A program made the position numbers and the translations under genes. DNA of 64,000 nt. Source: Candidatus Acidiferrum sp. (GTDB lineage Bacteria > Verrucomicrobiota > Verrucomicrobiia > Limisphaerales > UBA8199). Location of the stretch: the NCBI GenBank assembly GCA_035541055.1, contig DATKNZ010000220.1:3992-67991 (forward strand), written 5' to 3'. Of this stretch, positions 1 to 64,000 are shown piece by piece (within the stretch, counting starts at the first letter, position 1; each line of letters starts with the position of its first letter). The notes under the pieces were generated by a model that was given only the letters and a program-made list of their open reading frames with translations, searched no databases and had not been told where the DNA came from.

Positions 1-113
1 TTGCCAGCGTCGGCGGGGCATAGAACCGGAAGACGATTCCGGCAGGTCCCGGCTGAGGTGGAGAGCCGGCGGGTACCTTTCTTGAACACCCGCCGACGCG
101 CTCGGGCAAAAAG

Positions 114-1049
114 ATGGAGGCAAAAACAATGAGCACTATGCAGGACCGAGTTCTGTCTACGCGGATCTACTCCAACCTGGGCGTGGAGCTGTGCGCGAAT
201 ACCGTGGTTGATATTGCGGGCGAGCGGCTGACGCCGGATGACACGAAGGCTTACGCGGAGTTCTTCATCGCCCATGCCTTCCCGGTGGTGACGGCGCACG
301 GGACGTCGCTGCACCCGGGGACGGTGGCCAATTCCTTCCGCTCGATGCGGCACCAGGTGTTCAACCGGGCGCACCTGATGAAAGCCTACGATAAGTCCGG
401 CAAAGGCGAGATACCGCGCGACCATATCCTGGGGAGCATCGTGGCGGTGGAGTTTCCGCAAACGCCGGGCGGCGGCTGGCGAGTGGGGAGCCGGCGCGAT
501 CCCCCGGCGATCCGGGCGGCGGCGGTGATCCACAAGCACGCGGAAGGGGTGCCGAAGATCCTGGGCGAGCACCTGAGCGGGCGGCACAAGTGGACGGTGA
601 GCATGGAAGTGGATTATAACCTCCTGCAATCGGGGTTCGTCGTGGGGCAGCGCGACCAGGCCAAGGACGCTGAGGCGAAGCTGATGAACGCCACGACGCC
701 GGTGGAGTTCAACGAGCTGGGAATGGGGTACGTGCCGATGGAGCAGGCCCCGGAATCTCTGCTGGAGACCTACGACTACAACAAGCTGATGATGAAGCGC
801 AACGCGTCCTGGGAGGGCCTGCCGGTGACGATGCTCAAGGGAGGAATCAACGGGCAGGTGCATTTCCGCGGGGTAGGGCTGGTGCGCTACGGGGCGGAGC
901 GGGAAGCGGTGATCGCGCAGATACTGGCGACGGACCCGGCGCTCATGCCGTCGCTCATGGACGCCGAGGAGGAGCTGGCCGAGCTGCGGAGCTATTTTGA
1001 GAGCGTCGTGAAGGGGGCGGTGGGGAGCGTGGAAGCGTTAGAGCGTTGA
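114..1049 (+). CDS. Hypothetical phage protein (311 aa), upstream of head genes
   Basis: ATG ORF with coding-like composition and no motif I can name. Its last codons run into the AGCGTKRR repeat. Confidence 0.55.
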   Translation: MEAKTMSTMQDRVLSTRIYSNLGVELCANTVVDIAGERLTPDDTKAYAEFFIAHAFPVVTAHGTSLHPGTVANSFRSMRHQVFNRAHLMKAYDKSGKGEIPRDHILGSIVAVEFPQTPGGGWRVGSRRDPPAIRAAAVIHKHAEGVPKILGEHLSGRHKWTVSMEVDYNLLQSGFVVGQRDQAKDAEAKLMNATTPVEFNELGMGYVPMEQAPESLLETYDYNKLMMKRNASWEGLPVTMLKGGINGQVHFRGVGLVRYGAEREAVIAQILATDPALMPSLMDAEEELAELRSYFESVVKGAVGSVEALER

Positions 1050-1212
1050 AGCGTTGGAGTCAGACGAATCAGGTGAATCGGTCGGATCGGACGGATAGCC
1101 AATAGCCAATAGCCGAGAAGGCACCGAGAAGATGGGAACATCCAACAACCAACATCCAACATCCAACATCCAACGGGCATAGCCGATAGCCAATAGCCGA
1201 TAGCCAATAGCC
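1026..1212 (+). repeat. Composite repeat cassette C1
   Basis: AGCGTKRR x4 (1026-1059, spans the stop codon), ~9-nt GAAT/GGAT-ending units (1060-1094), ATAGCCR x3 (1095-1114), AACATCC x5 (1137-1174), ATAGCCR x5 (1179-1212). It ends 11 nt before the ATG at 1224. Confidence 0.95.
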
Positions 1213-1223
1213 AACAAGGCACC

Positions 1224-2249
1224 ATGCAAGATACATTCATCAATCATCCCTCACTGAAGCGGTCGGGGTTCAAGACGTTTCCGGACTACCTGTATGTGGT
1301 CACGGCGATATCGAACCCGGTGCGGTACCGGACGCGGTATGAGTTGTATCGCGCGTTCGAGAAGCGGGTGGCGGACGCGGGGGCGATTCTCTACACAGTG
1401 GAGGCGGCGTTTGGGGACAGGCCGTTCGAGGTGACCGAGGCGGGGAGCCCGCGCCATATCCAGCTTCGCACGCTGGATGAGCTGTGGCACAAGGAGAACC
1501 TGCTGAACATCGGGATTGGGCGGCTGCCCCGCGAGGCGAAGTACATTGCGTGGATTGATGCCGACATCCTGTTCACCCGGCCGGACTGGGCGCAAGAGAC
1601 GCTGCACCAGCTCCAGCATTATCATTTCGTGCAGATGTTCTCGAAGGCGGTGGACCTGGGGCCGAATTACGAGCACCTGAACGAGGCGCTGTCATGGACG
1701 GAGAGCGAGCGGCAGGGGTTGCCGTTCAGGGGGACGAAGGAAACGCTGGTGGACGGATCACAGGTGACGGTGCAGGGGAAGCCCTACGTGCGCGGGGCGT
1801 GGCACTCGGGGCTGGCCTGGGCGGCGACCCGGGAGGCACTGGACGCGGTCGGAGGATTGATTGATGTGGCCATTCTCGGCAGCGCAGACAGGAACATGGC
1901 CGCGGGGCTGTTTGGGCACATGGCCGATACGATTGATCCGACGTTCAGCCCGGCCTACAAGGCGGCGCTGCTGGAATGGGAACAGCGGGCGGAGCGACAT
2001 ATCCGGCGCGACGTGGGCCAGGTCTCGGGGACCGTGCTGCATCATTGGCACGGGAAGAAGGTGAACCGGAAGTACACCGACCGGTGGAAGATCCTGGCGA
2101 AGTACCAGTTCGACCCGAACACCGACCTGAAGCGGGATGCGCAGGGGTTGTGGCAGTTTGAGGATGCCCATGACCTGCGAAGCATTGGGCTGCGGGACGC
2201 GGTGCGGAATTATTTCCGGGAGCGGAACGAGGATTCGATAGAGGTTTAG
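1224..2249 (+). CDS. GT-A-fold-like glycosyltransferase (putative)
   Basis: 341 aa with a DxD-type motif in KYIAWIDADILFTRPDW after a hydrophobic strand. Assignment is by motif and pattern only. Confidence 0.45.
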   Translation: MQDTFINHPSLKRSGFKTFPDYLYVVTAISNPVRYRTRYELYRAFEKRVADAGAILYTVEAAFGDRPFEVTEAGSPRHIQLRTLDELWHKENLLNIGIGRLPREAKYIAWIDADILFTRPDWAQETLHQLQHYHFVQMFSKAVDLGPNYEHLNEALSWTESERQGLPFRGTKETLVDGSQVTVQGKPYVRGAWHSGLAWAATREALDAVGGLIDVAILGSADRNMAAGLFGHMADTIDPTFSPAYKAALLEWEQRAERHIRRDVGQVSGTVLHHWHGKKVNRKYTDRWKILAKYQFDPNTDLKRDAQGLWQFEDAHDLRSIGLRDAVRNYFRERNEDSIEV

Positions 2250-2254
2250 CGGGC

Positions 2255-2270
2255 GTGCAGACGTCTGCAC
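2255..2270. repeat. Palindrome copy P1, perfect GTGCAGACGTCTGCAC
   Basis: Intergenic, 5 nt after the stop of 1224..2249, at the left edge of low-GC island A. Confidence 0.95.
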
Positions 2271-2371
2271 GGGAGTAAATGGGCGTGGGATTTCGCGGGG
2301 TTGATCGACAGGGGACGCAGCGCACAAGGCTCTGGCACTCAACGGATTGCGCGTCGGATTTGCATTCCTGC

Positions 2372-2453
2372 TATACGAACCAATGGTCCGTGCTACCCTT
2401 CCGTTCACGTTAACGTTTAGGGGTTGACAGTTTCGCGGCAGGGCCGATAAACT
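2372..2453 (+). promoter_or_regulatory. Promoter/operator module copy 1 (rightward)
   Basis: 10-bp palindrome ACGTTAACGT (2407-2416), TTGACA (2424-2429), 18-nt spacer, TAAACT (2448-2453). The whole block is duplicated in inverted orientation at 32501-32582. Confidence 0.6.
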
Positions 2454-2460
2454 ACGCGCT

Positions 2461-2538
2461 ATGAAGGTCTTGGCGCGTCCCGCCGGGGTCCGTGATTTAC
2501 GAACCGGTGGACTGTATAATCAGGTTAGCCTGAAATGA
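2461..2538 (+). CDS. Possible 25-aa leader ORF (MKVLARPAGVRDLRTGGLYNQVSLK)
   Basis: Starts ~7 nt after the predicted -10, and its stop overlaps the ATG at 2535 (ATGA). The N-terminal MKVLAR.AGVR...TG.L.NQ is shared with the leader ORF of module copy 2. It could equally be a conserved non-coding leader. Confidence 0.3.
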   Translation: MKVLARPAGVRDLRTGGLYNQVSLK

Positions 2539-2972
2539 GCGGCGCCAAGAAATGGCTTTGGGTCAGGATCGGCATCGTTGCCCTCGGTGCGTTGTCAGGC
2601 ATTGAGATGACATCTGCTGACGCCGTGGCCAAGTCTAATATTGATTGGCTCGCCTGCGCGGTTCTGCTCGGCGCTGTCCCGCTCATGCTCCTGGCCGTGA
2701 TCGGCTTCCAAGCTCGTAATCCAAGTTCTGCTCCCACTTGGAGGCGGCCCTCGTGGTGCATCAATCCCTTCCTCCCAAGCGAGCCTCTTCAGTTCTTCCA
2801 TCTCGCCGCGTTTGCTTTCATGGCGGGTGGTTTCGTCGGCGTCGCCACGCTTCCTTTCCGTGGAGTTTCCGCAGCACCACTGGCCGCCTCGCTGCTGTCC
2901 GTTGGTGCTGGCGCCTGGCTCGGCATTCACTTGAGTATGAAGGTATGTCGGAAGAAAATGGAGGCGGGCTAA
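2535..2972 (+). CDS. Small integral membrane protein (about 4 TM segments)
   Basis: 145 aa with hydrophobic segments (WLWVRIGIVALGAL, ACAVLLGAVPLMLLAVIGF, FFHLAAFAFMAGGFVGVA, LLSVGAGAWLGI). First gene of island A. Confidence 0.6.
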   Translation: MSGAKKWLWVRIGIVALGALSGIEMTSADAVAKSNIDWLACAVLLGAVPLMLLAVIGFQARNPSSAPTWRRPSWCINPFLPSEPLQFFHLAAFAFMAGGFVGVATLPFRGVSAAPLAASLLSVGAGAWLGIHLSMKVCRKKMEAG

Positions 2973-3068
2973 CGAGGCGATGCACCGAATGAGCGGCTAT
3001 CACGTCATTTCCAGATTCGGACGCCCAGGGTGGCCTCTCATCGGTGATCTTGATCGTTGGGCCGCTCT

Positions 3069-3503
3069 ATGAGCAATTCACTGCCGACGGCAAAGAGCCA
3101 AACAGAGCCCGGTGAACGGCAGAAGCTTCGTCGCATGGTTGAGCGGCGCGGTCTGTGCGGGCTGGCGAATAACACCAAATGGGATGAATTTATCGAAACT
3201 GTTCGCTCGCGGGAAGGTTGGCGGCCTAAGTTCCGCTACAAGTGCATCGACGGGCCGCCGTCGCAGTGGGATTCCGAGTGGTGCTATCATCTGCCGTTTC
3301 CACTCATGTCCGTTGAGTGGCTTGATGTGGCATTTCTGCAAGAGACGCGCGAACACCGGCTGCCACCAAAAGTCCGCACGGTCGATCACTCATCTTGGAT
3401 CAAGGAGTCATTACAGCGCGCTGGTTTGGAGCACGAGAGCGGAACCAAGATGATTCGGATATTCGGCTACAGCCCTAAGAATTATGATCTATTCGACGCA
3501 TAA
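3069..3503 (+). CDS. Hypothetical protein (island A cargo)
   Basis: First ATG in the ORF 3057..3503. Trp/Cys-containing globular composition, no named motif. Confidence 0.5.
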   Translation: MSNSLPTAKSQTEPGERQKLRRMVERRGLCGLANNTKWDEFIETVRSREGWRPKFRYKCIDGPPSQWDSEWCYHLPFPLMSVEWLDVAFLQETREHRLPPKVRTVDHSSWIKESLQRAGLEHESGTKMIRIFGYSPKNYDLFDA

Positions 3504-3621
3504 ACCCCGGCCCAACCCGGCTGGTGCAGTGGACGCGCCGATAGCGTCTCTGCTTGTTTTCGCAGGCCTTGGGCGGCGCGCCACTGAGCAGCACCGTTGG
3601 GCGATCGGTAGCAAATTGCGT

Positions 3622-4284
3622 ATGAAGGCAGCGTTACTTTCGACTCTGGCCTGTGGGCTTCTTGCCTTGTCGGGCTGTATCCAGCGTTCGAGCGTGGAAC
3701 AGCGAGTTGTTGAATTGCCCCGCGGCTATCCTAATACCAGCTTCGACACAGCGGCACAGCTCGGTAAAGCCCTTATCGCTAATGGGCTCGGCCCGGCCAT
3801 TCGGAAGCAATTCCCCACACTCACCCAGCAGCAGCTTCAGGGACTTTATCTCACGTGGAATACAGGCGTTTTTCAGGGGAAGCAGAGCGTCTACTTCCTG
3901 ACCGGCATTCGGTATACCGGTAGCCTTCCTGAGGCAAAAGCAGTTGCCGATTTCTGTGAATCGCAGGTCAGGAGGGCTGTGATCACAAAGCTCATCACCC
4001 CGACGGGCGTCCACCAAATGGACTTTACCAACGGTGAGTCGGCCTTGGTCATGGAGTATCAAACGGCTGTTCCCATTGCCCAGATGGCAGACCTTCGGAA
4101 GGAGGTCAACTGGGTTTGGGAGGCCTTCAGCGTTGATGTCGAGAATGCGAAGCTCACGAATGGCATAATCCGCGTTACGCATCCTGAGGGCAGCGGCTTG
4201 CTAACCCCAAGCAAAGGCTACGGATTCGTTTTCACAAAACGTGCCGACGGCACATGGCACTGCCTGCAAGATGAAGAGAAATGA
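3622..4284 (+). CDS. Lipoprotein (putative)
   Basis: Internal start MKAALLSTLACGLLALSGC gives a signal peptide plus lipobox (LSGC). The upstream part of ORF 3484..4284 overlaps the previous gene. Confidence 0.6.
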   Translation: MKAALLSTLACGLLALSGCIQRSSVEQRVVELPRGYPNTSFDTAAQLGKALIANGLGPAIRKQFPTLTQQQLQGLYLTWNTGVFQGKQSVYFLTGIRYTGSLPEAKAVADFCESQVRRAVITKLITPTGVHQMDFTNGESALVMEYQTAVPIAQMADLRKEVNWVWEAFSVDVENAKLTNGIIRVTHPEGSGLLTPSKGYGFVFTKRADGTWHCLQDEEK

Positions 4285-4401
4285 GTCACAGCCCAACCAG
4301 AGCATTGAGCCAACCGGAGGCAGCCGGTCTTCGTCTGCATTCCTGGCTCAGTGGTGGCTGCCTCCGGTGGCTCATGCTCGCCGTTCGGCTGGGGTGCCGT
4401 T

Positions 4402-4800
4402 ATGACCATTCAAGATTTTCCGCTAGCCTGGCGATGGACACAGCCCACCCACTCAATGTTACCGCCCGAGGTGCTCGCTGACATTCACCCATTGACGGCT
4501 TGCGAGGCGGCGGAAATCCCCACAGTTCCTGCCGATAACGCGTCCGTGGTCTCCCGCTCCGCTTCTGATTTCGTGGACGTGCGCCGCTGGCTACGCAGCG
4601 TGCAGCCGGATTCTCAGGTCCGCGTTTACGTCAGTTGGAGCAGGGACTTGGCTGTTGAGACGGCCTGGCACATTTTTACGGAGTATTGGGATGATTTCTG
4701 TTATCCTTCCTCCGACGACGTCATGGTTGTGCCGGCCGGCGGCACTTGGCAGTTGATCTATCACCACTATGAGCAGTTCGATTTTGTCAGGGGCTCATAA
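4402..4800 (+). CDS. Hypothetical protein (island A cargo)
   Basis: ATG at 4402 (MTIQDFPLAWRW...). C-terminal FTEYWDDFCYPSSDDVMVV pattern, function unknown. Confidence 0.5.
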   Translation: MTIQDFPLAWRWTQPTHSMLPPEVLADIHPLTACEAAEIPTVPADNASVVSRSASDFVDVRRWLRSVQPDSQVRVYVSWSRDLAVETAWHIFTEYWDDFCYPSSDDVMVVPAGGTWQLIYHHYEQFDFVRGS

Positions 4801-5353
4801 GCCGAATCAATACGCTCCAGGCGACGCCAGAGCGCATCCAGTGAACCAAGCCTCCATTCAAGAGACGCTCACGCCACTTGTTGGACTTCCGCTGCGTTGC
4901 ATCGGCCGTGCAGCAGACCTCCTATGGGTCCACTTCGGGGAGATGCGAGAACTGCCAGACCGCAGAGGCGGCACTCGGACGGTTGGCGAGTGGGCATTGC
5001 ACATCCAGTGTCCGTGGCGCCTTACTCGGCCACCTGCGATACTTGTTGCGCGCGGTGATTGCTATTGCGAGGCCGCCAGCGATGAGCCTTACGATTGGGA
5101 CGCAGCAGGCGAAAGCCGTTTCGACCTCCGTGCCGCGCCTCTCAACCGCGAGTTTGAGAATTGCCCTCCGCGGGTTGAGGCAGTTGTCGTTGATGCAGTC
5201 GGTGGTTTTTCTCTGCGCCTTGCAGGCGGCTACGTCTTCGAGGTATTTCCCGACGACAGCACTGGCAGCGACAGCGAACATTGGCGCCTCTTTCAGCCTG
5301 GCAGGGACGAGAGGCATTTTGTTTTTCCCGAGCATGAGACACAAGCAGGCTAA
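4769..5353 (+). CDS. Hypothetical protein (island A cargo)
   Basis: ATG ORF overlapping the previous stop by 32 nt. IGRAADLLWVHFG...WALHIQCPWRL pattern typical of small beta-rich orphan proteins. Start uncertain. Confidence 0.45.
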   Translation: MSSSILSGAHKPNQYAPGDARAHPVNQASIQETLTPLVGLPLRCIGRAADLLWVHFGEMRELPDRRGGTRTVGEWALHIQCPWRLTRPPAILVARGDCYCEAASDEPYDWDAAGESRFDLRAAPLNREFENCPPRVEAVVVDAVGGFSLRLAGGYVFEVFPDDSTGSDSEHWRLFQPGRDERHFVFPEHETQAG

Positions 5354-5401
5354 CCAGATCACTGGAGCGGGCGGACCACGTTTGTTGGTGATTCGGGAGC
5401 C

Positions 5402-5866
5402 TTGGGCCGCCCGCATCGTTCAGTTCCGGCGTTCGCCGAAGTTGTGATCACCGATACACGCATCGTCCTGCGGACACCTGATCAATTCCTTGAACTCTCA
5501 AATGTCGAGAGATTCGAGGACGGTTCAGGCTACGCATGCCTGCTTAGTGCCGGCAGCATCAGCTCGGGCCGCTTTGTATGCTCAGCACATCCGTTCCATT
5601 TCAATGACCTGGAAGGATTCATCAACAGCCTGCAAGCCGCTTCTGAAGGTGTGCGAGGCAAGGCTCGTCTTGCACATGCTTACGAGAAGGACTTCATCGA
5701 GGTCGAGGTTCGTTCGTGTGGGGATGTAATGATCACGGGCTTTATTAGCGAGTTTGGCCCGCCACGCCTGGAACTACGGTTCGGGTTTGGCTGCGATCAG
5801 ACATATTTGCCCGAGTTATTGAACTCCTTGCGCGGGGTTCTGACGGAACTGGAGAGAAGACCATGA
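5402..5866 (+). CDS. Hypothetical protein (island A cargo)
   Basis: ORF opens with a TTG in the track and has no nearby ATG, so the start is uncertain. Confidence 0.4.
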   Translation: MGRPHRSVPAFAEVVITDTRIVLRTPDQFLELSNVERFEDGSGYACLLSAGSISSGRFVCSAHPFHFNDLEGFINSLQAASEGVRGKARLAHAYEKDFIEVEVRSCGDVMITGFISEFGPPRLELRFGFGCDQTYLPELLNSLRGVLTELERRP

Positions 5867-5875
5867 AAGGCAAGA

Positions 5876-6430
5876 ATGGCGAACATTCCGCCGCAGCGAA
5901 CAGGGGCGGCCATCGCTCACCTTCCCGTTATGAGCCGTAAGGGCCGATCAATTTTGGTTCTCGTCTGCGCGGCCGTCGTCTGCGTGGTGCTGGCGTGGTG
6001 GTTGGCCGTTCGGCACCTGGAAGACCTAAACGCTGCTCAGCACCTCGCCATGGAAGGGCATCCAACAGTGGAGCAGATGCTCCATTTGCTGCAATATTCC
6101 GACACAATAGTTCTAAATAATACGCTGACCCAATTTGAGCGTTCACGGAATCCAGCCGGAAAGGAACGCGCGGCAGAGTTACTTCGTCACCCTGATCGTT
6201 ATGTTTCATACAGCGCATGCCTTTACCTGGGCGCAATTGGCGATGAGCGGAGCATCCCTTATTTGATAAAAGGACTAGACCACCCGGCGTGGCGGTCCCG
6301 ACCGCGAGTGGTGAAGTACTTGAAGAGCTTAACGGGCCAAGATTTCGGTGAGGATAAGGAGGCGTGGATTCGGTGGTGGAACAGCCAGAATCCTGGGTCC
6401 GGATTTGATTTTGCTAACAAGCAGGCATAA
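5876..6430 (+). CDS. Membrane-anchored HEAT/PBS-lyase-like repeat protein
   Basis: N-terminal TM (ILVLVCAAVVCVVLAWWLAV). HEAT-like segments (SACLYLGAIGDERSIPYLIKGLDHPAWRSRPRVVKYL). Confidence 0.5.
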   Translation: MANIPPQRTGAAIAHLPVMSRKGRSILVLVCAAVVCVVLAWWLAVRHLEDLNAAQHLAMEGHPTVEQMLHLLQYSDTIVLNNTLTQFERSRNPAGKERAAELLRHPDRYVSYSACLYLGAIGDERSIPYLIKGLDHPAWRSRPRVVKYLKSLTGQDFGEDKEAWIRWWNSQNPGSGFDFANKQA

Positions 6431-6464
6431 CCGGATCACGACAGGAGGGAACAAAGAGGGGGGA

Positions 6465-6680
6465 AACATCCAACATCCAACATCCAAGGATGAAGACCAG
6501 TTCATTACAGAAGGAAACGAAGGGAACGAAGCGCGGGGCCGACGCGGATGGCGTGCAGACGTCTGCACGAGGCGTCGGAAGGGGGGGAGCGTGGAGCGTG
6601 GAGCGTGAAGAGGCGCAATAGCCAATCGCCGATAGCCGATAGCCAATAGCCGATAGCCGAGGGACGAGGGACGAGGGGGG
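6465..6680 (+). repeat. Composite repeat cassette C2 (contains palindrome P2 at 6553-6568)
   Basis: AACATCC x3 (6465-6487), GGATGAAGACCAGTTC (6488-6503), ACAGAAGGAAACGAAGGGAACGAAG (6507-6531), perfect GTGCAGACGTCTGCAC (6553-6568), GAGCGTG x3 (6587-6607), ATAGCCR/ATCGCCR x6 (6618-6658), GAGGGAC x3 (6659-6680). Confidence 0.95.
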
Positions 6681-6777
6681 AAAAGATTTTTCATTTTGTT
6701 GTTGCGAAGGGGGGCGAAAGATGAGTGATGAAGGGTAATCGCCTCAAAGGAGAGCAGCCGGACCTCATGAACTATCT

Positions 6778-7542
6778 ATGCAAATCAAGTCCGCTGCCGA
6801 CCTGCGAGCCTTCATCAAAGGCTTCTACGATCAGCATGTCACCGCGCTGAACGGCATCCTGGAGAAACTGCCCGAGCCGCTCAAAGGCGAACTCTCGAAA
6901 CTCCGCGACGGCCTCAACACCGCACTGGAGAAATTGCCCCCGCTGGACCAGGCGCCCGCCTCGCAAGATGCGTCCTGGGCGTTCAACTCGTTCGCCGAGG
7001 CGTGGAGCCGGATGGCCGAATACTCGGACGGGCTGCGCCAGCGGCTGGCCAGCATTGCCGGCGAGTTGCAGACGAAGGCGCTGGCGCTGAACAGCCTGGA
7101 GCAGAAGATCACCGCCGGTGAGTATATCTCGAAGGAGAAGGCCGCCGAGGCCGCGAACCTCGCCCGGACGGAAGGCGCGAACAGCATGCTGCCGGAGATC
7201 CTCGCGACGCGCAAAAGCGCGCTGGAACTGGCGGGCCTGCCGGTGCCTCCGGACAATATCCTCCACCTTCCGGGTAAGGACTACGAGACGCGCGTGACGG
7301 CCGCCAAGGATCAGGTGGGCAGGCTCAACGCCAAGGGCCTCAAGCTGGGCGGGAAGGGCAGCGCCTGGGTGACCTCGATGGCGTGGCTCGGGGCGACGGA
7401 GTTCAACGGCCAGATGACGGCCCTGGAGGAAGTGCTGGGCACAACCACGACCGCGCCCGCCAAAACGGGCGACCCGTTGCTGGGGACCGCGCCCACCGAC
7501 AACAACAACAAACCCGCGCAGCCGGCCCTCACGCTGGTGTAG
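6778..7542 (+). CDS. Scaffolding-like protein (putative)
   Basis: 254 aa, helical Ala/Leu/Glu/Lys-rich, low-complexity Thr/Pro/Asn tail. Sits two genes upstream of the capsid candidate. Confidence 0.4.
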   Translation: MQIKSAADLRAFIKGFYDQHVTALNGILEKLPEPLKGELSKLRDGLNTALEKLPPLDQAPASQDASWAFNSFAEAWSRMAEYSDGLRQRLASIAGELQTKALALNSLEQKITAGEYISKEKAAEAANLARTEGANSMLPEILATRKSALELAGLPVPPDNILHLPGKDYETRVTAAKDQVGRLNAKGLKLGGKGSAWVTSMAWLGATEFNGQMTALEEVLGTTTTAPAKTGDPLLGTAPTDNNNKPAQPALTLV

Positions 7543-7611
7543 CGCACAACCCCCACAACAACCAGACGACAACCGTAACCAGTCAATTGTCAAGAGCACA
7601 ACTCACACACT

Positions 7612-8127
7612 ATGAATCCCACAAGTCCATTTGAAGTCACGCGGCGCGACGCCTCGATCAATGCGTCGGCCAATTTCACGCCCGCGCCCGGGTTCGATCC
7701 GGTGCCGCGCGGGTTCGCCCTGGGGGCGCACGCGACCGATTCGACGGCGTTCGACGTGGCCCAGCACAACACGTTCATCGGCCACCTGACGCGCATGATG
7801 CGGGTGGGCGGCATGACGGTCACGGACAGGTTCTTCGGCATGACCAGCGAGACGCCGATCGGCGTGGAATCGCCGTTCATCTCCGGGCAGGAGTGCACGA
7901 TCCAGAAGGCCAAAGAGATTGAGGCGGAAGGTTCCGCTTACCTTGTGACCAGCGGGGTGCGGGCGATCCAGCCGAATACGGCGGTGGGCACGAACCTGTC
8001 GTTCTGCAACGGGTACCTCGGCCTGACGCAGCCGGGCGAGACGCCCAACTACGTGCTGACGGCGATCCTGCCGGCCTCGTTCACGCCGGGGGCGCTGCGT
8101 ATCCGCGCTGAACGTTACGCAGGCTAG
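7612..8127 (+). CDS. Hypothetical virion protein (171 aa)
   Basis: ATG ORF between the scaffold-like and capsid-like genes, preceded by a C/A-rich G-poor leader. Confidence 0.5.
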   Translation: MNPTSPFEVTRRDASINASANFTPAPGFDPVPRGFALGAHATDSTAFDVAQHNTFIGHLTRMMRVGGMTVTDRFFGMTSETPIGVESPFISGQECTIQKAKEIEAEGSAYLVTSGVRAIQPNTAVGTNLSFCNGYLGLTQPGETPNYVLTAILPASFTPGALRIRAERYAG

Positions 8128-8177
8128 GCAAAAACGCATCAACCCATAACCCAATTGAGACTCATAAGACGAATACT

Positions 8178-9428
8178 ATGAAGCCTTCCATTCAAAACAC
8201 GCTGGAGAACCTGCGGTACAAGGTCACGGCGCTAAACAGTCTGACCGCACATCGGGGTTCCCTGCGCGGGCTGGACAAGACCTTCGAGGCGGCGCTCAAC
8301 CAGACGGACGAGCAGCGGCAGAAACTCGGCAAGCTGCTCGAACGCGCCCGCCGGGGCCAGGTCGAGGCGGCCACGGAGTTGAACGCGTTGCGGACGACGA
8401 CGATTGACCTGTATGTGCGGGCGATGTCGAACTTCATCGCGTTCTTCCGCCCGGTGAACCTTGAGCCGAACGAGCAGGCGTGCTTCGTGCACACGTTCCG
8501 CAACCCGGTGGCGGTGCGCTACATGGGGCAGGACGGCGGTGTGAAATCCGTCAAGGCGGTCAAGGCGCAGCGCCCGATCTTCATTGATATGCGGGAGATC
8601 ACGTCGGACGCGGTGGGCTACCAGATCCGGGACCTGAACCTGGGCCCGGACGTGGCGGCCGCCGCGCAGGCGACGGTGGATATCGGCTGGGACATGGCAA
8701 ACAAGGTGGACTTCGAGGCGTACACGATGATGACCTCGGGGGAATCAACGCTCGGCACGGGCTACGAGGGCTACAGCATTTACGGGCCGTTCAACCTTAC
8801 GGGGACGGAGCTCAGCCGCACGTGGATTCCGAACGACCGCATCCTGCCGTCCAACCTGCCGACGACCAACGACCTGGTCCTCAGCGACAATGGCAGCGGC
8901 GAGGGGCAGAGCAACCAGTTCCGGCTGGCGGTGTTCCGCGCCATCCTGAAGTACTGCGAGGCGTGGGGGAACATTTGGGGCACGCCGATCCGCCCGACCG
9001 GGATGATCCTGGTGTCGTCCGCGGACGTGACCGACCTGGCGAGCGAGATCACGCCGACGAGCCTGATCTTCCCGAACGCGGTGGCGGAGGGAATCCTGCA
9101 GAACTACTCGCAGGTGGATTACATGAACGTCCGCTGGACGCTCGTGCCGGACGTGACGCTGCCGAGCGGCGTGTGCTACCCGGTGCTCAACCGTCCGGTG
9201 GGCGAGGTCTATTACAAGCCAGCGTTTGACGAGGAGTTCGTCGAGACGGACCGCAAGCGCAACTGGGAGGAGCGCAGCTCTTTGAAGGTGCTGAACTTCG
9301 CGATCCCCGAGCCGTGGCGGGTGAACGCGCTACGCGTCACCTACGCGGACCTGGACGAGCTCAAGGCGCAGGCCAAAGCCAAGCTGGCGAGCGCCAAGGC
9401 GGCGGCGAAGGCCAAGGGCCGGAAGTAG
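8178..9428 (+). CDS. Major capsid protein candidate (HK97-fold type)
   Basis: 416 aa with a charged helical N-terminal ~100 aa (delta-domain-like). Position is after the scaffold-like ORF, and a 12-bp GC hairpin follows. No homology search done. Confidence 0.5.
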   Translation: MKPSIQNTLENLRYKVTALNSLTAHRGSLRGLDKTFEAALNQTDEQRQKLGKLLERARRGQVEAATELNALRTTTIDLYVRAMSNFIAFFRPVNLEPNEQACFVHTFRNPVAVRYMGQDGGVKSVKAVKAQRPIFIDMREITSDAVGYQIRDLNLGPDVAAAAQATVDIGWDMANKVDFEAYTMMTSGESTLGTGYEGYSIYGPFNLTGTELSRTWIPNDRILPSNLPTTNDLVLSDNGSGEGQSNQFRLAVFRAILKYCEAWGNIWGTPIRPTGMILVSSADVTDLASEITPTSLIFPNAVAEGILQNYSQVDYMNVRWTLVPDVTLPSGVCYPVLNRPVGEVYYKPAFDEEFVETDRKRNWEERSSLKVLNFAIPEPWRVNALRVTYADLDELKAQAKAKLASAKAAAKAKGRK

Positions 9429-9442
9429 GCCACCCCAACCCG

Positions 9443-9472
9443 GGGGGCGGGCGGCTTTCACCGCCCGCCCCC
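9443..9472 (+). terminator. Strong GC hairpin after the capsid gene (terminator or mRNA-stabilising stem)
   Basis: GGGGGCGGGCGG-cttca(6 nt loop)-CCGCCCGCCCCC, a perfect 12-bp stem 15 nt after the stop. No U-tract follows. Confidence 0.5.
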
Positions 9473-9478
9473 TCAAAC

Positions 9479-9506
9479 AATAGCCAATAGCCAATAGACA
9501 ATAGCC
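9479..9506 (+). repeat. ATAGCCR-type heptamer array x4 (C3)
   Basis: aatagcc aatagcc aatagac aatagcc, ending 6 nt before the ATG at 9513. Confidence 0.95.
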
Positions 9507-9512
9507 AAAACT

Positions 9513-10343
9513 ATGATTCGACCCATTGACCTTTCGCCATTGGATTACCCGATGGCGCTCAAGCCGACTCTCGGCTACGAACTGCAACTGTACGTCTCGA
9601 CGCAGCAGAGCGTGGAGCCGGCCCAGTTCCTCGTGGCGGCGGCCAACAGCGGCGTCCTTACGCCGAGCGAGGCGGACCTGGCGACGCTGGCGGCCGCGCC
9701 GATGGAATTGCTGGCCGAGCTGGAGGATGACGTGGACTGCGGCGGCAGCGACATGGTGCTGACGGTGACCGGCACGGACGCGAACAACGCACCGCTGACC
9801 GGGACGGCGACCTTCAAGGTGCCGGCCTACAGCTCGTTCACGGAGCGGGTGTTCCCGAAGGGCTACGCGGTGGAAGTGACCACGGCGAGCGGGAACCCGT
9901 TCGCGACGATCACGTCGGTAACGGTGGCGTGCGCGGCCAATGCGGCGGGGACGAACATCGCGCTGTTCGGCGTTCCGGCGCTGAGCACTTACCGGCTGAT
10001 CGGGTGCAAGACGCAGTTGAACTTCGATCCGAAGGTGCCGTTGCCGCACGCGGTGCAGTGCGGGCGGGACCTGTCGGCCTTCATCAAGCTGGGTGAGATT
10101 CCCGAAGGCACGCTCGATGTGACGGCGAAGATCCCGACGTTCTCGGACGGGCTTTCGCGGGTGAACGGGCGGCGCGTGACGGGCCTCATCAAGGAGGTGA
10201 AGGAGGACAAGCTCGACACGATGCACATCTTCCTGATGGGCCTCATCATGACGGCCAAGGCGACGGTGGGGGAGTCGGTGGACCCGGCGACGCTCAGTGC
10301 GGCGGCGAAGTACGAGGACATCGCGATCATGTTGGCGCAGTGA
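9513..10343 (+). CDS. Hypothetical virion protein (276 aa)
   Basis: ATG ORF in the head/neck region with coding-like composition. Confidence 0.55.
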   Translation: MIRPIDLSPLDYPMALKPTLGYELQLYVSTQQSVEPAQFLVAAANSGVLTPSEADLATLAAAPMELLAELEDDVDCGGSDMVLTVTGTDANNAPLTGTATFKVPAYSSFTERVFPKGYAVEVTTASGNPFATITSVTVACAANAAGTNIALFGVPALSTYRLIGCKTQLNFDPKVPLPHAVQCGRDLSAFIKLGEIPEGTLDVTAKIPTFSDGLSRVNGRRVTGLIKEVKEDKLDTMHIFLMGLIMTAKATVGESVDPATLSAAAKYEDIAIMLAQ

Positions 10344-10356
10344 GGGGGACGGAAGG

Positions 10357-10675
10357 GAGCGTGGAGCGTGGAGCCCCTTTCACAGAAGGAAACGAAGTAA
10401 ACGAAGAGGCAAAGCGTGAAGACGCCAAACGCAACGACGCCGGCGGTGGCCTGGAGCTGCCGCCGGCTTGCCAATTCTCTACAGAAGGAAACGAAGGGAA
10501 CGAAGGGAAGAGAGGGGGAAACATCCAACATCCAACATCCAACATCCAACATCCAACATCCAAGGAGAGAAACAGGGCTCGCGGGGATGAAGACCAGTTC
10601 TGGCGGCATAGCCAATAGCCAATCGCCGATAGCCGAGCCAGAGAACTCAGGGCTCGCGGGGACGCTTGCCCTCCC
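10357..10675 (+). repeat. Composite repeat cassette C4
   Basis: GAGCGTG x2.5 (10357-10374), CACAGAAGGAAACGAAGTAAACGAAG (10381-10406), GC hairpin GCCGGCGG..CCGCCGGC (about 10438-10466), ACAGAAGGAAACGAAGGGAACGAAGGGAAG (10481-10510), AACATCC x6 (10520-10561), truncated GGGCTCGCGGGG + GGATGAAGACCAGTTC (10575-10600), ATAGCCR x4 (10608-10634), GGGCTCGCGGGGACGCTTGCCCTCCC (10650-10675). Confidence 0.95.
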
Positions 10676-10699
10676 GGGGGAGGAAGAGAGACCTAACTG

Positions 10700-11239
10700 A
10701 TGAGCACGCCGATTAACACCTTCTACCCGGGCCTGCGGATTATGCTGGGCGACCTGAACGCGTGCGTGCAGCGATACGCGGACGGGACGCTGCTGGACGG
10801 AGTCCGCACGGCGCTGGCGCTGAACAAGATGCCGGGCTACGCGGTGGACACGGACCTCATCAGCGTGACGCCGGACATTGTGGGGCCGGGGCTGGACCCG
10901 AACAAGTTCGCGCTGCTGAGCTACCACACGGTGAAGCTGTTCGTTGACCCGATGCCCGACCGGTATGCGTTTCGGACGCGGGCGTTCTCGGAGAGCGTGG
11001 GGTCGCGCAACCGGTTTCTGCAAACGCTGGAGCTGGAGATCCACAAGCTGGAGAACGGCTGCATGTTCAGCGCGTGGCAGAATTATTTCGCGTGGCTGTC
11101 GGGCATGGCGGGGCTGCCGCTGGCGGAAGTGCTGACGGACTTCCACGTGCAGGCGCCGCTGTGGAACGCGACGCTGACACGCGAGGGGCTGCACACGATA
11201 CCGGACCAGATGCGGCCGGGGGTGCCGGTGGGGAGGTGA
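10700..11239 (+). CDS. Hypothetical head-tail region protein (179 aa)
   Basis: ATG ORF, position only. Confidence 0.5.
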   Translation: MSTPINTFYPGLRIMLGDLNACVQRYADGTLLDGVRTALALNKMPGYAVDTDLISVTPDIVGPGLDPNKFALLSYHTVKLFVDPMPDRYAFRTRAFSESVGSRNRFLQTLELEIHKLENGCMFSAWQNYFAWLSGMAGLPLAEVLTDFHVQAPLWNATLTREGLHTIPDQMRPGVPVGR

Positions 11240-11363
11240 AGCGTGGAAGCGTTAAAGCGTAGAGGCGGTGAAGCGAACGAAACCGGAAAACGTGCAGACG
11301 TCTGCAAGAGGCGGGTGGAGGGTTGAGGGAAATAGCCAATCGCCAATCGCCGATAGCCGATCC
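11239..11363 (+). repeat. Composite repeat cassette C5 (contains palindrome P3 at 11292-11307)
   Basis: AAGCGTNN octamers x5 (11239-11278) starting at the stop codon, GTGCAGACGTCTGCAA (11292-11307), GTGGAGG GTTGAGG (11315-11329), ATAGCC/ATCGCC x4 (11332-11358). The ATG at 11369 follows. Confidence 0.95.
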
Positions 11364-11368
11364 ATTGC

Positions 11369-12271
11369 ATGAGCGACCTGGTGCCGTTTTTCCTCCATGA
11401 GGCGGTGCTCAGCCTTTACCCGCTCGGCGACGACGATGGGATACTGACGGACGCGGCGGTGTGGCAGGGGGCCCTGGCTAACGGGCTGCGGGCCTCGCTG
11501 GAATACGAGGAGCTGCTGGGGGCGTCGAGCGGGGACAAATACCAGCGGGCGCACCACGTGGACGAGCGGCACGTGCTGGAGATTGAGCGGACGTGGCTGC
11601 TGCGGGGGCCGGTGCTGGCGGACCCGGGCCATGGGCCGGGACTGGACGCGGTGCCGGGGCGCAACCAGCGGTATGCGCTGGAGATGGTCTGGTTCAGCCA
11701 GGGCTACTGGTATCGGCGCTGGTACTGGGGGGTGACGGCGCGGCTGACGGGGTGGGATTCGGTGCGGACGCTGGAGTTCGGCCAGAAGCAAAGCTGGCGG
11801 GCGGAGCGGTTCACGGAGGAAGGCGGGTATGTGCCGCAACCGATTTATGTGCCGCCCGGGGGCGGTGGCGGGAGCAGCAACGGAGGGACGGTGCCGCCGC
11901 CCGTCGTGACGCCGCTACCGGAGGACACGGAGCAGGCGATTGGGTTCTTCCACGAGAACCCGCTCGTCGCGGGCGAGTACCTGCTGGGCCGGTATCGCTG
12001 GCCGGTGGCGGTGACGTGCACGGCAGCGCGGGTGGTGGCGTTCGCTCCGCAGGGGTCGCCGGTGGTGCTGGGGCTGGAGGTCAATGGCGTGCTCACGGGT
12101 GACATCCTCACGCTGCCGGTGGGCACGGCCAATACGGAAGTGACGGTGGACGTGACACTGGCGGTGAGCGTGCCGCCGCTCGCGGATGTGCGGTGGAAGA
12201 TACTGTCGGCGCCCGATGCGGCGGATTCGGCGTGGCAAGTGGCGCTGGGAATGCAGGTGAGGCCCTTGTGA
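11369..12271 (+). CDS. Virion protein with C-terminal LEVNG beta-domain (paralog set)
   Basis: 300 aa with a Gly/Pro linker (PPGGGGGSSNGGTVPPPVV). The C-terminal ~108 aa (nt 11942-12268) is similar to the C-terminus of 14883..15824 and the N-terminus of 12318..13097. Confidence 0.6.
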   Translation: MSDLVPFFLHEAVLSLYPLGDDDGILTDAAVWQGALANGLRASLEYEELLGASSGDKYQRAHHVDERHVLEIERTWLLRGPVLADPGHGPGLDAVPGRNQRYALEMVWFSQGYWYRRWYWGVTARLTGWDSVRTLEFGQKQSWRAERFTEEGGYVPQPIYVPPGGGGGSSNGGTVPPPVVTPLPEDTEQAIGFFHENPLVAGEYLLGRYRWPVAVTCTAARVVAFAPQGSPVVLGLEVNGVLTGDILTLPVGTANTEVTVDVTLAVSVPPLADVRWKILSAPDAADSAWQVALGMQVRPL

Positions 12272-12279
12272 GTAGAAGC

Positions 12280-12311
12280 GAGGATAGAGGATGGAGGATT
12301 GAGGATGGAGG
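12280..12311 (+). repeat. GAGGATD heptamer array x4.5 (C6), SD-like
   Basis: gaggata gaggatg gaggatt gaggatg gagg. It provides GGAGG 8 nt upstream of the ATG at 12318. Confidence 0.9.
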
Positions 12312-12317
12312 AAAGCC

Positions 12318-13097
12318 ATGAAGGCGCTCGTTTTCCAACGCGATGGGGTGCAGGTCGGCGGCTACCTGGCGGGGCTGGGGCGCTATGCGAGCGCGGTACG
12401 GCTGCTGACGGCGGAGCTGACCTGCACGCGCAACGCGCCGGTGGGCGGCGTGCTGCGGCTGGAGCTGGAGGTCAACGGGGCGCTGACGGGGCTGGCGTTC
12501 AATGTGCCGCCGAGCGGGGGCGAGCTGCGGCAATCGCTGCCGCTGGGACTGGCCGTGGCGGCGGGGGCGGTGATCCGCTGGAAGGCAACGTTCACGGGGC
12601 AGACGGCCGAGGCGGCAACGAACGTGAGCATCACGGTGAGCGCGGCGGGCACCGTGCTGCCGCCGCCGACGCTGGCACAGGTGATCTGGACGGACGGGTC
12701 GGCGCGGCTGCCAGTCGCGAACTACAGCAACGGGGCCTACCAATCCCTGACCGACAACAGCCTGGCGGCCGTGGCGGTGGACGGGAGCACGATCTGGCTG
12801 GGCGGGCTGGTGGTGCTGACGGCCACGGGCGACGGCTTGCAGGCGGCAGCCTTTCGGGAGGGGCTGCCGGCGCAGGGGCCACGGCTGGAATTCTGGCTGG
12901 GGACACAGCGGGTGGGGGTGCTGAGCGCCGCCGGGATGCAGGCGCAGGCACTGAGCGAGGGGACGCCCAGCGGGGCGGGGTTTGCTTTTGGTACGGTTGC
13001 CAGCCTGGACGCGACCGGGCTGACGGCCACGCAGTTGATCGAGGGAGATCAGTCATATCAGGTGGATCGGACGGATCTGACTGGGAATCGCGGATAA
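12318..13097 (+). CDS. Virion protein with N-terminal LEVNG beta-domain
   Basis: 259 aa. Residues 1-108 (LRLELEVNGALTGLAFNVPPSGG...IRWKATF) are paralogous to the domains in 11369 and 14883 ORFs. Confidence 0.55.
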   Translation: MKALVFQRDGVQVGGYLAGLGRYASAVRLLTAELTCTRNAPVGGVLRLELEVNGALTGLAFNVPPSGGELRQSLPLGLAVAAGAVIRWKATFTGQTAEAATNVSITVSAAGTVLPPPTLAQVIWTDGSARLPVANYSNGAYQSLTDNSLAAVAVDGSTIWLGGLVVLTATGDGLQAAAFREGLPAQGPRLEFWLGTQRVGVLSAAGMQAQALSEGTPSGAGFAFGTVASLDATGLTATQLIEGDQSYQVDRTDLTGNRG

Positions 13098-13259
13098 GCC
13101 AAGCAGGACCAATACATGACACAAAACTCGAACTATGACGATGAGGCCCCGGCCATTGGGCGGGGGACACGCGGGGGCACCTTGAAGGAGTTCAAGGCGG
13201 CATTGAATGACTACATCCGACGCAAGGGGTGGCGAGGGCGGGCGTGGAATGAGAGACCT

Positions 13260-13330
13260 CACAGAAGGAAGCGAAGGAAACGAAGGGGAAATAGCCAATC
13301 GCCGATAGCCGATAGCCGATAGCCTATAGG
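13260..13330 (+). repeat. Composite repeat cassette C7
   Basis: CACAGAAGGAAGCGAAGGAAACGAAGG (13260-13286), then atagcc aatcgcc gatagcc x3 tatagg (13291-13330). Confidence 0.95.
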
Positions 13331-13354
13331 CGCCCGTAGCCACCTATATACTAT

Positions 13355-13792
13355 ATGTCACCGGACCTCGACTATATCCAGTACCGGCTGGCGCTGGCGC
13401 TGCAAGAGGCGGGCAGCGACGTGACGGTGCGCTGGATTGACACGGCGGGAGGGACGCTGGACGTGACGACCGGGGCGGTGGTGGGCGGCGTGCAGACGCC
13501 TGCAAGCGGCGTGCTGCGAGCGCTCGGGGTCGAGGAGCTGGCGCGGTCGGTGGTGCGCCAGTACGCGGAAATCCAGGCCGGCGACCTGCTGCTGGAGATT
13601 GACGCGGCGGCGCTCATCACGAAGGACGATGGCTCGACGGTGTGCCTCGATGACCTGGACGGGCCGAGCTTCCTTTGGGGCGGACAATGGTACCAGCAGA
13701 AGGAAGTGGGGGAGGGGCTGGCGGCGGCATGGAACGCGGTGGTGGGGAACCAGAGGCTTTACCGGACGCTGCTTTTGCGGAGGGGGAGTTGA
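13355..13792 (+). CDS. Hypothetical head-tail joining region protein (145 aa)
   Basis: ATG ORF with size and position typical of head-closure/adaptor proteins. Contains palindrome P4 in-frame. Confidence 0.5.
   Translation: MSPDLDYIQYRLALALQEAGSDVTVRWIDTAGGTLDVTTGAVVGGVQTPASGVLRALGVEELARSVVRQYAEIQAGDLLLEIDAAALITKDDGSTVCLDDLDGPSFLWGGQWYQQKEVGEGLAAAWNAVVGNQRLYRTLLLRRGS
13490..13505. repeat. Palindrome copy P4 (GTGCAGACGCCTGCAA) inside CDS
   Basis: Read as V-Q-T-P-A in ORF 13355..13792. Confidence 0.85.
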
Positions 13793-13894
13793 GGCGTGGG
13801 AGCGTGGAAGCGTTGGAGCGGGGGAACATCCAACATCCAACATCCAACACCCAACACCCAATGGGGATAGCCAATAGCCAATAGCACATAGCCA
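13793..13894 (+). repeat. Composite repeat cassette C8
   Basis: G-rich GGCGTGGGAGCGTGGAAGCGTTGGAGCG directly after the stop (13793-13820), AACAYCC x5 (13825-13859), ATAGCC-type x4 (13867-13893) running straight into the ATG at 13895. Confidence 0.95.
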
Positions 13895-14767
13895 ATGATA
13901 GGAACGCGGATCAGCACGAACACGGAGGAGGTGAAGGGCCGACTGATGCGGCTGGAGGCCGAGATGCATAAGGCGTTTTTGCGGGCGCTGGAGGTGGACT
14001 ATTGGCGGCCGGTGCTCAAGCGGCGTGCTTACGTCGTGCTGAACCGGGAATGGGCAAAGGAGTCGGACGAGGGGCGGCGGCGGTTCTACCAGACGCTTTC
14101 GCACCAGATCGTGGGGACAGTGGTGGGGATGCTGTTTGATTCGGGGGCCTGGTTCGTGGCGGCGGTCCCGGACGCGGCGGTGGACGCGAGCGCGCTCTGG
14201 CCGGACCTCGCCCGGGCAGCGCAGTTCAACGCGATGACCCAGCCCACAGGCAAACCCGGCCGCCCCACGGACCTGGCACGGGGACTGGCGGGAGCGCCCG
14301 AGCTGCTCTACCCCGAGGAGCACGGCAACCTGGAGCGGGTGCGGCAGACGATCCGGGATTGGTGTGCGCTGGAAAAGCACCTGAAGGCCGACCGGGACTA
14401 TAACGCGGACGGGACCGTCAAGACGCCCGAGCAGATTGCCGAGCGCATCATGGAGATCCTGGGCGTCGGCAAAGAGGTGAAGGCACGCACGGCTGTCATG
14501 GAGCAGGAGGCCAAGGAATTGTTCGCGGCGATCAACGACTGGCTGGCGGGCAATGGGGCGACGTCGCCCGAGATGGCCCGGGCGGTGAATAACGCTGACG
14601 CGGTGCAGGGCGGAAAGCCGCCGCCGCCCCGGCTGGACCCGGACTCGGCGCGGGAATGGCTGGAACGCGTGCTGGGCGATTGGGTGGAGACGACACGCAA
14701 GCTGCTGCCGGGGCGCGTTCAGAAGGAACTGGGCGGGGTGCGGCAGATGATGGCGAAGGGACGGTAA
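13895..14767 (+). CDS. Hypothetical phage protein (290 aa)
   Basis: ATG ORF, helical and charged, function unknown. Confidence 0.55.
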   Translation: MIGTRISTNTEEVKGRLMRLEAEMHKAFLRALEVDYWRPVLKRRAYVVLNREWAKESDEGRRRFYQTLSHQIVGTVVGMLFDSGAWFVAAVPDAAVDASALWPDLARAAQFNAMTQPTGKPGRPTDLARGLAGAPELLYPEEHGNLERVRQTIRDWCALEKHLKADRDYNADGTVKTPEQIAERIMEILGVGKEVKARTAVMEQEAKELFAAINDWLAGNGATSPEMARAVNNADAVQGGKPPPPRLDPDSAREWLERVLGDWVETTRKLLPGRVQKELGGVRQMMAKGR

Positions 14768-14769
14768 CC

Positions 14770-14879
14770 GTGGTGCGTGGTGCGTGGTGCGTGGTGCGTG
14801 TTGCGTGAAGAACCCAGATAGCTAATAGCCGACCCAAATAGCCGATAGCCGATAGCCGATAGCCAAATAGCCAATAGCC
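14770..14879 (+). repeat. Composite repeat cassette C9
   Basis: GTGGTGC x5 (14770-14807) beginning 3 nt after the stop, then about 8 ATAGCY units (14818-14879) ending 3 nt before the ATG at 14883. Confidence 0.95.
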
Positions 14880-14882
14880 GAT

Positions 14883-15824
14883 ATGAACTGCTTAGAGAGT
14901 CCCGCGATCACGGAACAGACGATGGAGTCGGCGACTTACGCGCTGCTGGCGGAATGGCTGGGGCAATGGTTCGACGGGGGCACACACACGCTGGGGACAC
15001 AACCGGCGCGAGTGTGGCCGCTGGTGCAGCCAAGCTTTGGGCAAGGCCCGATCCAGCAGCCGTTGCAGGGCAGCATCGAGATACGCGTGGTGATGCAGCC
15101 GCGGGCGGAGGCGATGTCCACGGTGGATACTTCGATGTATGCGGGGAAGCAGATCTTGGATTATGTGACCCTGAATTTCTGGATTCGGGCGAAGATGACC
15201 GGACGGGGGCAATCGCAGTTGCAGGCGCGGACGGTGGGCGAGCTGCTCAAGGCACTACTCACGCATCCTGATTCGAGGTATTTGCTGGCGCAGAAGGGGG
15301 TCCATCACCTGCAACCGCAAGGGCCGGCGACGCCGATGCCGAGCACGGAATGGGCGGAGCGGCTGATGGTGTGCGCGGCGCAGTTGCATTACCCGGTGTC
15401 GTTCGGGCCGGACGCGCCGCTGCCGCCGGAGCGGCCGGGCTTCACCTACGAGGTGCTGTTCTACGAGGCGGACCCGGTGCTGGCAGGCGATTACCTGCTG
15501 GGCACTTACCGGTGGAGCGCGCCCATGAGGCTGAGCGGGATGCGGGCAGTGGGCTGGGCGTCACAGACGGCGGGCGTGACGCTGGGGCTGGAGGTCAATG
15601 GCGTGCTGACAGGGGACACGGTGACGCTGCCGGTGGGCGAGCCGAACGTGGAGGTGCAGGCGACGGCGGCGGTGAACCTGGAGATTGATCCGGGGGCTAT
15701 CGTGCGGGTGAAGGTGCTCGCCGCGCCGGACGCGGTGGACACGGCCTGGCATGTGAGCCTATCGCTGGCGGTAGCCCCGGCCTGCGCGTGCTTCCGCTTC
15801 CCTCCTCAACCTGGAAATGGATAG
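14883..15824 (+). CDS. Major tail protein candidate with C-terminal LEVNG (Ig-like?) domain
   Basis: 313 aa, the last large virion gene before the chaperone/tape-measure pair (ignoring island B). C-terminal domain at nt 15453-15779 is paralogous to 11942-12268. The last ~14 codons lie in lower-GC island sequence. Confidence 0.4.
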   Translation: MNCLESPAITEQTMESATYALLAEWLGQWFDGGTHTLGTQPARVWPLVQPSFGQGPIQQPLQGSIEIRVVMQPRAEAMSTVDTSMYAGKQILDYVTLNFWIRAKMTGRGQSQLQARTVGELLKALLTHPDSRYLLAQKGVHHLQPQGPATPMPSTEWAERLMVCAAQLHYPVSFGPDAPLPPERPGFTYEVLFYEADPVLAGDYLLGTYRWSAPMRLSGMRAVGWASQTAGVTLGLEVNGVLTGDTVTLPVGEPNVEVQATAAVNLEIDPGAIVRVKVLAAPDAVDTAWHVSLSLAVAPACACFRFPPQPGNG

Positions 15825-15983
15825 TTGGTCTCGGGCTCGGAAACCCGACCTCATCAAACCTTGCCAGCATCAGGTCTTCTTGCTTGCCATCTGAACGACG
15901 TCAGAAATGCTTGATCCCCAGCCAGGTATCCGGCACAATAAGGACGTTAATAAGGCACGGCGTCAATCAACGCACCGAGTTTT

Positions 15984-16913
15984 ATGGACCTCAAAAACCG
16001 AAGACCTCTCTGCGTCTGGGCATCGCTCCATACAATCACCGTCATGGCTACCGTGGTCGCTTTTCTCGCGTCCGCTCGCGCCGACATAATTTACGTCTCC
16101 GACTCTGGCAACAACACGATCAGGGCCTTCAACCCAAACGGCTCCAGTTCCGTGTTCGCTACAAATGGATTGTCTACTCCGGAAGGCATGGCGTTCGACA
16201 GTGGCGGCAACCTCTATGTTGCAAACGATGGCAACAATACTATCACGAAGTTCACGCCCGCGGGCGTCGGGTCGGTCTTCGCTAGTACCGGGTTGATCAA
16301 CCCGATAGGTTTGGCTATTGACAACGCCGGTAATGTTTACGTTTCAAACCAAGGGACATACGACTCCCAAAGACAACGGTACAACTGCTACATCGAGAAG
16401 TACACCCCCAGTGGGGCCGCTTCAGTCTTTGCGGACGCCACGGGCAAGAACCCAGATGGTTTGAGTTGTGACAGCGCTGGCAACATTTATGTTGCGTACA
16501 GGTCGGGCCCTGCAGAAATAATGGAATTCACCCCAGGGGGCACAGGCTCAGTGTTCGCCACCAACGGCGCGAAGGTTCCGGCTTTCCTGACCTTCGACCA
16601 TGCAGGCGACCTCTACGCGTCCTATGCAACAGCGGGAATTGCAGAATTCTCGCCGTCGGGGACGATTCTCGGCACTATCACTAACGGAATGCAGAATTGC
16701 GTTGGCATAGCCTTAGATAGCGTCGGCGACCTCTACGTGGCGAACTTTTTCAGCTCTGGATATATCGAGAGGGTCACGCCAGACGGGGTGGCTTCGGTCT
16801 TCGCGAGTGGTTTGCCGTGGCCCGTCGGCATAGCCCTCATCCCGGAGCCAGCAAGTTGGGCGTTGCTGAGCGTAGGCACAGTGGGACTCCTCTTTGCCCG
16901 CCGCCGAGGGTAG
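15984..16913 (+). CDS. NHL-repeat beta-propeller protein with PEP-CTERM anchor
   Basis: Repeated (Y/I)V(S/A)(D/N)xGNNTIxxF motifs, N-terminal signal-like segment, C-terminal IPEPASWALLSVGTVGLLFARRRG (PEP motif + TM + Arg cluster). Confidence 0.75.
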   Translation: MDLKNRRPLCVWASLHTITVMATVVAFLASARADIIYVSDSGNNTIRAFNPNGSSSVFATNGLSTPEGMAFDSGGNLYVANDGNNTITKFTPAGVGSVFASTGLINPIGLAIDNAGNVYVSNQGTYDSQRQRYNCYIEKYTPSGAASVFADATGKNPDGLSCDSAGNIYVAYRSGPAEIMEFTPGGTGSVFATNGAKVPAFLTFDHAGDLYASYATAGIAEFSPSGTILGTITNGMQNCVGIALDSVGDLYVANFFSSGYIERVTPDGVASVFASGLPWPVGIALIPEPASWALLSVGTVGLLFARRRG

Positions 16914-16961
16914 AACTGTCGCAGGGATGTTGGGCAAAAGGAGCTGTGAAACAGAGACGTC

Positions 16962-17558
16962 ATGAAGTACTCCGCTAGTACCCTGGGCGCATTCCTAGGG
17001 TTGCTGGTGCTGGAGCAGGAGCAGAAGGCTATTTGCTTCAAAGCTGTGAATGACGTTCTCGGGCTGGGCCTCGACGGCCAGGACAGGTTTTGGTTCGGTT
17101 TATCGATCTGGCGGCTGATCATCTGGGAGCTGGTGATGGAACAAGATGCGACATTGACGCCAAGCGAGACGGAGGAAGTGCGCAAAGCGATGCGCGAGGG
17201 GGTGTTCCAATCCTATGCTAACACCAACGTGGATCCACTGCAGCTTCTCTGCGATAGCTCTGAACTTGAGAGTGTGTTGGGTCCGCGGGCCGGCGGTTCA
17301 GGTAGAGACCTCTCTCCAGGAGAGCTGGTGGAGGCCACGTTCTATGTACGCCTAGAACGGGCGCGCAGTGACCTTGCCCGATGCTCGGGCGTCATTCCCG
17401 GGAAGGCACTGATTCTCTTTGGCGAGGCGTTTCTGGAACAGGTGTGCGGGGAAGCCAGGCTGTCGTGTGACAGGGCAACCGCGATTGAGGTGCTCGAAAT
17501 AGTGGTGCGGCAGCATTACGTAGGCGCGCTCGACATGTGGCGAAAGCTGAGGGGTTGA
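16962..17558 (+). CDS. Hypothetical protein (island B cargo)
   Basis: ATG ORF preceded by AAAGGAG, no named motif. Confidence 0.5.
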   Translation: MKYSASTLGAFLGLLVLEQEQKAICFKAVNDVLGLGLDGQDRFWFGLSIWRLIIWELVMEQDATLTPSETEEVRKAMREGVFQSYANTNVDPLQLLCDSSELESVLGPRAGGSGRDLSPGELVEATFYVRLERARSDLARCSGVIPGKALILFGEAFLEQVCGEARLSCDRATAIEVLEIVVRQHYVGALDMWRKLRG

Positions 17559-17592
17559 GGGCTTTGCACGCGGGCGCCCAGTGCAGGACTCA

Positions 17593-18066
17593 TCAGGCGC
17601 TGCGAGGCCGAATCCGACCATTCCGATTGTCTGGTGGCGAAAGGCGGTCGATCAGGAACTCCTCTAACGCAGGCGCCTCGAAGGCCATGCCTGCAGGAAC
17701 GCGCAATGCCGCCACAAACCGGGGCTGCTCGCTCCAGCCAGAGTGAACGACCCTGCAGCCACGGCCTGGCGTTTCCTTGAACCAAGTGGAAAGTCGGCTG
17801 CCGATGTTGGCACCCATGGAGGCTTTGCCGACATAAAGCAGCCGCACCCCCGTACCGAAAATGAAGTAGACGCCTGGATCGGCTCCGCAAGGCCACCCTT
17901 CCGGCCACTTGGAAGTCACCTCTGGTGCCAGTTCCAAATCGGGAAAAAGAGCCTGTAAACCGCTCATTGGTTCCAGCGGCGGGAGGTCGTGTCGGCGGAG
18001 GTGCTGTTTGTAATAGTCCAGTGCAGCGGCGATGTCGGTGAGGCTCTTATGATCGGTTGTTGTCAT
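17593..18066 (-). CDS. GIY-YIG nuclease-domain protein (putative)
   Basis: GVYFIFGTGVRLLYVGKA (GIY..YVG spacing), then SRLSTW Arg, then EEFLIDRLSPPDNRNG (Glu/Asn). Confidence 0.6.
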   Translation of the reverse strand: MTTTDHKSLTDIAAALDYYKQHLRRHDLPPLEPMSGLQALFPDLELAPEVTSKWPEGWPCGADPGVYFIFGTGVRLLYVGKASMGANIGSRLSTWFKETPGRGCRVVHSGWSEQPRFVAALRVPAGMAFEAPALEEFLIDRLSPPDNRNGRIRPRSA

Positions 18067-18178
18067 AGACTCGCTGGTTAACCCTGATTAGCGAAACCAA
18101 TGCTCTGATATCGGAGAGTCGGACGCTCCGAGACCTTCATGAGTTCTTTGTAGCTGTTCGGGCGCCGATGTCAAAGCT

Positions 18179-18221
18179 GAATAGCCGATGTGCAGACGTC
18201 TGCAAGGGCTGGGTTGAGGGG
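18179..18221 (+). repeat. Mini cassette C10 with palindrome P5 (18190-18205)
   Basis: gaatagccgat GTGCAGACGTCTGCAA gggct GGGTTGAGGGG, at the right edge of island B. Confidence 0.9.
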
Positions 18222-18324
18222 TGCTGCAAAAAGTTGGGATTGTCGTTGACCGAGGGGGCGGAATATGCGGCGATGGGGGTGAGGACAGCCGGGCTCTCCA
18301 AGCGCATTGCGCGCACCCTTTAGC

Positions 18325-18939
18325 ATGAAAAGCAAAGTCCCTGTTCCTGCCCCCGCGCCGGGCGTAACGGCTCAGCACAAGGCGCGGAGCGCCGAAGAAA
18401 AGCTGCTGGCGCAAGAGTTGGAGGCGGACCTGGCGGGCAAGAAGAGCAGGGCTCGCGGGGACGCTCGCCCTCCCAGGGCGATGCCGGAGCCGGTAGCCAT
18501 TACGTCGCTGTCCCAACTGGAAACGCTGTCGAACGGGGCGCCGGTGATTGTGGACGTGAAGCTGGCCGGGCAGTTCGTGCGGTTCACGGGGCGACGACTC
18601 AAGCCGGTGGAAGCCAAGGAGATCAAGCTGCTGCTGGACGCGTCGATGCCGCCAATGCTGCCGCCGGAGAAAGAGGGAATGCCAATGCGCTACGATTACC
18701 GGGACCCGGGCTACCTCCGCAAGGTGGAGGAGAACCGGCGCAAGGCCCGGGCGCTGGCGCTGCACACGGCCTACCCGATTTTCCGCGAGGCAATGGCGTC
18801 CGAAGACGGCCCGGTGGACGAGAACCGGATCGTGCAGTTTGTCGAGGGGCGCAATGTGGATGACGACGTGCTCGAAGTGCTGTTTAAGAAGGTGATCGAG
18901 CCGGTTGTGGAGGTGCAGGCGCTGGCCAGTTTTATCTAA
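18325..18939 (+). CDS. Tail assembly chaperone candidate (G-like)
   Basis: Directly upstream of the tape measure. First ATG at 18325. Carries the 26-nt GGGCTCGCGGGGACGCTCGCCCTCCC element in-frame (18449-18474, SRARGDARPPRA). Confidence 0.5.
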   Translation: MKSKVPVPAPAPGVTAQHKARSAEEKLLAQELEADLAGKKSRARGDARPPRAMPEPVAITSLSQLETLSNGAPVIVDVKLAGQFVRFTGRRLKPVEAKEIKLLLDASMPPMLPPEKEGMPMRYDYRDPGYLRKVEENRRKARALALHTAYPIFREAMASEDGPVDENRIVQFVEGRNVDDDVLEVLFKKVIEPVVEVQALASFI

Positions 18940-19244
18940 GGCAGCAGCTTCCCGACCGGCTCCAGAACTATGAGTTCAAGAAGCTGCTGCCGCCCGACAA
19001 GATCCTGCCTGCTCCCGATGAAGGGTATTTCGAGATGGAAACAGCCAAGGCGTTCCATTACCGGTGGCGCGATTGGCTGGAGGAAAGCCCCGTGCTGCGA
19101 GCACAGATGATCGCCCACGAAGCGGTGAAAGGCATGCGCGACACGTACAACCTCGAACAGCGGGAAGCGATGCTGACCAAAGGGGAGGACCGCGCCAAGA
19201 CGCCGGCGCCGTGGGAGACGATTCGGGAGAAGTTTTTCAGGTAG
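18888..19244 (+). CDS. -1 frame extension of the chaperone (GT-like frameshift product, putative)
   Basis: The -1 frame is open from 18888 to 19244 and overlaps the 0-frame end. A T-TTT-A run sits at 18930-18934, 3 nt before the 0-frame stop. Location matches the conserved G/GT arrangement of tailed phages. Confidence 0.45.
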   Translation, partial: EGDRAGCGGAGAGQFYLRQQLPDRLQNYEFKKLLPPDKILPAPDEGYFEMETAKAFHYRWRDWLEESPVLRAQMIAHEAVKGMRDTYNLEQREAMLTKGEDRAKTPAPWETIREKFFR

Positions 19245-19281
19245 GAGGTGTGGGAAGTATGAGACCTATGAGACGGATGCT

Positions 19282-22200
19282 ATGAGCGAGAGCGGCAGCC
19301 CGATTTTGACCGAGAGCATCAAGCTGGACATTCAGACGCCGAAGCAGACGGGTCTGGAAAAGCTGCTGGAGCAGCTCGACCAGGTGGCGATTGCGGCCCG
19401 GCAGGCGAACAAGGCGCTGGCGGGAATGGAGCAGCAGGGCCAGCCGAAGTTCGCCTCGATCAAGGGGCTGACGAAAGACATTCAGGAGTTGCAGAAGGGC
19501 ATCGGAGGCAGGGCGCTCTCGCTGTCGCTGCCGGACTTGTCGAAGGCTTACGGGCTGCACCTGAAGGCGTTCAAGGATTTCCTGGCGGAGCGGGATGACC
19601 TGTTCAATAAGAGCACGTTTCGCAAGGGGGCCTTCAGCGGAGCGCCCTCGGCGGCGGCGGCGATCTTCGCTTTTGACAACCAGAGCATCGCCCGGCGCAA
19701 GAAGCTGCTGGCGGACGCGCTGACGCCCACGGTCAGCTCCGTGCAGGGGATCAAGCTGGGCAAGACGGGCAAGGTAGCGCTGGACGTGGCGGGGGCGCAG
19801 GTGGAGGCGAGGCTGGTGGGGAAGGTGCAACTGGCGGTGCCGGCGGAACAGGTGGTGACGGCGCCGGCGGCGGGCCGAACGGACGCTCGCCCATCGCCGA
19901 GAGCCAAGCCCGCGGCCCGAATAGCCGATAGCCAATCGCCGATAGCCAAAGTCCCGGGGGCGGGCGTGCAGGCGTCTGTAGAGGGACCAATCAAGCTGGT
20001 CATACCGGCAGCGCAAATACAGGCGAGCGTGGAGGGGATGATTACGGCGGCGGCGGCGACGGCCAGCGGCGGGGTGGTGCGCGATGCCAAGACGGGGAAG
20101 TTTGTGAGTACCGGGGGCGGAGCGGGCACGAGTACAAGCACGAGGACGAGGACGAGCACAGGGACGAGCAAGGCGCTGGGAGGGTTGAATGTCGGGCCGC
20201 AGGCGGGGGAGTTTGAGCGGCGGCGGATTGAGGACGCCAGGACGGGGCGCGTGCGCGAGACGGTGGCGCGGCGGGACGCGTCGGGGGCCATCGTGGAGGA
20301 GACCTGGGACAATGCTTACGACGCCTTCAAGGTGGCGCGGACGACGAGCCGGTCGGTGACCGGGATTTCGCCGCTGCAACAGTTCCGCACGATTCGCACG
20401 CTGAACGAGGAGGTTTACCGGCAGATGGTGGGGGCGCTGCCGGCGCATGACAAGGTGGGGCGGGGCTTCGGCACGTCGCTGGCGATGACGCAGCAGGCCA
20501 ATGCGCTGGAGGGAATCTTTACGGCGCATCCCGAGCTGGCCGCCGCCCTCGGTCCGCAGCAGGCGGGGAAACTGCAAGCGATCCTGAGCGCGCAGGCAGC
20601 CACGCTGCGCGCACGGGCGGGCGCGGTGAGCGAGGACGCGACGCAAGCCTACGTGAAGATGCTGGACCAGGCGGAGGAGCGGCGGTCCAAGCGGTCGGTG
20701 AGCACGCAGGAAAAGGCGCTGCGGATGTCCGGCGGGCAGGCCGGGCACGCTATGCACATGGCGGAGGGGGAAGCGAAGATCTACGAGCTGCAGACGCCGG
20801 ACGTTTACCGTTCCGGGGCGACCAAGGCTCACTACTTCGGCCTGAAGGCGCAGGGGGCCGACCAGGCGGCGGCGATTATCCAGTCGGCGCTGGCGGCGAA
20901 TCCGCGGGCCAGTGCCGACCTGCGGCGGGAGATGACCGAGAAGATGGAGGAGCACCTGCTCAACGCGAGGATCTTCCGGGCGGCGGGCGGCGTTGCCCCG
21001 GGAGCGCGGCCGGCCACGGGCGAATACGGGCGGTTCCTGGCGGGGCTGAAGGCGTTCACGCCGATGGGGATGCTGGCCAATACGACGAAGGTCACGGGGT
21101 GGGCGGCGGCGGTGACCGTGCTCTACAAGAGCGTGGAGCTGGCGCGGTATTCGCTGGGGCGGTTCATCGAGGTGGGCGAGGAGACGGCCAGGCTGGACGT
21201 GGTGTTCCGAAAGGTGGGCGGGAGCACGCAGGAGTTGACGGGCGACATTTTGAAGCTGGCTTCGGCCAATGCCCGGGATGCGGCCCAGGCGATGGACAGC
21301 GCGACGGAATGGTCGCGGCTGGGGCTGACACGCAGGCAGGTGGGCGAGGCGACCAAGGCAAGCCTGACGGCGGCCAACGTGGCCCACATGAAGCCCGAGG
21401 AGACGACCAAGCAGCTCTCGACACTCATGCACGTGTTCGAGTTGGACGCGACCGAACTCAACGGGGTGATGGGGATGCTGACGGCGACGAGCCAGCGATA
21501 CAATGTGACGCTCGAGGATTTGTTCAGCGGGCTGGACCGGAGCGCGGCGACGGCCAAGGCGGCCAAGGTGAGCCTGGGCGAGCTGCAAGCCTTGATCGCG
21601 GTGATGGTGGGCCGCACGGGGCAGACGGGCATCATCGTGGGCAACACGCTGAAGAACATCTTCACGCAGTTCAGCAACCCGACGATGCAGCGATACCTGC
21701 GGGTGCGCGGCATCGAGACGATGGCGACCGAAGGGGAGAACATGGGGCAGCTCAAGTCGGGCAGCCAAATCCTGCGAGATGTGTTCGTGCGGTACTCGGG
21801 GATGAAGCCGGCTGAGCAGGCGGACTTGTCCCGCAACCTGGCGGGGCGGTTGCAGGTGGGCCGGTTCCAAAGCCTGATGGAAGGCTACGCCGACGCGCAA
21901 AAGCTGGCGGTGGATTCGCAGCTCAAGCTGAACGCGGCACAGGAAGCCAATACCCGCATACTGGGGACGCTCAAGGCGCAACTGACGGCGCTGCGGGTGG
22001 AATGGGACCGGATGATGATGACGGCCGGGCAGTCGTGGGGGCCGTGGGCGGCAGAGCAGGTGCGCTATGGCAAGAACATCCTGCGGTCGATCAACGCGGG
22101 TGGGGAGGTGGAATCCCCCCGCACTATATACCTGCGGAAACAAGGCCTCGTTCCGTCGTCGGAGCAAGAGGCCGCCGAGCGAGCCGCGGCGCGGCGCTGG

Positions 22201-23973
22201 CTGGAGGGGCAGATCAAAGCCACGGGCCGCGTACCGGGCTTCTGGCAGACGTTCGCGACTGTAGCGCGGACCAACAGCGGCATGAGGGTTTGGGACTCCG
22301 AACGGCTGAAGCTGCTCTACGAGACACCTTACGAGCGGGGCACGGAGGAGTTCCAGAACAAGGTGCAGGAGCTGCACGGGCAGGCAGAGTCGGCCGCGCT
22401 CAAGGCACGGTTGTTCGAGACGGTGGGCACGGCGCTGCCCGGGGCGATGCGGACCAATCCCGAGATGGCGCGCTCGATGGCCCGGGCGGCCGGGTCGGAG
22501 ATGAGCGCGGCGGACGCCCAGCGCCTAAATGAAATGATGACGGCGGGAAACACGGGCGGCGTGCGGGACCTGCTCAACGTGCAGACGTCTGCGGCGAAGC
22601 GGCAATCGGCGGAAGCGGCGGCGGCGGAATTGGCCGAGCGCGACCGGCGGGCGGCCGAGGCGAAGGCGCAACTCGCCAAATACGACGCGGACATCCAGAA
22701 GGCGCAAGGGCCGAACGCGACGGAGAGGGAAAAGGCCGGGCTGGGGCAGCTCATCCAGGCCCGCGAGGAATTGACGCGATCCATGGACGCCAACACGGAA
22801 GCGCGGACGCGGGCGCTGGCGGCCATCGAGGAGGAGCTGGGCAAGACGGAGCAGGCGCTCTGGATCAAGCAGCAATACGTGGACCTGCTCAAACAGCAGG
22901 AGATGCTGATGCAGAACGTGGGGCAGCTCAGCGAGCAAGGAACGCCCGAGTCGATGGGGTCGCGGCTGGATGCGCGGGTGGGGTCGCTGCGGGATGAAGT
23001 GGCGCTATTGGAAGCCCAGCGGGACCGGCTGGAGCAGCACGCCAAAGAGCTGGGCACGCCCGAGGCCGAGCAGGCCAAGGACGCCGTGCAGAAAATGCTG
23101 ACCGAAAAGCAGGGAGAATTGGCGGCGCAGAATTCGCCGCAGTTGCGGCAGCTCGCGGCGATTTACGATGCGCGGACGATTGCGGCGCATCGGGCGCAAA
23201 CGGACGTGGCGGGGTGGGCGGTGGGGCCGACGGAGTCGCACCGGCTGTTCGCACAGGAGGCCCGCATACGGGAAGAACTGGCGGCTGCCCGGGCGCGGCA
23301 GGCCACGGGCGGGCTGAGCGATGCCGAGGCGACCCGGGCCAAGCAGCTCGAAGTGGACCTGACGCGGACGCAGGAGCAGATCCAGACGCGCATTGTGGAC
23401 CTGGCGCGGCAGGAACGGCAGATCCGCATGGACTCGCTGCGGGAGTTCAACAAGGGAATCCTGCTGGCCGGCCCGGGGGAGATGCTCCAGCGGCTGCAAG
23501 TGAGCCAGATGCTCCACCGGCAGGTGACGCCGGGCGAGTTCTTCGCCATGTCGCCCGAGGTGCGCCGGATGTATTTCGAGGCGCGGGGCGGCGACGCGGG
23601 CATGACGAACCGCTGGGAGCAACGCGAGATGGCCCGGACGGGGCATCGGCGCTGGAGCGAGCCGATGGACGAGGCCGTCCACGCGGTGGCCCGCGAACAG
23701 GTGGACCGCTGGGGGGCGGTGCAACGGCGGAACACGCTGGGCAGCCTGACGACGCTGCCCGACATGCCGCTGCCCTCGCTCAAGGAGGCGCGGCAACTGG
23801 CCGACAGCCTGACGCTGATGAACGGCGGGGTGCTGACGGTGACCCAGGCGCTGGCCAATCTCTCCCGCGTGGTGGACGCGCTGAACCATCGGTTTGGAGG
23901 GGGCGAGCCGCGGGCGCAAGGGCGGCGGTTTGATGTGAGCGCGGGGTTTGCGCCGGGGGCGCCGGGGTTCTGA
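19282..23973 (+). CDS. Tail tape measure protein
   Basis: 1563 aa, Ala/Gln/Glu/Arg-rich and helical. Tape-measure core-like segment (LGLTRRQVGEATKASLTAANVAHM...GRTGQTGIIVGNTLKNIFTQF). Follows the chaperone pair. Confidence 0.85.
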   Translation: MSESGSPILTESIKLDIQTPKQTGLEKLLEQLDQVAIAARQANKALAGMEQQGQPKFASIKGLTKDIQELQKGIGGRALSLSLPDLSKAYGLHLKAFKDFLAERDDLFNKSTFRKGAFSGAPSAAAAIFAFDNQSIARRKKLLADALTPTVSSVQGIKLGKTGKVALDVAGAQVEARLVGKVQLAVPAEQVVTAPAAGRTDARPSPRAKPAARIADSQSPIAKVPGAGVQASVEGPIKLVIPAAQIQASVEGMITAAAATASGGVVRDAKTGKFVSTGGGAGTSTSTRTRTSTGTSKALGGLNVGPQAGEFERRRIEDARTGRVRETVARRDASGAIVEETWDNAYDAFKVARTTSRSVTGISPLQQFRTIRTLNEEVYRQMVGALPAHDKVGRGFGTSLAMTQQANALEGIFTAHPELAAALGPQQAGKLQAILSAQAATLRARAGAVSEDATQAYVKMLDQAEERRSKRSVSTQEKALRMSGGQAGHAMHMAEGEAKIYELQTPDVYRSGATKAHYFGLKAQGADQAAAIIQSALAANPRASADLRREMTEKMEEHLLNARIFRAAGGVAPGARPATGEYGRFLAGLKAFTPMGMLANTTKVTGWAAAVTVLYKSVELARYSLGRFIEVGEETARLDVVFRKVGGSTQELTGDILKLASANARDAAQAMDSATEWSRLGLTRRQVGEATKASLTAANVAHMKPEETTKQLSTLMHVFELDATELNGVMGMLTATSQRYNVTLEDLFSGLDRSAATAKAAKVSLGELQALIAVMVGRTGQTGIIVGNTLKNIFTQFSNPTMQRYLRVRGIETMATEGENMGQLKSGSQILRDVFVRYSGMKPAEQADLSRNLAGRLQVGRFQSLMEGYADAQKLAVDSQLKLNAAQEANTRILGTLKAQLTALRVEWDRMMMTAGQSWGPWAAEQVRYGKNILRSINAGGEVESPRTIYLRKQGLVPSSEQEAAERAAARRWLEGQIKATGRVPGFWQTFATVARTNSGMRVWDSERLKLLYETPYERGTEEFQNKVQELHGQAESAALKARLFETVGTALPGAMRTNPEMARSMARAAGSEMSAADAQRLNEMMTAGNTGGVRDLLNVQTSAAKRQSAEAAAAELAERDRRAAEAKAQLAKYDADIQKAQGPNATEREKAGLGQLIQAREELTRSMDANTEARTRALAAIEEELGKTEQALWIKQQYVDLLKQQEMLMQNVGQLSEQGTPESMGSRLDARVGSLRDEVALLEAQRDRLEQHAKELGTPEAEQAKDAVQKMLTEKQGELAAQNSPQLRQLAAIYDARTIAAHRAQTDVAGWAVGPTESHRLFAQEARIREELAAARARQATGGLSDAEATRAKQLEVDLTRTQEQIQTRIVDLARQERQIRMDSLREFNKGILLAGPGEMLQRLQVSQMLHRQVTPGEFFAMSPEVRRMYFEARGGDAGMTNRWEQREMARTGHRRWSEPMDEAVHAVAREQVDRWGAVQRRNTLGSLTTLPDMPLPSLKEARQLADSLTLMNGGVLTVTQALANLSRVVDALNHRFGGGEPRAQGRRFDVSAGFAPGAPGF
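19881..19981 (+). repeat. Cassette-like block embedded in-frame in the tape measure ORF (with palindrome P6 at 19966-19981)
   Basis: GGACGCTCGCCC (19881-19892), ATAGCCR/ATCGCC x4 (19921-19947), GTGCAGGCGTCTGTAG. Translated as TDARPSPRAKPAARIADSQSPIAKVPGAGVQASVE. Confidence 0.9.
22579..22594. repeat. Palindrome copy P7 (GTGCAGACGTCTGCGG) inside tape measure
   Basis: Read as V-Q-T-S-A. Confidence 0.85.
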
Positions 23974-24001
23974 AATAGCCAATAGCCAATAGCCAATAGC
24001 C
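23974..24001 (+). repeat. AATAGCC x4 array (C12) starting at the tape measure stop codon
   Basis: tgA AATAGCC AATAGCC AATAGCC AATAGCC. A weak palindrome relative ACAGGACGTCTGTAAG lies at 24049-24064. Confidence 0.95.
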
Positions 24002-24077
24002 GAAAACGACCAGAGACAGCGTTGCGACGTGTGCAACAGCAAACCACTACAGGACGTCTGTAAGACCTATACGACCT

Positions 24078-24344
24078 ATGGAACAAATCAGTCCTAAGGA
24101 GTTCATGGAGCAGGTGGAGCTGGGCGCCACAGTGCTGCCGGAAGAAAGCCCGCACTATATCGGGGTACAAGTGGGCCGATACCAGTACCTGTGTGAGGTG
24201 GAGGCGCTTAGCGCGAAACAGGGAGCGCGACTGGAGAAGCTATACCGGGCGGGGCGGGTGCGATTGGGGTATCCGGGGGAGTTTTATGTGGCACCGGCGT
24301 GCTTTCGGGAGCAGCGGTTGCGGTGCCGGGTGGTGGTGCCGTGA
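24078..24344 (+). CDS. Hypothetical phage protein (88 aa)
   Basis: ATG ORF between the tape measure and the tail-tip gene. Confidence 0.5.
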   Translation: MEQISPKEFMEQVELGATVLPEESPHYIGVQVGRYQYLCEVEALSAKQGARLEKLYRAGRVRLGYPGEFYVAPACFREQRLRCRVVVP

Positions 24345-24347
24345 GAT

Positions 24348-24470
24348 CACAGAAGGGAACGAAGACTGATAAAGAGAAGTCAGGGTTGGCGGGGACGCTC
24401 GCCCTCCCGGGAGAGAAGGAAACGAAGGCAATAGCCAATAGCCGAGAGCCAATAGCCGAGAGCCGGTAGC
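24348..24470 (+). repeat. Composite repeat cassette C13
   Basis: CACAGAAGGGAACGAAG (24348-24364), GGGTTGGCGGGGACGCTCGCCCTCCC (24383-24408), GAGAAGGAAACGAAGG (24412-24427), aatagcc aatagcc gagagcc aatagcc gagagcc ggtagc (24430-24470). Confidence 0.95.
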
Positions 24471-24475
24471 AAAAC

Positions 24476-27337
24476 ATGAAGATGCAGCTTGTGTATGACG
24501 GGGTGGACCTGGCAGGGCTTGCGAGCCAGTTCCGGGTGCTGGGGGTGTCCACGGTGCGCGAGCCGGTGGAAGCGCCGCAACGGGAGCGGGTGACAGTGCG
24601 GGTGCGGCTGGACTTCTTCGAGCAATCCTACGCGGACAACCGGACGCTGATCGAGCAAGTGCGGGCGGCGCTGACGACCCAGCAGGTGCAAATGGTCTGG
24701 ACCGACGAAACGGGGCAGACGCGGCTGCAACGGACGGTGACGGTGGGCAACGATGACGAGGACGAAGGGGCGGCCCAGCGCGGGGGCACGTACTGGCAGG
24801 GGCTGTCGCTCTCGTTCTGGTACTACAACCACGATATCGCGGCCAACTGCCTGGGCGGGAGCGTGGCGGGCGAGGACCTGGGGGCGGTGGAGAAGTGGAC
24901 CGAGACGGTGCAGGTGCAGCGGTTCGACGAGTTGAAAGACCCGCGGCGGCGGGTGACGGTGCAGATCAGCGCGAGCGGGCGCTGGCAGGCCGATACGTCG
25001 CAGGCCCTCGACACGCGGCGGCAGGCGCTGCTGGAGCAGGCCCAAGCGTTGCAGGGGGCGCTGGTGGCCGAGGCACACGTGGAGCTGGTGTTCGCGGGGC
25101 TGGAGCGGACGGTGCGCATCACGGACGCGAAGGTGGAGATTGACCAGCCGCATAACGCGATTGCGTGGTCACTAAACTGCTACTACACGGCTTACCCGAA
25201 TGAACTGAGCTACCGGCTGTGCGATTTCCGCGTGGCGCTGCGCGAGGCCAAGGTGGAAGCAGTTCGGTACTGGTCGTTGACGGGGAAGATCGAGGCGGAC
25301 TCGGAGGCCTCCGCCCGGGCCAAGCTGGCGCTGCTCAAAGGGGCACTGCTGCCCCGCGGCTATATGCCCTGGAACGAGAGCACCGACGCGCGGACGGTGT
25401 CCAGCGAAACGGGGGACGAGACAGACGGGCAGGCGTTCGTGGAGTTGAACTTCACGCTCGAGTACCGGGAGCAGGGGGCCATGGCGGCGACGTTCCAGCG
25501 GACGGGCGCCGGGGCGGCGAAGCTGGACTTCGGGACGGTGGACGGGTTTGCCGATCGGTACCAGACGACGCTGTTCGATGACTTGCGGTCGGCGCGGCGG
25601 CGGACGGCGGGCAACGTGAGCATGAAGGGGAAGTGGTTCGCGCCCGAGTCGCCGAGCGACACGGACCGGACGGCGGCGCTGCTGGCGACCAAGGCGAGCT
25701 TTGACGCGCAGCTCCAGAAGGGCGTGGTGGGGACGCTGCAATATGGGGCGGCCTTCGGCCCGACCGTGGTGCGTGTGCTGGACTTCAACTGCGACGTGAA
25801 CCGGGCGCGGTGGTGCGTGGAGTGGAGCCTCTCGGCGGGGTTCACGCGGTTTCCGAACGAGGCGGATTACGCGCTGTGCGAGTTCACGTGCGCGACGAAC
25901 GAGCAGAAGGAAACGGGGGTGGTGACCTTCACGATGAGCGGGCGGATCGGCGCGCCGACGCCCGAGGCGGCGCAGGCGAAGCTGGCGCGGCTGCAGGCGC
26001 AACTGGTGCCGGGCGGTTTCGTGCAGACGCATGCAGAGTCCTCCGACCAGCGGGTGCAGGCGGAGAGCGACACGAACGCGGGGCAGAACCCGGCGGCCGA
26101 TACGGGCGACGGGCTGACCTACATCGAGCTGCGCTTCTCCAGCGCGTGGCGCAAGACGAGCGGGGACGTGGTGACGTGGTCCTTGCGGCAGGTGGACGCG
26201 GACGACGTGCGGACGTGCATGATCAACACGACGTTCAGCGGGATGGTGCAGGCGAAGGGGCCGGACGCGGCGACGGCCTTCGGCACGGCCCTGGCACAGG
26301 CGGCGACGCTGGGAGCGGGGAAGTATCCGTTCTTCCTCCGCAGCAACATCACGCAGAGCCAGGTGCTATTCCTGACGAGCGGGGGCGTGGTGTTTGTGAC
26401 CCTGGAGTTCAGCTACGAGTACCAGCGCAAGGGGACGCGGATCTACCTGGAGGTGACGAGCGAGCTGAACGTGGACACGTTCGGCAACACGACCGAGACG
26501 GTGAGCGGGTTTGTGACCGCGCCCACGCTGGCCGTGGCGGGGCAGGCTTACGCGGGCATCCGGGGCGGGGCGAGCTACGCCACGGCCGTAGTGATGAGCG
26601 AGCGGACGCCGACCGTGTCCCGGCAATCGTTGCAAAGCGCGCCCGGGGTGGAGAGCGCGGGGGTGGACGAGCGGTATGCTTTCTCGTTCCAGGTGCTGCG
26701 GCCCTATGGGCAGCTCTCGATGGAATACACGCTGGGGGTGGAGAGCAACCTGCAAACGCTGGAGAAGCATTCGACGGTGAAGGGCGTGGTGCGGGCGGGC
26801 AACCAGGCGGCGGCGCAAGCTTACCTCAACTCGTTCCTGAGCGGGCTGGCCCTGGGCAAGCTGCTGGACAACAACGCGGAGCCGGAATTCCGGCGCGGGC
26901 CTAAGCCTAACGGCGCGGTGGCGGAGATCTTCACGGGGCTGCGGTTCAGCTACGCCTACGTGGACCTGCTGACGGGGACAGGGCTCGGCATTCTCGAATG
27001 CGAGATCACCGAGGACGTGCTGTACAGCGGGGACCGGCTGGTGGTGAAGGCCATACCGGACGGGCCATCACTGGTGCAGCGGTGCGGCAAGCGCGAGGGG
27101 CGGCGGACGGTATCTGCGCGGGCGGTGGCCACGACGCAGACGGCCGGCACGACCTGGGTGGGCCAGAAGCGGACGGAACTGATGGAAGGGGACTACGAGG
27201 AGCCGGTGCGGGTGACGACGGTTTACAAGTTCCTGCCGCAGACGGTGGGTGTGGCGCAGGGGGCGGGGGCGAACGTGAAACTGTTCGAGGTGACCATGCA
27301 GGCGAGCGAAGTGCTGCCGGATTATGACTATGAGTGA
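24476..27337 (+). CDS. Large tail-tip/distal tail structural protein with internal tandem modules
   Basis: 953 aa, first large ORF after the tape measure. About 8 divergent ~110-aa modules, each containing a G-x-[IVW]-x-A...A-x-A-[KY]-L...L segment. Confidence 0.55.
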   Translation: MKMQLVYDGVDLAGLASQFRVLGVSTVREPVEAPQRERVTVRVRLDFFEQSYADNRTLIEQVRAALTTQQVQMVWTDETGQTRLQRTVTVGNDDEDEGAAQRGGTYWQGLSLSFWYYNHDIAANCLGGSVAGEDLGAVEKWTETVQVQRFDELKDPRRRVTVQISASGRWQADTSQALDTRRQALLEQAQALQGALVAEAHVELVFAGLERTVRITDAKVEIDQPHNAIAWSLNCYYTAYPNELSYRLCDFRVALREAKVEAVRYWSLTGKIEADSEASARAKLALLKGALLPRGYMPWNESTDARTVSSETGDETDGQAFVELNFTLEYREQGAMAATFQRTGAGAAKLDFGTVDGFADRYQTTLFDDLRSARRRTAGNVSMKGKWFAPESPSDTDRTAALLATKASFDAQLQKGVVGTLQYGAAFGPTVVRVLDFNCDVNRARWCVEWSLSAGFTRFPNEADYALCEFTCATNEQKETGVVTFTMSGRIGAPTPEAAQAKLARLQAQLVPGGFVQTHAESSDQRVQAESDTNAGQNPAADTGDGLTYIELRFSSAWRKTSGDVVTWSLRQVDADDVRTCMINTTFSGMVQAKGPDAATAFGTALAQAATLGAGKYPFFLRSNITQSQVLFLTSGGVVFVTLEFSYEYQRKGTRIYLEVTSELNVDTFGNTTETVSGFVTAPTLAVAGQAYAGIRGGASYATAVVMSERTPTVSRQSLQSAPGVESAGVDERYAFSFQVLRPYGQLSMEYTLGVESNLQTLEKHSTVKGVVRAGNQAAAQAYLNSFLSGLALGKLLDNNAEPEFRRGPKPNGAVAEIFTGLRFSYAYVDLLTGTGLGILECEITEDVLYSGDRLVVKAIPDGPSLVQRCGKREGRRTVSARAVATTQTAGTTWVGQKRTELMEGDYEEPVRVTTVYKFLPQTVGVAQGAGANVKLFEVTMQASEVLPDYDYE
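26021..26036. repeat. Degenerate palindrome relative P8 (GTGCAGACGCATGCAG)
   Basis: Inside ORF 24476..27337, read as V-Q-T-H-A. The right half is imperfect. Confidence 0.5.
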
Positions 27338-27347
27338 GGCAAGCACG

Positions 27348-27412
27348 GATAGCCAATAGCCAATTGCCGATAGCCAACAGGAGATGGGGCTCGCGGGGAC
27401 GCTCGCCCTCCC
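27348..27412 (+). repeat. Cassette C14a
   Basis: gatagcc aatagcc aattgcc gatagcc (27348-27375), then GGGCTCGCGGGGACGCTCGCCCTCCC (27387-27412). Confidence 0.95.
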
Positions 27413-27512
27413 GGGGGTGGGGACAATGTGAGGTGAGCATTCAGCAATATTTAGCTTGCCGGTGAATCGGCTGCGGGTAGAGTCCGCATCCTGTTTGTGC
27501 AACCGACAATTT

Positions 27513-27815
27513 ATGATGAAAGCTCTCCCCGAACTGAAGGCCCGTGCAGACGCCTGCAGGCCGGCGGTGAATAGCCAATCGCCGATAGCCCATAGCCGAA
27601 CGAATCCGCGGGATTTTGTTTTTCTGGATGCGCGGAGCCGGCTCTACCGGGTGCGGGAGGTGGAGGGAGCTTCCTGGCTTTACTACTGGCAAGGGGGCGG
27701 GTGGGTGAGCTTGCGGAAGCTGATGCCCGAGACGGCTCGCGGATACGCACTGCTGGCGCTACCCGCAGACGAGGCGGGGCGCTACGCCGGCGGGGTGCCT
27801 TTTCTTCCCGAATGA
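27513..27815 (+). CDS. Hypothetical protein (100 aa from first ATG); start uncertain
   Basis: ATGATG at 27513. The N-terminal 30 codons read through palindrome P9 and an ATAGCC array (ADACRPAVNSQSPIAHS). Confidence 0.35.
   Translation: MMKALPELKARADACRPAVNSQSPIAHSRTNPRDFVFLDARSRLYRVREVEGASWLYYWQGGGWVSLRKLMPETARGYALLALPADEAGRYAGGVPFLPE
27544..27597 (+). repeat. Cassette C14b: palindrome P9 (27544-27559) + ATAGCC-type x4 (27570-27597)
   Basis: GTGCAGACGCCTGCAG, then aatagcc aatcgcc gatagcc catagcc. Confidence 0.9.
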
Positions 27816-27826
27816 GGGCGGCATTG

Positions 27827-27852
27827 CACGGAAGGAAACGAAGCGAACGAAG
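27827..27852 (+). repeat. Purine-rich CACGGAAGGAAACGAAGCGAACGAAG leader array (C15)
   Basis: 9-nt GAAGSRAAC-type units ending 6 nt before the ATG at 27859. SD-like AGGA content. Confidence 0.85.
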
Positions 27853-27858
27853 AAAACT

Positions 27859-29994
27859 ATGAGCAAGATGAAACTGCTGGCGCTGTGCGATGCGCCGACT
27901 TTGACGTCGGGGTTTGCCCGGGTGGCGGCGAACCTGTTGCGGCGATGGTCGGCGGAGGCGGAAATCGATGTGTGGGGAGTGGGGTTTGTGGGGTGGGGTT
28001 ATGAGCGGGCGCCCTATGTGAAGCGGATGCTGCCGGCGGGGCCGGACTGGGCGACGCCGCAGAAGCTGCAATTGTTCCTGGCGCAGCTCAAGACGGGCGG
28101 CTACACGCATTTGTGGATGATGCAGGACACGTTCCTGCTGTCGCAGGAGGGTTTCCCGGCAGGGCTGCGGGGCGTGTGCCAGAGCAAGGGGATTCACTCG
28201 ACGCTGTATTTCCCGGTGGACGCGCGCCTGGACCCGGAGTGGACGGACATTATCGCGGCGGTGGATTGCGCCATCGCCTACACGGCTTACGGGGCGAGCC
28301 AGGCCAGCCGGGCCGGAAAGCAGCGTGGGCACGAGATCCATTGCGAGGTGCTGCCGCACGGGGTGGACACGAATGTTTACCGGCCGCTGGGCGACCGGGC
28401 GGAGTTGCGGAAGAAGCTCTGGACGCAGGAATGGGTGGGGCCGGATGACTTCCTCATCATCAACGTGAACGCGAACCAGCGGCGCAAGGACGTGACGCGG
28501 TCGCTGGAGGTGCTGCGGGCGCTCAGGCAACACGACGTGCCGGCCAAGCTATTGATGCACATGCCGGAAAGCTCGGCCGCGGGGCTGAGCCTGATGACGG
28601 TGGGCGAGCAGCTCGGGCTGGAGCCGGTGAAGGACTGGGGGCATAGCGAGCCTTATTTCCGGCGCGACAACGCGCTGCTGGGGGAGGAGGACCTGGCGCG
28701 GTTTTACAACGTGGCCGACCTCTACCTGACGACGAGCCTGGGGGAGGGGTGGGGACTGGGCATAACGGAGGCGCTGGCGTGCGGCTGCCCGGCGGCGGTG
28801 CCGCTGCATACCGCCTGCGGGGAATTGGTGGAGGAGCTGGGGGCGATGGTGAACGGGGGGATCGGCGGGACGCGGCTGCTGGGCCTGCCCATCGAGAAGC
28901 ACGGGGTGGTGTGCGACATGGATAATTCGCGGGTGCGCTACCGGGTGGAAGTGGAGGAAGCGGCCCGGCTGATCGCGAACTACTACGGCGGGTATGAGTG
29001 GAAGGAGCGCCCCGAGTTTCCGCAGATGGCGGAGCAATGGCTTTCGTGGGACCGGATCGCGGCGAAGATGCTGCGGCTGATGAAACGCCGGGAGGGGGCC
29101 CAGCCGTTGCCGGCGCTCTACCTCGAGTACGGGGGCGGGCTGGGGGACGTGCTGGACCAGTGCTTTTACCGGGGGAGCTACAACTACCTGGCGCGGCTCA
29201 AGCCGGGGCAGCGGGCCAAGGTGGCGATTATCTCGCACAACCCATTTGTGCCGGAGCTATTCCAATGGCACCCGAAGCGCGGCCAGATCGAGGTGGTGAA
29301 TTGCGGCTACTGGCACGGACAGGAGGCCAACATCCAGGGGCGACGCCGGTATAAGCTGCCGCCGGAGGGGGCGCTGAACCGGCTGCCGGACGCGCCCGCG
29401 CCCGACGATGTGCGGTTCTATCCGTCTCCCGAGGATGAAAAAGTGCTGAGCGAAATTTTCCCCGACGCGCAGCCGGAAACGCGGCGGGTGATCGTGCTGG
29501 CGCTGACGGCGGGGCTGCCGGACCGGACGATTCCGCTCGAGCTGGCGGCGCCGCTGGCCGACCAGCTCACGCTGGCGGGCTACCGGCTGGTGTTGACGGG
29601 GCGGACGTACGAGCGCCACGGGCGGCAGGAGGTGCGGTTTACGGCCGCGCCGGTGCCCGGGGTGATTGACGCGGTAGATCGCCTGAGCGTGCCGGGGGTG
29701 TGCGCGCTCGTGCAGGCGTCTGCAGGGCTGGTGACGGCGCACAGCGCGCTGAACCTGCTGGCGTGGCACCTGCGCAAGCCGCAAGTGCTGCTCTACCCGC
29801 GCTCCGCCTGGGAGCGGCATATCCGCAAGCCGGACCAGTGGGCGTTCGGCATCGGGTATCCGGAGACGGTGCATGGGTGTTTCGAGGACCTGACGGAGGG
29901 GCGGGTGCGCGAGTTGGGGCACCGATTCCTTGATCTTTTGGGCGGCACTCACAACGAGGTCGCCGCCCGGGCGGGCGCTACCGGTGGGCAGTAG
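27859..29994 (+). CDS. Two-domain glycosyltransferase (GT-B GT4-like N-terminal half fused to GT9/heptosyltransferase-like C-terminal half)
   Basis: N-half: LTTSLGEGWGLGITEALACGCPAAV (E-x7-E region). C-half: VIVLALTAGLPDRTIP...LAGYRLVLTGRTYE...SVPGVCALVQASAGLVTAHSALNLLAWHLRKPQVLLY, a GT9-like pattern. Confidence 0.7.
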   Translation: MSKMKLLALCDAPTLTSGFARVAANLLRRWSAEAEIDVWGVGFVGWGYERAPYVKRMLPAGPDWATPQKLQLFLAQLKTGGYTHLWMMQDTFLLSQEGFPAGLRGVCQSKGIHSTLYFPVDARLDPEWTDIIAAVDCAIAYTAYGASQASRAGKQRGHEIHCEVLPHGVDTNVYRPLGDRAELRKKLWTQEWVGPDDFLIINVNANQRRKDVTRSLEVLRALRQHDVPAKLLMHMPESSAAGLSLMTVGEQLGLEPVKDWGHSEPYFRRDNALLGEEDLARFYNVADLYLTTSLGEGWGLGITEALACGCPAAVPLHTACGELVEELGAMVNGGIGGTRLLGLPIEKHGVVCDMDNSRVRYRVEVEEAARLIANYYGGYEWKERPEFPQMAEQWLSWDRIAAKMLRLMKRREGAQPLPALYLEYGGGLGDVLDQCFYRGSYNYLARLKPGQRAKVAIISHNPFVPELFQWHPKRGQIEVVNCGYWHGQEANIQGRRRYKLPPEGALNRLPDAPAPDDVRFYPSPEDEKVLSEIFPDAQPETRRVIVLALTAGLPDRTIPLELAAPLADQLTLAGYRLVLTGRTYERHGRQEVRFTAAPVPGVIDAVDRLSVPGVCALVQASAGLVTAHSALNLLAWHLRKPQVLLYPRSAWERHIRKPDQWAFGIGYPETVHGCFEDLTEGRVRELGHRFLDLLGGTHNEVAARAGATGGQ
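29710..29725. repeat. Palindrome copy P10 (GTGCAGGCGTCTGCAG) inside the glycosyltransferase
   Basis: Read as V-Q-A-S-A. Confidence 0.85.
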
Positions 29995-30009
29995 CGCTCC
30001 GCCTTTTTT
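29971..30009 (+). terminator. Rho-independent terminator at the end of the glycosyltransferase gene
   Basis: GCGGGCGCTAC-(9 nt loop)-GTAGCGCTCCGC (11-bp stem, 1-nt bulge; the stop codon TAG lies in the 3' arm), followed by C + TTTTTT (30004-30009). Confidence 0.7.
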
Positions 30010-30011
30010 AT

Positions 30012-30040
30012 CACACCAAGGAAACGAAGGAAACGAAGTG
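30012..30040 (+). repeat. Purine-rich CACACCAAGGAAACGAAGGAAACGAAGTG leader array (C16)
   Basis: GAAGGAAAC-type units 10 nt upstream of the ATG at 30051. Confidence 0.85.
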
Positions 30041-30050
30041 AAAAGGATTC

Positions 30051-30305
30051 ATGACTAATCTCCTGTATGCGTTTGCGCTGATGCTGTGCTGGAACTACCC
30101 GGCGCAGGACAGCAACATCGTTTTCAATGTGCGGTCGGTGAGCACCAACCGGGTGTGCTGCCCCAGTTGCGCGTGGCCGGTTGTGGCGACCACGAGGAAC
30201 CAGTTCTACGGCTTCAACGTAGACCCGCAGGCGACGATGACGCTGTTCAGCGTGACGGCGTCCAATACGTTGACGGGGGAGGAAAGCGGGTTTGCGACGC
30301 GGTGA
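30051..30305 (+). CDS. Hypothetical small protein (84 aa)
   Basis: ATG ORF with a hydrophobic N-terminus (LLYAFALMLCW) and a beta-rich remainder. Confidence 0.45.
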   Translation: MTNLLYAFALMLCWNYPAQDSNIVFNVRSVSTNRVCCPSCAWPVVATTRNQFYGFNVDPQATMTLFSVTASNTLTGEESGFATR

Positions 30306-30347
30306 TTTACGACAAGGAAGGGACAAGGGACCTTGTTCGGCGCCAGT

Positions 30348-30887
30348 TTATGTCTGGCCTCGCATCCATCTGTAAAAATTACCTGTCGCTCGGCCAGCCA
30401 GTTGGCCCAATGCAAGGCCACATATGAACTGAAAGAAGACCGCCCCGCTGCTGGACAAGCCCTGGAACGACCCACGAATCGGGGGGAAAAAGATAAATGC
30501 TCCGAGCGCCACATCCGCGAAAAGTATCTTCGTCGAGCTGCGCCTCGGCTCAAAGCAGTGGCCGGCTGCGTCTGACCCTGAAAAGAGCACCGGAAGCTTC
30601 TCAGTCCAATGCACGTCAGTCCGGGAAAAGAACTCAGGGTCTGTCCTCCTCAAGTCATGCTGCCTCGCCCATCTGTCAAACTCACGATAGGACAGAACAG
30701 CCATCGGCGAAAAAGGAACGTCCCGTGGATTCACGGGCACGCGAGTGGACTTGCCCATCTTGAAAGCGAACGCGCCGAGAACCAGTGCCGTGAGGAGAAA
30801 GACGGGATATGCAAGGCCGATGAGCAACGTGGCCCCAAGTCCGAAAAGGAAGAACACGCAGAACTTTATGAGTGCGAATTTAGGCAT
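30348..30887 (-). CDS. Membrane protein (island C cargo)
   Basis: 179 aa. N-terminal two TM (FALIKFCVFFLFGLGATLLIGLAYPVFLLTALVLGAFAF) and a C-terminal hydrophobic region. Confidence 0.55.
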   Translation of the reverse strand: MPKFALIKFCVFFLFGLGATLLIGLAYPVFLLTALVLGAFAFKMGKSTRVPVNPRDVPFSPMAVLSYREFDRWARQHDLRRTDPEFFSRTDVHWTEKLPVLFSGSDAAGHCFEPRRSSTKILFADVALGAFIFFPPIRGSFQGLSSSGAVFFQFICGLALGQLAGRATGNFYRWMRGQT

Positions 30888-31026
30888 ACGCGCAGTGTCG
30901 CCGAACGTCGCGCCTCACCCACCGCCGCCGGGGAGGCAGGTGGAGCGCAAACAGGATATCGAAACCGGGCAAGGACACTAAGCGTAGAGCGCGGGCGGCG
31001 GTTAGGTGCAGGCGCATTGTTCGGCA

Positions 31027-31401
31027 TCATGTCTCCTCCGGAAGTTGGCTCATGACCTGCCCGTAATGAGCGTGGATGCCATCCGGACCAAGCTCAGCCA
31101 TGTCCCTCGCATACAACGGCAGCAGCTTGAAGAACTCATCAAAGGCGAGGCGCTCGTCTCCTCCAACATGCTCGCGAATCAGTGTAAAGCCGCCCTTCGG
31201 GCCATCAAGGACGCGATAGTGAGCGGCGATCCAGCGGGTGAAATGGGTGAAAGGGAGGGTTTTGTCGCCGCCCTCCACGCCAAACCGGTAGCCCATGATA
31301 AACGCCTCGACCACATCGAGGGAGCGTTGGTCACCTCCGCGGCCGAAATACATGCAGGGGCGCTTCTGCATGTGCTCGAGAATCTGGACCAGTTTATTCA
31401 T
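31027..31401 (-). CDS. Hypothetical protein (124 aa, island C cargo)
   Basis: ATG ORF, KRPCMYFGRGG motif near the N-terminus, function unknown. Confidence 0.5.
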   Translation of the reverse strand: MNKLVQILEHMQKRPCMYFGRGGDQRSLDVVEAFIMGYRFGVEGGDKTLPFTHFTRWIAAHYRVLDGPKGGFTLIREHVGGDERLAFDEFFKLLPLYARDMAELGPDGIHAHYGQVMSQLPEET

Positions 31402-31491
31402 GCGGGGCGAGATGCCGAACGCTGCGCTTGAGCCGCGCGGCGACCGGCGTAGGAATAAGCAGAAAGCGCCAGCCGCGTCGGCTCCAGGCGC

Positions 31492-32175
31492 TTAGGTGGG
31501 CCGTGTGCCATCGCGTCTCTTGATTTCTTCCTTCTTCGTTTCCGGCAACCCGTCGTACAGCTGATCCACCAGCTTGGGCTGAGTAATCATCGCATCGGCG
31601 ATCATATTGATGAGGGTGGCCAACTGCACTGCCGTCTGAGGTTGATCTTGAAGATCAAGCGTGCCGGGGTGGACAGATGCATTCCCGATAACCCGCACTA
31701 TATCTAAACTCTTCTGGACCTTAGGATTCAGACCCTTTCTAACGAGCGAAGCGATGTCCGAGTTGAGATTTTGGCCGCTCTCTCCGAGGTGGATACACAG
31801 CTTCTGTATGCATAAACGGAAAAGCGCCGCGGCACCACGGGGCGAACGCTGAACAATGGACCTAGCCTCTTCAAAATCGGCTATAATTTCGGCGGGCAAG
31901 TCTGGGTTGGGTAAAGGTGCTAACGAGCTGTCAGGGTAGACCATCGTGTTGCAATTCCAAATCGTTAAGTCACCACAATGAGTGCATTGCGAAACCCGCC
32001 ATTCCGGCATATGCAATCGACCGGTGCCTATGCCTAGCGCCTCGTACCAAATGTGGTTTGCATATGCTCGACAGTGAGGGCAGTGAAATGCGCTCTCATT
32101 TAACGATGGTGGCGTGTAGGGCGGCATAGCGTTGCCTGCAGCCGAATAGTCCGGCCGGTGGGCAAGTGTGTTCAT
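31492..32175 (-). CDS. DUF4145-like protein with N-terminal CxxC...CxxC zinc ribbon
   Basis: FHCPHCRAY...QCTHCGD, then FEEARSIVQRSPRGAAALFRLCIQKL...SDIASLVRKGL...LDIVRVIGNASVHPG, the pattern I associate with DUF4145. The ATG at 32175 overlaps the upstream stop (ATGA). Confidence 0.55.
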   Translation of the reverse strand: MNTLAHRPDYSAAGNAMPPYTPPSLNESAFHCPHCRAYANHIWYEALGIGTGRLHMPEWRVSQCTHCGDLTIWNCNTMVYPDSSLAPLPNPDLPAEIIADFEEARSIVQRSPRGAAALFRLCIQKLCIHLGESGQNLNSDIASLVRKGLNPKVQKSLDIVRVIGNASVHPGTLDLQDQPQTAVQLATLINMIADAMITQPKLVDQLYDGLPETKKEEIKRRDGTRPT

Positions 32176-32393
32176 GCGGTCTCGCCACACTTTCTGCACC
32201 TCTTCTCGACGTCGTGGTCTGGCACGTTCACCCAAGTGGAGCACTTTCGACCGACGGCATTCCGAAACTCTCGGTACAGTTCTGTGCGATCGACCTCAAC
32301 ATCTGGCAAAACCCGCGACACTGCGTCCTCGAGGGCGCGCTTCATGTCGGAGTCAAGGTGCTCAACTATGCTTTCAATTTTCACGCGTGTCAT
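32172..32393 (-). CDS. Small protein (73 aa), translationally coupled to the DUF4145-like gene
   Basis: ATG ORF, first gene downstream of module copy 2. C-terminal KRCRKCGE. Confidence 0.5.
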   Translation of the reverse strand: MTRVKIESIVEHLDSDMKRALEDAVSRVLPDVEVDRTELYREFRNAVGRKCSTWVNVPDHDVEKRCRKCGETA

Positions 32394-32493
32394 TTAGGTC
32401 TCCTATGTTTGGGTATGGTGTTGGCCCGCGTTGATTATGCAGCAGACCGGTTGATATCACACGGACCCCCGCAAGACGCGCCAAAACCTTCAT
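32374..32493 (-). CDS. Possible 39-aa leader ORF (MKVLARLAGVRVISTGLLHNQ...)
   Basis: Same position relative to the promoter as the 2461..2538 ORF, with a shared N-terminal peptide. It may instead be a conserved non-coding leader. Confidence 0.25.
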   Translation of the reverse strand: MKVLARLAGVRVISTGLLHNQRGPTPYPNIGDLNDTREN

Positions 32494-32500
32494 GGGAGTG

Positions 32501-32582
32501 AGGGTATCTGTTCTGCTGCGAAAATGTCAACCTGGAAACGTTAACGTGAACGGAGGGGTACAACGGACCATTGGATCGTATA
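32501..32582 (-). promoter_or_regulatory. Promoter/operator module copy 2 (leftward)
   Basis: On the - strand: ACGTTAACGT (32538-32547), TTGACA (32525-32530), 18-nt spacer, TACCCT (32501-32506). Spacings are identical to copy 1. Confidence 0.55.
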
Positions 32583-32679
32583 TCACGGAGGCAAGTTCGA
32601 AACGTAATCCCTTGAGGGCGACATGGATAGCGCAACCGAATGGCGCAACCGAATGGCCCCGGACCGAGAGCCGAATAGC

Positions 32680-32693
32680 GTGCAGACGTCTGG
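32680..32693. repeat. Palindrome copy P11 (GTGCAGACGTCTGG)
   Basis: Intergenic, at the outer edge of module copy 2. The right end is truncated. Confidence 0.8.
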
Positions 32694-32707
32694 ATGGGGC
32701 TGGGTGT

Positions 32708-32908
32708 TCAAGAGAAATCGTAATGCCTTGGCGCTGGGGCCGGGTCACGGGCGACGGACCAGACCAAGGCGATGACCCAGCCGAGGAAGGTCCAGCCGAG
32801 GAAAAGGTTCAGGACGATGATGGCCAGGGCGTTCTGCTTGCCCCGCAAGACGGCAATGGCGGCAGGGACGAAATAGAGGATAAAGGCGATAAGGAAGAGC
32901 AGTTCCAT
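32708..32908 (-). CDS. Superinfection immunity protein family (Imm-like) membrane protein
   Basis: 66 aa. LYFVPAAIAVLRGKQNALAIIVLNLFLGWTFLGWVIALVWSV matches the YF.P..IA..R......I...N...GWT..GW..AL.W pattern of that family. Confidence 0.75.
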   Translation of the reverse strand: MELLFLIAFILYFVPAAIAVLRGKQNALAIIVLNLFLGWTFLGWVIALVWSVARDPAPAPRHYDFS

Positions 32909-33088
32909 AACTTAAGGGGCTGTGGATTTGTCAGGCGGCGGCTGGCAGAGAAAGACGGTCATGATACGGTCGAAAAAGCCGGCGCGCCACGGCAGAAAAG
33001 CAATGACGCGCCAGCCGTATGACGACAGGAAGCAAGCAAGCAACCTGCCGTGCGGCAAATATAGGAGCAGGGCCGGGAGGGGCCAAGG

Positions 33089-33292
33089 CTAATTGTCCGA
33101 CCAGTCACCGCCAAGCCGGCTGTGCCAATCGGCGGGCGGGGCCGGGCGAGTCACACGCGAGACATTGGGGGTGAAACCGGGGACGGCCGGGGGCGGCTGC
33201 GGGACGTAGGCGAGGCGGCGCTGGAACTGCCGGTAGGCGGCGAGCCGGGCCAGGTACTGGGCGTGCCAATAGGGGAGGGGGATGTTGCTCAT
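33089..33292 (-). CDS. Small hypothetical protein coupled to the helicase stop
   Basis: ATG at 33292 overlaps the helicase TGA (ATGA). MSNIPLPYWHAQYLARL... Confidence 0.4.
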   Translation of the reverse strand: MSNIPLPYWHAQYLARLAAYRQFQRRLAYVPQPPPAVPGFTPNVSRVTRPAPPADWHSRLGGDWSDN

Positions 33293-35925
33293 AGGCTGGA
33301 CCATACATCGGAGTTGGTGACGGTGGCGAAGCGGGCGCGGGCGCGCAGCTTCCAGAGGGGCGGGGCGGGGTCGGGCGGATCGGGTGGGGGTGCAGGCGTC
33401 TGCAGGGCTTCGACGGTGAAGGCGGCCAGGGGGTCGTGGCGGTCGGGCGCGGATGAGATAGCCGATCGCCGATAGCCTATAGCCGAGGGAAGGGCAGAAC
33501 CGCGCAGGTTGGAGGGGAGCATGGCGGGCGGGCGGATGGTGATGAACTCGGGGGCCAGCCGGACGGGCCGGGCGACGGCGGCGGGCAGGTCAATCCACTG
33601 GCGCCAAGCGTGATGCAGGCGCTGGCGCAGGGCGGGCCATTGGGACCGGAGCGCGTCCTCATCAATGGTGGCCTCCCGGGCGTTGAACTCGCGGCGGGCG
33701 ACGTGGAGCAACTCGGCGAGGTTGACTTCCTCGGTGCGCTCGCCGATGAGGCGGCCATCCAGCACGAGCTCGGAGGCGTCGGCTTTCTCCTGCACGAGCG
33801 ACTCCAGGCGCAGGTCGATGGTGCCGGGACAGACGACGACATAGACGTTGACGGGCTTGACCGAGTTCATGCGGTGGACGCGGTCGAGGGCCTGCTTGAA
33901 CTTGTCATAGGCCCAGGAGTAGGCCATCAGGATGACATTATTGGCAAGGTGGAAGCTGTGGCCTTCGGCCATGCACTCGACGCCGGCCAGCATGACGGGG
34001 ATGGAGGCGTCATTGCGGCGGCCCTGCTTGAAGATGGCGGCCTGGTCGCCGCGGGACTTCTGGCTGACGCGGCCATCGAGCAGGACGTGGCGGACGTCGG
34101 CCTCGGAGAGCCAATGGGAGAAGTTGTCCAGCGGGTCGTTGAAGGCGCTGAACACGACGGCCTGCTCGCGGCGCTCAAGGATTTCGGCGATGAGGGTGAG
34201 GACGGTGGCGGCCTTGGGGACGTAGGGGTTGGTGGAGCGAGGCGGCAGCGGGACGGAGCCGCGGCCGCGGCAGACAGGGCAGGGGGAGGGGTTGAGGGTT
34301 GAGGGTTGAGAGTTGAGGGAACGGCAGGGGCACGTCTCCTCGGGTTCGCCGGGTTGGGGTTTCAAGTGGTCGCTGGAGGGGTCGGCGGCGGCGATGCGCA
34401 GGGCCTGCAACTGAGCGCCCACGGCGAGCTTGCCATTGACGTCGCGGTATTCGGCATCGAGGTGGTACTGGTAGACCTTCTTTTGGAGGGTGCCCATCTG
34501 GCAGCGGATGACCTTGCGGACTTTGGGGACAATGTCCTCGCCGGCGTCCTGCTTGCGGCGGCGGAGAATGATGGGGCCGAAGAGTTTCCAGAGGCGGTGG
34601 ACGTTGCAGACTTCGGCGGTGTATTTCCTGAAGCGGCTGCCGGTGGCCTTTTTGCCGTCGGCTTTGGCCTGCTCCTCCTTGCTGAGGTTGCGCTCGGTGA
34701 CCATGAAGGTGGAGGCGAAGCGCTCGCGCTCGGAGCTTTCATCGCGGTAAGGGAAGATGGGGGTGGCTTCGGCCTTGCCGCCGACGGCCCACCAGGCCAG
34801 CCGGAAGGCATCGGGCAGGCGATTTTTGACCGGGGTGGCGGTGAGCACCAGGCGGAAGCGCGGGTTGAGCGAACGGACGCCGCGCCCGACGATGGTGGTC
34901 TCGCCCTTCATCTTTACGCCCTCGTCCACAACGACGCAGTCGAAGGCGCTCCAGCAGAGATCGGCCAGGGACGGGGAATAGAGGCACTTCACATACCGCT
35001 TGGGGCGGGTGTCGGTCTCGGGTTTGGCGGGGTCGTAGCCCGGGGGCGGCTCGCCGATGGGGTAGGCTTTGAGCTCGCCCATGCCGGCGCTGTACTCGAG
35101 GATTTTGTCGGCGCAGAAGGCCCGCACGATCCAATCCTGCTGGCGACGGGAGAGGTCGGCGAAGCGGGTGTCCGGTGTGCGGCCGCAGAGGTTGACGAGG
35201 ACGGCGTGCGCGGCCAAGAGACGCTTGCGCTGGGCGGCGGCGGCTTTTTCGTCCCAGTGCCGCAGGGAATCGAGCCGCTGCTGGAGTGTGGCATCCAGCT
35301 CCTGGATGGTAGTGCGCGGCGAAGCGTGGAGGGCGTCAAATTCATCGGCCCACCTGACGGCGCGCCAGGCGAAGAAGGTGCAGACGTCTGCACACGGGGG
35401 CATCGGCGTGCCGCTGGGTTCGACGGGTGCGCGGTGGACGCCGATGGGCATGGCCAGCCAATCGAGCAGCGCGCATGGTTCCCAGTCCTCGGGGTCGGGC
35501 ACCGGGGCGACGCCATTGGTGGTGAGCTGGGTGTAACTGGTGATGTAGAAGCCAGGTGGGACGATGGGGCGGCCGGTCTCGTCGGTGTGGGTGAGGCGGG
35601 AGCCGGGCAGGCGGGTGAGCTGCTCGAAGGTCTGCTGGCTATCGAGCGGCTGGACGACGACGCCGAAGTGGGTGAAGGCCTCCTCGCGGATTTGCTGGTG
35701 GAGGTCGCCGGGGGCCACGATGAGCACGGGGAGGCGGGGGCGGAGGCGGGCGGAGGGTTGAGGATTGAGGGTTGAGGGTTGAGGGGGGCGGTCGAAGCCC
35801 ACCTTGAGCAGGGGCCATACGAACATGGCCCAGGTTTTTCCCAGGCCGGTGTCCCAGCCGAGGATGAGGCCGTCCTTGAGGGCGGCACGGGCGAGGTCTT
35901 GTCGTTGGAACGTTTTGAGTTTCAT
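33289..35925 (-). CDS. SNF2-family helicase
   Basis: DTGLGKT (motif I), VVVDEGVKMK (II), LVLTATPVKN (III), C-terminal helicase domain (VVFSAFNDPLD, VMLAGVECMAEGHSF, ALDRVHRMNS). Contains three in-frame repeat blocks. Confidence 0.85.
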   Translation of the reverse strand: MKLKTFQRQDLARAALKDGLILGWDTGLGKTWAMFVWPLLKVGFDRPPQPSTLNPQPSARLRPRLPVLIVAPGDLHQQIREEAFTHFGVVVQPLDSQQTFEQLTRLPGSRLTHTDETGRPIVPPGFYITSYTQLTTNGVAPVPDPEDWEPCALLDWLAMPIGVHRAPVEPSGTPMPPCADVCTFFAWRAVRWADEFDALHASPRTTIQELDATLQQRLDSLRHWDEKAAAAQRKRLLAAHAVLVNLCGRTPDTRFADLSRRQQDWIVRAFCADKILEYSAGMGELKAYPIGEPPPGYDPAKPETDTRPKRYVKCLYSPSLADLCWSAFDCVVVDEGVKMKGETTIVGRGVRSLNPRFRLVLTATPVKNRLPDAFRLAWWAVGGKAEATPIFPYRDESSERERFASTFMVTERNLSKEEQAKADGKKATGSRFRKYTAEVCNVHRLWKLFGPIILRRRKQDAGEDIVPKVRKVIRCQMGTLQKKVYQYHLDAEYRDVNGKLAVGAQLQALRIAAADPSSDHLKPQPGEPEETCPCRSLNSQPSTLNPSPCPVCRGRGSVPLPPRSTNPYVPKAATVLTLIAEILERREQAVVFSAFNDPLDNFSHWLSEADVRHVLLDGRVSQKSRGDQAAIFKQGRRNDASIPVMLAGVECMAEGHSFHLANNVILMAYSWAYDKFKQALDRVHRMNSVKPVNVYVVVCPGTIDLRLESLVQEKADASELVLDGRLIGERTEEVNLAELLHVARREFNAREATIDEDALRSQWPALRQRLHHAWRQWIDLPAAVARPVRLAPEFITIRPPAMLPSNLRGSALPSAIGYRRSAISSAPDRHDPLAAFTVEALQTPAPPPDPPDPAPPLWKLRARARFATVTNSDVWSSL
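33390..33484 (+). repeat. Palindrome P12 (33390-33405) and ATAGCC-type x4 array (33458-33484) inside the helicase 3' tail
   Basis: GTGCAGGCGTCTGCAG, then atagcc gatcgcc gatagcc tatagcc on the + strand. Read on the - strand as ALQTPAP and SAIGYRRSAIS. Confidence 0.9.
34291..34318 (+). repeat. GTTGAGG x4 array inside the helicase ORF
   Basis: gttgagg gttgagg gttgaga gttgagg. Read on the - strand as SLNSQPSTLNPSP, between CPC and CPVC. Confidence 0.9.
35378..35393. repeat. Palindrome copy P13, perfect GTGCAGACGTCTGCAC, inside the helicase
   Basis: Read as C-A-D-V-C-T. This is the only coding copy in a different frame. Confidence 0.9.
35757..35784 (+). repeat. GTTGAGG x4 array inside the helicase ORF (N-terminal region)
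   Basis: gttgagg attgagg gttgagg gttgagg. Read on the - strand as PQPSTLNPQPS. Confidence 0.9.
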
Positions 35926-36178
35926 GATGTGGGGCTGATGGATTTATGCAGGTTTAATAAAGGTTGCAGTTGCGGTGTGCGGTGAGCCGGTTACACTGAC
36001 CGCTGTTCTTTATATAGGCCATGAGCCGAACGGCCCGTGGCTGAGTCTTTGCAGTGCGAGGACTCGGATTTCTGTCTAAAACGGCCAAAGAATTTTCAGG
36101 AAATCCGCCTCGGCGCGCGAGCGATCGCGCGTCCTGGTGTGCTTTCCTGAAGGGCACTTGGCCGTGCCCGGACAGAGA

Positions 36179-36203
36179 GTGCGTCAGTGACGCGCCTTTT
36201 TTT
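36179..36203 (+). terminator. Orphan intrinsic-terminator-like hairpin + T7
   Basis: GTGCGT-cagtg-ACGCGC (6 pairs including one G:U), then C + TTTTTTT (36197-36203). No annotated + strand gene lies upstream. Confidence 0.35.
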
Positions 36204-36389
36204 CCCAGCCAACAGGTGTTGGTGGGGTGTCGTTAATGAGAAATAAAAGGCAGAAAGGTCCTGACGGACTACATCAATGGCGCCGGGCGAACCGCTCGCA
36301 CGCGCGGCGCAGGAAGCTCTGGAGGCAAGTGCCCTCTCCCATTTCGTTCTGCCGATCTGTTTGCCGCCAACGGCAAACAATTGAGAGCA

Positions 36390-37037
36390 ATGAAGAAACA
36401 GATCAGACAAGACATTCAATACATCCTACGGAATTCGTTCGAGTTTTTGGGCCTGACGCATCCAGCCGACGCGGACTGGCAGTCCGAGATCGCGCGGGCA
36501 GTGCAAGCGGCCAGTTGTGACAGCATCGGCACGAGGGCCTGTCCGCGAACGCGGGGTTCCCTGGCGCATTCGCTGGCCGAGATCGGGGCCGGCGCATACG
36601 CGTGGGACATGGGACTGAGCCCGCAGGCGGTGTGGGACGAGCGATTCGGCCAACTGCATGGGCTGCGGGAACTGGTGCCGTTCGACCGGTGGCTTTTGGC
36701 GCTGCACCCCGAGGACCGGCCGATGATCCGGCAGCACCTGGAGGCGCTGCACAAAGATCCGACGGCTGGAGACGTGTGGGACGTGCAATACCGTGTGGTG
36801 GGCGCCGACGGAAGCGTGCGCTGGCTGGTGTCCGTGGGACGCATCCAGCGGGACAAAGCGGGCGTGCCAATGCGGATGACCGGCATCGTGACGGATGTAA
36901 GCCATCGCCGCGGGCTGGAACCGCGGGTGACGATGGTCAGGCAATCGCCAGCGCGGCCTCCAACTCGTCCAGGCGGACAAGGGTCGCGCGATAAGCAGCC
37001 GGGTCCACGGCGGCGACGTCGGGCACCTCGGGGATAA
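36390..37037 (+). CDS. Stand-alone PAS-domain protein
   Basis: AYAWDMGLSPQAVWDERFGQLHG...LHPEDRPMIRQHLEAL...WDVQYRVVGADGSVRWLVSVGRIQRDKAGVPMRMTGIVTDVS is a PAS-fold pattern. The 3' end overlaps the convergent methylase gene by ~100 nt. Confidence 0.6.
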   Translation: MKKQIRQDIQYILRNSFEFLGLTHPADADWQSEIARAVQAASCDSIGTRACPRTRGSLAHSLAEIGAGAYAWDMGLSPQAVWDERFGQLHGLRELVPFDRWLLALHPEDRPMIRQHLEALHKDPTAGDVWDVQYRVVGADGSVRWLVSVGRIQRDKAGVPMRMTGIVTDVSHRRGLEPRVTMVRQSPARPPTRPGGQGSRDKQPGPRRRRRAPRG

Positions 37038-38571
37038 CGAAGCAGCGGACCAGGTCGGCGAGCGTGAAGTCCACGGCGCCGCGGTTATCGGCGGCGCGCT
37101 TGGCATTGGCGACGGTGGTTTCCTTGTCATCGCGCAGCCATTGGTCCATGAAGCTCCATTCCGGGGCGTCCTTATCCGGCCCCTCGGCGATAAGGAAGAC
37201 CAGTTCCTGGCCGGAGTATTCCAATTCCTCGAGGTCGCCGGTGAAGGAATTGGGCTTCTGGACCTGGCGGGTGAAGCTGATGGTCTCGGAGCGCAGAGGG
37301 TAGCGCTGGCCTTTGCGGAAGATGACCTTGTGCTGGTAAGCCAGGTCGGCCTTGCATTCGATGGTGTCCTCCTCATCCAGGTAGCCCAGGCGCTGGATCT
37401 CGGGCAGCGGGTAGAGCGGAGCGCGGGCCGCGTGATACTGGCGGATGGCTTCGCGCACGGCGGCCAGCAGATCGGGCTGGACGCGCCAGCCGGATCGCTC
37501 GGCGACTTCGAGCAGTTCATCGCGGGTGTTGCGCTGGATGACCAGGTCCATCGGGGTCTTGCCATTGAGGGCGAACAGGCGCTGGACCTGGTGCTTGTTG
37601 ATCCTGCTGCTGTGCTTTTCGAACAAGGAGAGGGCGGTGTGGATGGTGTTGTCGGAGGCCAGCCAGAGGTTCCAGGGCACTTTGACCTTGTTGCCAGCGG
37701 CTTCGCCCGCCTTTTCCTTAGCAGCGCTCCAGCACTCGACGCCGGCATGGTGGGCGAGCCACGCGTTGCGCAGTTCGACGCCCTGGCGCCAGGAGCGGTC
37801 GGGCAGCTCGGGCCAGTGCCACGTGTGCGGGCCGGCGGTATGCTCGCGGGCGAAGTAGAGCACCTCGGTCTGGAAGGAGTCGTCCTCCTGCCAGTTGCAG
37901 CCCTTGCGGGCGGTCATGGGGTTGCCGGGGATGATGAGCCGCGCCCATACGTGGGCGGCCACGGCGCCGTGCGGGGCGTCCTCGGCAAAGATCAGGCGCT
38001 CCAGGGTGTCGTGGTTGGCGATTAGGAGGCCCTCGCCATAGGGGGTGCAGAGGTCGAGCGCAATGAGCAGCATGGCGAGGGTGGAATCAATGCACTCGCG
38101 GGGGATGCCGCCGCCCTGCTCGATGCCCTTGAAGGCCGCCCGCACGGCGGGGAACTCGCTCTGGAGCAGGGCGGCCAGACGCGCCCGGTAGAAGAACAGG
38201 CGCCAGGGTGGATTGAGCACCCAGCAATCGGCTTTGAACCCGACCTCCCGGAGCCAGGCGTGGAGTTGGCAGGCGTCGGCGGTGATGCGGTTGAGCGGGG
38301 AGGTGCCGCCCTCGACGCGCTGGCCGTGGCAGGGGTCAATGTCCGCGCCGAGCAGCGTGACGGGCTTGCCCTCCTGTGCAGACGCCTGCAAGAGGTGGCC
38401 GGCCCCGCAATTTAAGTCTACGATGATCGGACGGACGGGGGCCAGCGGGCGGGCTAGCGTGCGGCCCAGGTCGGACGGGGTGAAGAATTGGCTCTGGCCC
38501 TTGTCGGCGGCGTTGGCGGAGGACTCGAAGAAGGGCTGGAGGATTTCGGGGGCGATTTGGGTGCGTTGCAT
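36937..38571 (-). CDS. N6-adenine DNA methyltransferase
   Basis: QFFTP, VDLNCGAGHLL (AdoMet motif I), VLNPPW (motif IV NPPW). 544 aa. Confidence 0.75.
   Translation of the reverse strand: MQRTQIAPEILQPFFESSANAADKGQSQFFTPSDLGRTLARPLAPVRPIIVDLNCGAGHLLQASAQEGKPVTLLGADIDPCHGQRVEGGTSPLNRITADACQLHAWLREVGFKADCWVLNPPWRLFFYRARLAALLQSEFPAVRAAFKGIEQGGGIPRECIDSTLAMLLIALDLCTPYGEGLLIANHDTLERLIFAEDAPHGAVAAHVWARLIIPGNPMTARKGCNWQEDDSFQTEVLYFAREHTAGPHTWHWPELPDRSWRQGVELRNAWLAHHAGVECWSAAKEKAGEAAGNKVKVPWNLWLASDNTIHTALSLFEKHSSRINKHQVQRLFALNGKTPMDLVIQRNTRDELLEVAERSGWRVQPDLLAAVREAIRQYHAARAPLYPLPEIQRLGYLDEEDTIECKADLAYQHKVIFRKGQRYPLRSETISFTRQVQKPNSFTGDLEELEYSGQELVFLIAEGPDKDAPEWSFMDQWLRDDKETTVANAKRAADNRGAVDFTLADLVRCFVIPEVPDVAAVDPAAYRATLVRLDELEAALAIA
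38376..38391. repeat. Palindrome copy P14 (GTGCAGACGCCTGCAA) inside the methylase
   Basis: Read on the - strand as L-Q-A-S-A, immediately after motif I. Confidence 0.85.
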
Positions 38572-38643
38572 AGATGAATGTGAGATGTGTAATAAGCAAT
38601 TTCTGTGTTGTATTGCGGGAAAGAGTGGTTAGAATCGGGGCGT

Positions 38644-38925
38644 ATGTTTGAGTTGAGCCCGGCTCCGGCCGATACGGGAAGCCCGGGGATGCCAGCCACG
38701 GATCTGGCGGGCGGGATGCTTTTGACGAAGTGGATGCGCCAAGTGGGGCTGTCCCGTCCCACGGTATGGCGCTACCGAAAGGCGGGGCGGATCAAGACGA
38801 TCTCGCGTTACGGTCGCATCTACATTACGGCTGAGGCGGCGCGGGAGTTTTTTCAGCCGGACGATCATCCGGTTTCCCGGCCTCCCGGGCGACCTTCTGC
38901 TGCACGAGGGCGAGCAGTTCGCTGA
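38644..38925 (+). CDS. Excisionase/AlpA-like HTH DNA-binding protein
   Basis: LLTKWMRQVGLSRPTVWRYRKAGRIKTISRYGRIYI helix-turn-helix pattern. Adjacent and convergent to the integrase. Start among several Met codons is uncertain. Confidence 0.55.
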   Translation: MFELSPAPADTGSPGMPATDLAGGMLLTKWMRQVGLSRPTVWRYRKAGRIKTISRYGRIYITAEAAREFFQPDDHPVSRPPGRPSAARGRAVR

Positions 38926-40162
38926 CGCTCAATTGTTCGGCCGTCTTGTTTTGGCTGGCCGGTATCGGCGTGGCGGGTGGGGCCTCGGTGGGGCGGGCAC
39001 CGAAGCTGAATTGGGCGGCCATCTTCTTGGCGTGCCCCGGGGCCAGGTGGCCATACACTTTGCCAATCAGCACCCCACCGTCAGCATGTCCTACCCAGCG
39101 GGCAATTGTCATATAATCAATGCCCTCCATGACGGCGTAGCTGATGAAGTGATGGCGGCAATCGTGCGGCGAGAACCGGGGGAACCCCACTTTCTGGCGT
39201 ACCACATGAAGGGTGTTTTGCAGCCCAAGGACGTGCCCGTCCTTGGCGATGCCTCGCGGCGAAGGGAAGATCCATTCCGCATCTGGCAGACGCCGTGAAG
39301 CCATGTCCAACAGGTGCGCTTCGAGCCGGGGGTTGAAGTCCACGATCACATGCTTCTTGTATTTGGTGTCGAGGTGAAGCTGCTTGTTCTTCCAGTCCAC
39401 GTGCGCCCACTTGGCCTTGACCGCCGCGCCTTTGCGCGCACCGGAGAAGCACATGAATTTGAGCCAGTCCACGCAGAGTTGGCCCGTCGAGTAAACCGGC
39501 GTGTCGTTTTCCCGGCGCAGCAACTCGGCGTAGACCCGCTCGAAGTCCTCAGTGGAGACTAGGCTGCGAACCTGCGGCTTGTAGGGCAGCGCCTCATAGT
39601 TCTTGGTCACCGGGTCGCCAATAATCCAGCCGTCCTTCTTCTGCGCATGGGTCAGCATGTTGTGCAGGCTCATCACGTCGAGGTTAACGGTGCGGGTGCT
39701 GATGGGCTTGTCGCCGCGCTTTTCGGCCTTGCGAGCTTTGACGAAGTCGGTAATCTGCTTCACCGTAATGTGATTGATGCGCGTATGCCCGATGGCCTTC
39801 ACCCAGCGTTCAAGGTTGCGCTCCTCGTTCTTAATGGTCTTGGGGTCCTTGGCCTCGGTGTCACGGCACCATTGGATATAATCCGTGGCGTAGTCGCGCA
39901 CGCGGGGAGCCTGGCCTGCGGCGGGCAGGACGCCCTCGCGTTTATCCTGGCGCATCTGGACGGCGGCGTCTGCAGCCTGCTTGGCGTCGCGTATGGGTTG
40001 GTTCTGTTTGTCCAGCAGGCAGATGCGCCGCACGCCCTTGAGGGGAAGGCGCAGGGCGACGTAATAGCGGCCGTTGCGAACGTAGAGGCCCTCGATCTCG
40101 CGCCCGCGAGAGTCTTTGACTACGGTGAATTTCCAGCGATTATTGGTGTTGTCGGTTTTCAC
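38825..40162 (-). CDS. Tyrosine recombinase / phage integrase
   Basis: C-terminal catalytic pattern (ARKGAAVKAKWAHVDW, HDCRHHFISYAV, GHADGGVLIGKVYGHL). GTG start at 40162 was chosen because the longer track ORF (to 40348) runs antisense through the tRNA gene. Confidence 0.85.
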   Translation of the reverse strand: MKTDNTNNRWKFTVVKDSRGREIEGLYVRNGRYYVALRLPLKGVRRICLLDKQNQPIRDAKQAADAAVQMRQDKREGVLPAAGQAPRVRDYATDYIQWCRDTEAKDPKTIKNEERNLERWVKAIGHTRINHITVKQITDFVKARKAEKRGDKPISTRTVNLDVMSLHNMLTHAQKKDGWIIGDPVTKNYEALPYKPQVRSLVSTEDFERVYAELLRRENDTPVYSTGQLCVDWLKFMCFSGARKGAAVKAKWAHVDWKNKQLHLDTKYKKHVIVDFNPRLEAHLLDMASRRLPDAEWIFPSPRGIAKDGHVLGLQNTLHVVRQKVGFPRFSPHDCRHHFISYAVMEGIDYMTIARWVGHADGGVLIGKVYGHLAPGHAKKMAAQFSFGARPTEAPPATPIPASQNKTAEQLSVSELLALVQQKVAREAGKPDDRPAEKTPAPPQP

Positions 40163-40168
40163 AGCGTT

Positions 40169-40200
40169 TGTGCAACGGATGTTGCACAGAATGTTGCACA
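40169..40200. promoter_or_regulatory. Triple TGTTGCACA-type site between integrase start and tRNA
   Basis: TGTGCAAC-ggat-GTTGCACA (perfect 8-bp inverted repeat, 40169-40188) plus a third direct copy TGTTGCACA (40192-40200). Starts 7 nt upstream of the int GTG. Confidence 0.5.
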
Positions 40201-40233
40201 ATGTAAATTGAGAACTGAACAAAACCCTTGGTG

Positions 40234-40320
40234 GCCGATGTGGCGGAACTGGCAGACGCGCTAGACTCAAAATCTGGTATCCGTAAGGATGTGTGGGTTC
40301 GACCCCCTCCATCGGCACCA
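40234..40320 (+). tRNA. tRNA-Leu (anticodon CAA), type II with long variable arm, CCA encoded
   Basis: Acceptor GCCGATG/CATCGGC, D arm GCG-GAACTGGCAGA-CGC, anticodon stem CTAGA/TCTGG with loop CTCAAAA, variable arm ATCC-gta-AGGAT, T loop GGTTCGACC. My hand fold leaves one T:T mismatch in the T stem. Confidence 0.85.
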
Positions 40321-40426
40321 TCCAAGATCCAGCCACGAACGATAGCAATGGCTGCCACCGGTTCGCCGCGGGGCGAGCCGCTTGGGAGGCCGAGCGTCGT
40401 CCTGGGCCCTGACTTTCCCGTCTTCT

Positions 40427-41833
40427 TCAGGCGAAGAGGTCGAGGACGGGCTGGCCGACGCCATCCCGGGTGACATAGAAGGGCCGCCTTTCGATTTCAT
40501 AGCTTAGCCGCGGGGAAATGCCGACCGCGCGATAGATCGTGGCGTGCAGGTCTTCGATCACCACGCGCTTTTCAATGGTCTTGCATGGCCGCTCATCGGC
40601 GGTTCTACCATGGACGTAGCCGCGTTTCATCCCGCCGCCGAACAGCAGCACGCTGCCTGCGTCCGTGAAGTGGCGGTGCATCCCGTATTGCTTCATGTCA
40701 TTGATCACCTCCGGGACAACGACTTGGTCCTTTACCTTCTTGTCTGGCTTCCCCTCAACCAGCATGTCGCGGCTGAACTCGCTTGCGAGCACGACTAGGG
40801 TCCGGTTCAGCAGGCCGCGCTCTTCGAGGTCGAGGACGAGCTGGGCAACGGGCGCGTCTATCGTCTTCTTGAGGTCCACCATTCGGGTGTGACCGTTCTC
40901 GTGTGTGTCCCAATACTGGAACGGGATGTACTCGGTGGTCACTTCGATAAACCTTGCTCCGGCTTCGGTCAGGCGCCGAGCCAGCAGGCAGCCTAAGCCG
41001 AACTGCCCGGTGTCGTACCTCTGATAACTGGCGTGAGGTTCGAGCGATAAGTCGAAGGCCTTCGCCGCGGGAGAACTCAGCAGGCGGTGCGCGTTGTCGA
41101 GCGAACGCAGGAGGGATTCTCGCTGGTAATCGCTGCCGTGCCTGCCGACCGGGCTGCTCGCCAGGAGCTTGCGGTAGAAGGTCTCGCGCCGCTCGAAGCG
41201 CGCGGGACTCATGCCTGCCGGTGGCCGGACACTCTTGAGCGCAGTCTCGGGATTCGCGATGAGGAACGGCCCGTACTCGCTGCCGAGAAAACCCGCGGTA
41301 TGGAACGCCTTTAACTCCTCGCCCTCGCCAAGGTCGAATCGTTGCCCGATATCTATGAAAGCCGGCATGGCGGCGTCCCGCGGCCCCAGCGTCCGGGCGA
41401 TAACCGCACCGATGTGGGGCGCAGCGACGGTTTGCGGCGGTGCGTAACCCGTGTGCCACTGGTATTGGTGGCGTGAATGCAGGATGAAACCCAGGTCCCC
41501 CGCCGTACACGAACGGATCAGCGTGGCGCGGTCCATCACCCCCGCAACGCTTTCCAGCCCTGCGGTTAGCTTGATGTTGTCCACCGCCGTATCAATCTGC
41601 GGGAACGTGCTCAACACCTGTTCCGGCTTCAAACCAGGTGCGAATGCGGTATAACGCTTCGGGTCAAAAGTGTCTGTGCTGGCCATCCCGCCCGCCATCC
41701 AGAGAAGGATGACCGTGTCGGCCGTTGGCTTGATCTTCTCTTCCGGCTCCGCGCAAAGCTGGCGCGGGAGTCCCGCAGCCAGGGCGGAGAGAGTGGCGGC
41801 GCCGGCGGTCTTGATGAAATCACGGCGTGTCAT
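40427..41833 (-). CDS. DUF1501 (sulfatase-like) protein with Tat signal
   Basis: MTRRDFIKTAGAATLSALAA, WDTHENGH motif, and pairing with a PSCyt/DUF1553 gene upstream. Confidence 0.8.
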   Translation of the reverse strand: MTRRDFIKTAGAATLSALAAGLPRQLCAEPEEKIKPTADTVILLWMAGGMASTDTFDPKRYTAFAPGLKPEQVLSTFPQIDTAVDNIKLTAGLESVAGVMDRATLIRSCTAGDLGFILHSRHQYQWHTGYAPPQTVAAPHIGAVIARTLGPRDAAMPAFIDIGQRFDLGEGEELKAFHTAGFLGSEYGPFLIANPETALKSVRPPAGMSPARFERRETFYRKLLASSPVGRHGSDYQRESLLRSLDNAHRLLSSPAAKAFDLSLEPHASYQRYDTGQFGLGCLLARRLTEAGARFIEVTTEYIPFQYWDTHENGHTRMVDLKKTIDAPVAQLVLDLEERGLLNRTLVVLASEFSRDMLVEGKPDKKVKDQVVVPEVINDMKQYGMHRHFTDAGSVLLFGGGMKRGYVHGRTADERPCKTIEKRVVIEDLHATIYRAVGISPRLSYEIERRPFYVTRDGVGQPVLDLFA

Positions 41834-41949
41834 GGCTCGTTGATGGTAGCAGCCCACATGAGGCCCCCATCGGGTTCGGGCATTGGCTTTTCCATCTTCG
41901 ATCAGAGTCTTCCTGTGTCGGCTTGGACAGGGTTTGGGCGCACGCGGCG

Positions 41950-44499
41950 TCAGTAAATGAGCTGGAACTCGGGCAGCATTACCACTGTCCAGAGCAGGTC
42001 TTCGACCCCTGCTGGTTGAGGGGGATGACCTGCCAGATCCCGCGCGAGCCTCGATTCGGGGCGGGTGGGTTTGCGACCCAGCGCCTTCTCGTACAGGACG
42101 GAGACCAAATCAACATTAGCGGAGCCGCCACCAAGGAGGTTTTCAGCTCCGCGCCTCAATACGTCTGTCAGCGTCTCGCCGTTGGTCAGCTCAAGCGCTT
42201 GCAGGGTCGTGGCTGTGGTTGACCTGGTCGTGACGACTTGTTCGCGGTTGGGCCGGGCCAACGAAGCCTGGAGCGGGTCGGCTGCGACCAGGGCCGCGCG
42301 GACGCTGCCGGGGTAGGCGGCGGCGAGCTTGTCCCCAAGATAAGTTTTGGACACTCGCCATGGGATCATCTCTATGTCACCCAGCACCACGGCTGCCGTC
42401 CAGTTAGAGCGAACGAAAGTATCGGATTCCCAGTCCGCCTTTGCGCCCGAGCAGATCCAGGCGCTGTCCGAGACGAAGTCGTATTGGGAACCGCTATTCG
42501 GGCCGCGCAGGCGCGCATAGAAGAGGAGCCCGGCTGGATTATAGGTGTCCGCTGGCGGTTCGCCAGCGTCGGGCACGCGGTCGTCAGGCAAGTGGTTGAT
42601 GGCATCCACGGCGAACAGGTTGTCCCCAGGTTTGAGGAAAGGCCGCAAGTCGAATAGAAACGCCTCTTTCCAACTGGCCCCCGAACCTACCTTTGCGCCG
42701 TTCAGGTACAGCGTGAAGCTGTTGTCGCACATGACCACCGCCGCGGCATCGGTAGGGACCTTGGCGAGGCGGATCGTCCGGCGGAAATAGACGTGGCCTG
42801 GCCTGGCCTTCTCAGCGGCATTCGCGTCATTCCAAATCCATTTGACTGCCACTGCGGGATCGAACCTCTTCCTCGCAGACGGGCTCGTCGGGACGTCGGC
42901 GGCCGCCGCGGAATAACCGATCCCTGTCAGCGAGGTCAGCGCGTCGCGGAATTGCTCCGCCGACAGCCGCCGCACCACTGGGCCGCGGAAGACATAATCC
43001 TGCTGGTGCTGCTCATCAAGGTTGACCGCCGGAAGTTGATAGGCGCGCGAGGTCAATATCTGCCGCACCAGGTGCTTCACGTCGTAATCGTGTCCTGCGA
43101 AGTCCTCGGCGAGCCAGTCCAACAGGTCGCGATTCCAGGCCGGTTTTTCCATGTCGTCTACCGGCTCAACGAGTCCGCGGCCCATAAAGCGCTGCCAGAG
43201 GCGGTTGATCAGCGTGCGCGTGAGCCGCGCGTCCTGGCGCTGGGTGATAATCTCCGCCAGCCGTTTCAGGCGGGCAGCCTTATCGGCGTGCGGGTCAATC
43301 GCGCCCAGCTCAGAGTAGAGGAACTTCAGCACGGCCTGCTTGCCGGTGGGTTTGTCGCAACGGACCATTTCGAGCGGGCCGTCGGCATAGATGCCCGCCA
43401 GCCCATAGGCGTCGGCCAGGGTGAGATCATTGATGAAACTGTCATGGCAGGAAGCGCACTTGAGGTTCACCCCCATGAACACCTGGCAGATGTTCTGGGC
43501 CGTCTGCATCTGGGGCGTTTGGCTGGCATTGACGACACCGCGCCAGACGATCCCCCGGCTAAAGCCCTCCGAGTCAGGCGTCGGGTTTACCAACTCCGCC
43601 ACGAACTGGTTGTAAGGCATGTTCGTGAGCAGGGCCGAATAGAGCCAGTGCGTGATCTGCTTCCGTCCCCCATCGATGTAGCCCGTGCCCTTATAGTCGT
43701 TGCGCAGCAGGTCATTCCAGAAGCTGAGCCAATGCACGGCGTAGTTTTGATTGTCGGATAGCAGCCGCTGCACCAGCCGGTCTCTCTTGCCGGCGTGCCC
43801 GTCGCGGACGAATGTCTTCAGGTCAGGAGGCGGAGGAAGCAAGCCGATCACATCGAGGTATACCCGCCGCGCATACAGGCGGTCGTTCACGGGGACCGGC
43901 GGTTTGATCTCATGCGCCGCAAAATAAGCATCCAGGAAACGGTCTATCGGATTCGCGGCCCCGGTCCCGGCGGGCATCGGCGGCAGGCGCGGCAGGAGGT
44001 TCGCCGGCTGCGCCCGGCCAAACGTGATGCCTGCGTCCCACTGCGCACCCTGGTCTATCCACGCGCGAAGCAGACCGATCTGCTCCGCCGTTAGACGCGA
44101 CCCCTTTCTCGGCATAACGTTGTCTGGGTCAACGCCCTGAACCAGGGCGATCAGCAGGCTCTCAGCGCTCTTGCCCGGCACGAGCGCAGCCCCGCTGTCG
44201 CCCCCTTGAAGCATTGTTTCCCGTGTATCCAGGCGAAAGCCGCCCTTGTCCCTTCCGCGTCCGTGACACGTGATGCAGCTCGACTCGAAGATCGGCTTAA
44301 CCTCCTTCGAGAAGCTGACGGTGTGACTGGCCGGGGGCGGCAACTCCTTAACTTGCTCGGGCGTGATCGGGCTTTGGGCAGCACTGCAGAAGGGGCTGCA
44401 GAGGACGAGGGCCACACAAGCCACACGTCGAGAGCCACCGGCAGCGAAGAACAGGCCGCGCAGGCTCAAGCGAGAAACGCCGTGGCGCGGCTCTGCCAT
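41950..44499 (-). CDS. PSCyt1/DUF1549/DUF1553 family protein
   Basis: CITCHGRGRDKGGFRLD (planctomycete cytochrome-C-like), LKCASCHDSF (DUF1549-like), 849 aa. Typical partner of DUF1501. Confidence 0.8.
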   Translation of the reverse strand: MAEPRHGVSRLSLRGLFFAAGGSRRVACVALVLCSPFCSAAQSPITPEQVKELPPPASHTVSFSKEVKPIFESSCITCHGRGRDKGGFRLDTRETMLQGGDSGAALVPGKSAESLLIALVQGVDPDNVMPRKGSRLTAEQIGLLRAWIDQGAQWDAGITFGRAQPANLLPRLPPMPAGTGAANPIDRFLDAYFAAHEIKPPVPVNDRLYARRVYLDVIGLLPPPPDLKTFVRDGHAGKRDRLVQRLLSDNQNYAVHWLSFWNDLLRNDYKGTGYIDGGRKQITHWLYSALLTNMPYNQFVAELVNPTPDSEGFSRGIVWRGVVNASQTPQMQTAQNICQVFMGVNLKCASCHDSFINDLTLADAYGLAGIYADGPLEMVRCDKPTGKQAVLKFLYSELGAIDPHADKAARLKRLAEIITQRQDARLTRTLINRLWQRFMGRGLVEPVDDMEKPAWNRDLLDWLAEDFAGHDYDVKHLVRQILTSRAYQLPAVNLDEQHQQDYVFRGPVVRRLSAEQFRDALTSLTGIGYSAAAADVPTSPSARKRFDPAVAVKWIWNDANAAEKARPGHVYFRRTIRLAKVPTDAAAVVMCDNSFTLYLNGAKVGSGASWKEAFLFDLRPFLKPGDNLFAVDAINHLPDDRVPDAGEPPADTYNPAGLLFYARLRGPNSGSQYDFVSDSAWICSGAKADWESDTFVRSNWTAAVVLGDIEMIPWRVSKTYLGDKLAAAYPGSVRAALVAADPLQASLARPNREQVVTTRSTTATTLQALELTNGETLTDVLRRGAENLLGGGSANVDLVSVLYEKALGRKPTRPESRLARDLAGHPPQPAGVEDLLWTVVMLPEFQLIY

Positions 44500-44503
44500 A
44501 GGC

Positions 44504-45550
44504 TCAGGCCAGCCGGCGCAGCTTGGTCACGCGGCCAACTTCGACCCATTCGACTACAAAGATGTTGCCATCATGATCGTAGTAAGCGCTATGTGGAGCG
44601 ACGAACTTGCCCGGCGTGAACGCCGAGCGCGGCTTGGTGCGCAGATCCCGGTAATGCCCACCGTCGCCCAGGTGCACGATGAGCTTGTTATTCCGGTCCA
44701 GGATGGTGACGCGCGATTCTAGGTCCGGCACGACCAGGTCGCCGTCCTTTTGGTGGAAGTGGCACGGGGCACGCATCTCATTGGTCACAAAGCAAATGTG
44801 CCTCCCATCCAGCGTGAAGTACTGGAGCCGCCGATTGCTGCGGTCCGCCACCACCAGCACGGGCGCAGAGCCGCGGGTGTCCACCATCAGCCCATGCGAA
44901 CACCGGGTCTGGCCCCGTTCGTTGCCGGGACCGCCAAACGAACGGATGTACTTGGCCTCCGAGTCGTATTGATGGAGCCAGCTCTTGCCGTAGCCATCGG
45001 CGATATAGAAGTCACCGTTCGGGGCGGTGGCGACATTCGTGGGATGGTACTCCTCGGCGCTGTTGTAAAGGCCCGACTCCAGCGGCACGGTTAGCGTGAA
45101 TAGCTCTTTGCCCTCCAACGTGGTCTTCTTCATGAGATGACGCTGGGGATCGGCCAGGTAGAGGAACTCCTCTTTCCCTTCGCGATTGATGTGGAGCCCG
45201 TGCGCGCCGCCTTTGAACTCGGCGCCCCACGAGCGGACAAAGGCCCCGTTCTCGTCGAAGACGACAATCGCGTCCGCGCATTGGCTGCCGGCGCCGACGG
45301 TGTGCTTGATGTAAATGCGGCCCTGCGCATCCTGGCAAACTCCGTGCGTGTTGCCGTAGATGATATTGGCGGGCAGTTCGCCCCAGTCATGGATGCACTC
45401 GTAGGTGTGGGCGCCAGAACCGATGATGGGATTGCGCGTCCCCGCCTTGTCCTGAGCGCGCAGCAAGGCTGGACTCGAAGCGGCGAGGGCCGCCAGCGCT
45501 GCGGTCTTTAGAAACCCGCGCCGGTTCAGGGCAGGTGAGGAGGCCTTCAT
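44504..45550 (-). CDS. NHL/six-bladed beta-propeller protein with Tat signal
   Basis: MKASSPALNRRGFLKTAALAALAASSPALLRA start at 45550. Repeated xxYIADxxNxRLxxF-type blades. Confidence 0.65.
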   Translation of the reverse strand: MKASSPALNRRGFLKTAALAALAASSPALLRAQDKAGTRNPIIGSGAHTYECIHDWGELPANIIYGNTHGVCQDAQGRIYIKHTVGAGSQCADAIVVFDENGAFVRSWGAEFKGGAHGLHINREGKEEFLYLADPQRHLMKKTTLEGKELFTLTVPLESGLYNSAEEYHPTNVATAPNGDFYIADGYGKSWLHQYDSEAKYIRSFGGPGNERGQTRCSHGLMVDTRGSAPVLVVADRSNRRLQYFTLDGRHICFVTNEMRAPCHFHQKDGDLVVPDLESRVTILDRNNKLIVHLGDGGHYRDLRTKPRSAFTPGKFVAPHSAYYDHDGNIFVVEWVEVGRVTKLRRLA

Positions 45551-45808
45551 GGGAGCGAGGCTGGGGGTGTGCCTCCGCTCGGCGGCATCCGGGCGAAATG
45601 CGCCAGCATTAGTGTTCGGCATATCAACCATTCGCATGAGCTGGCTGCCGGCGCAACCGAACTCCGCCGCTTTCGCCCGGGGCGGGGCAACATCCCCATA
45701 GCGAGTGCCGCAGCGCGGGCCGAGGTTGGAGAGATTGGAGACACGTTGAGAGATGGTCCGGCCAGGAGGGCCGTGCGCCCGTGACGTGTCCCAGCGAAGG
45801 AGCACGGC

Positions 45809-46873
45809 ATGAGTTCACACCGACCGGAAGTGGTTGTCGTCACCGGCGCCTCGGCGGGGGTAGGGCGCGCCACGGTTCGAGCTTTCGCGCGCCGCGGCGC
45901 TCACATTGGCCTGCTGGCGCGGGGCACCAAAGGGCTCGAAGGCGCCCGGGCCGACGCCGAGCGATTGGGGGGAAAGGGCCTGGTGTTGCCGACCGATGTG
46001 GCCCAGGCGGATCAGATCGAAGCCGCCGCGCAGAAGGTGGAGGAGACCTTCGGCCCGATTGATGTCTGGGTCAACGATGCCATGACCTCGGTCTTCTCGC
46101 CGTTAAAGGAAATGACGCCGGACGAGTTCCACCGAGTCACGGAGGTCACTTACCTGGGAGCGGTCTATGGCACCATGGCCGCGCTCAAACGAATGCTGCC
46201 TCGGGACCACGGCACCATTGTCCAAGTGGGCTCCGCGCTGGTTTACCGCAGCATCCCTTTGCAGTCGGCCTACTGCGGCGCCAAGGCCGCCATCCGAGGC
46301 TTTACCGATTCGTTGCGCTCCGAGCTGATTCACGACGGGAGCAAGGTGCATGTCACCATAGTGGACCTGCCGGCTGTCAATACGCCGCAATTCAATTGGG
46401 TGAAGAGCCGGCTGCCGCAGAAGGCCCAGCCCGTTCCACCGATCTACCAGCCCGAGGTGCCTGCCGAGGCCATCTACTGGGCAGCACATCACCGTCGGCG
46501 CGAGCTGTACGTGGGGTTCTCAACAGTCAAAGCGGTGGAGGGGAACAAAGTGATCCACGGGCTCCTGGACCGTTACCTGGCTCGAAAGGCCTATTCGGGC
46601 CAGCAGACGGGTGAACCCCAGGAGCCGGGCCGGCCCGACAATCTCTGGAAGCCGTTGGACGGCGAGGACGGTGAGGACCACGGAGCGCACGGTTCCTTTG
46701 ACTCGCGCTCGCGCTCATTCAGCCCCGAGGTTTGGGCGTCCAAGCACCGGGAGTGGCTGGGGATATTGGCGGCGGGCGTGGCCGGCGTGGGCCTGGGATT
46801 CGCGATCAGCAAGGGCAAGGGAAGGCGAGCGTCCCCACGAGCCCAAATATGCTTGAGCAAAGGAGAAAGTTAG
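45809..46873 (+). CDS. Short-chain dehydrogenase/reductase (SDR) with C-terminal TM tail
   Basis: VVVVTGASAGVGRA (TGxxxGxG) and YCGAKAAIRGF (YxxxK). The last ~18 codons are encoded by the left arm and loop of a REP-like element. Confidence 0.8.
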   Translation: MSSHRPEVVVVTGASAGVGRATVRAFARRGAHIGLLARGTKGLEGARADAERLGGKGLVLPTDVAQADQIEAAAQKVEETFGPIDVWVNDAMTSVFSPLKEMTPDEFHRVTEVTYLGAVYGTMAALKRMLPRDHGTIVQVGSALVYRSIPLQSAYCGAKAAIRGFTDSLRSELIHDGSKVHVTIVDLPAVNTPQFNWVKSRLPQKAQPVPPIYQPEVPAEAIYWAAHHRRRELYVGFSTVKAVEGNKVIHGLLDRYLARKAYSGQQTGEPQEPGRPDNLWKPLDGEDGEDHGAHGSFDSRSRSFSPEVWASKHREWLGILAAGVAGVGLGFAISKGKGRRASPRAQICLSKGES

Positions 46874-46898
46874 GGCTCGCGGGGACGCTCGCCCTCCC
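46819..46898. repeat. REP-like inverted pair: 26-nt arms, 28-nt loop
   Basis: GGGAAGGCGAGCGTCCCCACGAGCCC (46819-46844), 28 nt, GGGCTCGCGGGGACGCTCGCCCTCCC (46873-46898). The SDR stop TAG (46871-46873) overlaps the first G of the right arm. Confidence 0.9.
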
Positions 46899-46917
46899 GA
46901 GAGAAAGTGAACGCATC

Positions 46918-49900
46918 ATGTTAGCAGAAACGATGGTCAAGGAGCAGCGCCGAGTCAGCACGGCGAAGCCGGAACAGAAACCGGACATCAATGTCACGTG
47001 CCTTCAAGGGGTGCTGAAACGCAAGCTCAAGGGCGAGGTGCGCTTCGATGTGGGCAGCCGCGCCCTTTACGCCACCGACGGCTCAAATTACCGGCAGGTG
47101 CCCATCGGCGTCGTGGTCCCCCGCGATGCGGAAGATGTGCAGGAAACAATGGCGGCGTGCCACAAGTTCGACTCCCCCGTGCTATGCCGCGGCGGCGGCA
47201 CGAGCCTGGCGGGCCAGTGCTGCAACGTCGCCGTCGTCATGGATTTCACCAAATACATGAACCGCGTGCTGGAGATTGATCCTCAAAGGAGATTGGCGCG
47301 GGTGCAGCCCGGCTGCGTGCTGGACGACTTGCGCAACCAGGCCGAGAGAAAGCACGGCCTCACCTTCGGCCCGGACCCGGCGACGCACTCGCATTGTGCC
47401 ATCGGCGGCATGCTGGGCAACAATTCCTGCGGAATCCACTCACTGCTTTCGGGCAAGCATGGCCTTGGCTTGCGCACTTCCGACAATACGCACGCGTTGG
47501 AGATCCTCACCTACGACGGCGACCGTATGCACGTTGGCGAGACTCCACCCGCGGATCTTGAGCGCCTCATCCAGAGCCGCAGCGCCCAGGGCAGGATCTA
47601 CGCCAAGCTCCGCGACCTGCGCGACACGTACGCCGAGCAACTGCGTGGTCATTTCCCGAAGCTCCCGCGCCGCGTTTCTGGCTACAACGTGGACGAGCTG
47701 CTGCCCGAGCATAACTTCAACGTCGCGCGCTCGCTGGTCGGTTCCGAGGGCACGCTCGTCGCCATACTGGAGGCGACTCTCTGCCTGGTGCCCAAGCCCA
47801 AGGCCAACTCGCTGCTGGTGCTGGGCTACCCGGACGTCTATTCCGCCGCGGACCACCTGATGGAGATTCTGGAGTTCCAACCCATCGGTCTGGAGGGCAT
47901 AGACCACCTGCTCATCGAATGGATGATCAAGAAGAACGTGCGGACCGGTAACCTGAAGCTGCTGCCCGAAGGCAAGGGTTATCTCTTCGTGCAGTTCGGC
48001 GGCGATTCCAAAGCGGACTCCGATGCCCAGGCCCGCAGTTGCATGGAACGGCTGAAATCTGTGCAAAGGCCGCCCGGCATGAGGCTTTACGACGAGCCCG
48101 AGGAGGAGGAAAAACTCTGGAAGGTGCGTGAAAGCGGCCTTAGCTCCACAGCATGGGTCCCGCGCGAGCCGGACAACTGGCCTGGCTTCGAGGATTCAGC
48201 CGTGCCGGTGCCCAACGTCGGCCCTTATTTGCGCGACCTCCGGAAGCTGATGGACAAATACCAATACAAAACGTCCCTCTATGGCCACCTCGGCCAGGGC
48301 TGCATTCACTGCCGCATCCCGTTTGACCTTTACACCGCCGAGGGAGTGAGCGCCTGGAAGAGTTTCATGGAGGAGGCTTCTGACCTCGTCGTCCATTACG
48401 GCGGATCTATCTCCGGAGAGCACGGCGATGGGCAGGCGCGCGCCCCCTACATTCACAAGATGTTCGGCCCCGAACTCATGCAAGCCTTCCGCGAGTTCAA
48501 GCGCATCTGGGACCCGCACTGGAAGATGAACCCGGGCAAGGCGATAGACGCCTACCCGGTGGACGCGAACCTGCGCATTGGCGCCGATTACAACCCGCCG
48601 AATCCCAGGACCCATTTCGCCTACGCATCGGACCACGGCACGTTCGCCCGGGCGGCCCTGCGCTGCGTGGGAGTAGGCGATTGCCGCAGGAAAGGCGGCC
48701 AGACCATGTGCCCGAGCTACCAGGTGACGCTCGAGGAGGAGCATTGCACGCGCGGCCGCGCCCGGCTGCTGTGGGAAATGATGAACGGCCGGGAGATCAA
48801 GGACGGCTGGAAGAGCGAAGCGGTGAAGCACTCGCTCGATCTCTGCCTTTCCTGCAAGGGCTGCAAGAGCGATTGCCCGGTCAACGTCGACATGGCCACC
48901 TACAAAGCGGAGTTCCTCTCGCACTACTATGAAGGCCGGCTGCGCCCACGGCACGCCTATGCCTTCGGGCTGATTCATACCTGGTCGCGCCTGGCCAGCG
49001 TGGCGCCGACCCTTGTCAACTTCGTCACCCAGACGCCGCTCCTGCGCACGGTGGCCAAATGGGGCGCCGGCATGGCGCCGTATCGGCGGGTGCCGCGCTT
49101 CGCCCCGCAGACGTTCAAGGAGTGGTTCCAGGCACGGCCCCCGCACAACCAGGGGGCGCCGCCGGTCCTGTTGTTCGCCGACACCTTCAACAACTACTTC
49201 CACACCGACGTCGCGAGGGCCGCGGTCGAAGTCCTCGAGCACGCCGGGTTCCGGGTCGTGGTGCCGAGACAGGACATGTGTTGCGGTCGGCCACTGTATG
49301 ACTACGGCATGCTGACGAAGGCCAAGTCCTGGCTGGCGGACATCCTGTGCAAGCTGCGCCCGGCGATCCAGGCCGGAACGCCCATGGTCGTGCTCGAGCC
49401 CAGTTGCTGCGCCGTGTTCCGGGATGAGCTGACGAACCTGTATCCGAACAACCTGGATGCGAAACGGCTCAGCGAGCGGACCTACACCTTCTCCGAGTTC
49501 CTGCGCCGCTGCGCGCCGGATTATTCGGTGCCGCGATTGCGCCGCCGCGCCCTCGTTCACGGCCACTGCCACCACAAGGCCGTGATGGGCTTTCAGGCCG
49601 AGCAGGAATTGCTCAAGGCGATCGGCCTCGATTTCCAAATGCCCGATTCGGGTTGCTGCGGCATGGCGGGCTCCTTTGGATTCGAGAACGGCCCCCAATA
49701 CGATGTCTCGGTGAAATGCGGCGAGCGCGTGCTGCTGCCCGAGGTGCGCAAGGCCTCCGAGGAGGACCTGATCATCGCCGACGGCTTTAGCTGCAAGACG
49801 CAGATAGAGCAGCGGACCGACCGCCGGGCCCTGCACGTAGCCCAGGTCCTGCAAATGGCCTTGAGGGAGGGCGAATGGGGTCCGCAGGGAGGACGTCCCG

Positions 49901-50022
49901 AAGCCCGGTTCGAGCGCGAGCGCGGAGCGGAGTTCCGCGCGGCCAACATCCGGACCGCGGCGATGGTGGGTGGCGTCGCTGCCGCCGGCCTGCTGGCTTG
50001 GGCGCTGCTGCGCAGGCGCTGA
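46918..50022 (+). CDS. FAD-linked oxidase fused to Fe-S / CCG-domain protein
   Basis: FAD-binding PCMH-type N-terminus (PIGVVVPRDAEDVQETMAACHKFDSPVLCRGGGTSLAGQ), CLSCKGCKSDCP 4Fe-4S motif, cysteine-rich C-terminal repeats. Start at ATG 46918 (MLAETMVKE). Confidence 0.8.
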   Translation: MLAETMVKEQRRVSTAKPEQKPDINVTCLQGVLKRKLKGEVRFDVGSRALYATDGSNYRQVPIGVVVPRDAEDVQETMAACHKFDSPVLCRGGGTSLAGQCCNVAVVMDFTKYMNRVLEIDPQRRLARVQPGCVLDDLRNQAERKHGLTFGPDPATHSHCAIGGMLGNNSCGIHSLLSGKHGLGLRTSDNTHALEILTYDGDRMHVGETPPADLERLIQSRSAQGRIYAKLRDLRDTYAEQLRGHFPKLPRRVSGYNVDELLPEHNFNVARSLVGSEGTLVAILEATLCLVPKPKANSLLVLGYPDVYSAADHLMEILEFQPIGLEGIDHLLIEWMIKKNVRTGNLKLLPEGKGYLFVQFGGDSKADSDAQARSCMERLKSVQRPPGMRLYDEPEEEEKLWKVRESGLSSTAWVPREPDNWPGFEDSAVPVPNVGPYLRDLRKLMDKYQYKTSLYGHLGQGCIHCRIPFDLYTAEGVSAWKSFMEEASDLVVHYGGSISGEHGDGQARAPYIHKMFGPELMQAFREFKRIWDPHWKMNPGKAIDAYPVDANLRIGADYNPPNPRTHFAYASDHGTFARAALRCVGVGDCRRKGGQTMCPSYQVTLEEEHCTRGRARLLWEMMNGREIKDGWKSEAVKHSLDLCLSCKGCKSDCPVNVDMATYKAEFLSHYYEGRLRPRHAYAFGLIHTWSRLASVAPTLVNFVTQTPLLRTVAKWGAGMAPYRRVPRFAPQTFKEWFQARPPHNQGAPPVLLFADTFNNYFHTDVARAAVEVLEHAGFRVVVPRQDMCCGRPLYDYGMLTKAKSWLADILCKLRPAIQAGTPMVVLEPSCCAVFRDELTNLYPNNLDAKRLSERTYTFSEFLRRCAPDYSVPRLRRRALVHGHCHHKAVMGFQAEQELLKAIGLDFQMPDSGCCGMAGSFGFENGPQYDVSVKCGERVLLPEVRKASEEDLIIADGFSCKTQIEQRTDRRALHVAQVLQMALREGEWGPQGGRPEARFERERGAEFRAANIRTAAMVGGVAAAGLLAWALLRRR

Positions 50023-50140
50023 TCCGGAGCCCGCCCGTCGGGCGCAGCAACGCAGGAGGGCGACAGCGCTTCGCTTATAGGTGGGCTCTGCGGGTGACGG
50101 ACATCGCTTCGCCCGAGGATGGACGCTCTCCGCCGCCGCC

Positions 50141-50425
50141 TTACTTCTTGGCCTTCGCGGCCTTCACTTCGACTTCGGCGGCCACCATGCGGTAATAGAT
50201 GGTCACTTTGCCGCCCACCTTGAGGTCGCCCGTGACCTTGGTGTCGGCGGTGCGAGCGATCTCCCACTTGTCGGCGCCCTTCTGCACCGTGATCGAGGTG
50301 GGAGTGAGCTCCAGCACCGGTCCGGTGACCTGGTAGGTCTTTACGTCCGCGGCTTGCGAGACGGCAGCGCCCAGCAAGATCGCCCCGCACAAGGCTGCCG
50401 TGAGGATGTTCTTCATGGATTTCAT
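50141..50425 (-). CDS. Small exported protein
   Basis: 94 aa with signal peptide MKSMKNILTAALCGAILLGAAVSQA. Confidence 0.6.
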   Translation of the reverse strand: MKSMKNILTAALCGAILLGAAVSQAADVKTYQVTGPVLELTPTSITVQKGADKWEIARTADTKVTGDLKVGGKVTIYYRMVAAEVEVKAAKAKK

Positions 50426-50654
50426 ATTCGTGCTATTGGTTTACCCGACTTAAGGCGAAGGTAGCCGGCCCGGTCGAAGAAATCAAGGCTGGAGGCTGCG
50501 CTGTTCAGGCCCAATTCATGAAGGGTGGTAGCGTTCCACCGCGTCCCCGGTATCTCGGAAAGATGGGGAGGTGGTGGAACGCGTCCCTACCGGCTTGGGA
50601 GCGCCTGGGGTAAACACTGCATAGCCGTGCGGGCGACGGTCCATACGTTTAGCT

Positions 50655-50915
50655 ATGATAACGGCAGCGGGTCAGTCGAAGCCACATTTCAGCATCCCCT
50701 CGATCATCGCGATTGCGGCGGCCATCGGCAGCTTCTTCGTGGGGGCTGCGGGAGGCTTTGCCCTCGCGCTGATTGCGATCTTCTTCGGCATCATCGGTCT
50801 GGTGCTAGCGCTCTCGCCGAGCGTGCGCGGCGGTTTCGTCAGTGTCCTGTCCCTTTTCCTGGCCAGCATTGGCATCCTGGTGGCCATCGCCAAAGCCATT
50901 GCGTGGGCTGTGTGA
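50655..50915 (+). CDS. Small membrane protein (86 aa, 3 TM)
   Basis: Gly/Ala/Ile-rich hydrophobic segments throughout. Confidence 0.55.
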   Translation: MITAAGQSKPHFSIPSIIAIAAAIGSFFVGAAGGFALALIAIFFGIIGLVLALSPSVRGGFVSVLSLFLASIGILVAIAKAIAWAV

Positions 50916-51045
50916 GTCTCGACTCTTAAGTCTAAGGTCTTGAGCCTCCACAAAGACACGGATGCCACGGATTTCCACAAACCACGTCCCGAGCGGTGGT
51001 GGTAGTGCGTGGAATCCGTGCCTAAGTCTTGAGCCCCGCTGAAGA
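50914..51045. repeat. RAGTCTY heptamer array at a stop codon plus CACGGAT-type imperfect hairpin
   Basis: gagtctc gactctt aagtcta aggtctt gagcctc (50914-50948) starts inside the stop codon of 50655..50915. Then ACGGATGCCACGGATTTCCAC ... GTGGAATCCGTGCC and TAAGTCTTGAGCC. Confidence 0.85.
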
Positions 51046-51084
51046 GAGGTCCTCTGGCCAAAGACTACACCGTGCCCTTTCCGT

Positions 51085-51130
51085 CCCCACGCCGGGGCCT
51101 CACGCTAGCATCGGCGGATGCTAGCGCGTG
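51085..51130. repeat. Hairpin family 2 copy (CCCCACGCC...TAGCATC-GGCG-GATGCTA)
   Basis: GCTAGCATC-ggcg-GATGCTAGC, a 9-bp perfect stem (51104-51125) with flanking CAC/GTG. Related to 60730-60767. Confidence 0.8.
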
Positions 51131-51325
51131 GGCACGGGGAGGGGCCGGGGAGGGCATGGCGCATTCATGCCGGGAACCGGATTTCCTGCGTCTCGTCCCC
51201 GTTTTCCGGCAAAGGCAACCGGGTGCCTGAACGCGGACGGTGTCCTCTGCGATAGCGCCGAGCGCCGGGCCGTCCTCTCCCGGTTCCTCGTTGCCTCCTG
51301 GCCCTGTAAAATAGTATTCAGCCTC

Positions 51326-52612
51326 ATGGGACAGATCTCATGGCGTCAGGGCATCACGCGCTATCAGTGGCTCGTTCTCATGGTGGCGTGGCTCGGCTGG
51401 GTGTTCGACTCGATGGACTCCACCATTTACGCCCTGGTGCTCCATCCCGCGCTGCAGGAGTTGTTGGGCGGGCACGCGGGCCAGGCCGTTTCGCCGGAAG
51501 CGATTGGGCGATACGGCGGGATCATCTTCTCGATCTTCCTGATCGGCTGGGCCGTGGGCGGCGTGCTGTTCGGGGTGCTGGCCGACCGCTTTGGGCGCAC
51601 GAGGACGCTCATCTTCACCATTCTCATCTACGCCCTGTTCACCGGCCTGGCGTCGTTATCGGCTGACTGGTGGCACCTGGCGATCTACCGCTTCCTGACC
51701 GCGCTGGGGATCGGCGGCGAATGGGCAGCCGGGGCCGCCCTGGTAGCCGAGGTCTGGCCAGAGGAGAAACGCGCGAGGGCGGCGGGCATTCTGCAGTCCG
51801 CGTGGGCGGCGGGGTTTCTTATTGCCGCGGTGGTCAATATGCTGATGTGCCGCTGGGGCTGGCGGCCGCTTTTTGCGGTGGGGATCGTGCCCGCTATCAT
51901 CGCGCTGGTCGTGCGGATTTATGTGAAGGAACCGGAGCGCTGGCTGGCGGCCAAGCAGCGCCAGCGGCAGCCGGGCGCCGCCCAGTCGCAGAAGCTGGCA
52001 GAGCTTTTCCGGCCTGACCTGCGCCGCGCGACCCTGGTCGGCTCCGGCCTGGCCTTCGTTGCCGTTTTCGGTCTATGGGGCGCGACTAACTGGACGCCGA
52101 CCCTGGTGCATGCGCTTCCTGAGTTTAAGAACTGCCCGGCTGCTGTCACGGAGAAGTGTGTCAGTTGGGCGACCATTCTGCTCAATGCCGGGGCGCTCTT
52201 CGGCTACCTGAGCTTCGGCCCGCTGGCGGACCGATGGGGTCGGCGTGCGGCCTTTGCGCTGATGTGCGCGGGCAGCCTGGTTATGCTGCCGGTGACGTTC
52301 CTGACGCCGCGGGCTTATTCGCACGTTCTGATCTTGTTGCCGCTCCTGGGCTTCTTCAATAATGGCATCTTCAGCGGCTTCCCCATTTACCTCCCTGAAC
52401 TGTATCCCACCCGCATTCGCGCGACCGGCGCCGGCTTCTGCTTTAATGTCGGTCGTGTGCTCGCCTCTGCCGGGCCCCGCTTGACCGGGCTCCTGGTGGG
52501 GGCTCTAGGTGGCTTTGGGCCTGCCGTCAGCGCTGTTGCGCTGATTTACCTGGTTGGGCTAGTGATTCTGCCCTTTGCGCCGGAAACGCGGGGCAAGCCG
52601 CTGCCGGAGTAG
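51326..52612 (+). CDS. MFS transporter
   Basis: About 12 hydrophobic segments and GVLADRFGRTRTL (MFS loop 2-3 motif). Start at ATG 51326 (MGQISWRQG). Confidence 0.8.
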   Translation: MGQISWRQGITRYQWLVLMVAWLGWVFDSMDSTIYALVLHPALQELLGGHAGQAVSPEAIGRYGGIIFSIFLIGWAVGGVLFGVLADRFGRTRTLIFTILIYALFTGLASLSADWWHLAIYRFLTALGIGGEWAAGAALVAEVWPEEKRARAAGILQSAWAAGFLIAAVVNMLMCRWGWRPLFAVGIVPAIIALVVRIYVKEPERWLAAKQRQRQPGAAQSQKLAELFRPDLRRATLVGSGLAFVAVFGLWGATNWTPTLVHALPEFKNCPAAVTEKCVSWATILLNAGALFGYLSFGPLADRWGRRAAFALMCAGSLVMLPVTFLTPRAYSHVLILLPLLGFFNNGIFSGFPIYLPELYPTRIRATGAGFCFNVGRVLASAGPRLTGLLVGALGGFGPAVSAVALIYLVGLVILPFAPETRGKPLPE

Positions 52613-52713
52613 AAGCCATTACGATCCGCCGTAACAGGTGGCGCAGCCGGTGGGGTGCGGTATCCACTGGGTTTGGGGCCGACTCCTGATTGTGCCGGGG
52701 TTTGGCTGGCCGT

Positions 52714-55611
52714 ATGGAGTGCAGCGTGCAACTGCATTCCACATTCGCGGGGATCAACTTGCCTCGACGCGCGGGCTTGCGCGCGCGCGCCTTGCTCGGG
52801 CTGATATTGCTGGCGAGCGCCCCGTGCCCGGCGGCCACGAACGCGCTCGGTTCGCTGCACATTCCAGTGCCAGGGGACTACATGCTGAACGTGCTGACCC
52901 CCACAACACTGGAGCTGGTGCGCATAAACACCAAGCAACCCGACCCGGCGCAGGTGGATAGCTGGAACTGGGTGGACAGCCAGTTCAACTTCACGCCGCC
53001 GAATACGTCCAGCGTGAAGGTGACCGTCAACGGGGCGCCTGACAGCGTGGTTGGAGTAGGATTCAAGCGCCGTCCGATTTTCGCGCCTCAGGCAGAATGG
53101 GACCTGCGCATCGGCAATTATTTTTACCTGCAATTAAGCAGCCCCATCGCCGATAACCAGACGGTGCAGGTCGTCAACGACGGCAGCGTGTGGCCCACGA
53201 ACATGGTGTTTTCCGCCGTGACCGATCCGCAACGTCTCAGCCCGGCGATCCATGTGAACGAGGAGGGCTACGTGCCCGAGTTTCCCAAGAAGGCCATTGT
53301 CGGCTATTACGCCGGGAACCTGGGCGAACTGACTATTCCGGCCAGCACGTTCTCTTTGGTAAACGCCCAGAGCGGCGCGACAGTCTTCAACGGCACTCTG
53401 ACTCACCGGCCCGACGCCGGCTACTTCGGCTACAGCCCCACGCCGTATCAGCAGGTCTATGAGGCCGATTTCACGGCTTTCACGACGCCGGGACAGTATG
53501 TGCTGGCGGTGCCGGGGATGGGGGCGTCGCTGCCGTTCCGCATTGATGAAGGCATCGCGATGGATTTTGCCCGCACGTATGCGCTGGGCCTGCTCGAACA
53601 GCGCAGCGGCTACAATGTGGCGCTGCCTTTCACGAGGTTCACTCACGCCGCCGATCACACGGCGCCCGCTTTCGTGCCCACGAACGAGTCCGCCCCGTTC
53701 CTGTTCACGTGGCAGACCATTTCGAACTACGCCATCGAGGTCAGCCCGGAGAATCCGCCCCAAACCGCTCCGCTGCTCACCAACCCCGCCGCGCAGCTCT
53801 ATCCTTTCGTGAACCAGGGACCGGTGGACGTGTCGGGGGGGCACTTCGAGGCGGGCGATTACAGCAAGCCCACGTGGAACAGCGCGCAGGTGATCCACAC
53901 TCTTCTTTTCGGCGTGGACGCTGTGCCGGGCGTGGCGGCGCTGGATAACCTCGGCTTGCCCGAAAGCGGCGACGGCATCAGCGACGTCCTGCAGGAGGCG
54001 AAGTGGGAGGCGGATTTCCTGGCCAAGATGCAGGACACCGATGGCGGGTTCTTTTACATGGTGTATCCCCAGTTCCGCGAATACGAAACCGACGTGCTGC
54101 CCGAGAATGGCGACCCGCAGGTGCTCTGGCCCAAGAACACCGCCTCGACCGCCGCCGCCGTGGCAGCGCTGGCGCAGTGCGCCTCCTCTCCCCATTTCAG
54201 GGCGGCTTATCCGCAGGCGGCGAGCGGCTATTGGGCCAAGGCCCTCCTCGGCTGGCAGTTCCTGACCAACGCCATCGCCGTCCACGGCCTGGCCGGCGCC
54301 TACCAGCTCATCATGCACTTTGACGATGAATTCACCCATATGGACGAGCTGTCGTGGGCGGCCTGCGAGATGTTCCTGGCGACGGGCGATCCGCAGTACC
54401 AGACCCAGTTGGAGGCCTGGTTCCCTGATCCGACCGACCCGTCCACGGCGAAGTGGGGCTGGTGGTGGATGTACGACTGCTACGGCAATGCGATCCGCGA
54501 CTATGCGACCGCCGTGAAGAGCGGGCGCTTGCAGGCCGGGCAGCTCGATGCCACCTACCTCGCCAAGTGCATCACCACCATCACCAACTGCGGCAACGCC
54601 AACCTCCAGTGGTCGCAGGATAACGCTTACGGCACCAGCTTCCCTGACGAGACGAAGCCGACCCGCACCGCCGGGTGGTATTTCTCCCCCGAGCAGGCGT
54701 TCGACATCGTGGTAGCGCAGCTCTTCAACCCCAACCCCGCTTACGTGGATGCGATTGTGCGCAATGTGAACTTCGAGGGCGGCTGCAACCCGGTGAACGT
54801 GACCTGCCTGACCGGCCTCGGCTGGAAGCGGCAGCGCGAGGTCGTGGACCAGTACTCGGAGAATGACCGCCGCGTGCTGCCCAAGGACGGCGTTCCTATC
54901 AGCAACCTGCAGGAAGGATTCGTGTGGACGTTCACTTACGGATACGAAATGACGCCGCTTTGCTTCAGCGACGACGGGGCGCAGGCCGCGGCCTACCCGA
55001 TTTATGACCGCTGGTGCGATTTCTTCAACGTGACCACCGAGGCCTCAACGACGGATACCGCGCGCAGTTTTGTTACCGCGGCGTGGCTCGCCGCGCAGAC
55101 TGCGCTGGCAGGGCAGGCGTGGCGTTACACGAATGCGACGATTATTGCTCCAACCGGGACGCGGCTGACTGGCCAGCCGCTAATGGTGACGCTGCAAGTG
55201 GCGGATACGAATCTGGCCGCAGCCCGCATCGTCTGGGAAGCGGCGGGGCAGGAGCCGGCGTTCGGCGGCGAGAGCTACACCTTCGCGCCGGGGCCGACCA
55301 ACGGCGCCTACTGGATCGAGGCCGAAGTGCAGTGGCCGGATGGCCGCCGGGCGTTCGCCACCAACTCAGTGACCGTCAGCACCAGCGGCCGGCCGGAGCT
55401 GAGCAACCCGCAGCGCGCAGGCAATGGCAACTTCAGCTTCGTCCTGGCAGGCACCCCGTCGGCGACTTGCGTGATCCAGGTCTCAACCGACCTGAAGACC
55501 TGGGCGCCGATTGCCACGAACACTCTCTCCGGCAGCGGCGTGCTGGTCATCAATGACCCGCTGAGCGGCTCGTACACGTGGCGCTACTACCGGGCCGTGA
55601 CGCAGCAATAG
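52714..55611 (+). CDS. Glycoside hydrolase family 9-like protein (N-terminal Ig-like CelD_N-type domain)
   Basis: Ig-like pattern (IHVNEEGYVPEFPKKAIVGYY...FSLVNAQSGATVFNGTL...DFTAFTTPGQYVLAVPGMGASLPFRI), GGHFEAGDYSKP and LQEAKWEADFLAKMQDTDGGFFYMVY resembling GH9 signatures, and a signal-like N-terminus. Confidence 0.65.
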   Translation: MECSVQLHSTFAGINLPRRAGLRARALLGLILLASAPCPAATNALGSLHIPVPGDYMLNVLTPTTLELVRINTKQPDPAQVDSWNWVDSQFNFTPPNTSSVKVTVNGAPDSVVGVGFKRRPIFAPQAEWDLRIGNYFYLQLSSPIADNQTVQVVNDGSVWPTNMVFSAVTDPQRLSPAIHVNEEGYVPEFPKKAIVGYYAGNLGELTIPASTFSLVNAQSGATVFNGTLTHRPDAGYFGYSPTPYQQVYEADFTAFTTPGQYVLAVPGMGASLPFRIDEGIAMDFARTYALGLLEQRSGYNVALPFTRFTHAADHTAPAFVPTNESAPFLFTWQTISNYAIEVSPENPPQTAPLLTNPAAQLYPFVNQGPVDVSGGHFEAGDYSKPTWNSAQVIHTLLFGVDAVPGVAALDNLGLPESGDGISDVLQEAKWEADFLAKMQDTDGGFFYMVYPQFREYETDVLPENGDPQVLWPKNTASTAAAVAALAQCASSPHFRAAYPQAASGYWAKALLGWQFLTNAIAVHGLAGAYQLIMHFDDEFTHMDELSWAACEMFLATGDPQYQTQLEAWFPDPTDPSTAKWGWWWMYDCYGNAIRDYATAVKSGRLQAGQLDATYLAKCITTITNCGNANLQWSQDNAYGTSFPDETKPTRTAGWYFSPEQAFDIVVAQLFNPNPAYVDAIVRNVNFEGGCNPVNVTCLTGLGWKRQREVVDQYSENDRRVLPKDGVPISNLQEGFVWTFTYGYEMTPLCFSDDGAQAAAYPIYDRWCDFFNVTTEASTTDTARSFVTAAWLAAQTALAGQAWRYTNATIIAPTGTRLTGQPLMVTLQVADTNLAAARIVWEAAGQEPAFGGESYTFAPGPTNGAYWIEAEVQWPDGRRAFATNSVTVSTSGRPELSNPQRAGNGNFSFVLAGTPSATCVIQVSTDLKTWAPIATNTLSGSGVLVINDPLSGSYTWRYYRAVTQQ

Positions 55612-55690
55612 GGAGGGCGAGCGTCCTCGCGAGCCCAAACTTCTCTGGGACCATGAGGAAATCAGGGCTCGCGAGGACGCTCGCCCTCCC
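55611..55690. repeat. REP-like inverted pair: 26-nt arms, 28-nt loop
   Basis: GGGAGGGCGAGCGTCCTCGCGAGCCC (55611-55636, first G is the last base of the GH9 stop TAG), 28 nt, GGGCTCGCGAGGACGCTCGCCCTCCC (55665-55690). Confidence 0.9.
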
Positions 55691-55841
55691 GCAATCGGTT
55701 CACTGGCTTTGGGCAACACGCCTGTAACGAGGCTGCGCCACTCCTGGCAACGCCGCCCAGCGCTTTTACCGCGTTTCCGGTGAATTGACGGCCGAGCCCT
55801 GTTGGCCGACACTGCGTGACTGCGTGGCTAACCGCCCTGTC

Positions 55842-56156
55842 ATGACTCGAACCAAGCCGATCCCCGGCCATTGCCAGCACTGCGGCGGGCCGCTGGAATT
55901 CCCCGCTGAGAGCATCGGCCTGATGGCCCCGTGCCCGCATTGTCACCAGCAGACGGAACTCATGCTGGCCACCCCGCCGCAGGAGCCGCTGATTCCACGC
56001 CGGGTATTCGTATGGACGCTCCTTACGATAGTGCTGATGTTGGCTGGGGTAGCTGCCGGCTTGATCGAGCTAAAGAAGCTTGAGCGGAAAGCTGACGACG
56101 CGCGGCGCAAGCGCGCCATCCCCGTCCAGCTGACGACCAACGAGCCGGGCCGTTGA
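55842..56156 (+). CDS. Zinc-ribbon membrane protein
   Basis: CQHCGGPLEF...CPHCHQ, then TM VFVWTLLTIVLMLAGVAAGLI. ATG at 55842. Confidence 0.55.
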   Translation: MTRTKPIPGHCQHCGGPLEFPAESIGLMAPCPHCHQQTELMLATPPQEPLIPRRVFVWTLLTIVLMLAGVAAGLIELKKLERKADDARRKRAIPVQLTTNEPGR

Positions 56157-56215
56157 GTCTTGAGTCGCCGCGAACCAGACGACTCAAGACTTTAGACTCT
56201 AGACTCAAGACTCAT
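56155..56215. terminator. Bidirectional hairpin built from GACTCWA/GAGTCTT heptamers between convergent genes
   Basis: GAGTCTTGAGTC (56155-56166), 14-nt loop, GACTCAAGACT (56181-56191; 11 of 12 pairs), then gacttta gactcta gactcaa gactcat. Spans both stop codons (56154-56156 and 56212-56214). Confidence 0.55.
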
Positions 56216-56967
56216 CCGAGCGCCGCCTGCTGCGCGGCCAGCAACTGGCCCACGCCGGTTTTGCCGAGCGCCAGCATCTCGGACAACTGACTTCCGCTGA
56301 ACGTGGCCTCTTCGCCCGTGCCTTGCAGCTCGATGAATTCGCCCGCGGCATTCATCACGAGATTCAAGTCCACTTCGGCCGCGGCGTCCTCCTTGTAGCA
56401 CAGGTCCAGCAACGCCCGCTTCTCGACAATGCCGACGCTTACCGCAGCCACGGCGTGGCGCAGGGGACTCTCGGTCAGCTTACCGTCGGCGATCAGTTTG
56501 CGCATGGCCAGCGCCAGCGCGACATACGCCCCCGTGATCGCTGCCGTGCGCGTGCCGCCGTCGGCCTGCAAAACGTCGCAATCCACCCAGACGGTGCGTG
56601 AGCCCAACTTCTCGAGGTCAATGGCGGCGCGCATGGCCCGCCCGATCAGCCGCTGGATCTCCTGCGAGCGCCCGTCAATCCGGCCCTTGGTTATATCGCG
56701 CGGCTTCCGCTGCAAGGTCGAATAGGGAAGCATCGAGTACTCGGCGGTGATCCAACCGCCGGTGACATTCTGCTCCTTCATCCAGCGCGGCACCATTTCT
56801 TCGAGCGTCACACCGCAAATCACCCGGGTATTGCCCCACTCGATGAGCGTCGAACCCGTGGCGTACGGCGCAACATGGTTCCGGAAACTCAGCGGGCGCA
56901 GTTGCTCGGGTGTCCGCCCGTCCGCGCGGAGGGCAGGGGAGACGGTGGTTGGCGGTGCCTGGGTCAT
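56212..56967 (-). CDS. rph: Ribonuclease PH
   Basis: RADGRTPEQLRP, GSTLIEWGNTRVICGV, DGRSQEIQRLIGRA, LQADGGTRTAAITGAYVAL. Confidence 0.9.
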   Translation of the reverse strand: MTQAPPTTVSPALRADGRTPEQLRPLSFRNHVAPYATGSTLIEWGNTRVICGVTLEEMVPRWMKEQNVTGGWITAEYSMLPYSTLQRKPRDITKGRIDGRSQEIQRLIGRAMRAAIDLEKLGSRTVWVDCDVLQADGGTRTAAITGAYVALALAMRKLIADGKLTESPLRHAVAAVSVGIVEKRALLDLCYKEDAAAEVDLNLVMNAAGEFIELQGTGEEATFSGSQLSEMLALGKTGVGQLLAAQQAALG

Positions 56968-57479
56968 AGCCTTGGTCCTTCAGCCCTCCATGGACGTGAC
57001 CCCATGAAGCTCGGCTGATTCTCTTTCAGTGGCCGGAAGTTCCCCTCCTCGCAGCACGCCACGAAGGTCTCAGTGACCGATTTCAGCTCCTCCCAGCGCG
57101 CTCGGATTTGCTCCGACTCCTTGGCTGTGATCTGGTTGTCGGCGGCGGCAGCGGCGACGACGGCCAGCAAATCGGCGAACTCCTGCACGATCTCGTTCGT
57201 TGCGGGGATCAGATACGAAGGGTGAGGGCGGTTGGTTTTGGGGTTGAGGATGAAGAAGCCGCCCGCACGCTGGCAAATCCACTGGACTAAGCGACGGTCG
57301 CTGGTGCAGCTCAGCAGGGCGTCAATGCGGTCGAGCGGATTCGTGCTGCCGCTGCCGGCGGTTTCATCGGCCGGCTCGGCCCACTTGTAGATCATGGATA
57401 ACGAGAGGCCCAGCTTGGCCGCAACCTGCTTGGGGCTGCACTTTTGAAACACTTCCCGCAAGAGCTCGTGCGATTGCAT
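56964..57479 (-). CDS. HTH-type regulatory protein (CII/CP76-like?), coupled to rph
   Basis: KQVAAKLGLSLSMIYKWAEP HTH-like segment. The stop overlaps the rph ATG (ATGA). Confidence 0.4.
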   Translation of the reverse strand: MQSHELLREVFQKCSPKQVAAKLGLSLSMIYKWAEPADETAGSGSTNPLDRIDALLSCTSDRRLVQWICQRAGGFFILNPKTNRPHPSYLIPATNEIVQEFADLLAVVAAAAADNQITAKESEQIRARWEELKSVTETFVACCEEGNFRPLKENQPSFMGSRPWRAEGPRL

Positions 57480-57592
57480 AGCCTAAGCTTCAGCAGGCAT
57501 GATGCCTTTTGCAAGACGGAATGCCACCCCGGGAGCCCGCCGTCCCGCTTGCACAAGCCCCAAATCCAATTCCGAAGGGCTCGGGCTCCGGC

Positions 57593-58918
57593 TCAGACGA
57601 TCTGCAGCGGCGCGAACTTGCGCCCGAGGATCGGCTCGCTCTTCGTCTTGAGCCAACTCTCCAGCACCGCGGCATATACGGAGCGGAAGTCCACGCTGAA
57701 CTTCAGGTCCCCCTGAAACAAATCGGACGGCGCCAGGCTGGGATACTGGCCCAGCAAGCCCGACTTTACCTTCTCGCCAATAACGAACATCGGTGCGGCT
57801 GCCCCGTGGTCTGTGCCGCCGTTGGCGTTCTCGGCCACGCGCCGACCGAACTCGCTAAAGGTCATCAACAGCACGCGGGGCAGGTTGCCTTGTGCCCGCA
57901 TATCCTCGACGAAGGCGCTCACCGAATCGCCCAGGTCCTTGAGCAAGCGCTCCTGGGTGTTGATCTGGTTGGTGTGCGTATCGTAGCCGCCCTGAGACAC
58001 GTAAAAGATGCGCGTCGGCAGGCTGCCCCCGATGAGCTTGGCCACCAGCTTCAGCGAATTGCCCAGTTGCGATCCGGGATGAGTCGCCGCATTCTGCACG
58101 CTGCCGGCGATGCTGCGGATCTTGTCCGAGCTGACCTGCGCGTCGAGCGCCGTGCGTTCCAGGAAGTCTAACGCCGACCCGGTATGCCGAACCGGGCCGC
58201 TCAGCGCGCCAATTGTCGCTCCGGAGTTGGCGTCCTCCTCCGGTTGGTTCAGCTTGCGGAAGGACTCCTCCATATTGCCTGACTGGCCCGGCCTCGAAGA
58301 CCCGCCGGCCATGAATCGGTAGTTCTGCGGGTTGTCCAGGCTGACCCCGGTAGGCTGCCTGGCCGTGAAGGCCTGCGGCATCTGGTGGCCAATGCACACG
58401 CCGACGGTCGGGTCGGAGCCCGAGCAGGCATTGTCGAAATAGCGCCCCAGCCACCCGTATCGCTCGAAACGGGTCGAATCGCTGGCCGTCTGCCAGATCT
58501 CCGTCGAGCGGAAGTGCGACCGGTTTGGGTTCGGGTAACCCGCACCCTGCACGATGGCCAGCCGGCCCGAGTCATACAGTTCCTTGAAGCCCGTCAGAGC
58601 CGGGTGGAGCCCGACCTCCCCATTGAGCTTCAGCACCTTCGCCTCCGCCAACCCGATCCGCGGTCTCGCGCGGTGGTAGTGATCGTCCGCATAGGGCACG
58701 ACCGTATTGATTCCGTCATTGCCGCCCGCCATCTGCAGTACGACAAGGATGGTGCCATCGCGCCCGGTGGTGGTTTGCGTCGCCTGGTCCGCCGCCTCGG
58801 CTTGCAACGCCGAGAACGTGTTCGCCAGGAATGTCGGCACGGTCCAGGAAAGGGCCCCGCCCAAAACCGTGTGGCGCAGAAACTCGCGCCGCGTCTGCAA
58901 GGTTATCTCGTCTCGCAT
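57593..58918 (-). CDS. DUF1501 protein with Tat signal
   Basis: TRREFLRHTVLGGALSW, GGYDTHTNQ. Pairs with the DUF1800 gene upstream. Confidence 0.8.
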   Translation of the reverse strand: MRDEITLQTRREFLRHTVLGGALSWTVPTFLANTFSALQAEAADQATQTTTGRDGTILVVLQMAGGNDGINTVVPYADDHYHRARPRIGLAEAKVLKLNGEVGLHPALTGFKELYDSGRLAIVQGAGYPNPNRSHFRSTEIWQTASDSTRFERYGWLGRYFDNACSGSDPTVGVCIGHQMPQAFTARQPTGVSLDNPQNYRFMAGGSSRPGQSGNMEESFRKLNQPEEDANSGATIGALSGPVRHTGSALDFLERTALDAQVSSDKIRSIAGSVQNAATHPGSQLGNSLKLVAKLIGGSLPTRIFYVSQGGYDTHTNQINTQERLLKDLGDSVSAFVEDMRAQGNLPRVLLMTFSEFGRRVAENANGGTDHGAAAPMFVIGEKVKSGLLGQYPSLAPSDLFQGDLKFSVDFRSVYAAVLESWLKTKSEPILGRKFAPLQIV

Positions 58919-58946
58919 AGAATCTCCTCTCAGTTCGACCAGCCTC

Positions 58947-60422
58947 TCACGTCAATTGGTACTCCGGCGTGCTCATCGCCAGCCGGATGGCATTGAGAAT
59001 AGCGCTATCAGTGAGCTCAGGCTGCCCGCCCAGGTAATCGCGCAACACTTTCTCCTGCTCGGGCTTGAACTGGGCCTGGAGCAGGCGACGTTCGAGCGCC
59101 GGCAGCAGCGCATCCACACTCTCGCGCTGCTTCTCGGTGAAAAGCTTCCCGGCGTCCACGGCCCCGATGCGCAGTTGAGCCATGCGCCGCACGAACTGCC
59201 TGTTCGCGTTCGGCCGGTTGGCCAAAGCCCCTCCGGCCACGGGCGCCACGTCCCCTTGCAGCAACGTCGCCGCCTCGTTGTAGCGCGCCAGCAGGGTATT
59301 TGTCGTAATCCAGCTCAGGCCGCCGTCCCACCCCTTGACGTTGGGCGGCGCGAACAGGTCCTGGCCCAGGTTGCGGGTCAACCCGGTGCAGACCAGCGGC
59401 GGCGGCAAAGGCCTCTCCAGCATCCGCACACTGCCAACCAGCCACTGAACGGGGCTTTTCACCTGGTTGCGGATAATCGAAGGGGCATAGAACTCCTGGC
59501 TCAGGAACATCGTCCGGAGCAGGGTCTTGAACTGATTGCCCGCCTCGCGGAAGGTCGCGGCCAGCGCATCCGTCAGCTCGGGGGAAGGCGGCGTACCGGC
59601 GAAGAAGTTCCACAGTTTGGCTGAGATGAATCGCGCCGCCTGCGGCCTGGCCACCAGCAATTCCAAAAAGTCCTGCCCGTCGAAGTAGCCTGTTTGACCA
59701 AAGATGGTCTTCTCGCCTCGATCGTGCCACATGGGCCGCTCCGTGAAATCTTCGTCCAGGCGGTCGTAGGACCAGCCGGTGAGCGCGCGCGCGGCTTCCG
59801 TGACGTCCTTCTCCGTGTAATGCCCCTCGCCCAGCGTGAACAGCTCCATGACCTCGCGCGCAAAGTTCTCGTTCGGGTGCTCCTTCCGGCTCTGCGCCTG
59901 GTCCAGCCAGATCAGCATGGCGGGATCCTTGGCGACGGCGACCAGCAGCTCGAGCCAGTTGCCCGTCCCCAGGCGCCGGAACAGGTCATTCTGCCGCCAC
60001 ATCAGGTAGGCGTCGCGAACCTTCTCGGCGCTGGTGGCGAAATGCCCGTGCCAGAAGAGCGTCATCTTCTCCTGCAGCGGTCGCGGCCCGCACGCCATGC
60101 GCTGCAGCCACCAGGCTCGCAGCTCCACGATCTGCTCCCGCTGGTTCTTCTGCATCTCCTGCACCAGCTTGCGCCGCTCCTCCGGGCTCGCGTTGCGGGC
60201 CGCTCGCAGCCGCTCGGCGCGCTCCGGGTCGGGCTGCGCCCATGCGGGGTTCGTTGTGTTGTCGGGAATCCGCTCGTAATCCACCAGCCACGACACCGCC
60301 TGCGCCGGGCTCATCACCGCCAGCCGCCCGATCTCCATCGGCACGCCCCCAAACCCCGCCCGGTTCAGCAGGTGCGCCGCCGTGGTGAAGTCCCACCTGT
60401 CCGCCGGCATTCTGCTAAGCAT
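58947..60422 (-). CDS. DUF1800 protein
   Basis: AAHLLNRAGFGG and FWHGHFATS motifs, 491 aa. Confidence 0.75.
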   Translation of the reverse strand: MLSRMPADRWDFTTAAHLLNRAGFGGVPMEIGRLAVMSPAQAVSWLVDYERIPDNTTNPAWAQPDPERAERLRAARNASPEERRKLVQEMQKNQREQIVELRAWWLQRMACGPRPLQEKMTLFWHGHFATSAEKVRDAYLMWRQNDLFRRLGTGNWLELLVAVAKDPAMLIWLDQAQSRKEHPNENFAREVMELFTLGEGHYTEKDVTEAARALTGWSYDRLDEDFTERPMWHDRGEKTIFGQTGYFDGQDFLELLVARPQAARFISAKLWNFFAGTPPSPELTDALAATFREAGNQFKTLLRTMFLSQEFYAPSIIRNQVKSPVQWLVGSVRMLERPLPPPLVCTGLTRNLGQDLFAPPNVKGWDGGLSWITTNTLLARYNEAATLLQGDVAPVAGGALANRPNANRQFVRRMAQLRIGAVDAGKLFTEKQRESVDALLPALERRLLQAQFKPEQEKVLRDYLGGQPELTDSAILNAIRLAMSTPEYQLT

Positions 60423-60729
60423 ACGTTATGATAGACGTAAGTTAACGTGACACGGTTTCAGCTAAAATAAAGCCGCCGCGTGCCCGGGCGGCGCGTCCAC
60501 TGCGGGACCTGGCACCGGCAGGGCTTACCTCCACGGGACCGGGCGGATTCAAGCCTCCTCCCCATGAACCCTTGGCCCGATACCCGCCCCCTCACCCTTT
60601 CCCTCTACCCCTCGGAGGGGGAGAGGATTGCCGCAGGCCGGGTGTGGGGTTCAGCGGTGCAAAGCGCGAGCCCTGGGGCTGGGGGAATTCTCTCCCCATC
60701 CTCTCCGTATCCACGCCGTCCCCACGCCG

Positions 60730-60767
60730 TAGCATCAGCGGATGCTACGGCGTGGGGACCGCGTGCC
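60730..60767. repeat. Hairpin family 2 copy, perfect 17-bp stem
   Basis: CCCCACGCCGTAGCATC-agcg-GATGCTACGGCGTGGGG, 26 nt upstream of the shc ATG. Confidence 0.9.
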
Positions 60768-60792
60768 TACGGGGAGATTACGGGGTTCGGCG

Positions 60793-62901
60793 ATGCATTC
60801 GGAGAACCATCCCGAGGCTCCCGGCCCAGTCAACGAGACCTTTACAATTAGGCCCCCGGGCCGCAGATTATGGCGCGTGGATGCAGTTTCGTTCCGAGAT
60901 CGTGGGCTGGACGAGCCACCCCGTCAGCAACACTTCGGGTTCCGCCCACAGGCCGAGCTGGAGACCGCCATTGCGCGGTCGCAATCCTATTTGTTAAGCC
61001 AGCAGAAGCCGGAAGGTTACTGGATCGGCGAGCTGATGGTGGATGCCACGCTGGTGGCGGATATGATCGTGTTCCGGCATTGGGACGGCAAGGTGGACCC
61101 GCAGTGGCAGCGCAAGGCAGTCAATCATATCTTCTCGATGCAGTTGCCGGACGGGGGATGGAACATCTACTACGGTGGTCCGGCCGAAGTCAACGCGACC
61201 ATCAAATGTTACCTGGCTTTGAAGCTCGCGGGTGTGCCGGCGACGGATCGGCGCATGCTGCGCGCGCGCGAGGTGGCCAGGGGGTTGGGCGGGGTGCCGC
61301 GCCTGAACACCTTCTCCAAGCTGTTCCTGGCACTGCTCGGCCTGTTCCCCTGGGAATACGTGCCCACCATTCCTTGCGACGTCATCCTGCTGGGCAAGTG
61401 GTTCTACGTGAACATCAACGAGATGAGTTCGTGGAGCCGCTCCATGCTCGTCCCGCTTTCGATCATCAACCATTTCAAGCCCACGCGGTCGCCGAAACGC
61501 AGCGTCAATCTCAACGAGCTTTATCCGCAGGGCATGTACGAGCGCGACCTCGCCCTGGCGCCGGACCCTGAGCGCCTTACCTGGAGGAACTTCTTCCTCT
61601 GGGTGGACCGCGTAAATAAGTTTGCGGAGTGGTTCGCCGAACACGGCGTGCATCCCTTCCGCAAGCGGGCGCTCAAAAGATCAGAGGAATGGATGCTGGA
61701 GCGGTTCGAGGGCTCAGACGGATTGGCGGCCATCTTCCCAGGCATTCTCAACTCGCTCATCGCCCTGAAGGCGCTGGGCTACCCGGACGACCACTTCCAG
61801 GTGCGCCGAATCGAGCAGCAGCTCCAAAAGCACGCGCACGAAACGGAACACTCCTGGCACATCGAGCCCTGCCTCTCCCCGGTTTGGGACACCGCGATCG
61901 TGGCCGTCTGCCTGGCGGAATCCGGCCTGCCTGCCGACCACCCGGCGCTCAAGTCGGCGGCGGAATGGCTCATGTCCAAGGAAATCCGCTTCCGCGGCGA
62001 CTGGCAGTACAAGAACCCGGCGAAGGTCGAGCCCAGCGGTTGGGTCTTCGAGTTCGAAAACAAATGGAACCCAGACGTTGACGACACGGCGATGGTGCTG
62101 CTGGCCTTGCGCAAAGTGCCGACCGATGACCGGCAGCGGCGCGACGAGTGCTTCCAGCGTGGCCTGGCGTGGATGATGACCTTCCAATGCAAGGACGGCG
62201 GCTGGGCGGCATTCGACAAGGACTGCACCAAAGGCGTGCTGGAGAAGGTTCCCTTTGCCGACCATAACGCAATGCTGGACCCGGAATGCGCGGATATCAC
62301 CGCGCGCATCCTCGAATTGCTGGGCCATGAGGGCTGGAGCCTGGAGCATCCTCAGGTGCAAAAGGCGCTGCGATTTTTGCGCGAGCACCAGGAGGAAGAC
62401 GGGTCCTGGTATGGCCGCTGGGGAGTCAACTATGTGTACGGCACTTGGCAGGTCGTTCGCGGCCTGCGGGCAATCGGCGTGGACATGACCCAGGAATGGC
62501 TCATCAAGGCGCGGGACTGGCTGGAGAGCGTGCAGCACGAGGACGGGGGCTGGGGTGAACGCTGCAACACCTACGACGACCCGGTATTCAAAGGGCAGGG
62601 GCCCAGCACGGCGTCGCAGACTGCCTGGGCGGTCATGGGCTTGTGCGCCTTCGAAGATCCCGACCGGCCCAGCCTCTTGCGGGGAGTCGAGTACCTCATT
62701 CGCGCACAGAATCCCGACGGCTCCTGGTCCGAGGATGAGACGACCGGCACCGGCTTTCCCAGGGTGTTCTATCTCAAATACGACATGTACCGGAACAGTT
62801 GGCCGCTGCTGGCGTTGGCGACGTACCGCCAGGTCCTCACCCGGGCTGCCTCCGGCCGCGAGACAGAAGCAGCCGTACCCATGGGCATTCCGCGAGCCTG
62901 A
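60793..62901 (+). CDS. shc: Squalene-hopene cyclase
   Basis: DxDD motif (WNPDVDDTAMVLLAL) and multiple QW repeats (QKPEGYW, QLPDGGW, QCKDGGW, QEEDGSW, QHEDGGW, QNPDGSW). ATG at 60793. Confidence 0.9.
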   Translation: MHSENHPEAPGPVNETFTIRPPGRRLWRVDAVSFRDRGLDEPPRQQHFGFRPQAELETAIARSQSYLLSQQKPEGYWIGELMVDATLVADMIVFRHWDGKVDPQWQRKAVNHIFSMQLPDGGWNIYYGGPAEVNATIKCYLALKLAGVPATDRRMLRAREVARGLGGVPRLNTFSKLFLALLGLFPWEYVPTIPCDVILLGKWFYVNINEMSSWSRSMLVPLSIINHFKPTRSPKRSVNLNELYPQGMYERDLALAPDPERLTWRNFFLWVDRVNKFAEWFAEHGVHPFRKRALKRSEEWMLERFEGSDGLAAIFPGILNSLIALKALGYPDDHFQVRRIEQQLQKHAHETEHSWHIEPCLSPVWDTAIVAVCLAESGLPADHPALKSAAEWLMSKEIRFRGDWQYKNPAKVEPSGWVFEFENKWNPDVDDTAMVLLALRKVPTDDRQRRDECFQRGLAWMMTFQCKDGGWAAFDKDCTKGVLEKVPFADHNAMLDPECADITARILELLGHEGWSLEHPQVQKALRFLREHQEEDGSWYGRWGVNYVYGTWQVVRGLRAIGVDMTQEWLIKARDWLESVQHEDGGWGERCNTYDDPVFKGQGPSTASQTAWAVMGLCAFEDPDRPSLLRGVEYLIRAQNPDGSWSEDETTGTGFPRVFYLKYDMYRNSWPLLALATYRQVLTRAASGRETEAAVPMGIPRA

Positions 62902-64000
62902 TGCCCGACGCGCCGGCGCAAGCGGTCCCTCGCGCGAAGTTATGGCGGCGCGTGGCTCTCTACGTGGGGCTGATCCTGCTTTGCCTGGCGGTCGTCGTGC
63001 TTGCCCTGCGGCCTCACAAGGAGGCCGACGTCTTCAAGGGCAAGCCCATGCGGCAATGGGCGGCTCAACTGCTGGCACCCGGGTCCGACACACGTGCACA
63101 AGCCTCTGCCGTGTTCAGGGAAATGGGCAGTTCGGCGGTGCCCGGGCTGATCAGTCTGCTGGAGTCCCGGGACCCCATTTGGCGCCGGGTGTTGTGGGGA
63201 TGGACGCTGCGGCTCCCGCCCCGCTTGAGGCCGGGCCTGGTTCGTCATTCGCCAGTGCCCCAGGAGTCGGCCGCACACCAGGCCGCGGCGATGGCGCTGA
63301 GCTTGCTCGGCACCAACGCTGCCCCCGCAGTCCCGGCGCTCGGTCACGCATTGGTGAGCGGCGAGCGAGAAAACCGCTGGTATGCTGCCGATGCCCTCGG
63401 CGCCATAGGCAAGGAGGCACTCCCAGCGCTGACCAACGCACTGACGAATAGCGAGCCCGAGGTACGCGCGGCGGCCCTCCTTGGCCTGAGCAAGCTCGGC
63501 CCGGCGGCTGAATCCGCTGTCCCGCAGTTGATCGAGCGGCTGGGGGACAACAAACCGGAGGTCCGCGACAGAGCCGTGCAGGCTTTGGCATCCATCGGCC
63601 CACCGGCAGTCCCTGCGCTGGTCCGGGCCATCGAGCAGGAGCGCGGCGGCGTCCGGCAAGGCGCAGCACGCGCGGCGGGCTCAATGTTCGCCAGGCGGCG
63701 CGTCCTTGAACCGGCGCTGCTCGAGATGCTGCAGGACGATGACCCCGCTTCGAGGCAGCAGGCCATCATGTCCCTGGCCGCCCTGCGCGGTTCCGAGGAG
63801 CCGGTTATCCTGGGGTTGGCCGCCGCGCTCAAGGACCCTGCGCCCGAGGTGCGCGTCGCCGCCGCTAAAGGGTTGGGCGAAATGTCCTGGAAGGCCCAGC
63901 CCGCAGTGCCGGCGCTAACCGAGGCCTTGAAGGATGAGTCTCCCGCCGTCCGCTCGAATGTGGCGGTGACGCTCGGTAGAATCCGGGAATCCGAAGCCCG
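62901..64000 (+). CDS. HEAT-repeat protein with N-terminal TM helix (3' partial, runs off window)
   Basis: This frame is not in the ORF track because no stop is reached. ATG at 62901 overlaps the shc TGA (TGATG). WRRVALYVGLILLCLAVVVLAL, then repeated xPxVRxxAxxALGxIG units (EPEVRAAALLGLSKLG, KPEVRDRAVQALASIG, APEVRVAAAKGLGEM, SPAVRSNVAVTLGRI). Confidence 0.7.
   Translation, partial: MPDAPAQAVPRAKLWRRVALYVGLILLCLAVVVLALRPHKEADVFKGKPMRQWAAQLLAPGSDTRAQASAVFREMGSSAVPGLISLLESRDPIWRRVLWGWTLRLPPRLRPGLVRHSPVPQESAAHQAAAMALSLLGTNAAPAVPALGHALVSGERENRWYAADALGAIGKEALPALTNALTNSEPEVRAAALLGLSKLGPAAESAVPQLIERLGDNKPEVRDRAVQALASIGPPAVPALVRAIEQERGGVRQGAARAAGSMFARRRVLEPALLEMLQDDDPASRQQAIMSLAALRGSEEPVILGLAAALKDPAPEVRVAAAKGLGEMSWKAQPAVPALTEALKDESPAVRSNVAVTLGRIRESEA

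Follow-up and report, generated by a model that had tools for sequence, protein, structure and literature searches.

We find that the gaps between the late genes of a prophage consist of short tandem arrays, mainly of period 7, drawn from a small vocabulary whose members keep to one strand orientation, as the original prediction had it. Our preferred reading, which we hold with somewhat more belief than doubt, is that these arrays are heptanucleotide long simple-sequence repeats, generated by slippage, filtered at the level of the mRNA and belonging to a repertoire shared by host and phage. Most likely they are tolerated as unstructured landing sites for ribosomes, or put to use as such.

The window, by which we mean the whole 64-kb stretch of DNA analysed here, holds a prophage that is integrated at a tRNA-Leu gene and runs to about 40.3 kb. 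Host genes, together with the best of the named homologues, place the host lineage probably in the Verrucomicrobiota. The features discussed below are collected in Table 1.

Table 1. Arrays, motifs and reference genes of the window (copy numbers follow the unit; "relative" is the closest syntenic phage)
Feature	Position	Strand	Context
G-rich 8/16-mer array GAGCGTGGAAGCGTTA x2.2	1025..1059	+	overlaps stop codon of gene 114-1049 (TRF, sequence)
ATAGCCA x3 (1095-1114), AACATCC x5.4 (1137-1174), ATAGCCR x5 (1179-1214)	1095..1214	+	last array stops 9 nt short of ATG at 1224
Perfect palindrome GTGCAGACGTCTGCAC	2255..2270		
Composite gap: AACATCC x3.3, GGATGAAGACCAGTTC box, GAAGGAAAC motif, palindrome 6553-6568, then GGAGCGT x3.1, ATAGCCR x6, CGAGGGA x2.9	6465..6677	+	promoter-like sequence between these and ATG at 6778
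HK97-fold major capsid protein gene	8178..9428	+	anchors region as virion module
GC-rich hairpin	9442-9472	+	after major capsid gene; kept in relatives
ATAGCCA x4.4	9478-9508	+	ends 4 nt before ATG at 9513
GGAGCGT x2.7, two GAAGGAAAC motifs, conserved hairpin 10440-10466, AACATCC x6.3 (10520-10563), GGATGAAGACCAGTTC box, ATAGCCR x3.9 (10608-10634), 26-nt REP-like element 10650-10675	10356..10675	+	in gap of 356 nt; orthologous gap in relative 72 nt
TGAAGCGT x4.9, palindrome 11292-11307, ATCGCCR/ATAGCCR x4.6 (11331-11362)	11237..11362	+	first array runs from stop codon, last ends 6 nt 5' of ATG
GAGGATD x4.7	12280..12312	+	ends 5 nt before ATG at 12318; sole array with SD-like GGAGG
GAAGGAAAC motif, then ATAGCCR x5.6	13260..13329	+	
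GCGTGGGA x4 at stop, AACATCC x5.3, ATAGCCA x4.3	13794..13896	+	textbook gap; abuts ATG at 13895; 4-nt overlap at orthologous junction in relative
CGTGGTG x5.6 at stop, then ATAGCCR x6.4	14769..14883	+	abuts ATG at 14883; orthologous gap in relative 5 nt
Tail tape-measure protein gene	19282..23973	+	
ATAGCCR x3.9	19921..19947	+	within tape-measure ORF; encodes IADSQSPIA; ATCGCC variant eliminates in-frame TAG
AATAGCC x4	23974..24001	+	immediately 3' of tape-measure stop codon; exception to claimed order
GAAGGGAAC motif, degenerate 26-nt element (24383-24408), GAAGGAAAC motif, ATAGCCR/AGAGCCR x4-5	24348..24465	+	last array ends 10 nt before ATG at 24476
ATAGCCR x4.1, then 26-nt REP-like element 27387-27412	27349..27412	+	
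ATAGCCR x4	27570..27599	+	5' end or leader of gene 27456-27815
GAAGGAAAC-type purine motif	27827..27852	+	directly 5' of ATG at 27859
Purine motif similar to GAAGGAAAC type	30018-30043		before ATG at 30051
Heptamer arrays GATAGCC, GGGTTGA, GAGGGTT	33457-33486, 34289-34319, 35753-35785	+	all within minus-strand SNF2 helicase CDS; encode QPSTLNP-type inserts
Tyrosine integrase	38825-40162	minus	prophage right end
tRNA-Leu	40234-40320	plus	prophage right end
26-nt element, inverted pair, REP/REPIN-like	46819..46898		directly after host gene stop
26-nt element, second inverted pair	55611-55690		directly after stop codon
Inverted heptamer pair: TTGAGTC x2, then GACTCAA/GACTCTA x5	56150..56214		chromosomal, between convergent genes; able to form hairpin

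The predominance of period 7 is far beyond chance. Exact runs of this period number 19 in the window, against a mean of 0.17 and a maximum of 1 in 100 dinucleotide shuffles, and periods 5, 6, 8 and 9 give 3, 4, 0 and 1 runs. With a more tolerant detector, 21 of the 24 period-7 arrays in the window are intergenic. Copy numbers reported by TRF range from 3 to 6.4 and lengths from 15 to 66 nt, nearly all below 50 nt; many arrays are 76-96% matched and several are perfect. TRF and direct reading located the predicted arrays to within a few bases, including the four of AACATCC and those of GGAGCGT, CGTGGTG, GAGGATD and CGAGGGA. The GGATGAAGACCAGTTC box (two copies) and the GAAGGAAAC motif (8-9 copies) were likewise verified, all on the + strand, but the supposed GTTGAGG arrays at 11315 and 18211 turned out by TRF to be one or two copies only. 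For ATAGCCR, about 70 units in 15 arrays had been counted. The 15 arrays and their single orientation stand; of the 70 + strand matches to AT[AC]GCC[AG], however, only about 62 lie within them. The minus strand of the window carries 42 matches, each isolated, and the arrays, all in + orientation, lie nearly without exception between + strand late genes.

The arrays are not an artefact of the assembler, a concern raised with the original prediction, because an ENA MEGAHIT contig, an ENA contig from a second sample and Logan unitigs are 100% identical to the window across them. These sequences also bear on the idea that the arrays are contingency or phase-variation devices, in which slippage in copy number tunes expression downstream. 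Short tandem repeats are inherently prone to slippage, copy numbers vary between gaps, and units and arrays turn over among related phages. Even so, no difference in array length was found among the window, the two ENA assemblies of different samples and the Logan unitigs (one segment compared had 9 SNPs and 0 indels), which is weak evidence against tuning. Furthermore, the arrays are mostly imperfect with only 3-6 copies, and the genes downstream encode core virion proteins. We consider a contingency function extremely unlikely.

Comparison with related phages shows how labile the arrays are. The closest syntenic relative, L159, has the same gene order and proteins 75-80% identical (44-80% gene by gene). 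Its junctions from g6778 to g14883 measure 1-72 nt in eight of nine cases and 161 nt in the ninth, and none of the nine contains an array; the prophage gaps are thus unusually long, as predicted. A second relative, L158, has expanded gaps built from mostly different units, and L162 and L168 are almost free of arrays. Array turnover is complete among relatives at 75% identity, and since the L159 junctions are array-free and the L158 units mostly different, the arrays appear to be recent, labile and dispensable. This disagrees with the notion of a conserved grammar that punctuates each gene.

Could the arrays instead be recombination linkers or small mobile cassettes, whose identical boundary tracts of 25-45 bp drive module exchange among co-infecting phages and gene conversion from gap to gap? 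A 5.2-kb segment (1224-6430) that is missing from all relatives is bounded on both flanks by AACATCC and ATAGCCR arrays, identity to L159 jumps from gene to gene, and blocks have been shuffled between the gaps at 6465-6531 and 10480-10600. The AACATCC-ATAGCCR cassette, with a similar junction AACGG[GC]C, recurs in a viral contig (L037) that has no detectable protein similarity to the prophage, and there too it reads stop, AACATCC, ATAGCCR, ATG. We nevertheless regard this explanation as improbable: the arrays have neither conserved flanks nor target duplications, direct repeats across an essential operon should give deletions, gene-by-gene mosaicism is ordinary in phages and present in the array-free relatives too, and no recombinant junction was caught.

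The original prediction regarded the arrays as prophage-specific and absent from the flanking chromosome. Neither claim is borne out. The prophage extends to about 40.3 kb, with arrays at 33.4-35.8 kb, and in the true chromosomal part there is an inverted heptamer pair, besides two pairs of the 26-nt element that are likewise inverted. Chromosomes of close relatives of the host carry the same families between genes: loci whose squalene-hopene cyclase is 88-89% identical carry arrays of ATAGCCR (as the reverse complement), CGTGAAA, AAATGGC and CGAAGAC. In metagenome-assembled genomes (MAGs) of Verrucomicrobiota and Planctomycetota they adjoin housekeeping genes, e.g. those for DAHP synthase, a CoA-transferase, a TonB receptor and similar genes. 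GAAAGCA arrays were found in about 60 high-GC viral stretches, typically ending 0-15 nt before an ATG. In 815 kb of sequence around independent ATAGCCR matches, from more than 100 genomes, there are 263 exact runs of period 7, compared with 27, 33 and 26 for periods 5, 6 and 8, and the surveyed loci contain 168 distinct unit families. Judged from sequence, the heptamer families appear to form a repertoire common to the host lineage and its phages.

Such recurrence across gaps, unrelated phages and host-relative chromosomes is what would be expected if the units were sequence-specific sites for a hypothetical protein that recognises RNA or single-stranded DNA in 7-nt registers, within a post-transcriptional regulon of host and phage; possible readers are cold-shock-domain proteins, ribosomal protein S1 and regulators encoded by the phage or the host. 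Arrays within an operon all point the same way, and in the pooled loci, for which gene calls are crude, their orientation is biased towards the start of the downstream gene (44 versus 20). MacGregor made the same proposal for TAACTGA (PMC4679880). On the other hand, the same junctions in close relatives are array-free or carry mostly different units, the surveyed loci hold 168 unit families, and chromosomal copies occur in either orientation, often as inverted, hairpin-forming pairs. We think it unlikely, on balance, that the units are binding sites of this kind.

The arrangement of arrays within gaps is less regular than was claimed. A fixed order, with G-rich arrays at the upstream stop codon and ATAGCCR last, is seen in about 6-7 of the 12 array-bearing gaps (p 0.14-0.16 in the window alone). 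It is broken in the gaps 6431-6777, 23974-24077 and 27338-27455, and partly in 1050-1223. Eight period-7 arrays end at most 25 nt before a start, two of them abutting the ATG; several others are distant from any start, or directly follow a stop (23974), and no array precedes the major capsid gene, which is presumably expressed more strongly than any other. At independent genome loci, again with crude gene calls, G-rich arrays tend to lie near stops and G-poor ones near starts (rho -0.41, p 0.003). A strand scan found no inverted, hairpin-forming heptamer pairs inside the late operon. ATAGCCR keeps its + orientation even over the minus-strand gene at 33457, which suggests, from this one array, that orientation is set by the DNA strand rather than by the mRNA.

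What might these sequences do at a start codon? The lineage has no Shine–Dalgarno signal: SD-like 4-mers precede two of 16 late genes and eight of 44 host genes, compared with 14% of random windows. The G-poor arrays are almost free of structure, their MFE averaging -0.45 kcal/mol where that of coding 40-mers is -11.6 kcal/mol (p 1e-5), and the leaders of the array-free relatives are also poor in G (0.18) and rich in A (0.33), coding sequence having a G content of 0.39. The mean energy required to open the start site is 6.6 kcal/mol in the prophage, compared with 9.9 in L159 (p 0.08), 11.5 in L160 (p 0.02) and 11.1 in L162 (p 0.05), a modest gain in accessibility that is absent against L168 and L169. 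Of the roles suggested in the original prediction, decoupling of translation fits best: where arrays are present, junctions that overlap or measure 1-5 nt have given way to leaders free of structure, and start sites are more accessible.

A bolder version of this idea is that the heptamers are the cis half of a Shine–Dalgarno-independent translation system, used throughout the host lineage, with a putative protein of 7-nt footprint, and copied by its phages. If so, tracts of (AUAGCCR)n, (AACAUCC)n or (GAAAGCA)n would be covered by polymers of a cold-shock-domain or S1-like protein that brings ribosomes to the start, and phages would have copied these tracts before their late genes, swapping cassettes and hijacking the system gene by gene. 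We give this little credence. It is very unlikely that the late transcript is punctuated by G-poor, C-rich arrays acting in Rho loading (as rut sites) or in RNA processing. AACATCC does have the classical composition of a rut site, being G-free, 43% C, unstructured and untranslated. However, ending transcription between each essential late gene and the next would do harm in the absence of antitermination, the array-free relatives have no equivalent, the conserved post-capsid hairpins are better candidates for transcript punctuation, and no match to an Rfam family was found.

Under the preferred reading, that of slippage-generated repeats filtered by the mRNA, heptamer arrays would rise and turn over fast outside coding sequence, with replication slippage or template switching as the presumed mechanism, and would have inflated prophage junctions that were once short and often overlapping to 45-356 nt. 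The mRNA would then act as a filter, for which the evidence is partial: since the lineage has no Shine–Dalgarno signal, the 20-40 nt before a start may have to be G-poor, A/C-rich and unstructured. The arrays persisting at starts, ATAGCCR and AACATCC, would suit this exactly, with predicted folding energies near 0 kcal/mol. Within the late operon only the direct orientation seems to be retained, so that no hairpin would arise inside it, and arrays rich in G or purines appear restricted to the stop side, often starting inside the end of the upstream gene. The net effect would be to turn tight, probably coupled junctions into independent and accessible initiation sites, the arrays serving as structure-free standby or landing tracts for ribosomes, each individually dispensable. 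Several observations count against this account as it stands. Among them are the capsid gene that lacks an array, the arrays remote from any start, the modest gain in accessibility and the + orientation of the array at 33457. Within the window, the polarity from stop to start does not reach significance. Slippage alone is also insufficient, given ATAGCCR in 15 separate places and the same units and cassette order in unrelated phages; this recurrence indicates copying between sites or sequence-specific selection.

The original prediction included the 26-nt element and the palindrome in the array vocabulary, but their distributions differ from it. The 26-nt element, GGGCTCGCGGGGACGCTCGCCCTCCC, has four single copies in the window besides its two inverted pairs. 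It looks like a host REP-like repeat that would also have landed in prophage gaps. The 14-nt core of the palindrome, with up to two mismatches, has 14 sites between 2256 and 38390 (0.31 expected) and none in the chromosomal part of the window. L159 and L162 have seven each, one in the same junction, and unrelated loci yield one in 1.16 Mb. The palindrome thus appears to be a separate motif conserved across the phage family, and its function probably differs from that of the 26-nt element. The truly conserved cis elements of the family would seem to be the TGCAGACGTCTGCA palindrome, together with the hairpins that follow the capsid genes and the promoter in front of gene 6778.

These two elements resemble known systems of their own. 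REP/REPIN sequences (PMC3116915) are short palindromes, present in many copies per genome and often set as inverted pairs outside genes. The chromosomal copies of GGGCTCGCGGGGACGCTCGCCCTCCC likewise form inverted pairs, just past stop codons; the copies in prophage gaps are single. The start-associated sequences and stoperators of mycobacteriophages (PMC3203893, PMC6550527, PMC9283540) are, like the heptamers, short oriented motifs found in many gaps near starts or stops, but each is a lone site of 13 bp, for which a binding protein or a position is defined, and not a tandem array. The nearer analogue in the window is the palindrome, dispersed over many sites of the prophage and conserved in related phages.

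The heptamers also have precedents, contrary to the original prediction that no such architecture had been described: heptanucleotide intergenic repeats are on record (PMC4679880, PMC4692102 and work cited there). The repeats of Borgs (Schoelmerich et al. 2023, PMC9879509) are similarly enriched in mobile elements, fast-evolving, missing at the same site in close relatives, situated between genes or from gene ends onward, and able to encode peptide inserts in ORFs. They are perfect, A-rich and of many unit lengths, they extend over 50 nt or more, and the host has virtually none of them, whereas the arrays here have 7-nt units, are short and imperfect, and belong to families common to the host lineage. 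We rejected a Borg-type assignment: chromosomes of host relatives carry the same families, a chromosomal array lies at 56150-56214, and the arrays, many of them imperfect, are nearly all shorter than 50 nt. The GGGAATC/GGGGAYT repeats of Xanthomonas and Nostoc (Rehm et al. 2015, PMC4692102) are intergenic heptamers too, some in inverted pairs, that vary in length and sequence between close relatives at conserved positions. Their units are able to form G-quadruplexes; those next to starts in the window are poor in G, and only GGGTTGA/GAGGGAC would be capable of this.

Forward-oriented heptamer arrays directly 5' of starts, in regions without ribosome-binding sites, have been described, as have the predominance of heptamers and the idea of polymerase slippage (PMC4679880, PMC4692102). 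The TAACTGA repeats of marine Beggiatoaceae, cyanobacteria and Bacteroidetes (MacGregor 2015, PMC4679880) form forward arrays of 2-6 copies a few nt 5' of starts, with some copies in ORFs, and a translational role has been proposed for them. The window likewise has forward arrays close to starts, with ribosome-binding sites rare in array gaps. TRF found no array of TAACTGA itself in the window, and whereas TAACTGA is one chromosomal family, the window has many, which occupy a phage operon and lie on the stop side too. Finally, the arrays resemble the heptanucleotide class of long simple-sequence repeats (Mrázek et al. 2007) and the cyanobacterial STRR repeats (Mazel et al. 1990), the former as presented in PMC4679880 and PMC4692102 and the latter in PMC4692102. 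In each case, 7-nt units are repeated head to tail beyond chance in a few copies, mostly outside genes, with several families over many loci of one lineage (here 15 intergenic and other arrays of ATAGCCR and four of AACATCC), a preference for period 7 over 5, 6, 8 and 9, a patchy phylogenetic spread and no agreed function. STRR in the strict sense was rejected, the host genes pointing to Verrucomicrobiota rather than cyanobacteria and the unit sequences being different. The window thus differs from both in its units and in its probable host phylum, for which we found no description of such repeats; its arrays are very dense in a prophage late operon, with several families per gap and a uniform strand orientation.

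The heptamer arrays between the phage genes are real. All those listed in the original prediction were reported by TRF, and the gaps were also read directly. Period 7 does dominate, with 19 exact runs where 100 dinucleotide shuffles average 0.17; the window has 3, 4, 0 and 1 exact runs at periods 5, 6, 8 and 9. A tolerant detector finds 24 period-7 arrays, 21 of them between genes and 23 within the prophage. AT[AC]GCC[AG] has 70 matches on the plus strand, about 62 of them within 15 tandem arrays, and 42 on the minus strand, none of which is tandem. No inverted pairs of arrays were found inside the late operon, the plus-strand virion genes. We reject an assembly artefact because independent assemblies agree with 100% identity across them; the longest array is at most 66 nt, which should be shorter than typical reads. 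The window sequence is also found in an 87.7-kb ENA metagenome contig; a second ENA sample and Logan unitigs contain fragments of it (source samples ERZ27256510, ERZ27256600 and SRR8879131). Three unitigs of this phage (L003, L174 and L176) begin and end within heptamer arrays, as the same arrays recur across many gaps.

The extent and order of the arrays had been overstated. They do not stop at 30 kb, since the prophage runs further and carries more of them at 33457, 34289 and 35753, and the flanking chromosome, where no ATAGCCR or AACATCC arrays had been seen, does carry heptamers, as an inverted pair at 56150-56214. The proposed stop-to-start order is clear in the gaps at 10344, 11240, 13793 and 14768, but violated in those at 6431, 23974 and 27338. 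Rather than a fixed rule it is a tendency, not significant from the window alone (p 0.14-0.16). Among independent genome loci, G-rich arrays lie by stops and G-poor arrays by starts (rho -0.41, p 0.003).

The tailed-phage prophage occupies positions 1 to about 40.3 kb, and the remaining 23.6 kb of the window is host chromosome with PSCyt1/PSD1, DUF1501, GH9 and squalene-hopene cyclase genes (main features are collected in the table). The best named homologues of the cyclase are 81-84% identical and mostly from Verrucomicrobiota. Both the genes present and their nearest named homologues indicate a host in the Verrucomicrobiota, not the Acidobacteriota; the MAG label 'Candidatus Acidoferrum sp.' (Acidobacteriota), from one source, is considered unreliable. 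No cultured phage relatives of the prophage were found, a protein-based search of IMG/VR returned no relatives, and the late proteins are mostly orphans in Pfam and PHROGs searches. The capsid protein has no sequence relatives in the PDB, although a fold search did match; NCBI lists an exact copy of it under locus tag VMU04_10160, on a contig of up to 125 kb. In a lower-GC, array-free stretch of the prophage, 16044-16913 encodes a beta-propeller protein, probably a moron, that has NHL repeats and a PEP-CTERM sorting signal. The plus strand is G-rich over most of the prophage (GC skew +0.12 to +0.25, about 0 in the chromosome), weakly so in the lower-GC segments at 2-10 kb, 16-18 kb and 30-32 kb. 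The G-richness persists at 32-40 kb although the genes there are on the minus strand; the asymmetry suggests a link to replication rather than transcription.

Positions of the main features in the window
Feature	Position	Strand	Remarks
HK97 major-capsid-fold gene	8178-9428		AlphaFold pLDDT 76; Foldseek against PDB, E = 1e-9
Tape-measure protein gene	19282-23973
Tyrosine integrase	38825-40162	minus	adjoins tRNA-Leu
tRNA-Leu	40234-40320		beside integrase
TGCAGACGTCTGCA palindrome, perfect copies	2255, 6553, 11292, 18190, 35378
26-nt element GGGCTCGCGGGGACGCTCGCCCTCCC, inverted pairs	46819-46898, 55611-55690		spacer about 28 nt; right after host stop codons
26-nt element GGGCTCGCGGGGACGCTCGCCCTCCC, single copies	10650, 18449, 24383, 27387		prophage

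Related phages allow the gaps to be compared junction by junction. The capsid protein has 56 homologues, and a scan of metagenome contigs yielded 16 syntenic loci in which the gene order g114 to g14883 (genes named by their start in the window) is kept; each orthologous junction was measured from stop to start. In the closest relative, L159 (75-80% identity in the capsid genes), the junctions from g6778 to g14883 have no period-7 arrays. Eight of these nine junctions are 1-72 nt and the ninth is 161 nt; junctions of -4, 1 and 5 nt correspond to 102, 46 and 115 nt in the window. Another locus, L158 (72-77% identity to window proteins), has junctions of 132, 444 and 188 nt with many arrays of mostly different units (GAAAGCA, CGTGAAA, GGCAGAG, CGAAGTC and CACGTTT, plus some GATAGCC). 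Among relatives of lower identity, L162 and L168 have short junctions and almost no period-7 arrays, and L169 and L171 have intermediate junctions with period-7 arrays of other units.

What the relatives keep in their gaps is GC-rich hairpins, one after the capsid gene and one after the next gene, the TGCAGACGTCTGCA palindrome, a G-poor, A/C-rich leader ahead of each ATG, and a promoter-like TTGAC[AG]-N14-TGCGTGAAGG upstream of g6778. As only this short core is kept, the arrays would be insertions or expansions laid over it. The comparative evidence thus argues that they are recent and dispensable, and they do not appear to be a conserved regulatory grammar.

Two further features of these loci deserve mention. 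The fuller promoter-like motif AAAAGATTTTT...TTGAC[AG]-N14-TGCGTGAAGG, upstream of g6778 (6685-6777 in the window), is conserved in the gaps of L160, L162, L163, L168 and L169, and in relatives it also precedes some of the later genes. The downstream half of the motif resembles GAGCGTG/CGTGAAA array units. None of the syntenic relatives has the 5.2-kb segment 1224-6430 (partly of lower GC, 0.58), and in them g114 is followed immediately by g6778; in the window, both AACATCC and ATAGCCR arrays border the segment at each end.

The palindrome TGCAGACGTCTGCA behaves differently from the arrays in that it is kept in syntenic relatives (L159, L160 and L162), where one site even falls at the same gene junction, and the 21-nt g10700/g11369 gap of L159 consists almost wholly of it. 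With up to 2 mismatches there are 14 copies against 0.31 expected, between 2256 and 38390, all in the prophage and in both coding and non-coding sequence; 1.16 Mb of unrelated loci have almost none. The palindrome may be the site of a dimeric protein, such as a stoperator-like operator, a regulator or a methylase target. The 26-nt element GGGCTCGCGGGGACGCTCGCCCTCCC is not confined to the prophage, since the chromosome has two inverted pairs directly after stop codons, which look REP/REPIN-like. It has also got into gaps of the prophage, three times beside ATAGCCR arrays, and lies once within ORF 18325-18939.

The repeat vocabulary extends far beyond this prophage. More than 117 genome loci contain ATAGCCR x3, spread over Gemmatimonadota, Chloroflexota, Poribacteria, Verrucomicrobiota, Planctomycetota, Acidobacteriota and others. 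Chance would account, we estimate, for some tens of single matches, yet many loci carry long arrays. The 815 kb around these loci hold 263 exact period-7 runs versus 27, 33 and 26 at periods 5, 6 and 8. In Verrucomicrobiota and Planctomycetota the arrays lie beside ordinary genes, among them those for DAHP synthase, CoA-transferase, enoyl-CoA hydratase, a TonB receptor and Sua5, often as inverted pairs with predicted hairpins. Close relatives of the host (cyclase 88-89% identical) have chromosomal GGCTATT/GGCTATC, CGTGAAA, AAATGGC and CGAAGAC arrays, 2 and 6 per 22 kb. Arrays are not exclusive to the prophage; the enrichment there is real, though only about 4-fold, at 0.57/kb versus about 0.13/kb in these host-relative loci pooled with the chromosomal part of the window. 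The chromosomal gap that separates the GFO_IDH_MocA and ApbE genes holds arrays in two host relatives, but of different units, GGCTATT (L409, 17289-17319) and GCCATTT (L410, 17315-17352); it resembles a hotspot for chromosomal arrays whose units turn over.

Similar arrays are found in viral contigs. L037 (IMGVR_UViG_3300029798_000046) has the same cassette of stop, AACATCC, ATAGCCR and ATG with no protein similarity to the prophage, and also GAAAGCA, CGTGAAA and GAGCGTG arrays. Combinations of these five families are seen in L037, L316, L389, L370 and L220, viral contigs of about 0.60-0.62 GC without protein similarity to the prophage virion genes; L220 does have an 88% identical homologue of the window gene 3484-4284. 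The families in such contigs are mostly on one strand per contig, with opposite strands in L300, L334 and L380. GAAAGCA arrays occur in 95 viral stretches, typically ending 0-15 nt upstream of an ATG. A 15-nt scan of the viral contigs for GAAGGAAAC was uninformative because matches were at about chance level. The shared vocabulary may mark a common host clade, and it belongs to the host lineage rather than to the prophage. The idea of a novel phage regulatory architecture is not borne out by these comparisons, as the same unit families occur in chromosomes and the junctions of some relatives do without arrays.

Two less likely alternatives fit the vocabulary and the cassette order being common to unrelated phages: that a sequence-specific protein reads the units in a 7-nt register, and that the arrays are recombination linkers. 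Phase variation through array length is unsupported, since no length polymorphism was seen, in a thin sampling. Rho loading is compositionally plausible, although in an essential operon it would do harm, and the array-free relatives have nothing that corresponds to it. Other candidates were rejected: Rfam found no known RNA families in the gaps, scans for intrinsic terminators and sigma-70 promoters in the arrays were at or below chance level, and against a larger mobile element bearing the arrays stands the lack of conserved flanks. Pairing of G-rich with G-poor arrays within a gap was dismissed, as the window units are not complementary; CGTGAAA and CACGTTT do occur together in one gap of L158.

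How might such arrays be tolerated ahead of start codons? The Shine-Dalgarno signal is absent in this lineage: 8 of 44 host genes have an SD-like 4-mer upstream, as do 2 of 16 late genes, versus 14% of random windows. Leaders of the array-free relatives have G 0.18 and A 0.33 (coding sequence, G 0.39). G-poor arrays have essentially no structure: their mean MFE per 40 nt is -0.45 kcal/mol, that of coding windows -11.6 (p 1e-5). The opening energy of ten orthologous start sites (-20 to +10) averages 6.6 kcal/mol in the window and 9.9, 11.5 and 11.1 kcal/mol in L159, L160 and L162 (p 0.08, 0.02 and 0.05); the window is no different from L168 or L169. The gain in accessibility is greatest at junctions that overlap in relatives. 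We infer that heptamer arrays may be continually produced by slippage-type processes, and that selection at the mRNA level would let only unstructured, G-poor, directly oriented arrays last beside start codons. The net effect would be a change from probable translational coupling to independent initiation on a structure-free tract. As to why the period is 7, the sole proposal in the literature is the polymerase footprint (PMC4679880, PMC4692102).

Heptamer arrays also lie within genuine coding sequences. In the minus-strand SNF2 helicase gene (33289-35925), two TCAACCC x4 arrays encode QPSTLNP-type inserts between helicase motifs, and GGCTATC x4 lies near the C-terminus. The tape-measure gene hosts ATAGCCR x4 (19921-19947), where an ATCGCC variant abolishes an in-frame TAG. 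Sense-strand units tend to contain a stop triplet (36 versus 6 in phage sets, 14 versus 14 in chromosomes), so three units stop every frame; we do not rely on this bias, which is confounded by purine skew and non-independent arrays.

These results have some practical uses. Some orthologous phage junctions have arrays, some have none and some have mostly different ones, a natural experiment which, together with the lack of a Shine-Dalgarno signal, makes the idea of an unstructured initiation tract directly testable. A vocabulary common to the host lineage and to protein-dissimilar viral contigs could aid host prediction for uncultured phages. The arrays break short-read unitigs and will fragment assemblies of these phages, and annotators should recognise them as they yield spurious ORFs as well as real peptide inserts.

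Bacterial heptanucleotide repeats have been on record since 1990, to our knowledge with no function assigned. Our literature search, largely outside subscription journals, turned up no account of such arrays in phage late operons or Verrucomicrobiota, and nothing useful on the unit sequences, or on such repeats in Planctomycetes, Chloroflexi and Gemmatimonadetes. Mycobacteriophage start-associated sequences and stoperators are single sites, unlike the tandem arrays of the window. Borg repeats differ too, the window arrays being short, imperfect, of period 7 and common to the host, and the cyanobacterial STRR differ in host and units. The window arrays do have the defining features of heptanucleotide long simple-sequence repeats. 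Their closest match is the TAACTGA arrays of Beggiatoaceae, which share the forward orientation, abut start codons and occur where ribosome-binding sites are rare. The window arrays are a dense, composite, phage-borne case of this known repeat class.

Follow-up and report, generated by a model that had tools for sequence, protein, structure and literature searches.

A 16-bp palindrome dispersed through a Candidatus Acidiferrum prophage and its possible reading by a ParB/KorB-like protein

Main finding

We found that a prophage of Candidatus Acidiferrum sp. contains a dispersed 16-bp palindrome, which is a selected DNA element. In phages outside this lineage, the same word is linked to ParB. 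It is possible, and we propose it tentatively, that the palindromes are docking sites for a dimeric ParB/KorB-like protein that would silence, insulate or organise the phage genome.

Distribution of the palindrome in the prophage

The window (the whole 64-kb stretch analysed here) was scanned for GTGCAGACGTCTGCAC with up to three mismatches. This yielded 14 matches, three of them perfect and all located within 2255-38391 (Table 1), whereas dinucleotide shuffles gave 0.46 matches on average and 3 at most. No match at this threshold was detected in 38392-64000. With at most two mismatches, 12 sites were found in the 40.2 kb phage part (0.015 expected) and none in the 23.8 kb host part. Dispersed palindromes in the prophage are real. 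The sequence-only reading of this DNA had described a 16-bp palindrome that recurs in the prophage and has no copy in the chromosome to the right, and both statements held when motif densities of host and phage DNA were compared. Its restriction of the word to the prophage is valid inside the window but not beyond it, as the word is widespread in other phages. A REP/BIME-like host repeat was rejected on the same densities. A different 26-mer, not the palindrome, is common to host and prophage.

The 14 palindromes occur about once per 3 kb over 36 kb that hold structural and accessory genes. They are spaced more evenly than random placement would give (CV 0.43, P=0.0015), with gaps of 0.7-4.7 kb along the prophage (the largest, 4739 nt, P=0.0026), and this evenness is independent of gene boundaries. 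Six of the 14 are intergenic (P=0.015) and eight lie inside ORFs on both strands. The prophage is integrated beside tRNA-Leu and has a tyrosine integrase.

Table 1. Palindrome copies in the window and their context
Position	Match to the palindrome	Context
2255..2270	perfect	5 nt past stop of gene 1224-2249; left edge of cargo island A
6553..6568	perfect	122 nt past last gene of island A
11292..11307	1 mismatch	downstream of 179-aa gene (10700-11239)
13490..13505		coding, frame 0; gene 13355-13792
18190..18205	1 mismatch	intergenic; right edge of cargo island B; 101 nt ahead of gene 18307-18939
19966..19981	3 mismatches	frame 0 in tape-measure ORF
22579..22594		coding, frame 0; tape-measure gene 19282-23973
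24049..24064	weak relative (ACAGGACGTCTGTAAG), one extra central base	membership doubtful
26021..26036	3 mismatches	coding, frame 0; gene 24476-27337
27544..27559	2 mismatches	in 524-nt gap 27337-27859; adjoins ATAGCCR array
29710..29725		coding, frame 0; glycosyltransferase gene 27859-29994
32680..32695	2 mismatches, right end degenerate	intergenic; right edge of cargo island C
33390..33405		coding, frame 0; SNF2 helicase gene 33289-35925, minus strand
35378..35393	perfect	SNF2 helicase gene; sole coding copy in another frame, read ADVCT
38376..38391		coding, frame 0; minus-strand gene 36937-38571 (weak methylase-like match)

Several sites deserve comment. The placement of copies at the edges of islands A (both sides), B and C, as first read, was confirmed, and a sigma70-like promoter of island A (2424-2453) lies between its two perfect flanking copies. 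The 6553 site sits inside a more extended inverted repeat, CCGACGC...GCGTCGG (-24.7 kcal/mol, z -4.0). Just upstream of the 19966 copy is an (ATAGCCR)n array (19921-19948) that is likewise in frame; the earlier assignment of this copy to an ORF stood, and its context was amended to an array-plus-palindrome block in frame within the tape-measure ORF. For the copies at 33390 and 35378, the earlier reading was corrected: they lie in the gene of an 878-aa SNF2 helicase on the minus strand (33289-35925), and codon-position GC identified the plus-strand ORFs there as shadows. The earlier view of 24049 as a weak relative agrees with its extra central base.

Selection on the DNA word

The reading GTG CAG ACG TCT GCA is common to eight of the nine coding copies (P=0.003) and gives V-Q-T-S-A with the codons TCT and GCA. 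The shared pentapeptide frame claimed previously was therefore recovered. This frame is the one least costly to the protein.

We also scanned related uncultured phages, and the palindrome recurred far above chance: relatives with capsid identities of about 38-78% have 1-6 sites each (two or fewer mismatches), against about 0.01 expected. Two segments that represent about 30 kb of one relative (L235+L015) contain at least five. The following values refer to a set of 53 sites from this lineage, the relatives of the window prophage. Half-site positions 2-6 and 11-15 are conserved at 81-100%, the central CG is invariant and about 14 positions are specified. Eleven of the 53 sites begin 0-5 nt past a stop codon (P=1e-9), and the right flank is often CTGCAAG(A/G)GG, similar to a ribosome-binding site. 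In six relatives (L004, L011, L013, L015, L017 and L022), a site occurs shortly after the equivalent of the 179-aa gene, as placed by ORF calls; the gene order around this site is the same across relatives and the flanking spacer varies. The 13490 copy was found with the same flanks in L004 and L011, and the L235 glycosyltransferase has a copy too (L235:2451). Because the coding copies share a frame, occur on both strands, recur in diverged relatives and keep their position next to variable spacers, we conclude that selection acts on the DNA word itself.

Mismatches in the window are polar, with 3 in the left half and 19 in the right half; 11 of these 22 are losses of the terminal C. Copies in minus-strand genes show the same polarity, although the plus strand remains G-rich across these genes too, and the polarity may be mutational in origin.

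The word is kept as a sequence and not as an RNA helix, since compensatory changes in the stem were virtually absent: 30 departures at stem pairs 2-6 in the 53 sites comprised 12 G.U, 9 A.C, 8 other mismatches and a single compensated pair. Folding of window sites gave z scores of -4.0 (6553) and -2.5 (27544), where longer hairpins are formed, whereas 11292 (z -0.9) and 32680 (z 0.0) folded no better than shuffled sequence. No palindrome in positions 1-20000 was called as a terminator or had a T run.

The same word and an orphan ParB in other phages

Perfect copies of the 16-mer are widespread among IMG/VR phages and in prophages of Burkholderiales. In IMG/VR, 102 perfect 16-mers were found versus 32 imperfect 15-mer matches, whereas the ratio expected by chance is 1:6. 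A ParB-family ORF was present in 24 of 120 IMG/VR loci and 24 of 117 GTDB loci holding the word. Conversely, GTGCANACGTNTGCAC occurred in 61 of 82 ParB loci, and in 49 it was located within parB itself. These phages show a link between the word and ParB, a pairing of which we found no description.

The orphan ParB has a CTPase N-domain, an HTH and a four-cysteine zinc ribbon. Over its N-terminal 200 aa it matches Spo0J/ParB/Noc structures (E=8e-29); it also matches Pfam ParB_N and HTH_ParB, the GERRxRA box is present, and there is a long variable tail in addition to the ribbon. In the copy inside parB, Ala is encoded by GCA in 43 of 48 cases (13.5% usage) and the codon before is AGT or GGT (6-10% usage). 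Rare codons hold this copy inside the gene. Two cultured phages, VarioGold and Aval, have a ParB gene, 5-6 dispersed sites and integrases. VarioGold, with 6 sites and no annotated methylase, has a separate CI/Cro module away from the palindromes, and its site at 5756, downstream of the capsid gene, has the form of an intrinsic terminator (11-bp stem, then a U run). Hosts of the word-carrying phages range from 37 to 74% G+C and belong to several phyla.

Search for a reader protein in the lineage

A search of the window's six-frame ORFs with the family HMM detected no ParB; the left part of the prophage, more than 12 kb, lies outside the window. The same HMM gave nothing in L002, L004, L005, L010, L011, L013-L015, L017, L020-L022, L024 and L149-L154, and the approximately 30 kb of L235+L015 contained no ParB. 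When proteins called in the window and in L002, L149 and L235 were aligned with the ParB profile (hhalign), the highest probability was 14%, and Pfam detected nothing in ten L235 genes between the glycosyltransferase and capsid genes. When this lineage was compared with the ParB phages by BLASTP, no shared DNA-binding or ParB-type family emerged; matches were limited to an integrase, an ORF of 66 aa and a single protein whose function is unknown. In addition, tolerated bases differ: G at half-site position 6 occurs in 90% here vs 58% in ParB phages (P=7e-8), and A at position 7 in 65% vs 86% (P=2e-4). Therefore, the reader here is not the same protein as in the ParB phages, and its presence in this prophage is deduced. 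No ParA was seen either, and ParABS partition was rejected for an element without ParA that is integrated beside a tRNA gene with a tyrosine integrase.

Alternative interpretations

An unlikely but serious alternative is that the palindromes are stoperator-type roadblocks, i.e., operators of a dimeric, non-ParB immunity repressor of the prophage itself. Bound repressor would halt RNA polymerase at gene ends, silence the structural operon in the lysogen and also block read-through from expressed cargo islands. The array runs through structural genes, sites abut stop codons and follow islands A, B and C, a perfect pair brackets island A, and this lineage yielded no ParB; the polar mismatches would also fit, unless they are mutational. 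However, neither a repressor gene nor an immunity region was detected, the word tracks parB in the ParB phages, and in VarioGold it coexists with the CI/Cro module. In cluster A mycobacteriophages, the immunity repressor (L5 gp71 or Bxb1 gp69) binds stoperators, which are asymmetric 13-mers that silence the prophage; tens of copies are distributed over both the early and the late operons, mostly within short gaps between genes and in a single orientation. The dispersal of many copies of one word through phage operons is similar, but here the word is a 16-bp dyad common to unrelated phages with separate CI/Cro modules. The earlier idea of dispersed, stoperator-like sites for a dimeric phage protein is where the evidence leads, and it survives in part: dyad symmetry, the invariant CG, lack of covariation, even dispersal, gene ends and island flanks agree with it, whereas the only protein family that could be linked is the orphan ParB, not an L5-type immunity repressor, and no asymmetric 13-bp form occurs.

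It is rather improbable that the element acts at the RNA level, as a hairpin just past the stop codon that serves as a 3'-end stabiliser, attenuator, terminator or translational-coupling signal and is perhaps bound by a sequence-specific RNA-binding protein. The abutment of sites to gene ends, the textbook terminator of VarioGold, the longer hairpins at 6553 and 27544 and the right flank resembling a ribosome-binding site would be explained. Yet A.C departures are nearly as common as G.U, only one departure in 30 is compensated, a T run is missing at all sites in 1-20000, 11292 and 32680 fold like shuffled sequence, more than half of the copies (8/14) lie within ORFs of both strands and are conserved there, and gene boundaries do not disturb the even spacing. 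It should be noted that a loading-site model does not predict placement at gene ends, which a role as a roadblock or at the RNA level would explain equally well or better.

The chances are slim that the word is read by a host or shared factor, such as a LacI/GalR-kind host regulator or ParB from a co-resident prophage. LacI/GalR operators follow the GTGnAAnCGnTTnCAC plan, and a 16-bp dyad with an invariant central CG fits this geometry; none of the proteins scanned had a LacI-family domain. Such a factor could account for the use of one word by two phage groups that have no common DNA-binding protein, and for the failure to find a reader in about 30 kb of a relative. Against it, the 23.8 kb of host DNA has no copy, the diversity of hosts makes a single factor unlikely, and the site inside parB is held by rare codons.

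Slimmer still is the case for a recombination or mobile module, in which the palindrome and heptamer arrays would mark joints of cassette exchange, or the palindrome itself would be a small insertion-prone unit. Identical 18-bp palindromes bracket island A, and relative L011, which lacks the island, has a single site where the window has two. The array-plus-palindrome block is in frame inside the tape-measure gene, and TAGC, the start of the ATAGCC heptamer, directly precedes several sites. However, most sites are syntenic with those of relatives, within conserved genes or gene junctions and away from mosaic joints. Palindromes also persist in relatives without heptamer arrays, and no recombinase is linked to the word. 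The earlier idea of a module boundary is accordingly weak.

Finally, that the word is the methylase or restriction target of the 544-aa protein (36937-38571) is most improbable and was not supported: although GTGCAG/CTGCAC half sites and GACGTC are present in the word and a neighbouring gene has a weak N6_Mtase match, this match (Pfam E=0.002 over 50 residues) is under the curated cut-off, the 544-aa protein has no PDB relative, about 14 specified positions are far beyond the 4-8 bp that methylases need, and both L235+L015 and VarioGold retain the word with no methylase seen or annotated.

Comparison with known systems and proposed function

The parS sequence is TGTTNCACGTGAAACA. The palindrome resembles ParB-parS (Spo0J/ParB; Noc-NBS) in its 16-bp length, central ACGT/CG and occurrence in coding DNA, including parB itself in the ParB phages. 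On the other hand, the word is different, the phage ParBs have the additional ribbon and tail, neither the window nor its lineage yielded ParB, and partition is unlikely for integrated prophages without ParA. In N15, a linear plasmid-prophage, SopB reads inverted repeats scattered through the genome (four sites), which together with SopA serve partition. The ParB phages similarly combine a ParB-family protein with scattered inverted repeats, but phages here integrate.

The OB operators of plasmid RK2 occur in 12 copies of a 13-bp word whose sequence is unlike the palindrome here. Both systems have one short palindrome dispersed across a whole mobile element. KorB, the ParB-family protein of RK2, exerts long-range transcription control from such a palindrome as a CTP-dependent sliding clamp (PMC11790492). 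RK2 is, however, a plasmid and not a phage, KorB acts with KorA and IncC, and repression in the prophage is hypothetical. BisD of ICEclc is an orphan ParB-like protein of an integrated element that binds palindromes inside genes and spreads over about 50 kb, with a bias towards the direction in which transcription runs; it has only two bisS sites, GAGCTATCCCCnGGGGATAGCTC, and activates promoters with BisC (PMC12409273). In contrast, at least 14 regularly spaced sites of another sequence are present here.

We therefore return to the docking-site reading, in which a dimeric sequence-specific protein, most likely ParB/KorB-like, would dock at the dyad-symmetric sites. The prophage would encode it in the left part beyond the window, or in a form too diverged to be recognised. 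Taking ParB-parS, KorB-OB and BisD-bisS as models, we infer the effect of binding: a dimer may load at each site and then spread or slide. The position of island A between two perfect copies, with its own promoter, fits insulation. The array of sites would thereby let the protein cover the phage genome and silence, insulate or organise it.

A regular array of palindromes in the prophage

The 16-bp palindrome GTGCAGACGTCTGCAC has 14 matches with up to three mismatches in the window, three of them perfect and all within 2255-38391, compared with a mean of 0.46 and a maximum of 3 in dinucleotide shuffles. With up to two mismatches, 12 copies (0.015 expected) were found in the phage part (1-40200) and none in the host part (40201-64000), where no spread of the REP or BIME type was seen. 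The sequence-only reading had been right about the coordinates of the palindromes and about their absence from the host DNA of the window; 24049, which it listed as a weaker relative, stands as a weak relative only and has an extra central base.

The copies are evenly spaced. The coefficient of variation of the gaps is 0.43, versus 0.90 under random placement (P = 0.0015), and the largest gap is 4739 nt, versus an expected 8.8 kb (P = 0.0026). Six of the 14 sites are intergenic, the share of intergenic DNA being 16% (P = 0.015). As had been noticed before, all coding copies but one share a reading frame: eight of nine are read GTG CAG ACG TCT GCA (P = 0.003), which yields small residues at the cost of the codons TCT and GCA. 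The reading ADVCT of site 35378, in the SNF2 gene, was considered as a ParB-like ribbon and rejected as a mere result of frame. Mismatches are polar: the left half has three, the right half 19 (P = 0.0009), and position 16 accounts for eleven of them. This polarity holds in minus-strand genes too, over which the plus strand remains G-rich, and strand-biased loss of C is therefore sufficient as an explanation.

Sites also lie at the edges of the low-GC cargo islands, in agreement with the earlier description: island A, which has a sigma70-like promoter, is placed between two perfect copies, site 18190 follows island B, and 32680 is at the edge of island C. Island C is flanked by 29710 as well.

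Organization of the prophage

A tailed prophage occupies the left 40 kb of the window, and its right arm (SNF2 helicase, 544-aa protein and integrase) is encoded on the minus strand, as judged by codon-position GC. The GC skew is strongly positive over the minus-strand genes 33289-38571; thus, the skew of the prophage is not tied to the direction of transcription. For most prophage proteins other than those tabulated, Pfam and PHROGs gave no match, and the tRNA was the only match in an Rfam scan. Flanking host genes encode PSCyt1, PSCyt2, PSD1 and DUF1501 domains. The DNA comes from a metagenome assembly, and the prophage continues past the left end of the window, where exact protein matches identified two contigs, of 7.2 kb and 5.1 kb: L002 adds 3.6 kb of prophage with one further site, and L149, which lies further left, contributes 5 kb and two further sites.

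Features of the prophage and its cargo islands
Feature	Position	Strand	Match or remark
Island A	2424-6430		encodes DUF6678, WapI-like immunity protein, HEAT-repeat protein
Island A promoter	2424-2453		sigma70-like; TTGACA, 18-nt spacer, TAAACT
Capsid-like protein, 416 aa	8178-9428		capsid Pfam families found on its relatives; locus tag VMU04_10160
Hairpin 3' of capsid-like gene	9442-9473		13 bp, all G/C, -32.6 kcal/mol
NHL-repeat protein, island B	15984-16913		weak, sub-threshold PEP-CTERM match
Tape-measure protein, 1563 aa	19282-23973		PF10145
Island C gene	31492-32244	minus	full-length match to anti-phage defence protein PD-T7-4 (E = 1.5e-83); also DUF4145
Module in island C	near 32520-32560		inverted copy of island A promoter module, judged by eye
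SNF2 helicase	33289-35925	minus	
ORF with PAS_3 domain	36381-37037	plus	significant (E = 5e-16); between SNF2 gene and methylase-like gene, overlapping the latter; may be a gene fragment
544-aa protein	36937-38571	minus	methylase match, sub-threshold
Tyrosine integrase			adjoins tRNA-Leu at 40234-40320

Other repeats were also observed. Tandem heptamer arrays crowd the intergenic regions of the prophage (1095-33477), on the plus strand only, and are absent from the host part; examples are at 1179-1213, 6618-6659, 10608-10635, 13291-13318, 14838-14880 and 23975-24002. The unit (ATAGCCR)n forms 16 arrays, often reaching the ATG, and further units are (AACATCC)n, (GGAGCGT/GAAGCGT)n, (GTGGTGC)n and (GGAAACGAAG)n. 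Some of the same heptamers occur in the metagenomic relative L004, and in L235, another relative, no perfect array reaches three copies. Short-read assemblies break here, probably because of the arrays. At 19921-19981, an (ATAGCCR)n array and a palindrome copy stand in frame within the tape-measure ORF (translated ...ARIADSQSPIAKVPGAGVQASV...); third-position GC drops over this block, which looks like an intergenic-type block inserted in the gene. The 26-mer GGGCTCGCGGGGACGCTCGCCCTCCC is single in the prophage (10650, 18449, 24383, 27387) and forms inverted pairs in the host (46818-46899, 55610-55691). Unlike the palindrome, it is a host REP-like word common to phage and host.

Conservation in related phages

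A megablast search with the phage half gave no match among cultured phages; IMG/VR had no relatives of the capsid and tail proteins, and a profile search of GTDB genomes found none of the capsid. The capsid-like protein has 56 metagenomic relatives, and we compared the DNA around many of them, with gene calls partly made here on the basis of codon-position GC. Every sizeable relative has the word far above chance: with up to two mismatches, there are six sites in L011, five in L152 and four in L235 and L015 together, where about 0.01 are expected. Less exact copies were also seen in relatives. The site 3' of a 179-aa gene, whose counterparts were assigned by position from our own ORF calls, recurs 0-80 nt past the stop in L004, L011, L013, L015, L017 and L022, and the spacer around it is variable. 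The copy within gene 13355-13792 is kept with identical flanks in L004 and L011. Among 53 sites, 11 start 0-5 nt past the stop of a long plus-strand ORF (0.88 expected, P = 1e-9), six of them reading T(GA/AG)-c-GTGCAG.

The same word in phages with an orphan ParB

An IMG/VR scan for the 15-mer gave at least 120 loci, and 95 of those listed have the perfect 16-mer. Among the matches listed, there were 102 perfect sites versus 32 imperfect 15-mer matches (chance ratio, 1:6), on contigs with 37 to 74% G+C. At least 117 loci with the word were found in GTDB genomes, Burkholderiales accounting for most of the matches listed. When neighboring ORFs were clustered, one family dominated, an orphan ParB (Pfam ParB_N and HTH_ParB; 'ParB-like partition protein' in PHROGs), which occurs at 24 of the 120 listed IMG/VR loci and 24 of the 117 listed GTDB loci. 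Its residues 1-200 match Spo0J, ParB and Noc structures (E = 8e-29); a GERRxRA box and a four-cysteine ribbon are present, and the tail is variable, in many cases with WPFP at its end.

The reverse search found at least 569 relatives of this protein in IMG/VR. In 82 ParB loci (the best 80 of these relatives plus two cultured phages), GTGCANACGTNTGCAC was present at 61, and inside parB in 49, where its translation is ADVCT, within the ribbon. Ala is encoded by GCA in 43 of 48 cases, versus a usage of 13.5%, and the preceding codon is AGT for 23 of 28 Ser and GGT for 14 of 18 Gly, versus usages of 6-10%. Judging by codon usage, the word inside parB is held by rare codons. It recurs in two other places, the gap after the capsid gene and the C-terminal tail, itself variable, of lambda-type TerL (there read VQTSA). 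Covariation of ParB sequence with the site variant was uninformative because position 6 varies within single genomes, and the ParB partners of phage thymidine dioxygenases were set aside as proteins without a DNA-binding domain.

Two cultured temperate phages, VarioGold and Aval, have both the ParB gene (VG_p35 and gp06c, respectively) and sites: VarioGold has six (5756, 15561, 21002, 29452, 31899 and 37753) and Aval five, mostly of the variant GTGCACACGTGTGCAC. The VarioGold paper mentions the ParB gene and not the palindrome. One copy in each phage lies directly after the major capsid gene, within a longer stem (VarioGold, L148:5745-5790; Aval, L147:20622-20643), and in VarioGold it is followed by a U run and so doubles as an intrinsic terminator. 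At the corresponding position, the prophage has an ordinary strong hairpin instead of the palindrome.

Elsewhere, some genomes have two or three copies within 20-300 bp (L245:2759-3072, L300:387-558, L270:6666-6703, L038:3671-3746), and a ParB gene was not found in the 5-8 kb examined; among the hosts are an alphaproteobacterium, Nitrosospira and a Myxococcota MAG. The cyanobacterial loci L242 and L265 have two perfect copies about 1.9 kb apart.

Search for a ParB in the prophage lineage

The lineage has almost no recognizable proteins and no recognizable regulators. A ParB family HMM gave no match in six-frame ORFs of the window, its leftward contigs and the relatives (L002, L004, L005, L010, L011, L013-L015, L017, L020-L022, L024, L149-L154), and among 47 proteins aligned with the ParB profile by hhalign, the best probability was 14%. 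This best match, 17593-18066 (minus strand) in island B, is GIY-YIG-like by motif (GVYFIF...LLYVGKA) and was rejected as a regulator. BLASTP revealed no relevant protein family common to the lineage and the ParB phages.

L235 and L015 are the same phage and together cover about 30 kb, with at least five sites. The stretch begins at the tail end, and a glycosyltransferase, ten more genes, a 467-aa gene and the capsid gene follow. No Pfam domain besides the glycosyltransferase was detected in this span, and none in the ten genes between it and the capsid gene. In L235 (7499-9938), the 467-aa gene is preceded by genes for a 322-aa protein with Walker A (GFSSGKT) and a 290-aa protein, which resemble the two parts of a split terminase large subunit; directly upstream is a 63-aa basic protein with a palindrome copy in its first codons. 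The unassigned genes of L235 ahead of these terminase-like ones encode proteins of 352, 251, 392, 199 and 63 aa.

The tolerated bases also differ. Position 6 is G in 90% of the sites of this lineage and varies in the ParB phages (G, 58%), whereas position 7 is A or G (65/35) in the former and mostly A (86%) in the latter. Together with the lack of a ParB match, this suggests three options for the protein that would bind the palindrome: a diverged relative whose gene lies outside the part of the prophage seen here, an unrelated protein, or a factor acting in trans.

Possible roles of the palindromes

The observations taken together fit an array of sites at which a dimeric DNA-binding protein probably docks. 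The foremost candidate for this protein, still tentative, is a ParB/KorB-like clamp, ParB being the only family linked to the word; KorB on RK2 (PMC11790492) and BisD on ICEclc (PMC12409273) provide precedents. Even spacing would allow a protein of limited spreading range to cover the genome, and perfect sites around the promoter-bearing island A would suit insulation.

Loading alone does not predict the preference for gene ends, and this keeps two other readings alive. The sites might act as a stoperator-like roadblock, which would fit their placement at gene ends and which we regard as unlikely. The same placement would suit a role at the RNA level, but here the mutations argue otherwise: in stem pairs 2-6 of the 53 sites, the 30 departures comprise 12 G.U, 9 A.C, 8 other mismatches and a single compensated pair, so the two halves of the site mutate independently, and no wobble-pair bias was seen on the transcribed strand. 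Such behavior is expected of double-stranded DNA bound by a protein rather than of an RNA helix. In addition, no T run accompanies the palindromes in the first 20 kb of the window, and several intergenic sites do not fold better than their shuffled counterparts; sites 6553 and 27544 lie within longer hairpins. A role in RNA is quite doubtful. Two earlier proposals gained little support: recombination at module boundaries is very improbable, and a methylase target, for which the match of the 544-aa protein is below threshold, hardly credible.

It is also conceivable, though not likely, that the palindromes are read by a protein unrelated to ParB, or act partly on RNA, as genome-wide 'punctuation', in which marks at intervals of at most about 5 kb would stand directly past stop codons or within long genes. 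If so, the use of an identical word in the ParB phages would hint at a common, as yet unknown machinery, and temperate phage genomes in general would have dispersed-palindrome arrays, a feature not described so far.

Neither the dispersal of operators in arrays nor the regulation of mobile elements by ParB-like proteins is new. Phages and other mobile elements often encode orphan ParB proteins, whose DNA sites and roles are, to our knowledge, mostly unknown. A literature search for the word gave two unrelated papers and none with the word in such a role, and we found no description of the link between this exact 16-mer and a large phage ParB family, of the regular, gene-end-biased array in this prophage, or of the word being used by a phage lineage in which no ParB is seen. 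If the ParB/KorB-like reading is correct, one exact 16-mer could be assigned to a large phage ParB family by genetics alone, and VarioGold and Aval are cultured phages that allow a direct test of the pairing. The same word would then be used in the window at high, regular density and with a strong preference for gene ends, the array would be a phage-wide silencing, insulation or organization system of the KorB/BisD kind, and the palindrome would be a simple sequence marker for such phages in metagenomes.

What the first reader, a model, noticed from the sequence alone, without database searches (positions are those of the whole stretch)
2335..2538. Inverted duplicate promoter/operator/leader module, copy 1, driving low-GC cargo island A
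About 190 nt at 2335-2527 reappear in reverse complement at 32424-32616. My ungapped by-eye alignment gives roughly three quarters identical positions, with two near-perfect blocks. Block A (2372-2418 vs 32536-32582) contains the 10-bp palindrome ACGTTAACGT, placed 7 nt upstream of a consensus TTGACA. In both copies an 18-nt spacer and a T-A-N3-T -10 hexamer follow. Block B (2461-2494 vs 32460-32493) starts about where transcription should start and reads ATGAAGGTYTTGGCGCGTC..GC.GGGGTCCGTG. Each copy is preceded on its outer side by the GTGCAGACGTCTG palindrome and points into a lower-GC block of accessory genes. This looks like a portable expression module with a shared operator, giving co-regulated moron cassettes likely expressed from the prophage independently of the late operon.
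Basis: partly seen in the sequence, partly recalled or inferred. Interest (0 to 1): 0.7.

Follow-up and report, generated by a model that had tools for sequence, protein, structure and literature searches.

The report
Integrase-less integron array heads in prophage
The duplicated "promoter module" is the conserved front end (promoter plus cassette-insertion site) of integron-type gene-cassette arrays carried by a prophage, so the low-GC "cargo islands" are integron cassettes, one of which encodes a known anti-phage defence protein.

Summary
Positions 2335-2522 (+) and 32432-32619 (-) align without gaps over 188 nt at 77% identity.

The interpretation needs replacing. A truncated third copy lies at 18076-18174 (-), and two more full copies occur on JGI metagenome contigs. 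In all five copies homology stops at the same base, just before a GTTRRRY-type 7-mer. The genes downstream are separated by 87-126-nt imperfect hairpins of the form RYYYAAC...GTTRRRY. All 13 stem pairs of these hairpins show compensatory changes, so they are integron attC sites.

The 7-mer after the module is the reverse complement of the R'' box of that cassette's own attC in 4 of 4 testable heads. Along the arrays, 90 of 100 variable positions match; none of 100,000 shuffles reached this.

The module is therefore an attI-plus-Pc-type array head. No integron integrase lies next to it. It contains a sigma-70-like promoter and a short ORF that crosses the junction, as ORF-11 does in attI1. It shows no conserved RNA structure.

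Cassette arrays lacking an integrase (CALINs) headed by an attI have been reported in a Shewanella prophage, so this is a new member of a known kind. The promoter, the short ORF's role and the recombinase are inferred, not shown.

The parts
2278..2523 (+). Module copy 1, the array head. Positions 2335-2522 are shared with copy 2. Positions 2278-2523 are shared with metagenome copy L042, and 2368-2522 with L041.
2375..2391 (+). Imperfect palindrome ACGAACC-AAT-GGTCCGT. It is perfect in L042 (ACGAACCAATGGTTCGT) and near-perfect in L041 (GCGGACCGATGGTCCGT), through symmetric changes. I take it to be a candidate binding site for a dimeric protein (inferred).
   Evidence: alignment, read directly from the sequence
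2407..2416 (+). 10-bp palindrome ACGTTAACGT. It lies within phased GTT hexamers: GTTCAC GTTAAC GTTTAG gg GTTGAC. It is 9/10 in L041 and absent from copy 3.
2424..2453 (+). Sigma-70-like promoter TTGACA-18 nt-TAAACT, a candidate Pc. The -35 is invariant in all 5 copies. A(-11) and T(-7) are kept in 4 of 5.
2461..2538 (+). Short ORF (MKVLARPAGVRDLRTGGLYNQVSLK*). It starts at the predicted transcription start and crosses the recombination junction. Its TGA stop overlaps the ATG (2535) of the first cassette gene.
   Evidence: the ATG is invariant in 5/5 copies
2487..2520 (+). The same half-sites repeated (GGTCCGT-N5-ACGAACC-GGT-GGACTGT), followed by TATAAT (2515-2520) just before the junction. This is a candidate recombinase or regulator binding region, i.e. 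the attI proper (inferred).
2524..2530 (+). Core 7-mer GTTAGCC at the point where homology between copies stops. It is the reverse complement of R'' GGCTAAC (2967-2973) of the first cassette's attC. The inferred crossover is G|TT.
2525..6430 (+). Cassette array A. attC sites lie at 2967-3062, 3510-3602, 4291-4389 and 5348-5437. Cargo: a 145-aa membrane protein, DUF6678, a lipoprotein, a weak DUF2947 match, a WapI-like immunity protein and a HEAT-repeat protein.
32432..32619 (-). Module copy 2. Palindrome 32538-32547; TTGACA 32525-32530; TACCCT 32501-32506; ATG 32491-32493; short ORF 32374-32493, which overlaps the start of the first cassette gene at 32393.
32423..32429 (-). Degenerate core GCGGGCC at the same register as the GTT cores of the other copies. 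It is complementary at 6 of 7 positions to R'' GGCCCAC (31496-31502). All 4 variable positions match. The GTT/AAC triplets are mutated, so the first cassette is probably fixed in place.
30300..32422 (-). Cassette array B. Cassette 1 holds a 73-aa gene (32172-32393) and a PD-T7-4/DUF4145 defence gene (31492-32244). attC 31414-31502 follows, then a 124-aa gene (31027-31401), attC 30900-31025 and a 179-aa gene (30348-30887). A degenerate R'' GCCGAAC lies at 30335-30341.
18076..18174 (-). Truncated module copy 3. TTGACA 18169-18174; ATGAAGGTCTcGGaGCGTCC from 18140; short ORF 18078-18140, whose TAA stop lies inside the core; core GTTAACC 18076-18082. It is followed by one gene (17593-18066) with no detectable attC.
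2255..2270 (.). Phage-wide 16-bp palindrome GTGCAGACGTCTGCAC on the outer side of copy 1. It also occurs at 32680-32695 and at 18190-18205. It is not part of the module, because L041 and L042 lack it.

Best explanation
The module is the conserved head of integron-type gene-cassette arrays. It is an attI-like insertion site preceded by a Pc-like promoter, but it has no integron-integrase gene beside it.

Shown:
- The low-GC islands are arrays of genes separated by canonical attC hairpins.
- All five module copies end at the same GTTRRRY-type core.
- The first cassette behind each head carries an attC whose R'' box is the reverse complement of that core. This is the footprint of attI x attC insertion at G|TT.

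Inferred:
- A sigma-70-type promoter (TTGACA-N18-TAAACT) lies about 95 nt upstream of the junction and transcribes the otherwise promoterless cassettes. Position 1 should be expressed best. In array B, position 1 holds a PD-T7-4 defence gene.
- Transcription starts at or next to the invariant ATG at 2461. This would give a leaderless short ORF that reads across the junction and ends at or near the first cassette's start codon. It could couple translation to the first cassette, as ORF-11 does in attI1.
- The conserved palindrome ACGRACC-N3-GGTYCGT, its repeated half-sites next to the junction, and ACGTTAACGT are protein-binding sites, for a recombinase and/or a regulator.
- Cassette exchange depends on an IntI encoded elsewhere and acting in trans.

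The two inverted copies are simply the heads of two separate arrays (A on the + strand, B on the - strand) placed at module boundaries of the prophage. Copy 3 is a truncated head with a single gene.
For: Extra copies and a common 3' boundary.

attC hairpins with an RYYYAAC...GTTRRRY frame.

Covariation: all 13 predicted stem pairs have compensatory double changes across 24 sites, and GTT is invariant.

Specificity of the covariance model: in the 64-kb window it hits only arrays A and B. It also finds three sites it was not trained on, in L007 to the left of the window, and sites in unrelated arrays L063 and L067.

Junction rule:
- copy 1: GTTAGCC / GGCTAAC
- L042: GTTAGAG / CTCTAAC
- L041: GTTGAAC / GTTCAAC
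- copy 2: GCGGGCC / GGCCCAC
- Along the arrays, 90 of 100 variable positions match, against a shuffle mean of 61; none of 100,000 shuffles reached 90.

Promoter: (10/12). The -35 is invariant in 5/5 copies.

Short ORF: open in 5/5 copies in one frame only. Its stop falls in core positions 3-5 in L041 and copy 3, and forms an ATGA overlap in copy 1. This matches the ORF-11 description in PMC8876359.

No conserved RNA structure.

Precedent: the CALIN in Shewanella prophage M16-3 is headed by an attI (PMC9892861).

Positive control: L063 is an integron with an intI pseudogene, and it obeys the same junction rule.
Against: No intI is adjacent. tblastn with IntI1 finds none in the window, L007, L041 or L042. 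The prophage integrase scores 15.7 bits against the integron-integrase model, whose cutoff is 265. By the strict definition (intI + attI + Pc) this is therefore not a complete integron, and no recombinase has been shown to act on the module.

No copy of the module was found next to an intI anywhere.

Copy 2 has a weak -10 (TACCCT), fails the promoter scan, and has lost the GTT/AAC triplets.

Copy 3 has no attC behind it.

The short ORF has no Shine-Dalgarno sequence and shows no purifying selection on the peptide (pN/pS 0.7-1.0). In L042 it runs in frame into the first cassette gene.

All expression claims rest on consensus matching. There are no transcript data.
Confidence: 0.8

Rival explanations
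1. The module is a generic mobile promoter/operator cassette for prophage morons. It spreads by homologous or illegitimate recombination, independently of integron recombination, and a shared repressor binding ACGTTAACGT co-regulates the islands.
For: The promoter-like element and the palindrome are conserved in 4 of 5 copies. The module sits in front of unrelated genes at three places in one prophage.
Against: This reading does not explain three things: why homology always ends at a GTTRRRY core, why that core is complementary to the first cassette's own R'' box, and why the downstream genes are separated by covarying attC hairpins. Copy 3 keeps the promoter and the junction but lacks the palindrome.
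Confidence: 0.1
2. Block B and its surroundings encode a structured RNA (sRNA, riboswitch or attenuator leader) that controls the downstream genes.
For: There is strong nucleotide conservation downstream of the predicted start. Copy 2 folds better than its shuffles (z = -2.3).
Against: Rfam gives no match at the gathering threshold or at E<=1. The RNAalifold consensus is only -3.1 kcal/mol, with no compensatory pairs. Four of five copies have z-scores between -0.6 and +1.3. No terminator-like site was found.
Confidence: 0.03
3. The short ORF encodes a functional micro-protein (MKVLxRPAGVRD...), and its coding constraint explains the conservation.
For: The ATG is invariant. The frame is open in 5/5 copies while the other two frames carry stops. 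Codons 3, 7 and 8 show synonymous third-position variation.
Against: pN/pS is 0.7-1.0, the same as in an out-of-frame control. The C-terminus and length differ in every copy (20 to 39 aa, and fused to the cassette gene in L042). There is no ribosome-binding site. Conservation continues equally upstream of the ATG.
Confidence: 0.04
4. The inverted copies are substrates for recombination between each other (inversion of the roughly 30-kb structural block), or a neutral duplication scar.
For: They form an inverted pair flanking 29.9 kb.
Against: At 77% identity with clustered mismatches they are poor substrates for homologous recombination. The same module occurs singly on two unrelated metagenome contigs and as a third copy here, with block-wise conservation that argues for function.
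Confidence: 0.03

Closest known systems
Integron platform (attI site plus Pc promoter), e.g. the class 1 attI1/Pc region
   Same: It lies at the head of an array of attC-bounded, mostly promoterless cassettes. It ends at a GTTRRRY core where cassettes join. The first 7-mer of the cassette is complementary to that cassette's own R'' box. A promoter points into the array.
   Different: There is no intI gene beside it, so there is no Pint and no divergent arrangement. The sequence is unrelated to attI1. There are three copies in one element. The predicted promoter lies about 95 nt upstream of the crossover, inside the conserved block.
CALIN (cluster of attC sites lacking an integron integrase; Cury et al. 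2016, PMC4889954). The closest case is the attI-headed CALIN in Shewanella prophage M16-3 (Qi et al. 2023, PMC9892861).
   Same: There are at least 2 attC sites with no intI within reach. The array lies inside a prophage between structural genes. It is headed by a recognisable attI-type sequence.
   Different: In M16-3 a complete integron with intI lies in the same prophage; none is seen in this window. The host here is a soil MAG (a metagenome-assembled genome) with Planctomycetota-like marker genes, labelled 'Candidatus Acidoferrum sp.' at NCBI. There are several heads, one of them truncated. Cury et al. note that Pc cannot drive a split-off CALIN; here each array has its own promoter-like head.
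ORF-11 / ORF-18 of attI1 (Hanau-Bercot et al. 2002, as reviewed in PMC8876359)
   Same: A short ORF lies inside the attI region, reads across the crossover point, and takes its stop from the inserted cassette. The stop falls at core positions 3-5 in L041 and copy 3. The ORF ends at or near the first cassette's start codon. The peptide sequence is not under selection.
   Different: ORF-11 has its own Shine-Dalgarno sequence. This ORF has none and would need leaderless initiation at a 5'-terminal AUG. It is 20-39 codons rather than 11. Coupling has not been tested.
PeSL mobile regulatory cassettes of T4-type phages (Arbiol et al. 2010; recalled from memory, not checked here)
   Same: Small repeated promoter-containing non-coding units that flank novel ORFs in hyperplastic regions of phage genomes.
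   Different: PeSLs flank each ORF and act through homologous recombination. Here there is one head per array, and the inter-gene repeats are attC recombination sites with an exact G|TT junction signature.

Membership tests
Complete integron | Integron-integrase gene (intI, a tyrosine recombinase with the IntI-specific insertion) adjacent to the array | tested here: not met
The same query did detect the intI pseudogene in L063, so it works as a probe. The prophage integrase scores 15.7 bits against TIGR02249, whose cutoff is 265. The rest of the source genome could not be examined.
Complete integron | attI: the primary insertion site at the array head, ending in a GTTRRRY core | tested here: met
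   All five copies end at the same register in GTTAGCC, GTTGAAC, GTTAGAG, GTTAACC or GCGGGCC. The core is complementary to the first cassette's R'' box in 4 of 4 testable heads; the joint chance is about 5e-6. Binding or catalysis by an IntI was not tested.
Complete integron | Pc promoter directed into the cassettes | tested here: inconclusive
   There is a consensus match, TTGACA-18-TAAACT, 10/12 in copy 1, and the -35 is invariant in 5/5 copies. Copy 2 fails the scan. No transcript data exist.
attC recombination site | R'' RYYYAAC and R' GTTRRRY framing an imperfect L''/L' hairpin of about 57-141 nt with bulged bases, conserved in structure rather than sequence | tested here: met
   Lengths are 87-126 nt. 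GTT is invariant and AAC nearly so. All 13 stem pairs show compensatory changes across 24 sites. DNA folds have z-scores down to -4.8. My covariance model finds sites it was not trained on. IntegronFinder's own attC model was not available.
CALIN | At least two attC sites clustered on one strand with no intI nearby | tested here: met
   Array A has 4 sites and array B has 2 plus one degenerate site. No intI was found.
ORF-11-type translational coupling element | A short ORF with its own translation initiation region that spans the attI crossover and terminates in or near the first cassette's start | tested here: inconclusive
   The spanning ORF and its termination pattern are present in 5/5 copies. 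No Shine-Dalgarno sequence precedes the ATG (sequence). Function cannot be tested here.
Known structured RNA (Rfam) | A match to a curated covariance model, or a conserved covarying fold | tested here: not met

The most novel reading that the evidence does not exclude
The prophage carries several integrase-less attI/Pc 'landing pads' placed at the boundaries of its own gene modules. A host-encoded IntI, acting in trans, would load host cassettes onto these pads. Such cassettes include defence genes such as PD-T7-4 and immunity-type proteins. The loaded cassettes would be expressed from the pad's own promoter in the lysogen and carried to new hosts. The temperate phage would then act as a dedicated shuttle and expression platform for integron cassettes, rather than as an accidental carrier of an integron fragment.
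Probability: 0.3. Interest if true: 0.75.

Novelty: new member of a known kind. Interest (0 to 1): 0.45.

Why it matters
- The finding defines an attI/Pc-type head for an integron lineage outside the well-studied Proteobacteria, where attI sequences are mostly unknown. IntegronFinder cannot search for such sites (PMC4889954).

- Arrays without an adjacent integrase can keep their own promoter and insertion site. This qualifies the usual assumption that split-off CALINs are transcriptionally silent.

- At least three arrays (A, B and a further one just left of the window), plus a truncated single-gene head, sit in one tailed prophage. The promoter-proximal slot of one array holds a recognised anti-phage defence gene. 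This links phage-borne integron components (first reported in 2023) to the recent finding that cassettes store defence systems.

- In practice, the five-copy alignment can be used as a probe to find the cognate integrase and further arrays.

Tried and rejected
- BLASTN of the module against 50,697 phage records: no match.

- Exact 18-mer scan of GTDB genomes: 6 hits, all only 18-22 nt and therefore chance.

- IMG/VR pattern scans: 0, 0 and 20 hits; all 20 were chance.

- The module is not linked to the upstream 341-aa gene. I fetched 22 IMG/VR loci and 7 loci encoding homologues 40-71% identical, and none carries the module.

- Coding hypothesis for the whole module: no codon periodicity, and the ORFs differ between copies.

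- Structured-RNA hypothesis: rejected.

- The module as an attC: the attC model does not hit it, and it does not fold as a long hairpin.

- Search for intI or a remnant beside the module: none. Upstream of the L042 module is a truncated AAA-ATPase gene.

- Attempt to find the module beside an intI through homologues of the DUF6678 cassette. L063 is an integron with an intI pseudogene but an unrelated AT-rich attI. L065 and L067 lack the module.

- LexA-box readings of the palindromes (CGAAC-N5-GTTCG; GTTC-N7/8-GTT): the spacing does not fit the motifs I recall, so I make no claim.

- Taxonomy lookup of the NCBI label failed.

Full report
**1. Observation**

The two regions were read directly and aligned. 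The repeat finder reports them as the longest inverted pair in the window: arms 2335-2522 and 32432-32619, 188 nt, 77% complementary.

An ungapped comparison gives 144 of 188 identities and no indel. The 44 mismatches cluster in short spacers. They show no three-base periodicity (19/14/11) and no transition excess. A profile built from the pair scores about 1e-65 on each copy and nothing comparable elsewhere in the window.

- ACGTTAACGT occurs only at 2407-2416 and 32538-32547.
- TTGACA lies 7 nt downstream, followed by an 18-nt spacer and TAAACT or TACCCT.
- Block B starts at 2461.
- The palindrome GTGCAGACGTCTGCAC lies on the outer side of each copy.
- The flanking blocks have lower GC.

**2. 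Setting**

Positions 1 to about 40.3 kb belong to a tailed prophage. It has a tape-measure protein at 19282-23973. A tyrosine integrase at 38825-40348 abuts tRNA-Leu at 40234-40320.

The host genes to the right include PSCyt1/PSCyt2/PSD1 and DUF1501 proteins. NCBI labels the source 'MAG TPA Candidatus Acidoferrum sp.'.

**3. More copies**

The profile found a weak third hit at 18121-18175 on the minus strand. Reading it shows a truncated copy. It has TTGACA, then a 28-nt rather than 31-nt interval, then ATGAAGGTCTcGGaGCGTCC...gcTAATCAGG, GTTAACC, and then the gene 17593-18066.

A single scan of JGI metagenomes, with a pattern that fits all three copies, returned exactly two contigs. Both hold the whole module:
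- L042 6868-7119, 81% identical to copy 1 over 254 nt
- L041 1597-1753, 83% identical

The module is absent from the other collections searched:
- GenBank phages
- GTDB genomes, where the only hits were chance 18-mers
- IMG/VR
- the neighbourhoods of homologues of the upstream 341-aa gene

**4. What lies behind the module**

BLAST between the islands and the two metagenome contigs matched the intergenic spacers but not the genes.

These spacers are 87-126-nt imperfect hairpins. Each starts with RYYYAAC right after a stop codon and ends with GTTRRRY just before the next gene. This is the architecture of integron attC sites (PMC4889954).

Twenty-four such sites were aligned. GTT is invariant, and all 13 predicted stem pairs carry compensatory double changes.

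A covariance model built from them behaves specifically:
- In the 64-kb window it hits only 2966-3062, 3510-3602, 4290-4389, 5348-5437, 31414-31501 and 30900-31025.
- It finds three sites it was not trained on, in L007, the contig that extends 3.6 kb to the left of the window. A further array therefore lies just outside the window.
- It finds sites in unrelated arrays fetched later.

**5. The junction**

In the five-way alignment the homology ends at one register, immediately before a 7-mer:

| Copy | Core 7-mer |
|---|---|
| copy 1 (2524-2530) | GTTAGCC |
| L041 | GTTGAAC |
| L042 | GTTAGAG |
| copy 3 | GTTAACC |
| copy 2 | GCGGGCC |

In an integron, a cassette inserted at attI begins with the TTRRRY of its own attC. 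Its first bases are therefore the reverse complement of the R'' box at its 3' end. That is what is seen:

| Head | Core | R'' box of the first cassette's attC |
|---|---|---|
| copy 1 | GTTAGCC | GGCTAAC (2967) |
| L042 | GTTAGAG | CTCTAAC (7452) |
| L041 | GTTGAAC | GTTCAAC (1973) |
| copy 2 | GCGGGCC | GGCCCAC (31496-31502) |

In copy 2 the four variable positions match, but the GTT/AAC triplets are mutated.

The rule also holds from cassette to cassette along the arrays. Over 25 cassettes, 90 of 100 variable positions match, against a shuffle mean of 61. None of 100,000 shuffles reached the observed value. The four heads have distinct cores that each match 4 of 4 positions.

The left boundaries of the copies are nested, at 2278, 2335, 2368 and about 2424 in copy-1 coordinates. 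The right boundary is fixed. This is what independent truncations of one ancestral platform would give if all of them kept the promoter and the junction.

**6. No integrase**

tblastn with IntI1 finds nothing near any module. It did recover the intI pseudogene of L063, so it works as a probe.

The prophage integrase and the L042 recombinase are ordinary tyrosine recombinases, far below the integron-integrase cutoffs, and unrelated to each other.

The arrays therefore meet the definition of a CALIN, not of a complete integron (PMC4889954).

**7. Inside the module**

- The promoter-like element is the only one the scanner finds in 2200-3100. Its -35 is invariant in all five copies.
- The ATG at 2461 lies 7 nt after the -10 in every copy. 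This holds even in copy 3, where the spacer geometry differs.
- From that ATG one frame is open in 5/5 copies through the junction. The other two frames carry stops.
- The ORF ends differently in each copy:
  - copy 1: an ATGA overlap with the first cassette gene
  - L041 and copy 3: a stop at core positions 3-5
  - copy 2: 17 nt into the first gene
  - L042: in frame with the first gene
- This is close to the description of ORF-11/ORF-18 in attI1 (PMC8876359). It differs in having no Shine-Dalgarno sequence and no selection on the peptide (pN/pS 0.7-1.0).
- The palindrome at 2375-2391 (ACGAACCAATGGTCCGT) becomes perfect in L042 and stays near-perfect in L041 through symmetric changes. Its half-sites recur at 2487-2515, next to the junction. 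I read these as protein-binding sites. That is inference.
- RNA-level explanations fail. Rfam gives nothing, there is no conserved fold and no covariation, and z-scores are near zero.
- The module does not fold like an attC, and the attC model does not hit it.

**8. Cargo**

- Array A encodes a membrane protein, DUF6678, a lipoprotein, a weak DUF2947 match, a WapI-like immunity protein and a HEAT-repeat protein.
- Array B's promoter-proximal cassette encodes a 73-aa protein and a DUF4145 protein. The DUF4145 protein matches the PADLOC model for the PD-T7-4 defence protein over its full length (E = 1.5e-83).
- DUF6678 and WapI-like genes recur as cassettes in other arrays (L063, L067).

**9. 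Comparison and verdict**

The structure works like an integron platform and meets the tests for attC sites and for a CALIN. It fails the test for a complete integron, because intI is missing.

Phage-borne integron parts are already documented, including a CALIN headed by an attI in Shewanella prophage M16-3 (PMC9892861).

This is therefore a new member of a known kind. It has some uncommon traits: a new attI/Pc sequence type from a non-proteobacterial soil lineage, several heads in one prophage, and a possibly leaderless junction-spanning ORF.

The promoter activity, the role of the short ORF, the binding proteins and the acting recombinase all remain to be shown.

Noticed in passing
window 2255-38390 (13 sites, e.g. 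2255, 6553, 11292, 13490, 18190, 27544, 32680, 35378): The 16-bp perfect palindrome GTGCAGACGTCTGCAC (up to 2 mismatches allowed) occurs 13 times inside the prophage and never in the 24 kb of host DNA. About 0.17 matches are expected by chance. It lies in late-gene intergenic regions and upstream of all three module copies; at copy 3 it is only 14 nt from the -35. It may be a phage-wide operator or hairpin signal. It is absent from L041 and L042.
   Followed up: partly
window 1095-1227, 6611-6673, 9466-9521, 10587-10649, 13270-13339, 13846-13908, 14817-14879, 23954-24016, 27328-27390, and others: Tandem heptamers fill the 5' untranslated regions directly before late-gene start codons (ATG 1224, 9513, 13895, 27859). 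They are ATAGCC[A/G] (26 or more register-shifted copies), ACATCCA and GGAAACGAAG. This is an unusual, phage-specific leader architecture of unknown function.
   Followed up: no
L007 160-262, 719-811, 1389-1491 (about 3.5 to 2.2 kb left of window position 1): Three further attC sites score 38-61 bits with the model and were not used to build it. They separate small ORFs on the + strand. A further cassette array therefore lies just left of the window. Its head, and possibly an intI, lies beyond the available sequence.
   Followed up: partly
window 31492-32244 (-): The DUF4145 protein in the first cassette of array B matches the PADLOC model PD-T7-4 (anti-phage defence) end to end, E = 1.5e-83.
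   Followed up: partly
window 32708-32908 (-): A 66-aa Imm_superinfect (superinfection immunity) gene lies immediately upstream of module copy 2, on the same strand.
   Followed up: no
window 10644, 18443, 24377, 27381 (prophage) and 46819/46867, 55611/55659 (host): A GC-rich repeat of about 26-45 nt (GGGCTCGCGGGGACGCTCGCCCTCCC) occurs both in the prophage and, as close inverted pairs, in host intergenic DNA. It looks like a REP-like or terminator-like element shared by phage and host.
   Followed up: no
L063 1-900: This metagenome contig carries a degraded integron integrase on the minus strand (motifs LLDQV and RLRVKDVDFGQNQVVVREGK, with frameshifts). About 90 nt from it is an AT-rich attI whose crossover GTTCGGC (546) matches R'' GCCGAAC (795). 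It is an independent integron that carries a DUF6678 cassette 83% identical to the one in array A, but its attI is unrelated to the module.
   Followed up: partly
window 15984-17558 (+): Two low-GC plus-strand genes are wedged into the structural module next to copy 3. One is an NHL-repeat/PEP-CTERM protein and the other a 198-aa protein of unknown function. Neither attC sites nor the phage-type heptamer leader were seen.
   Followed up: no
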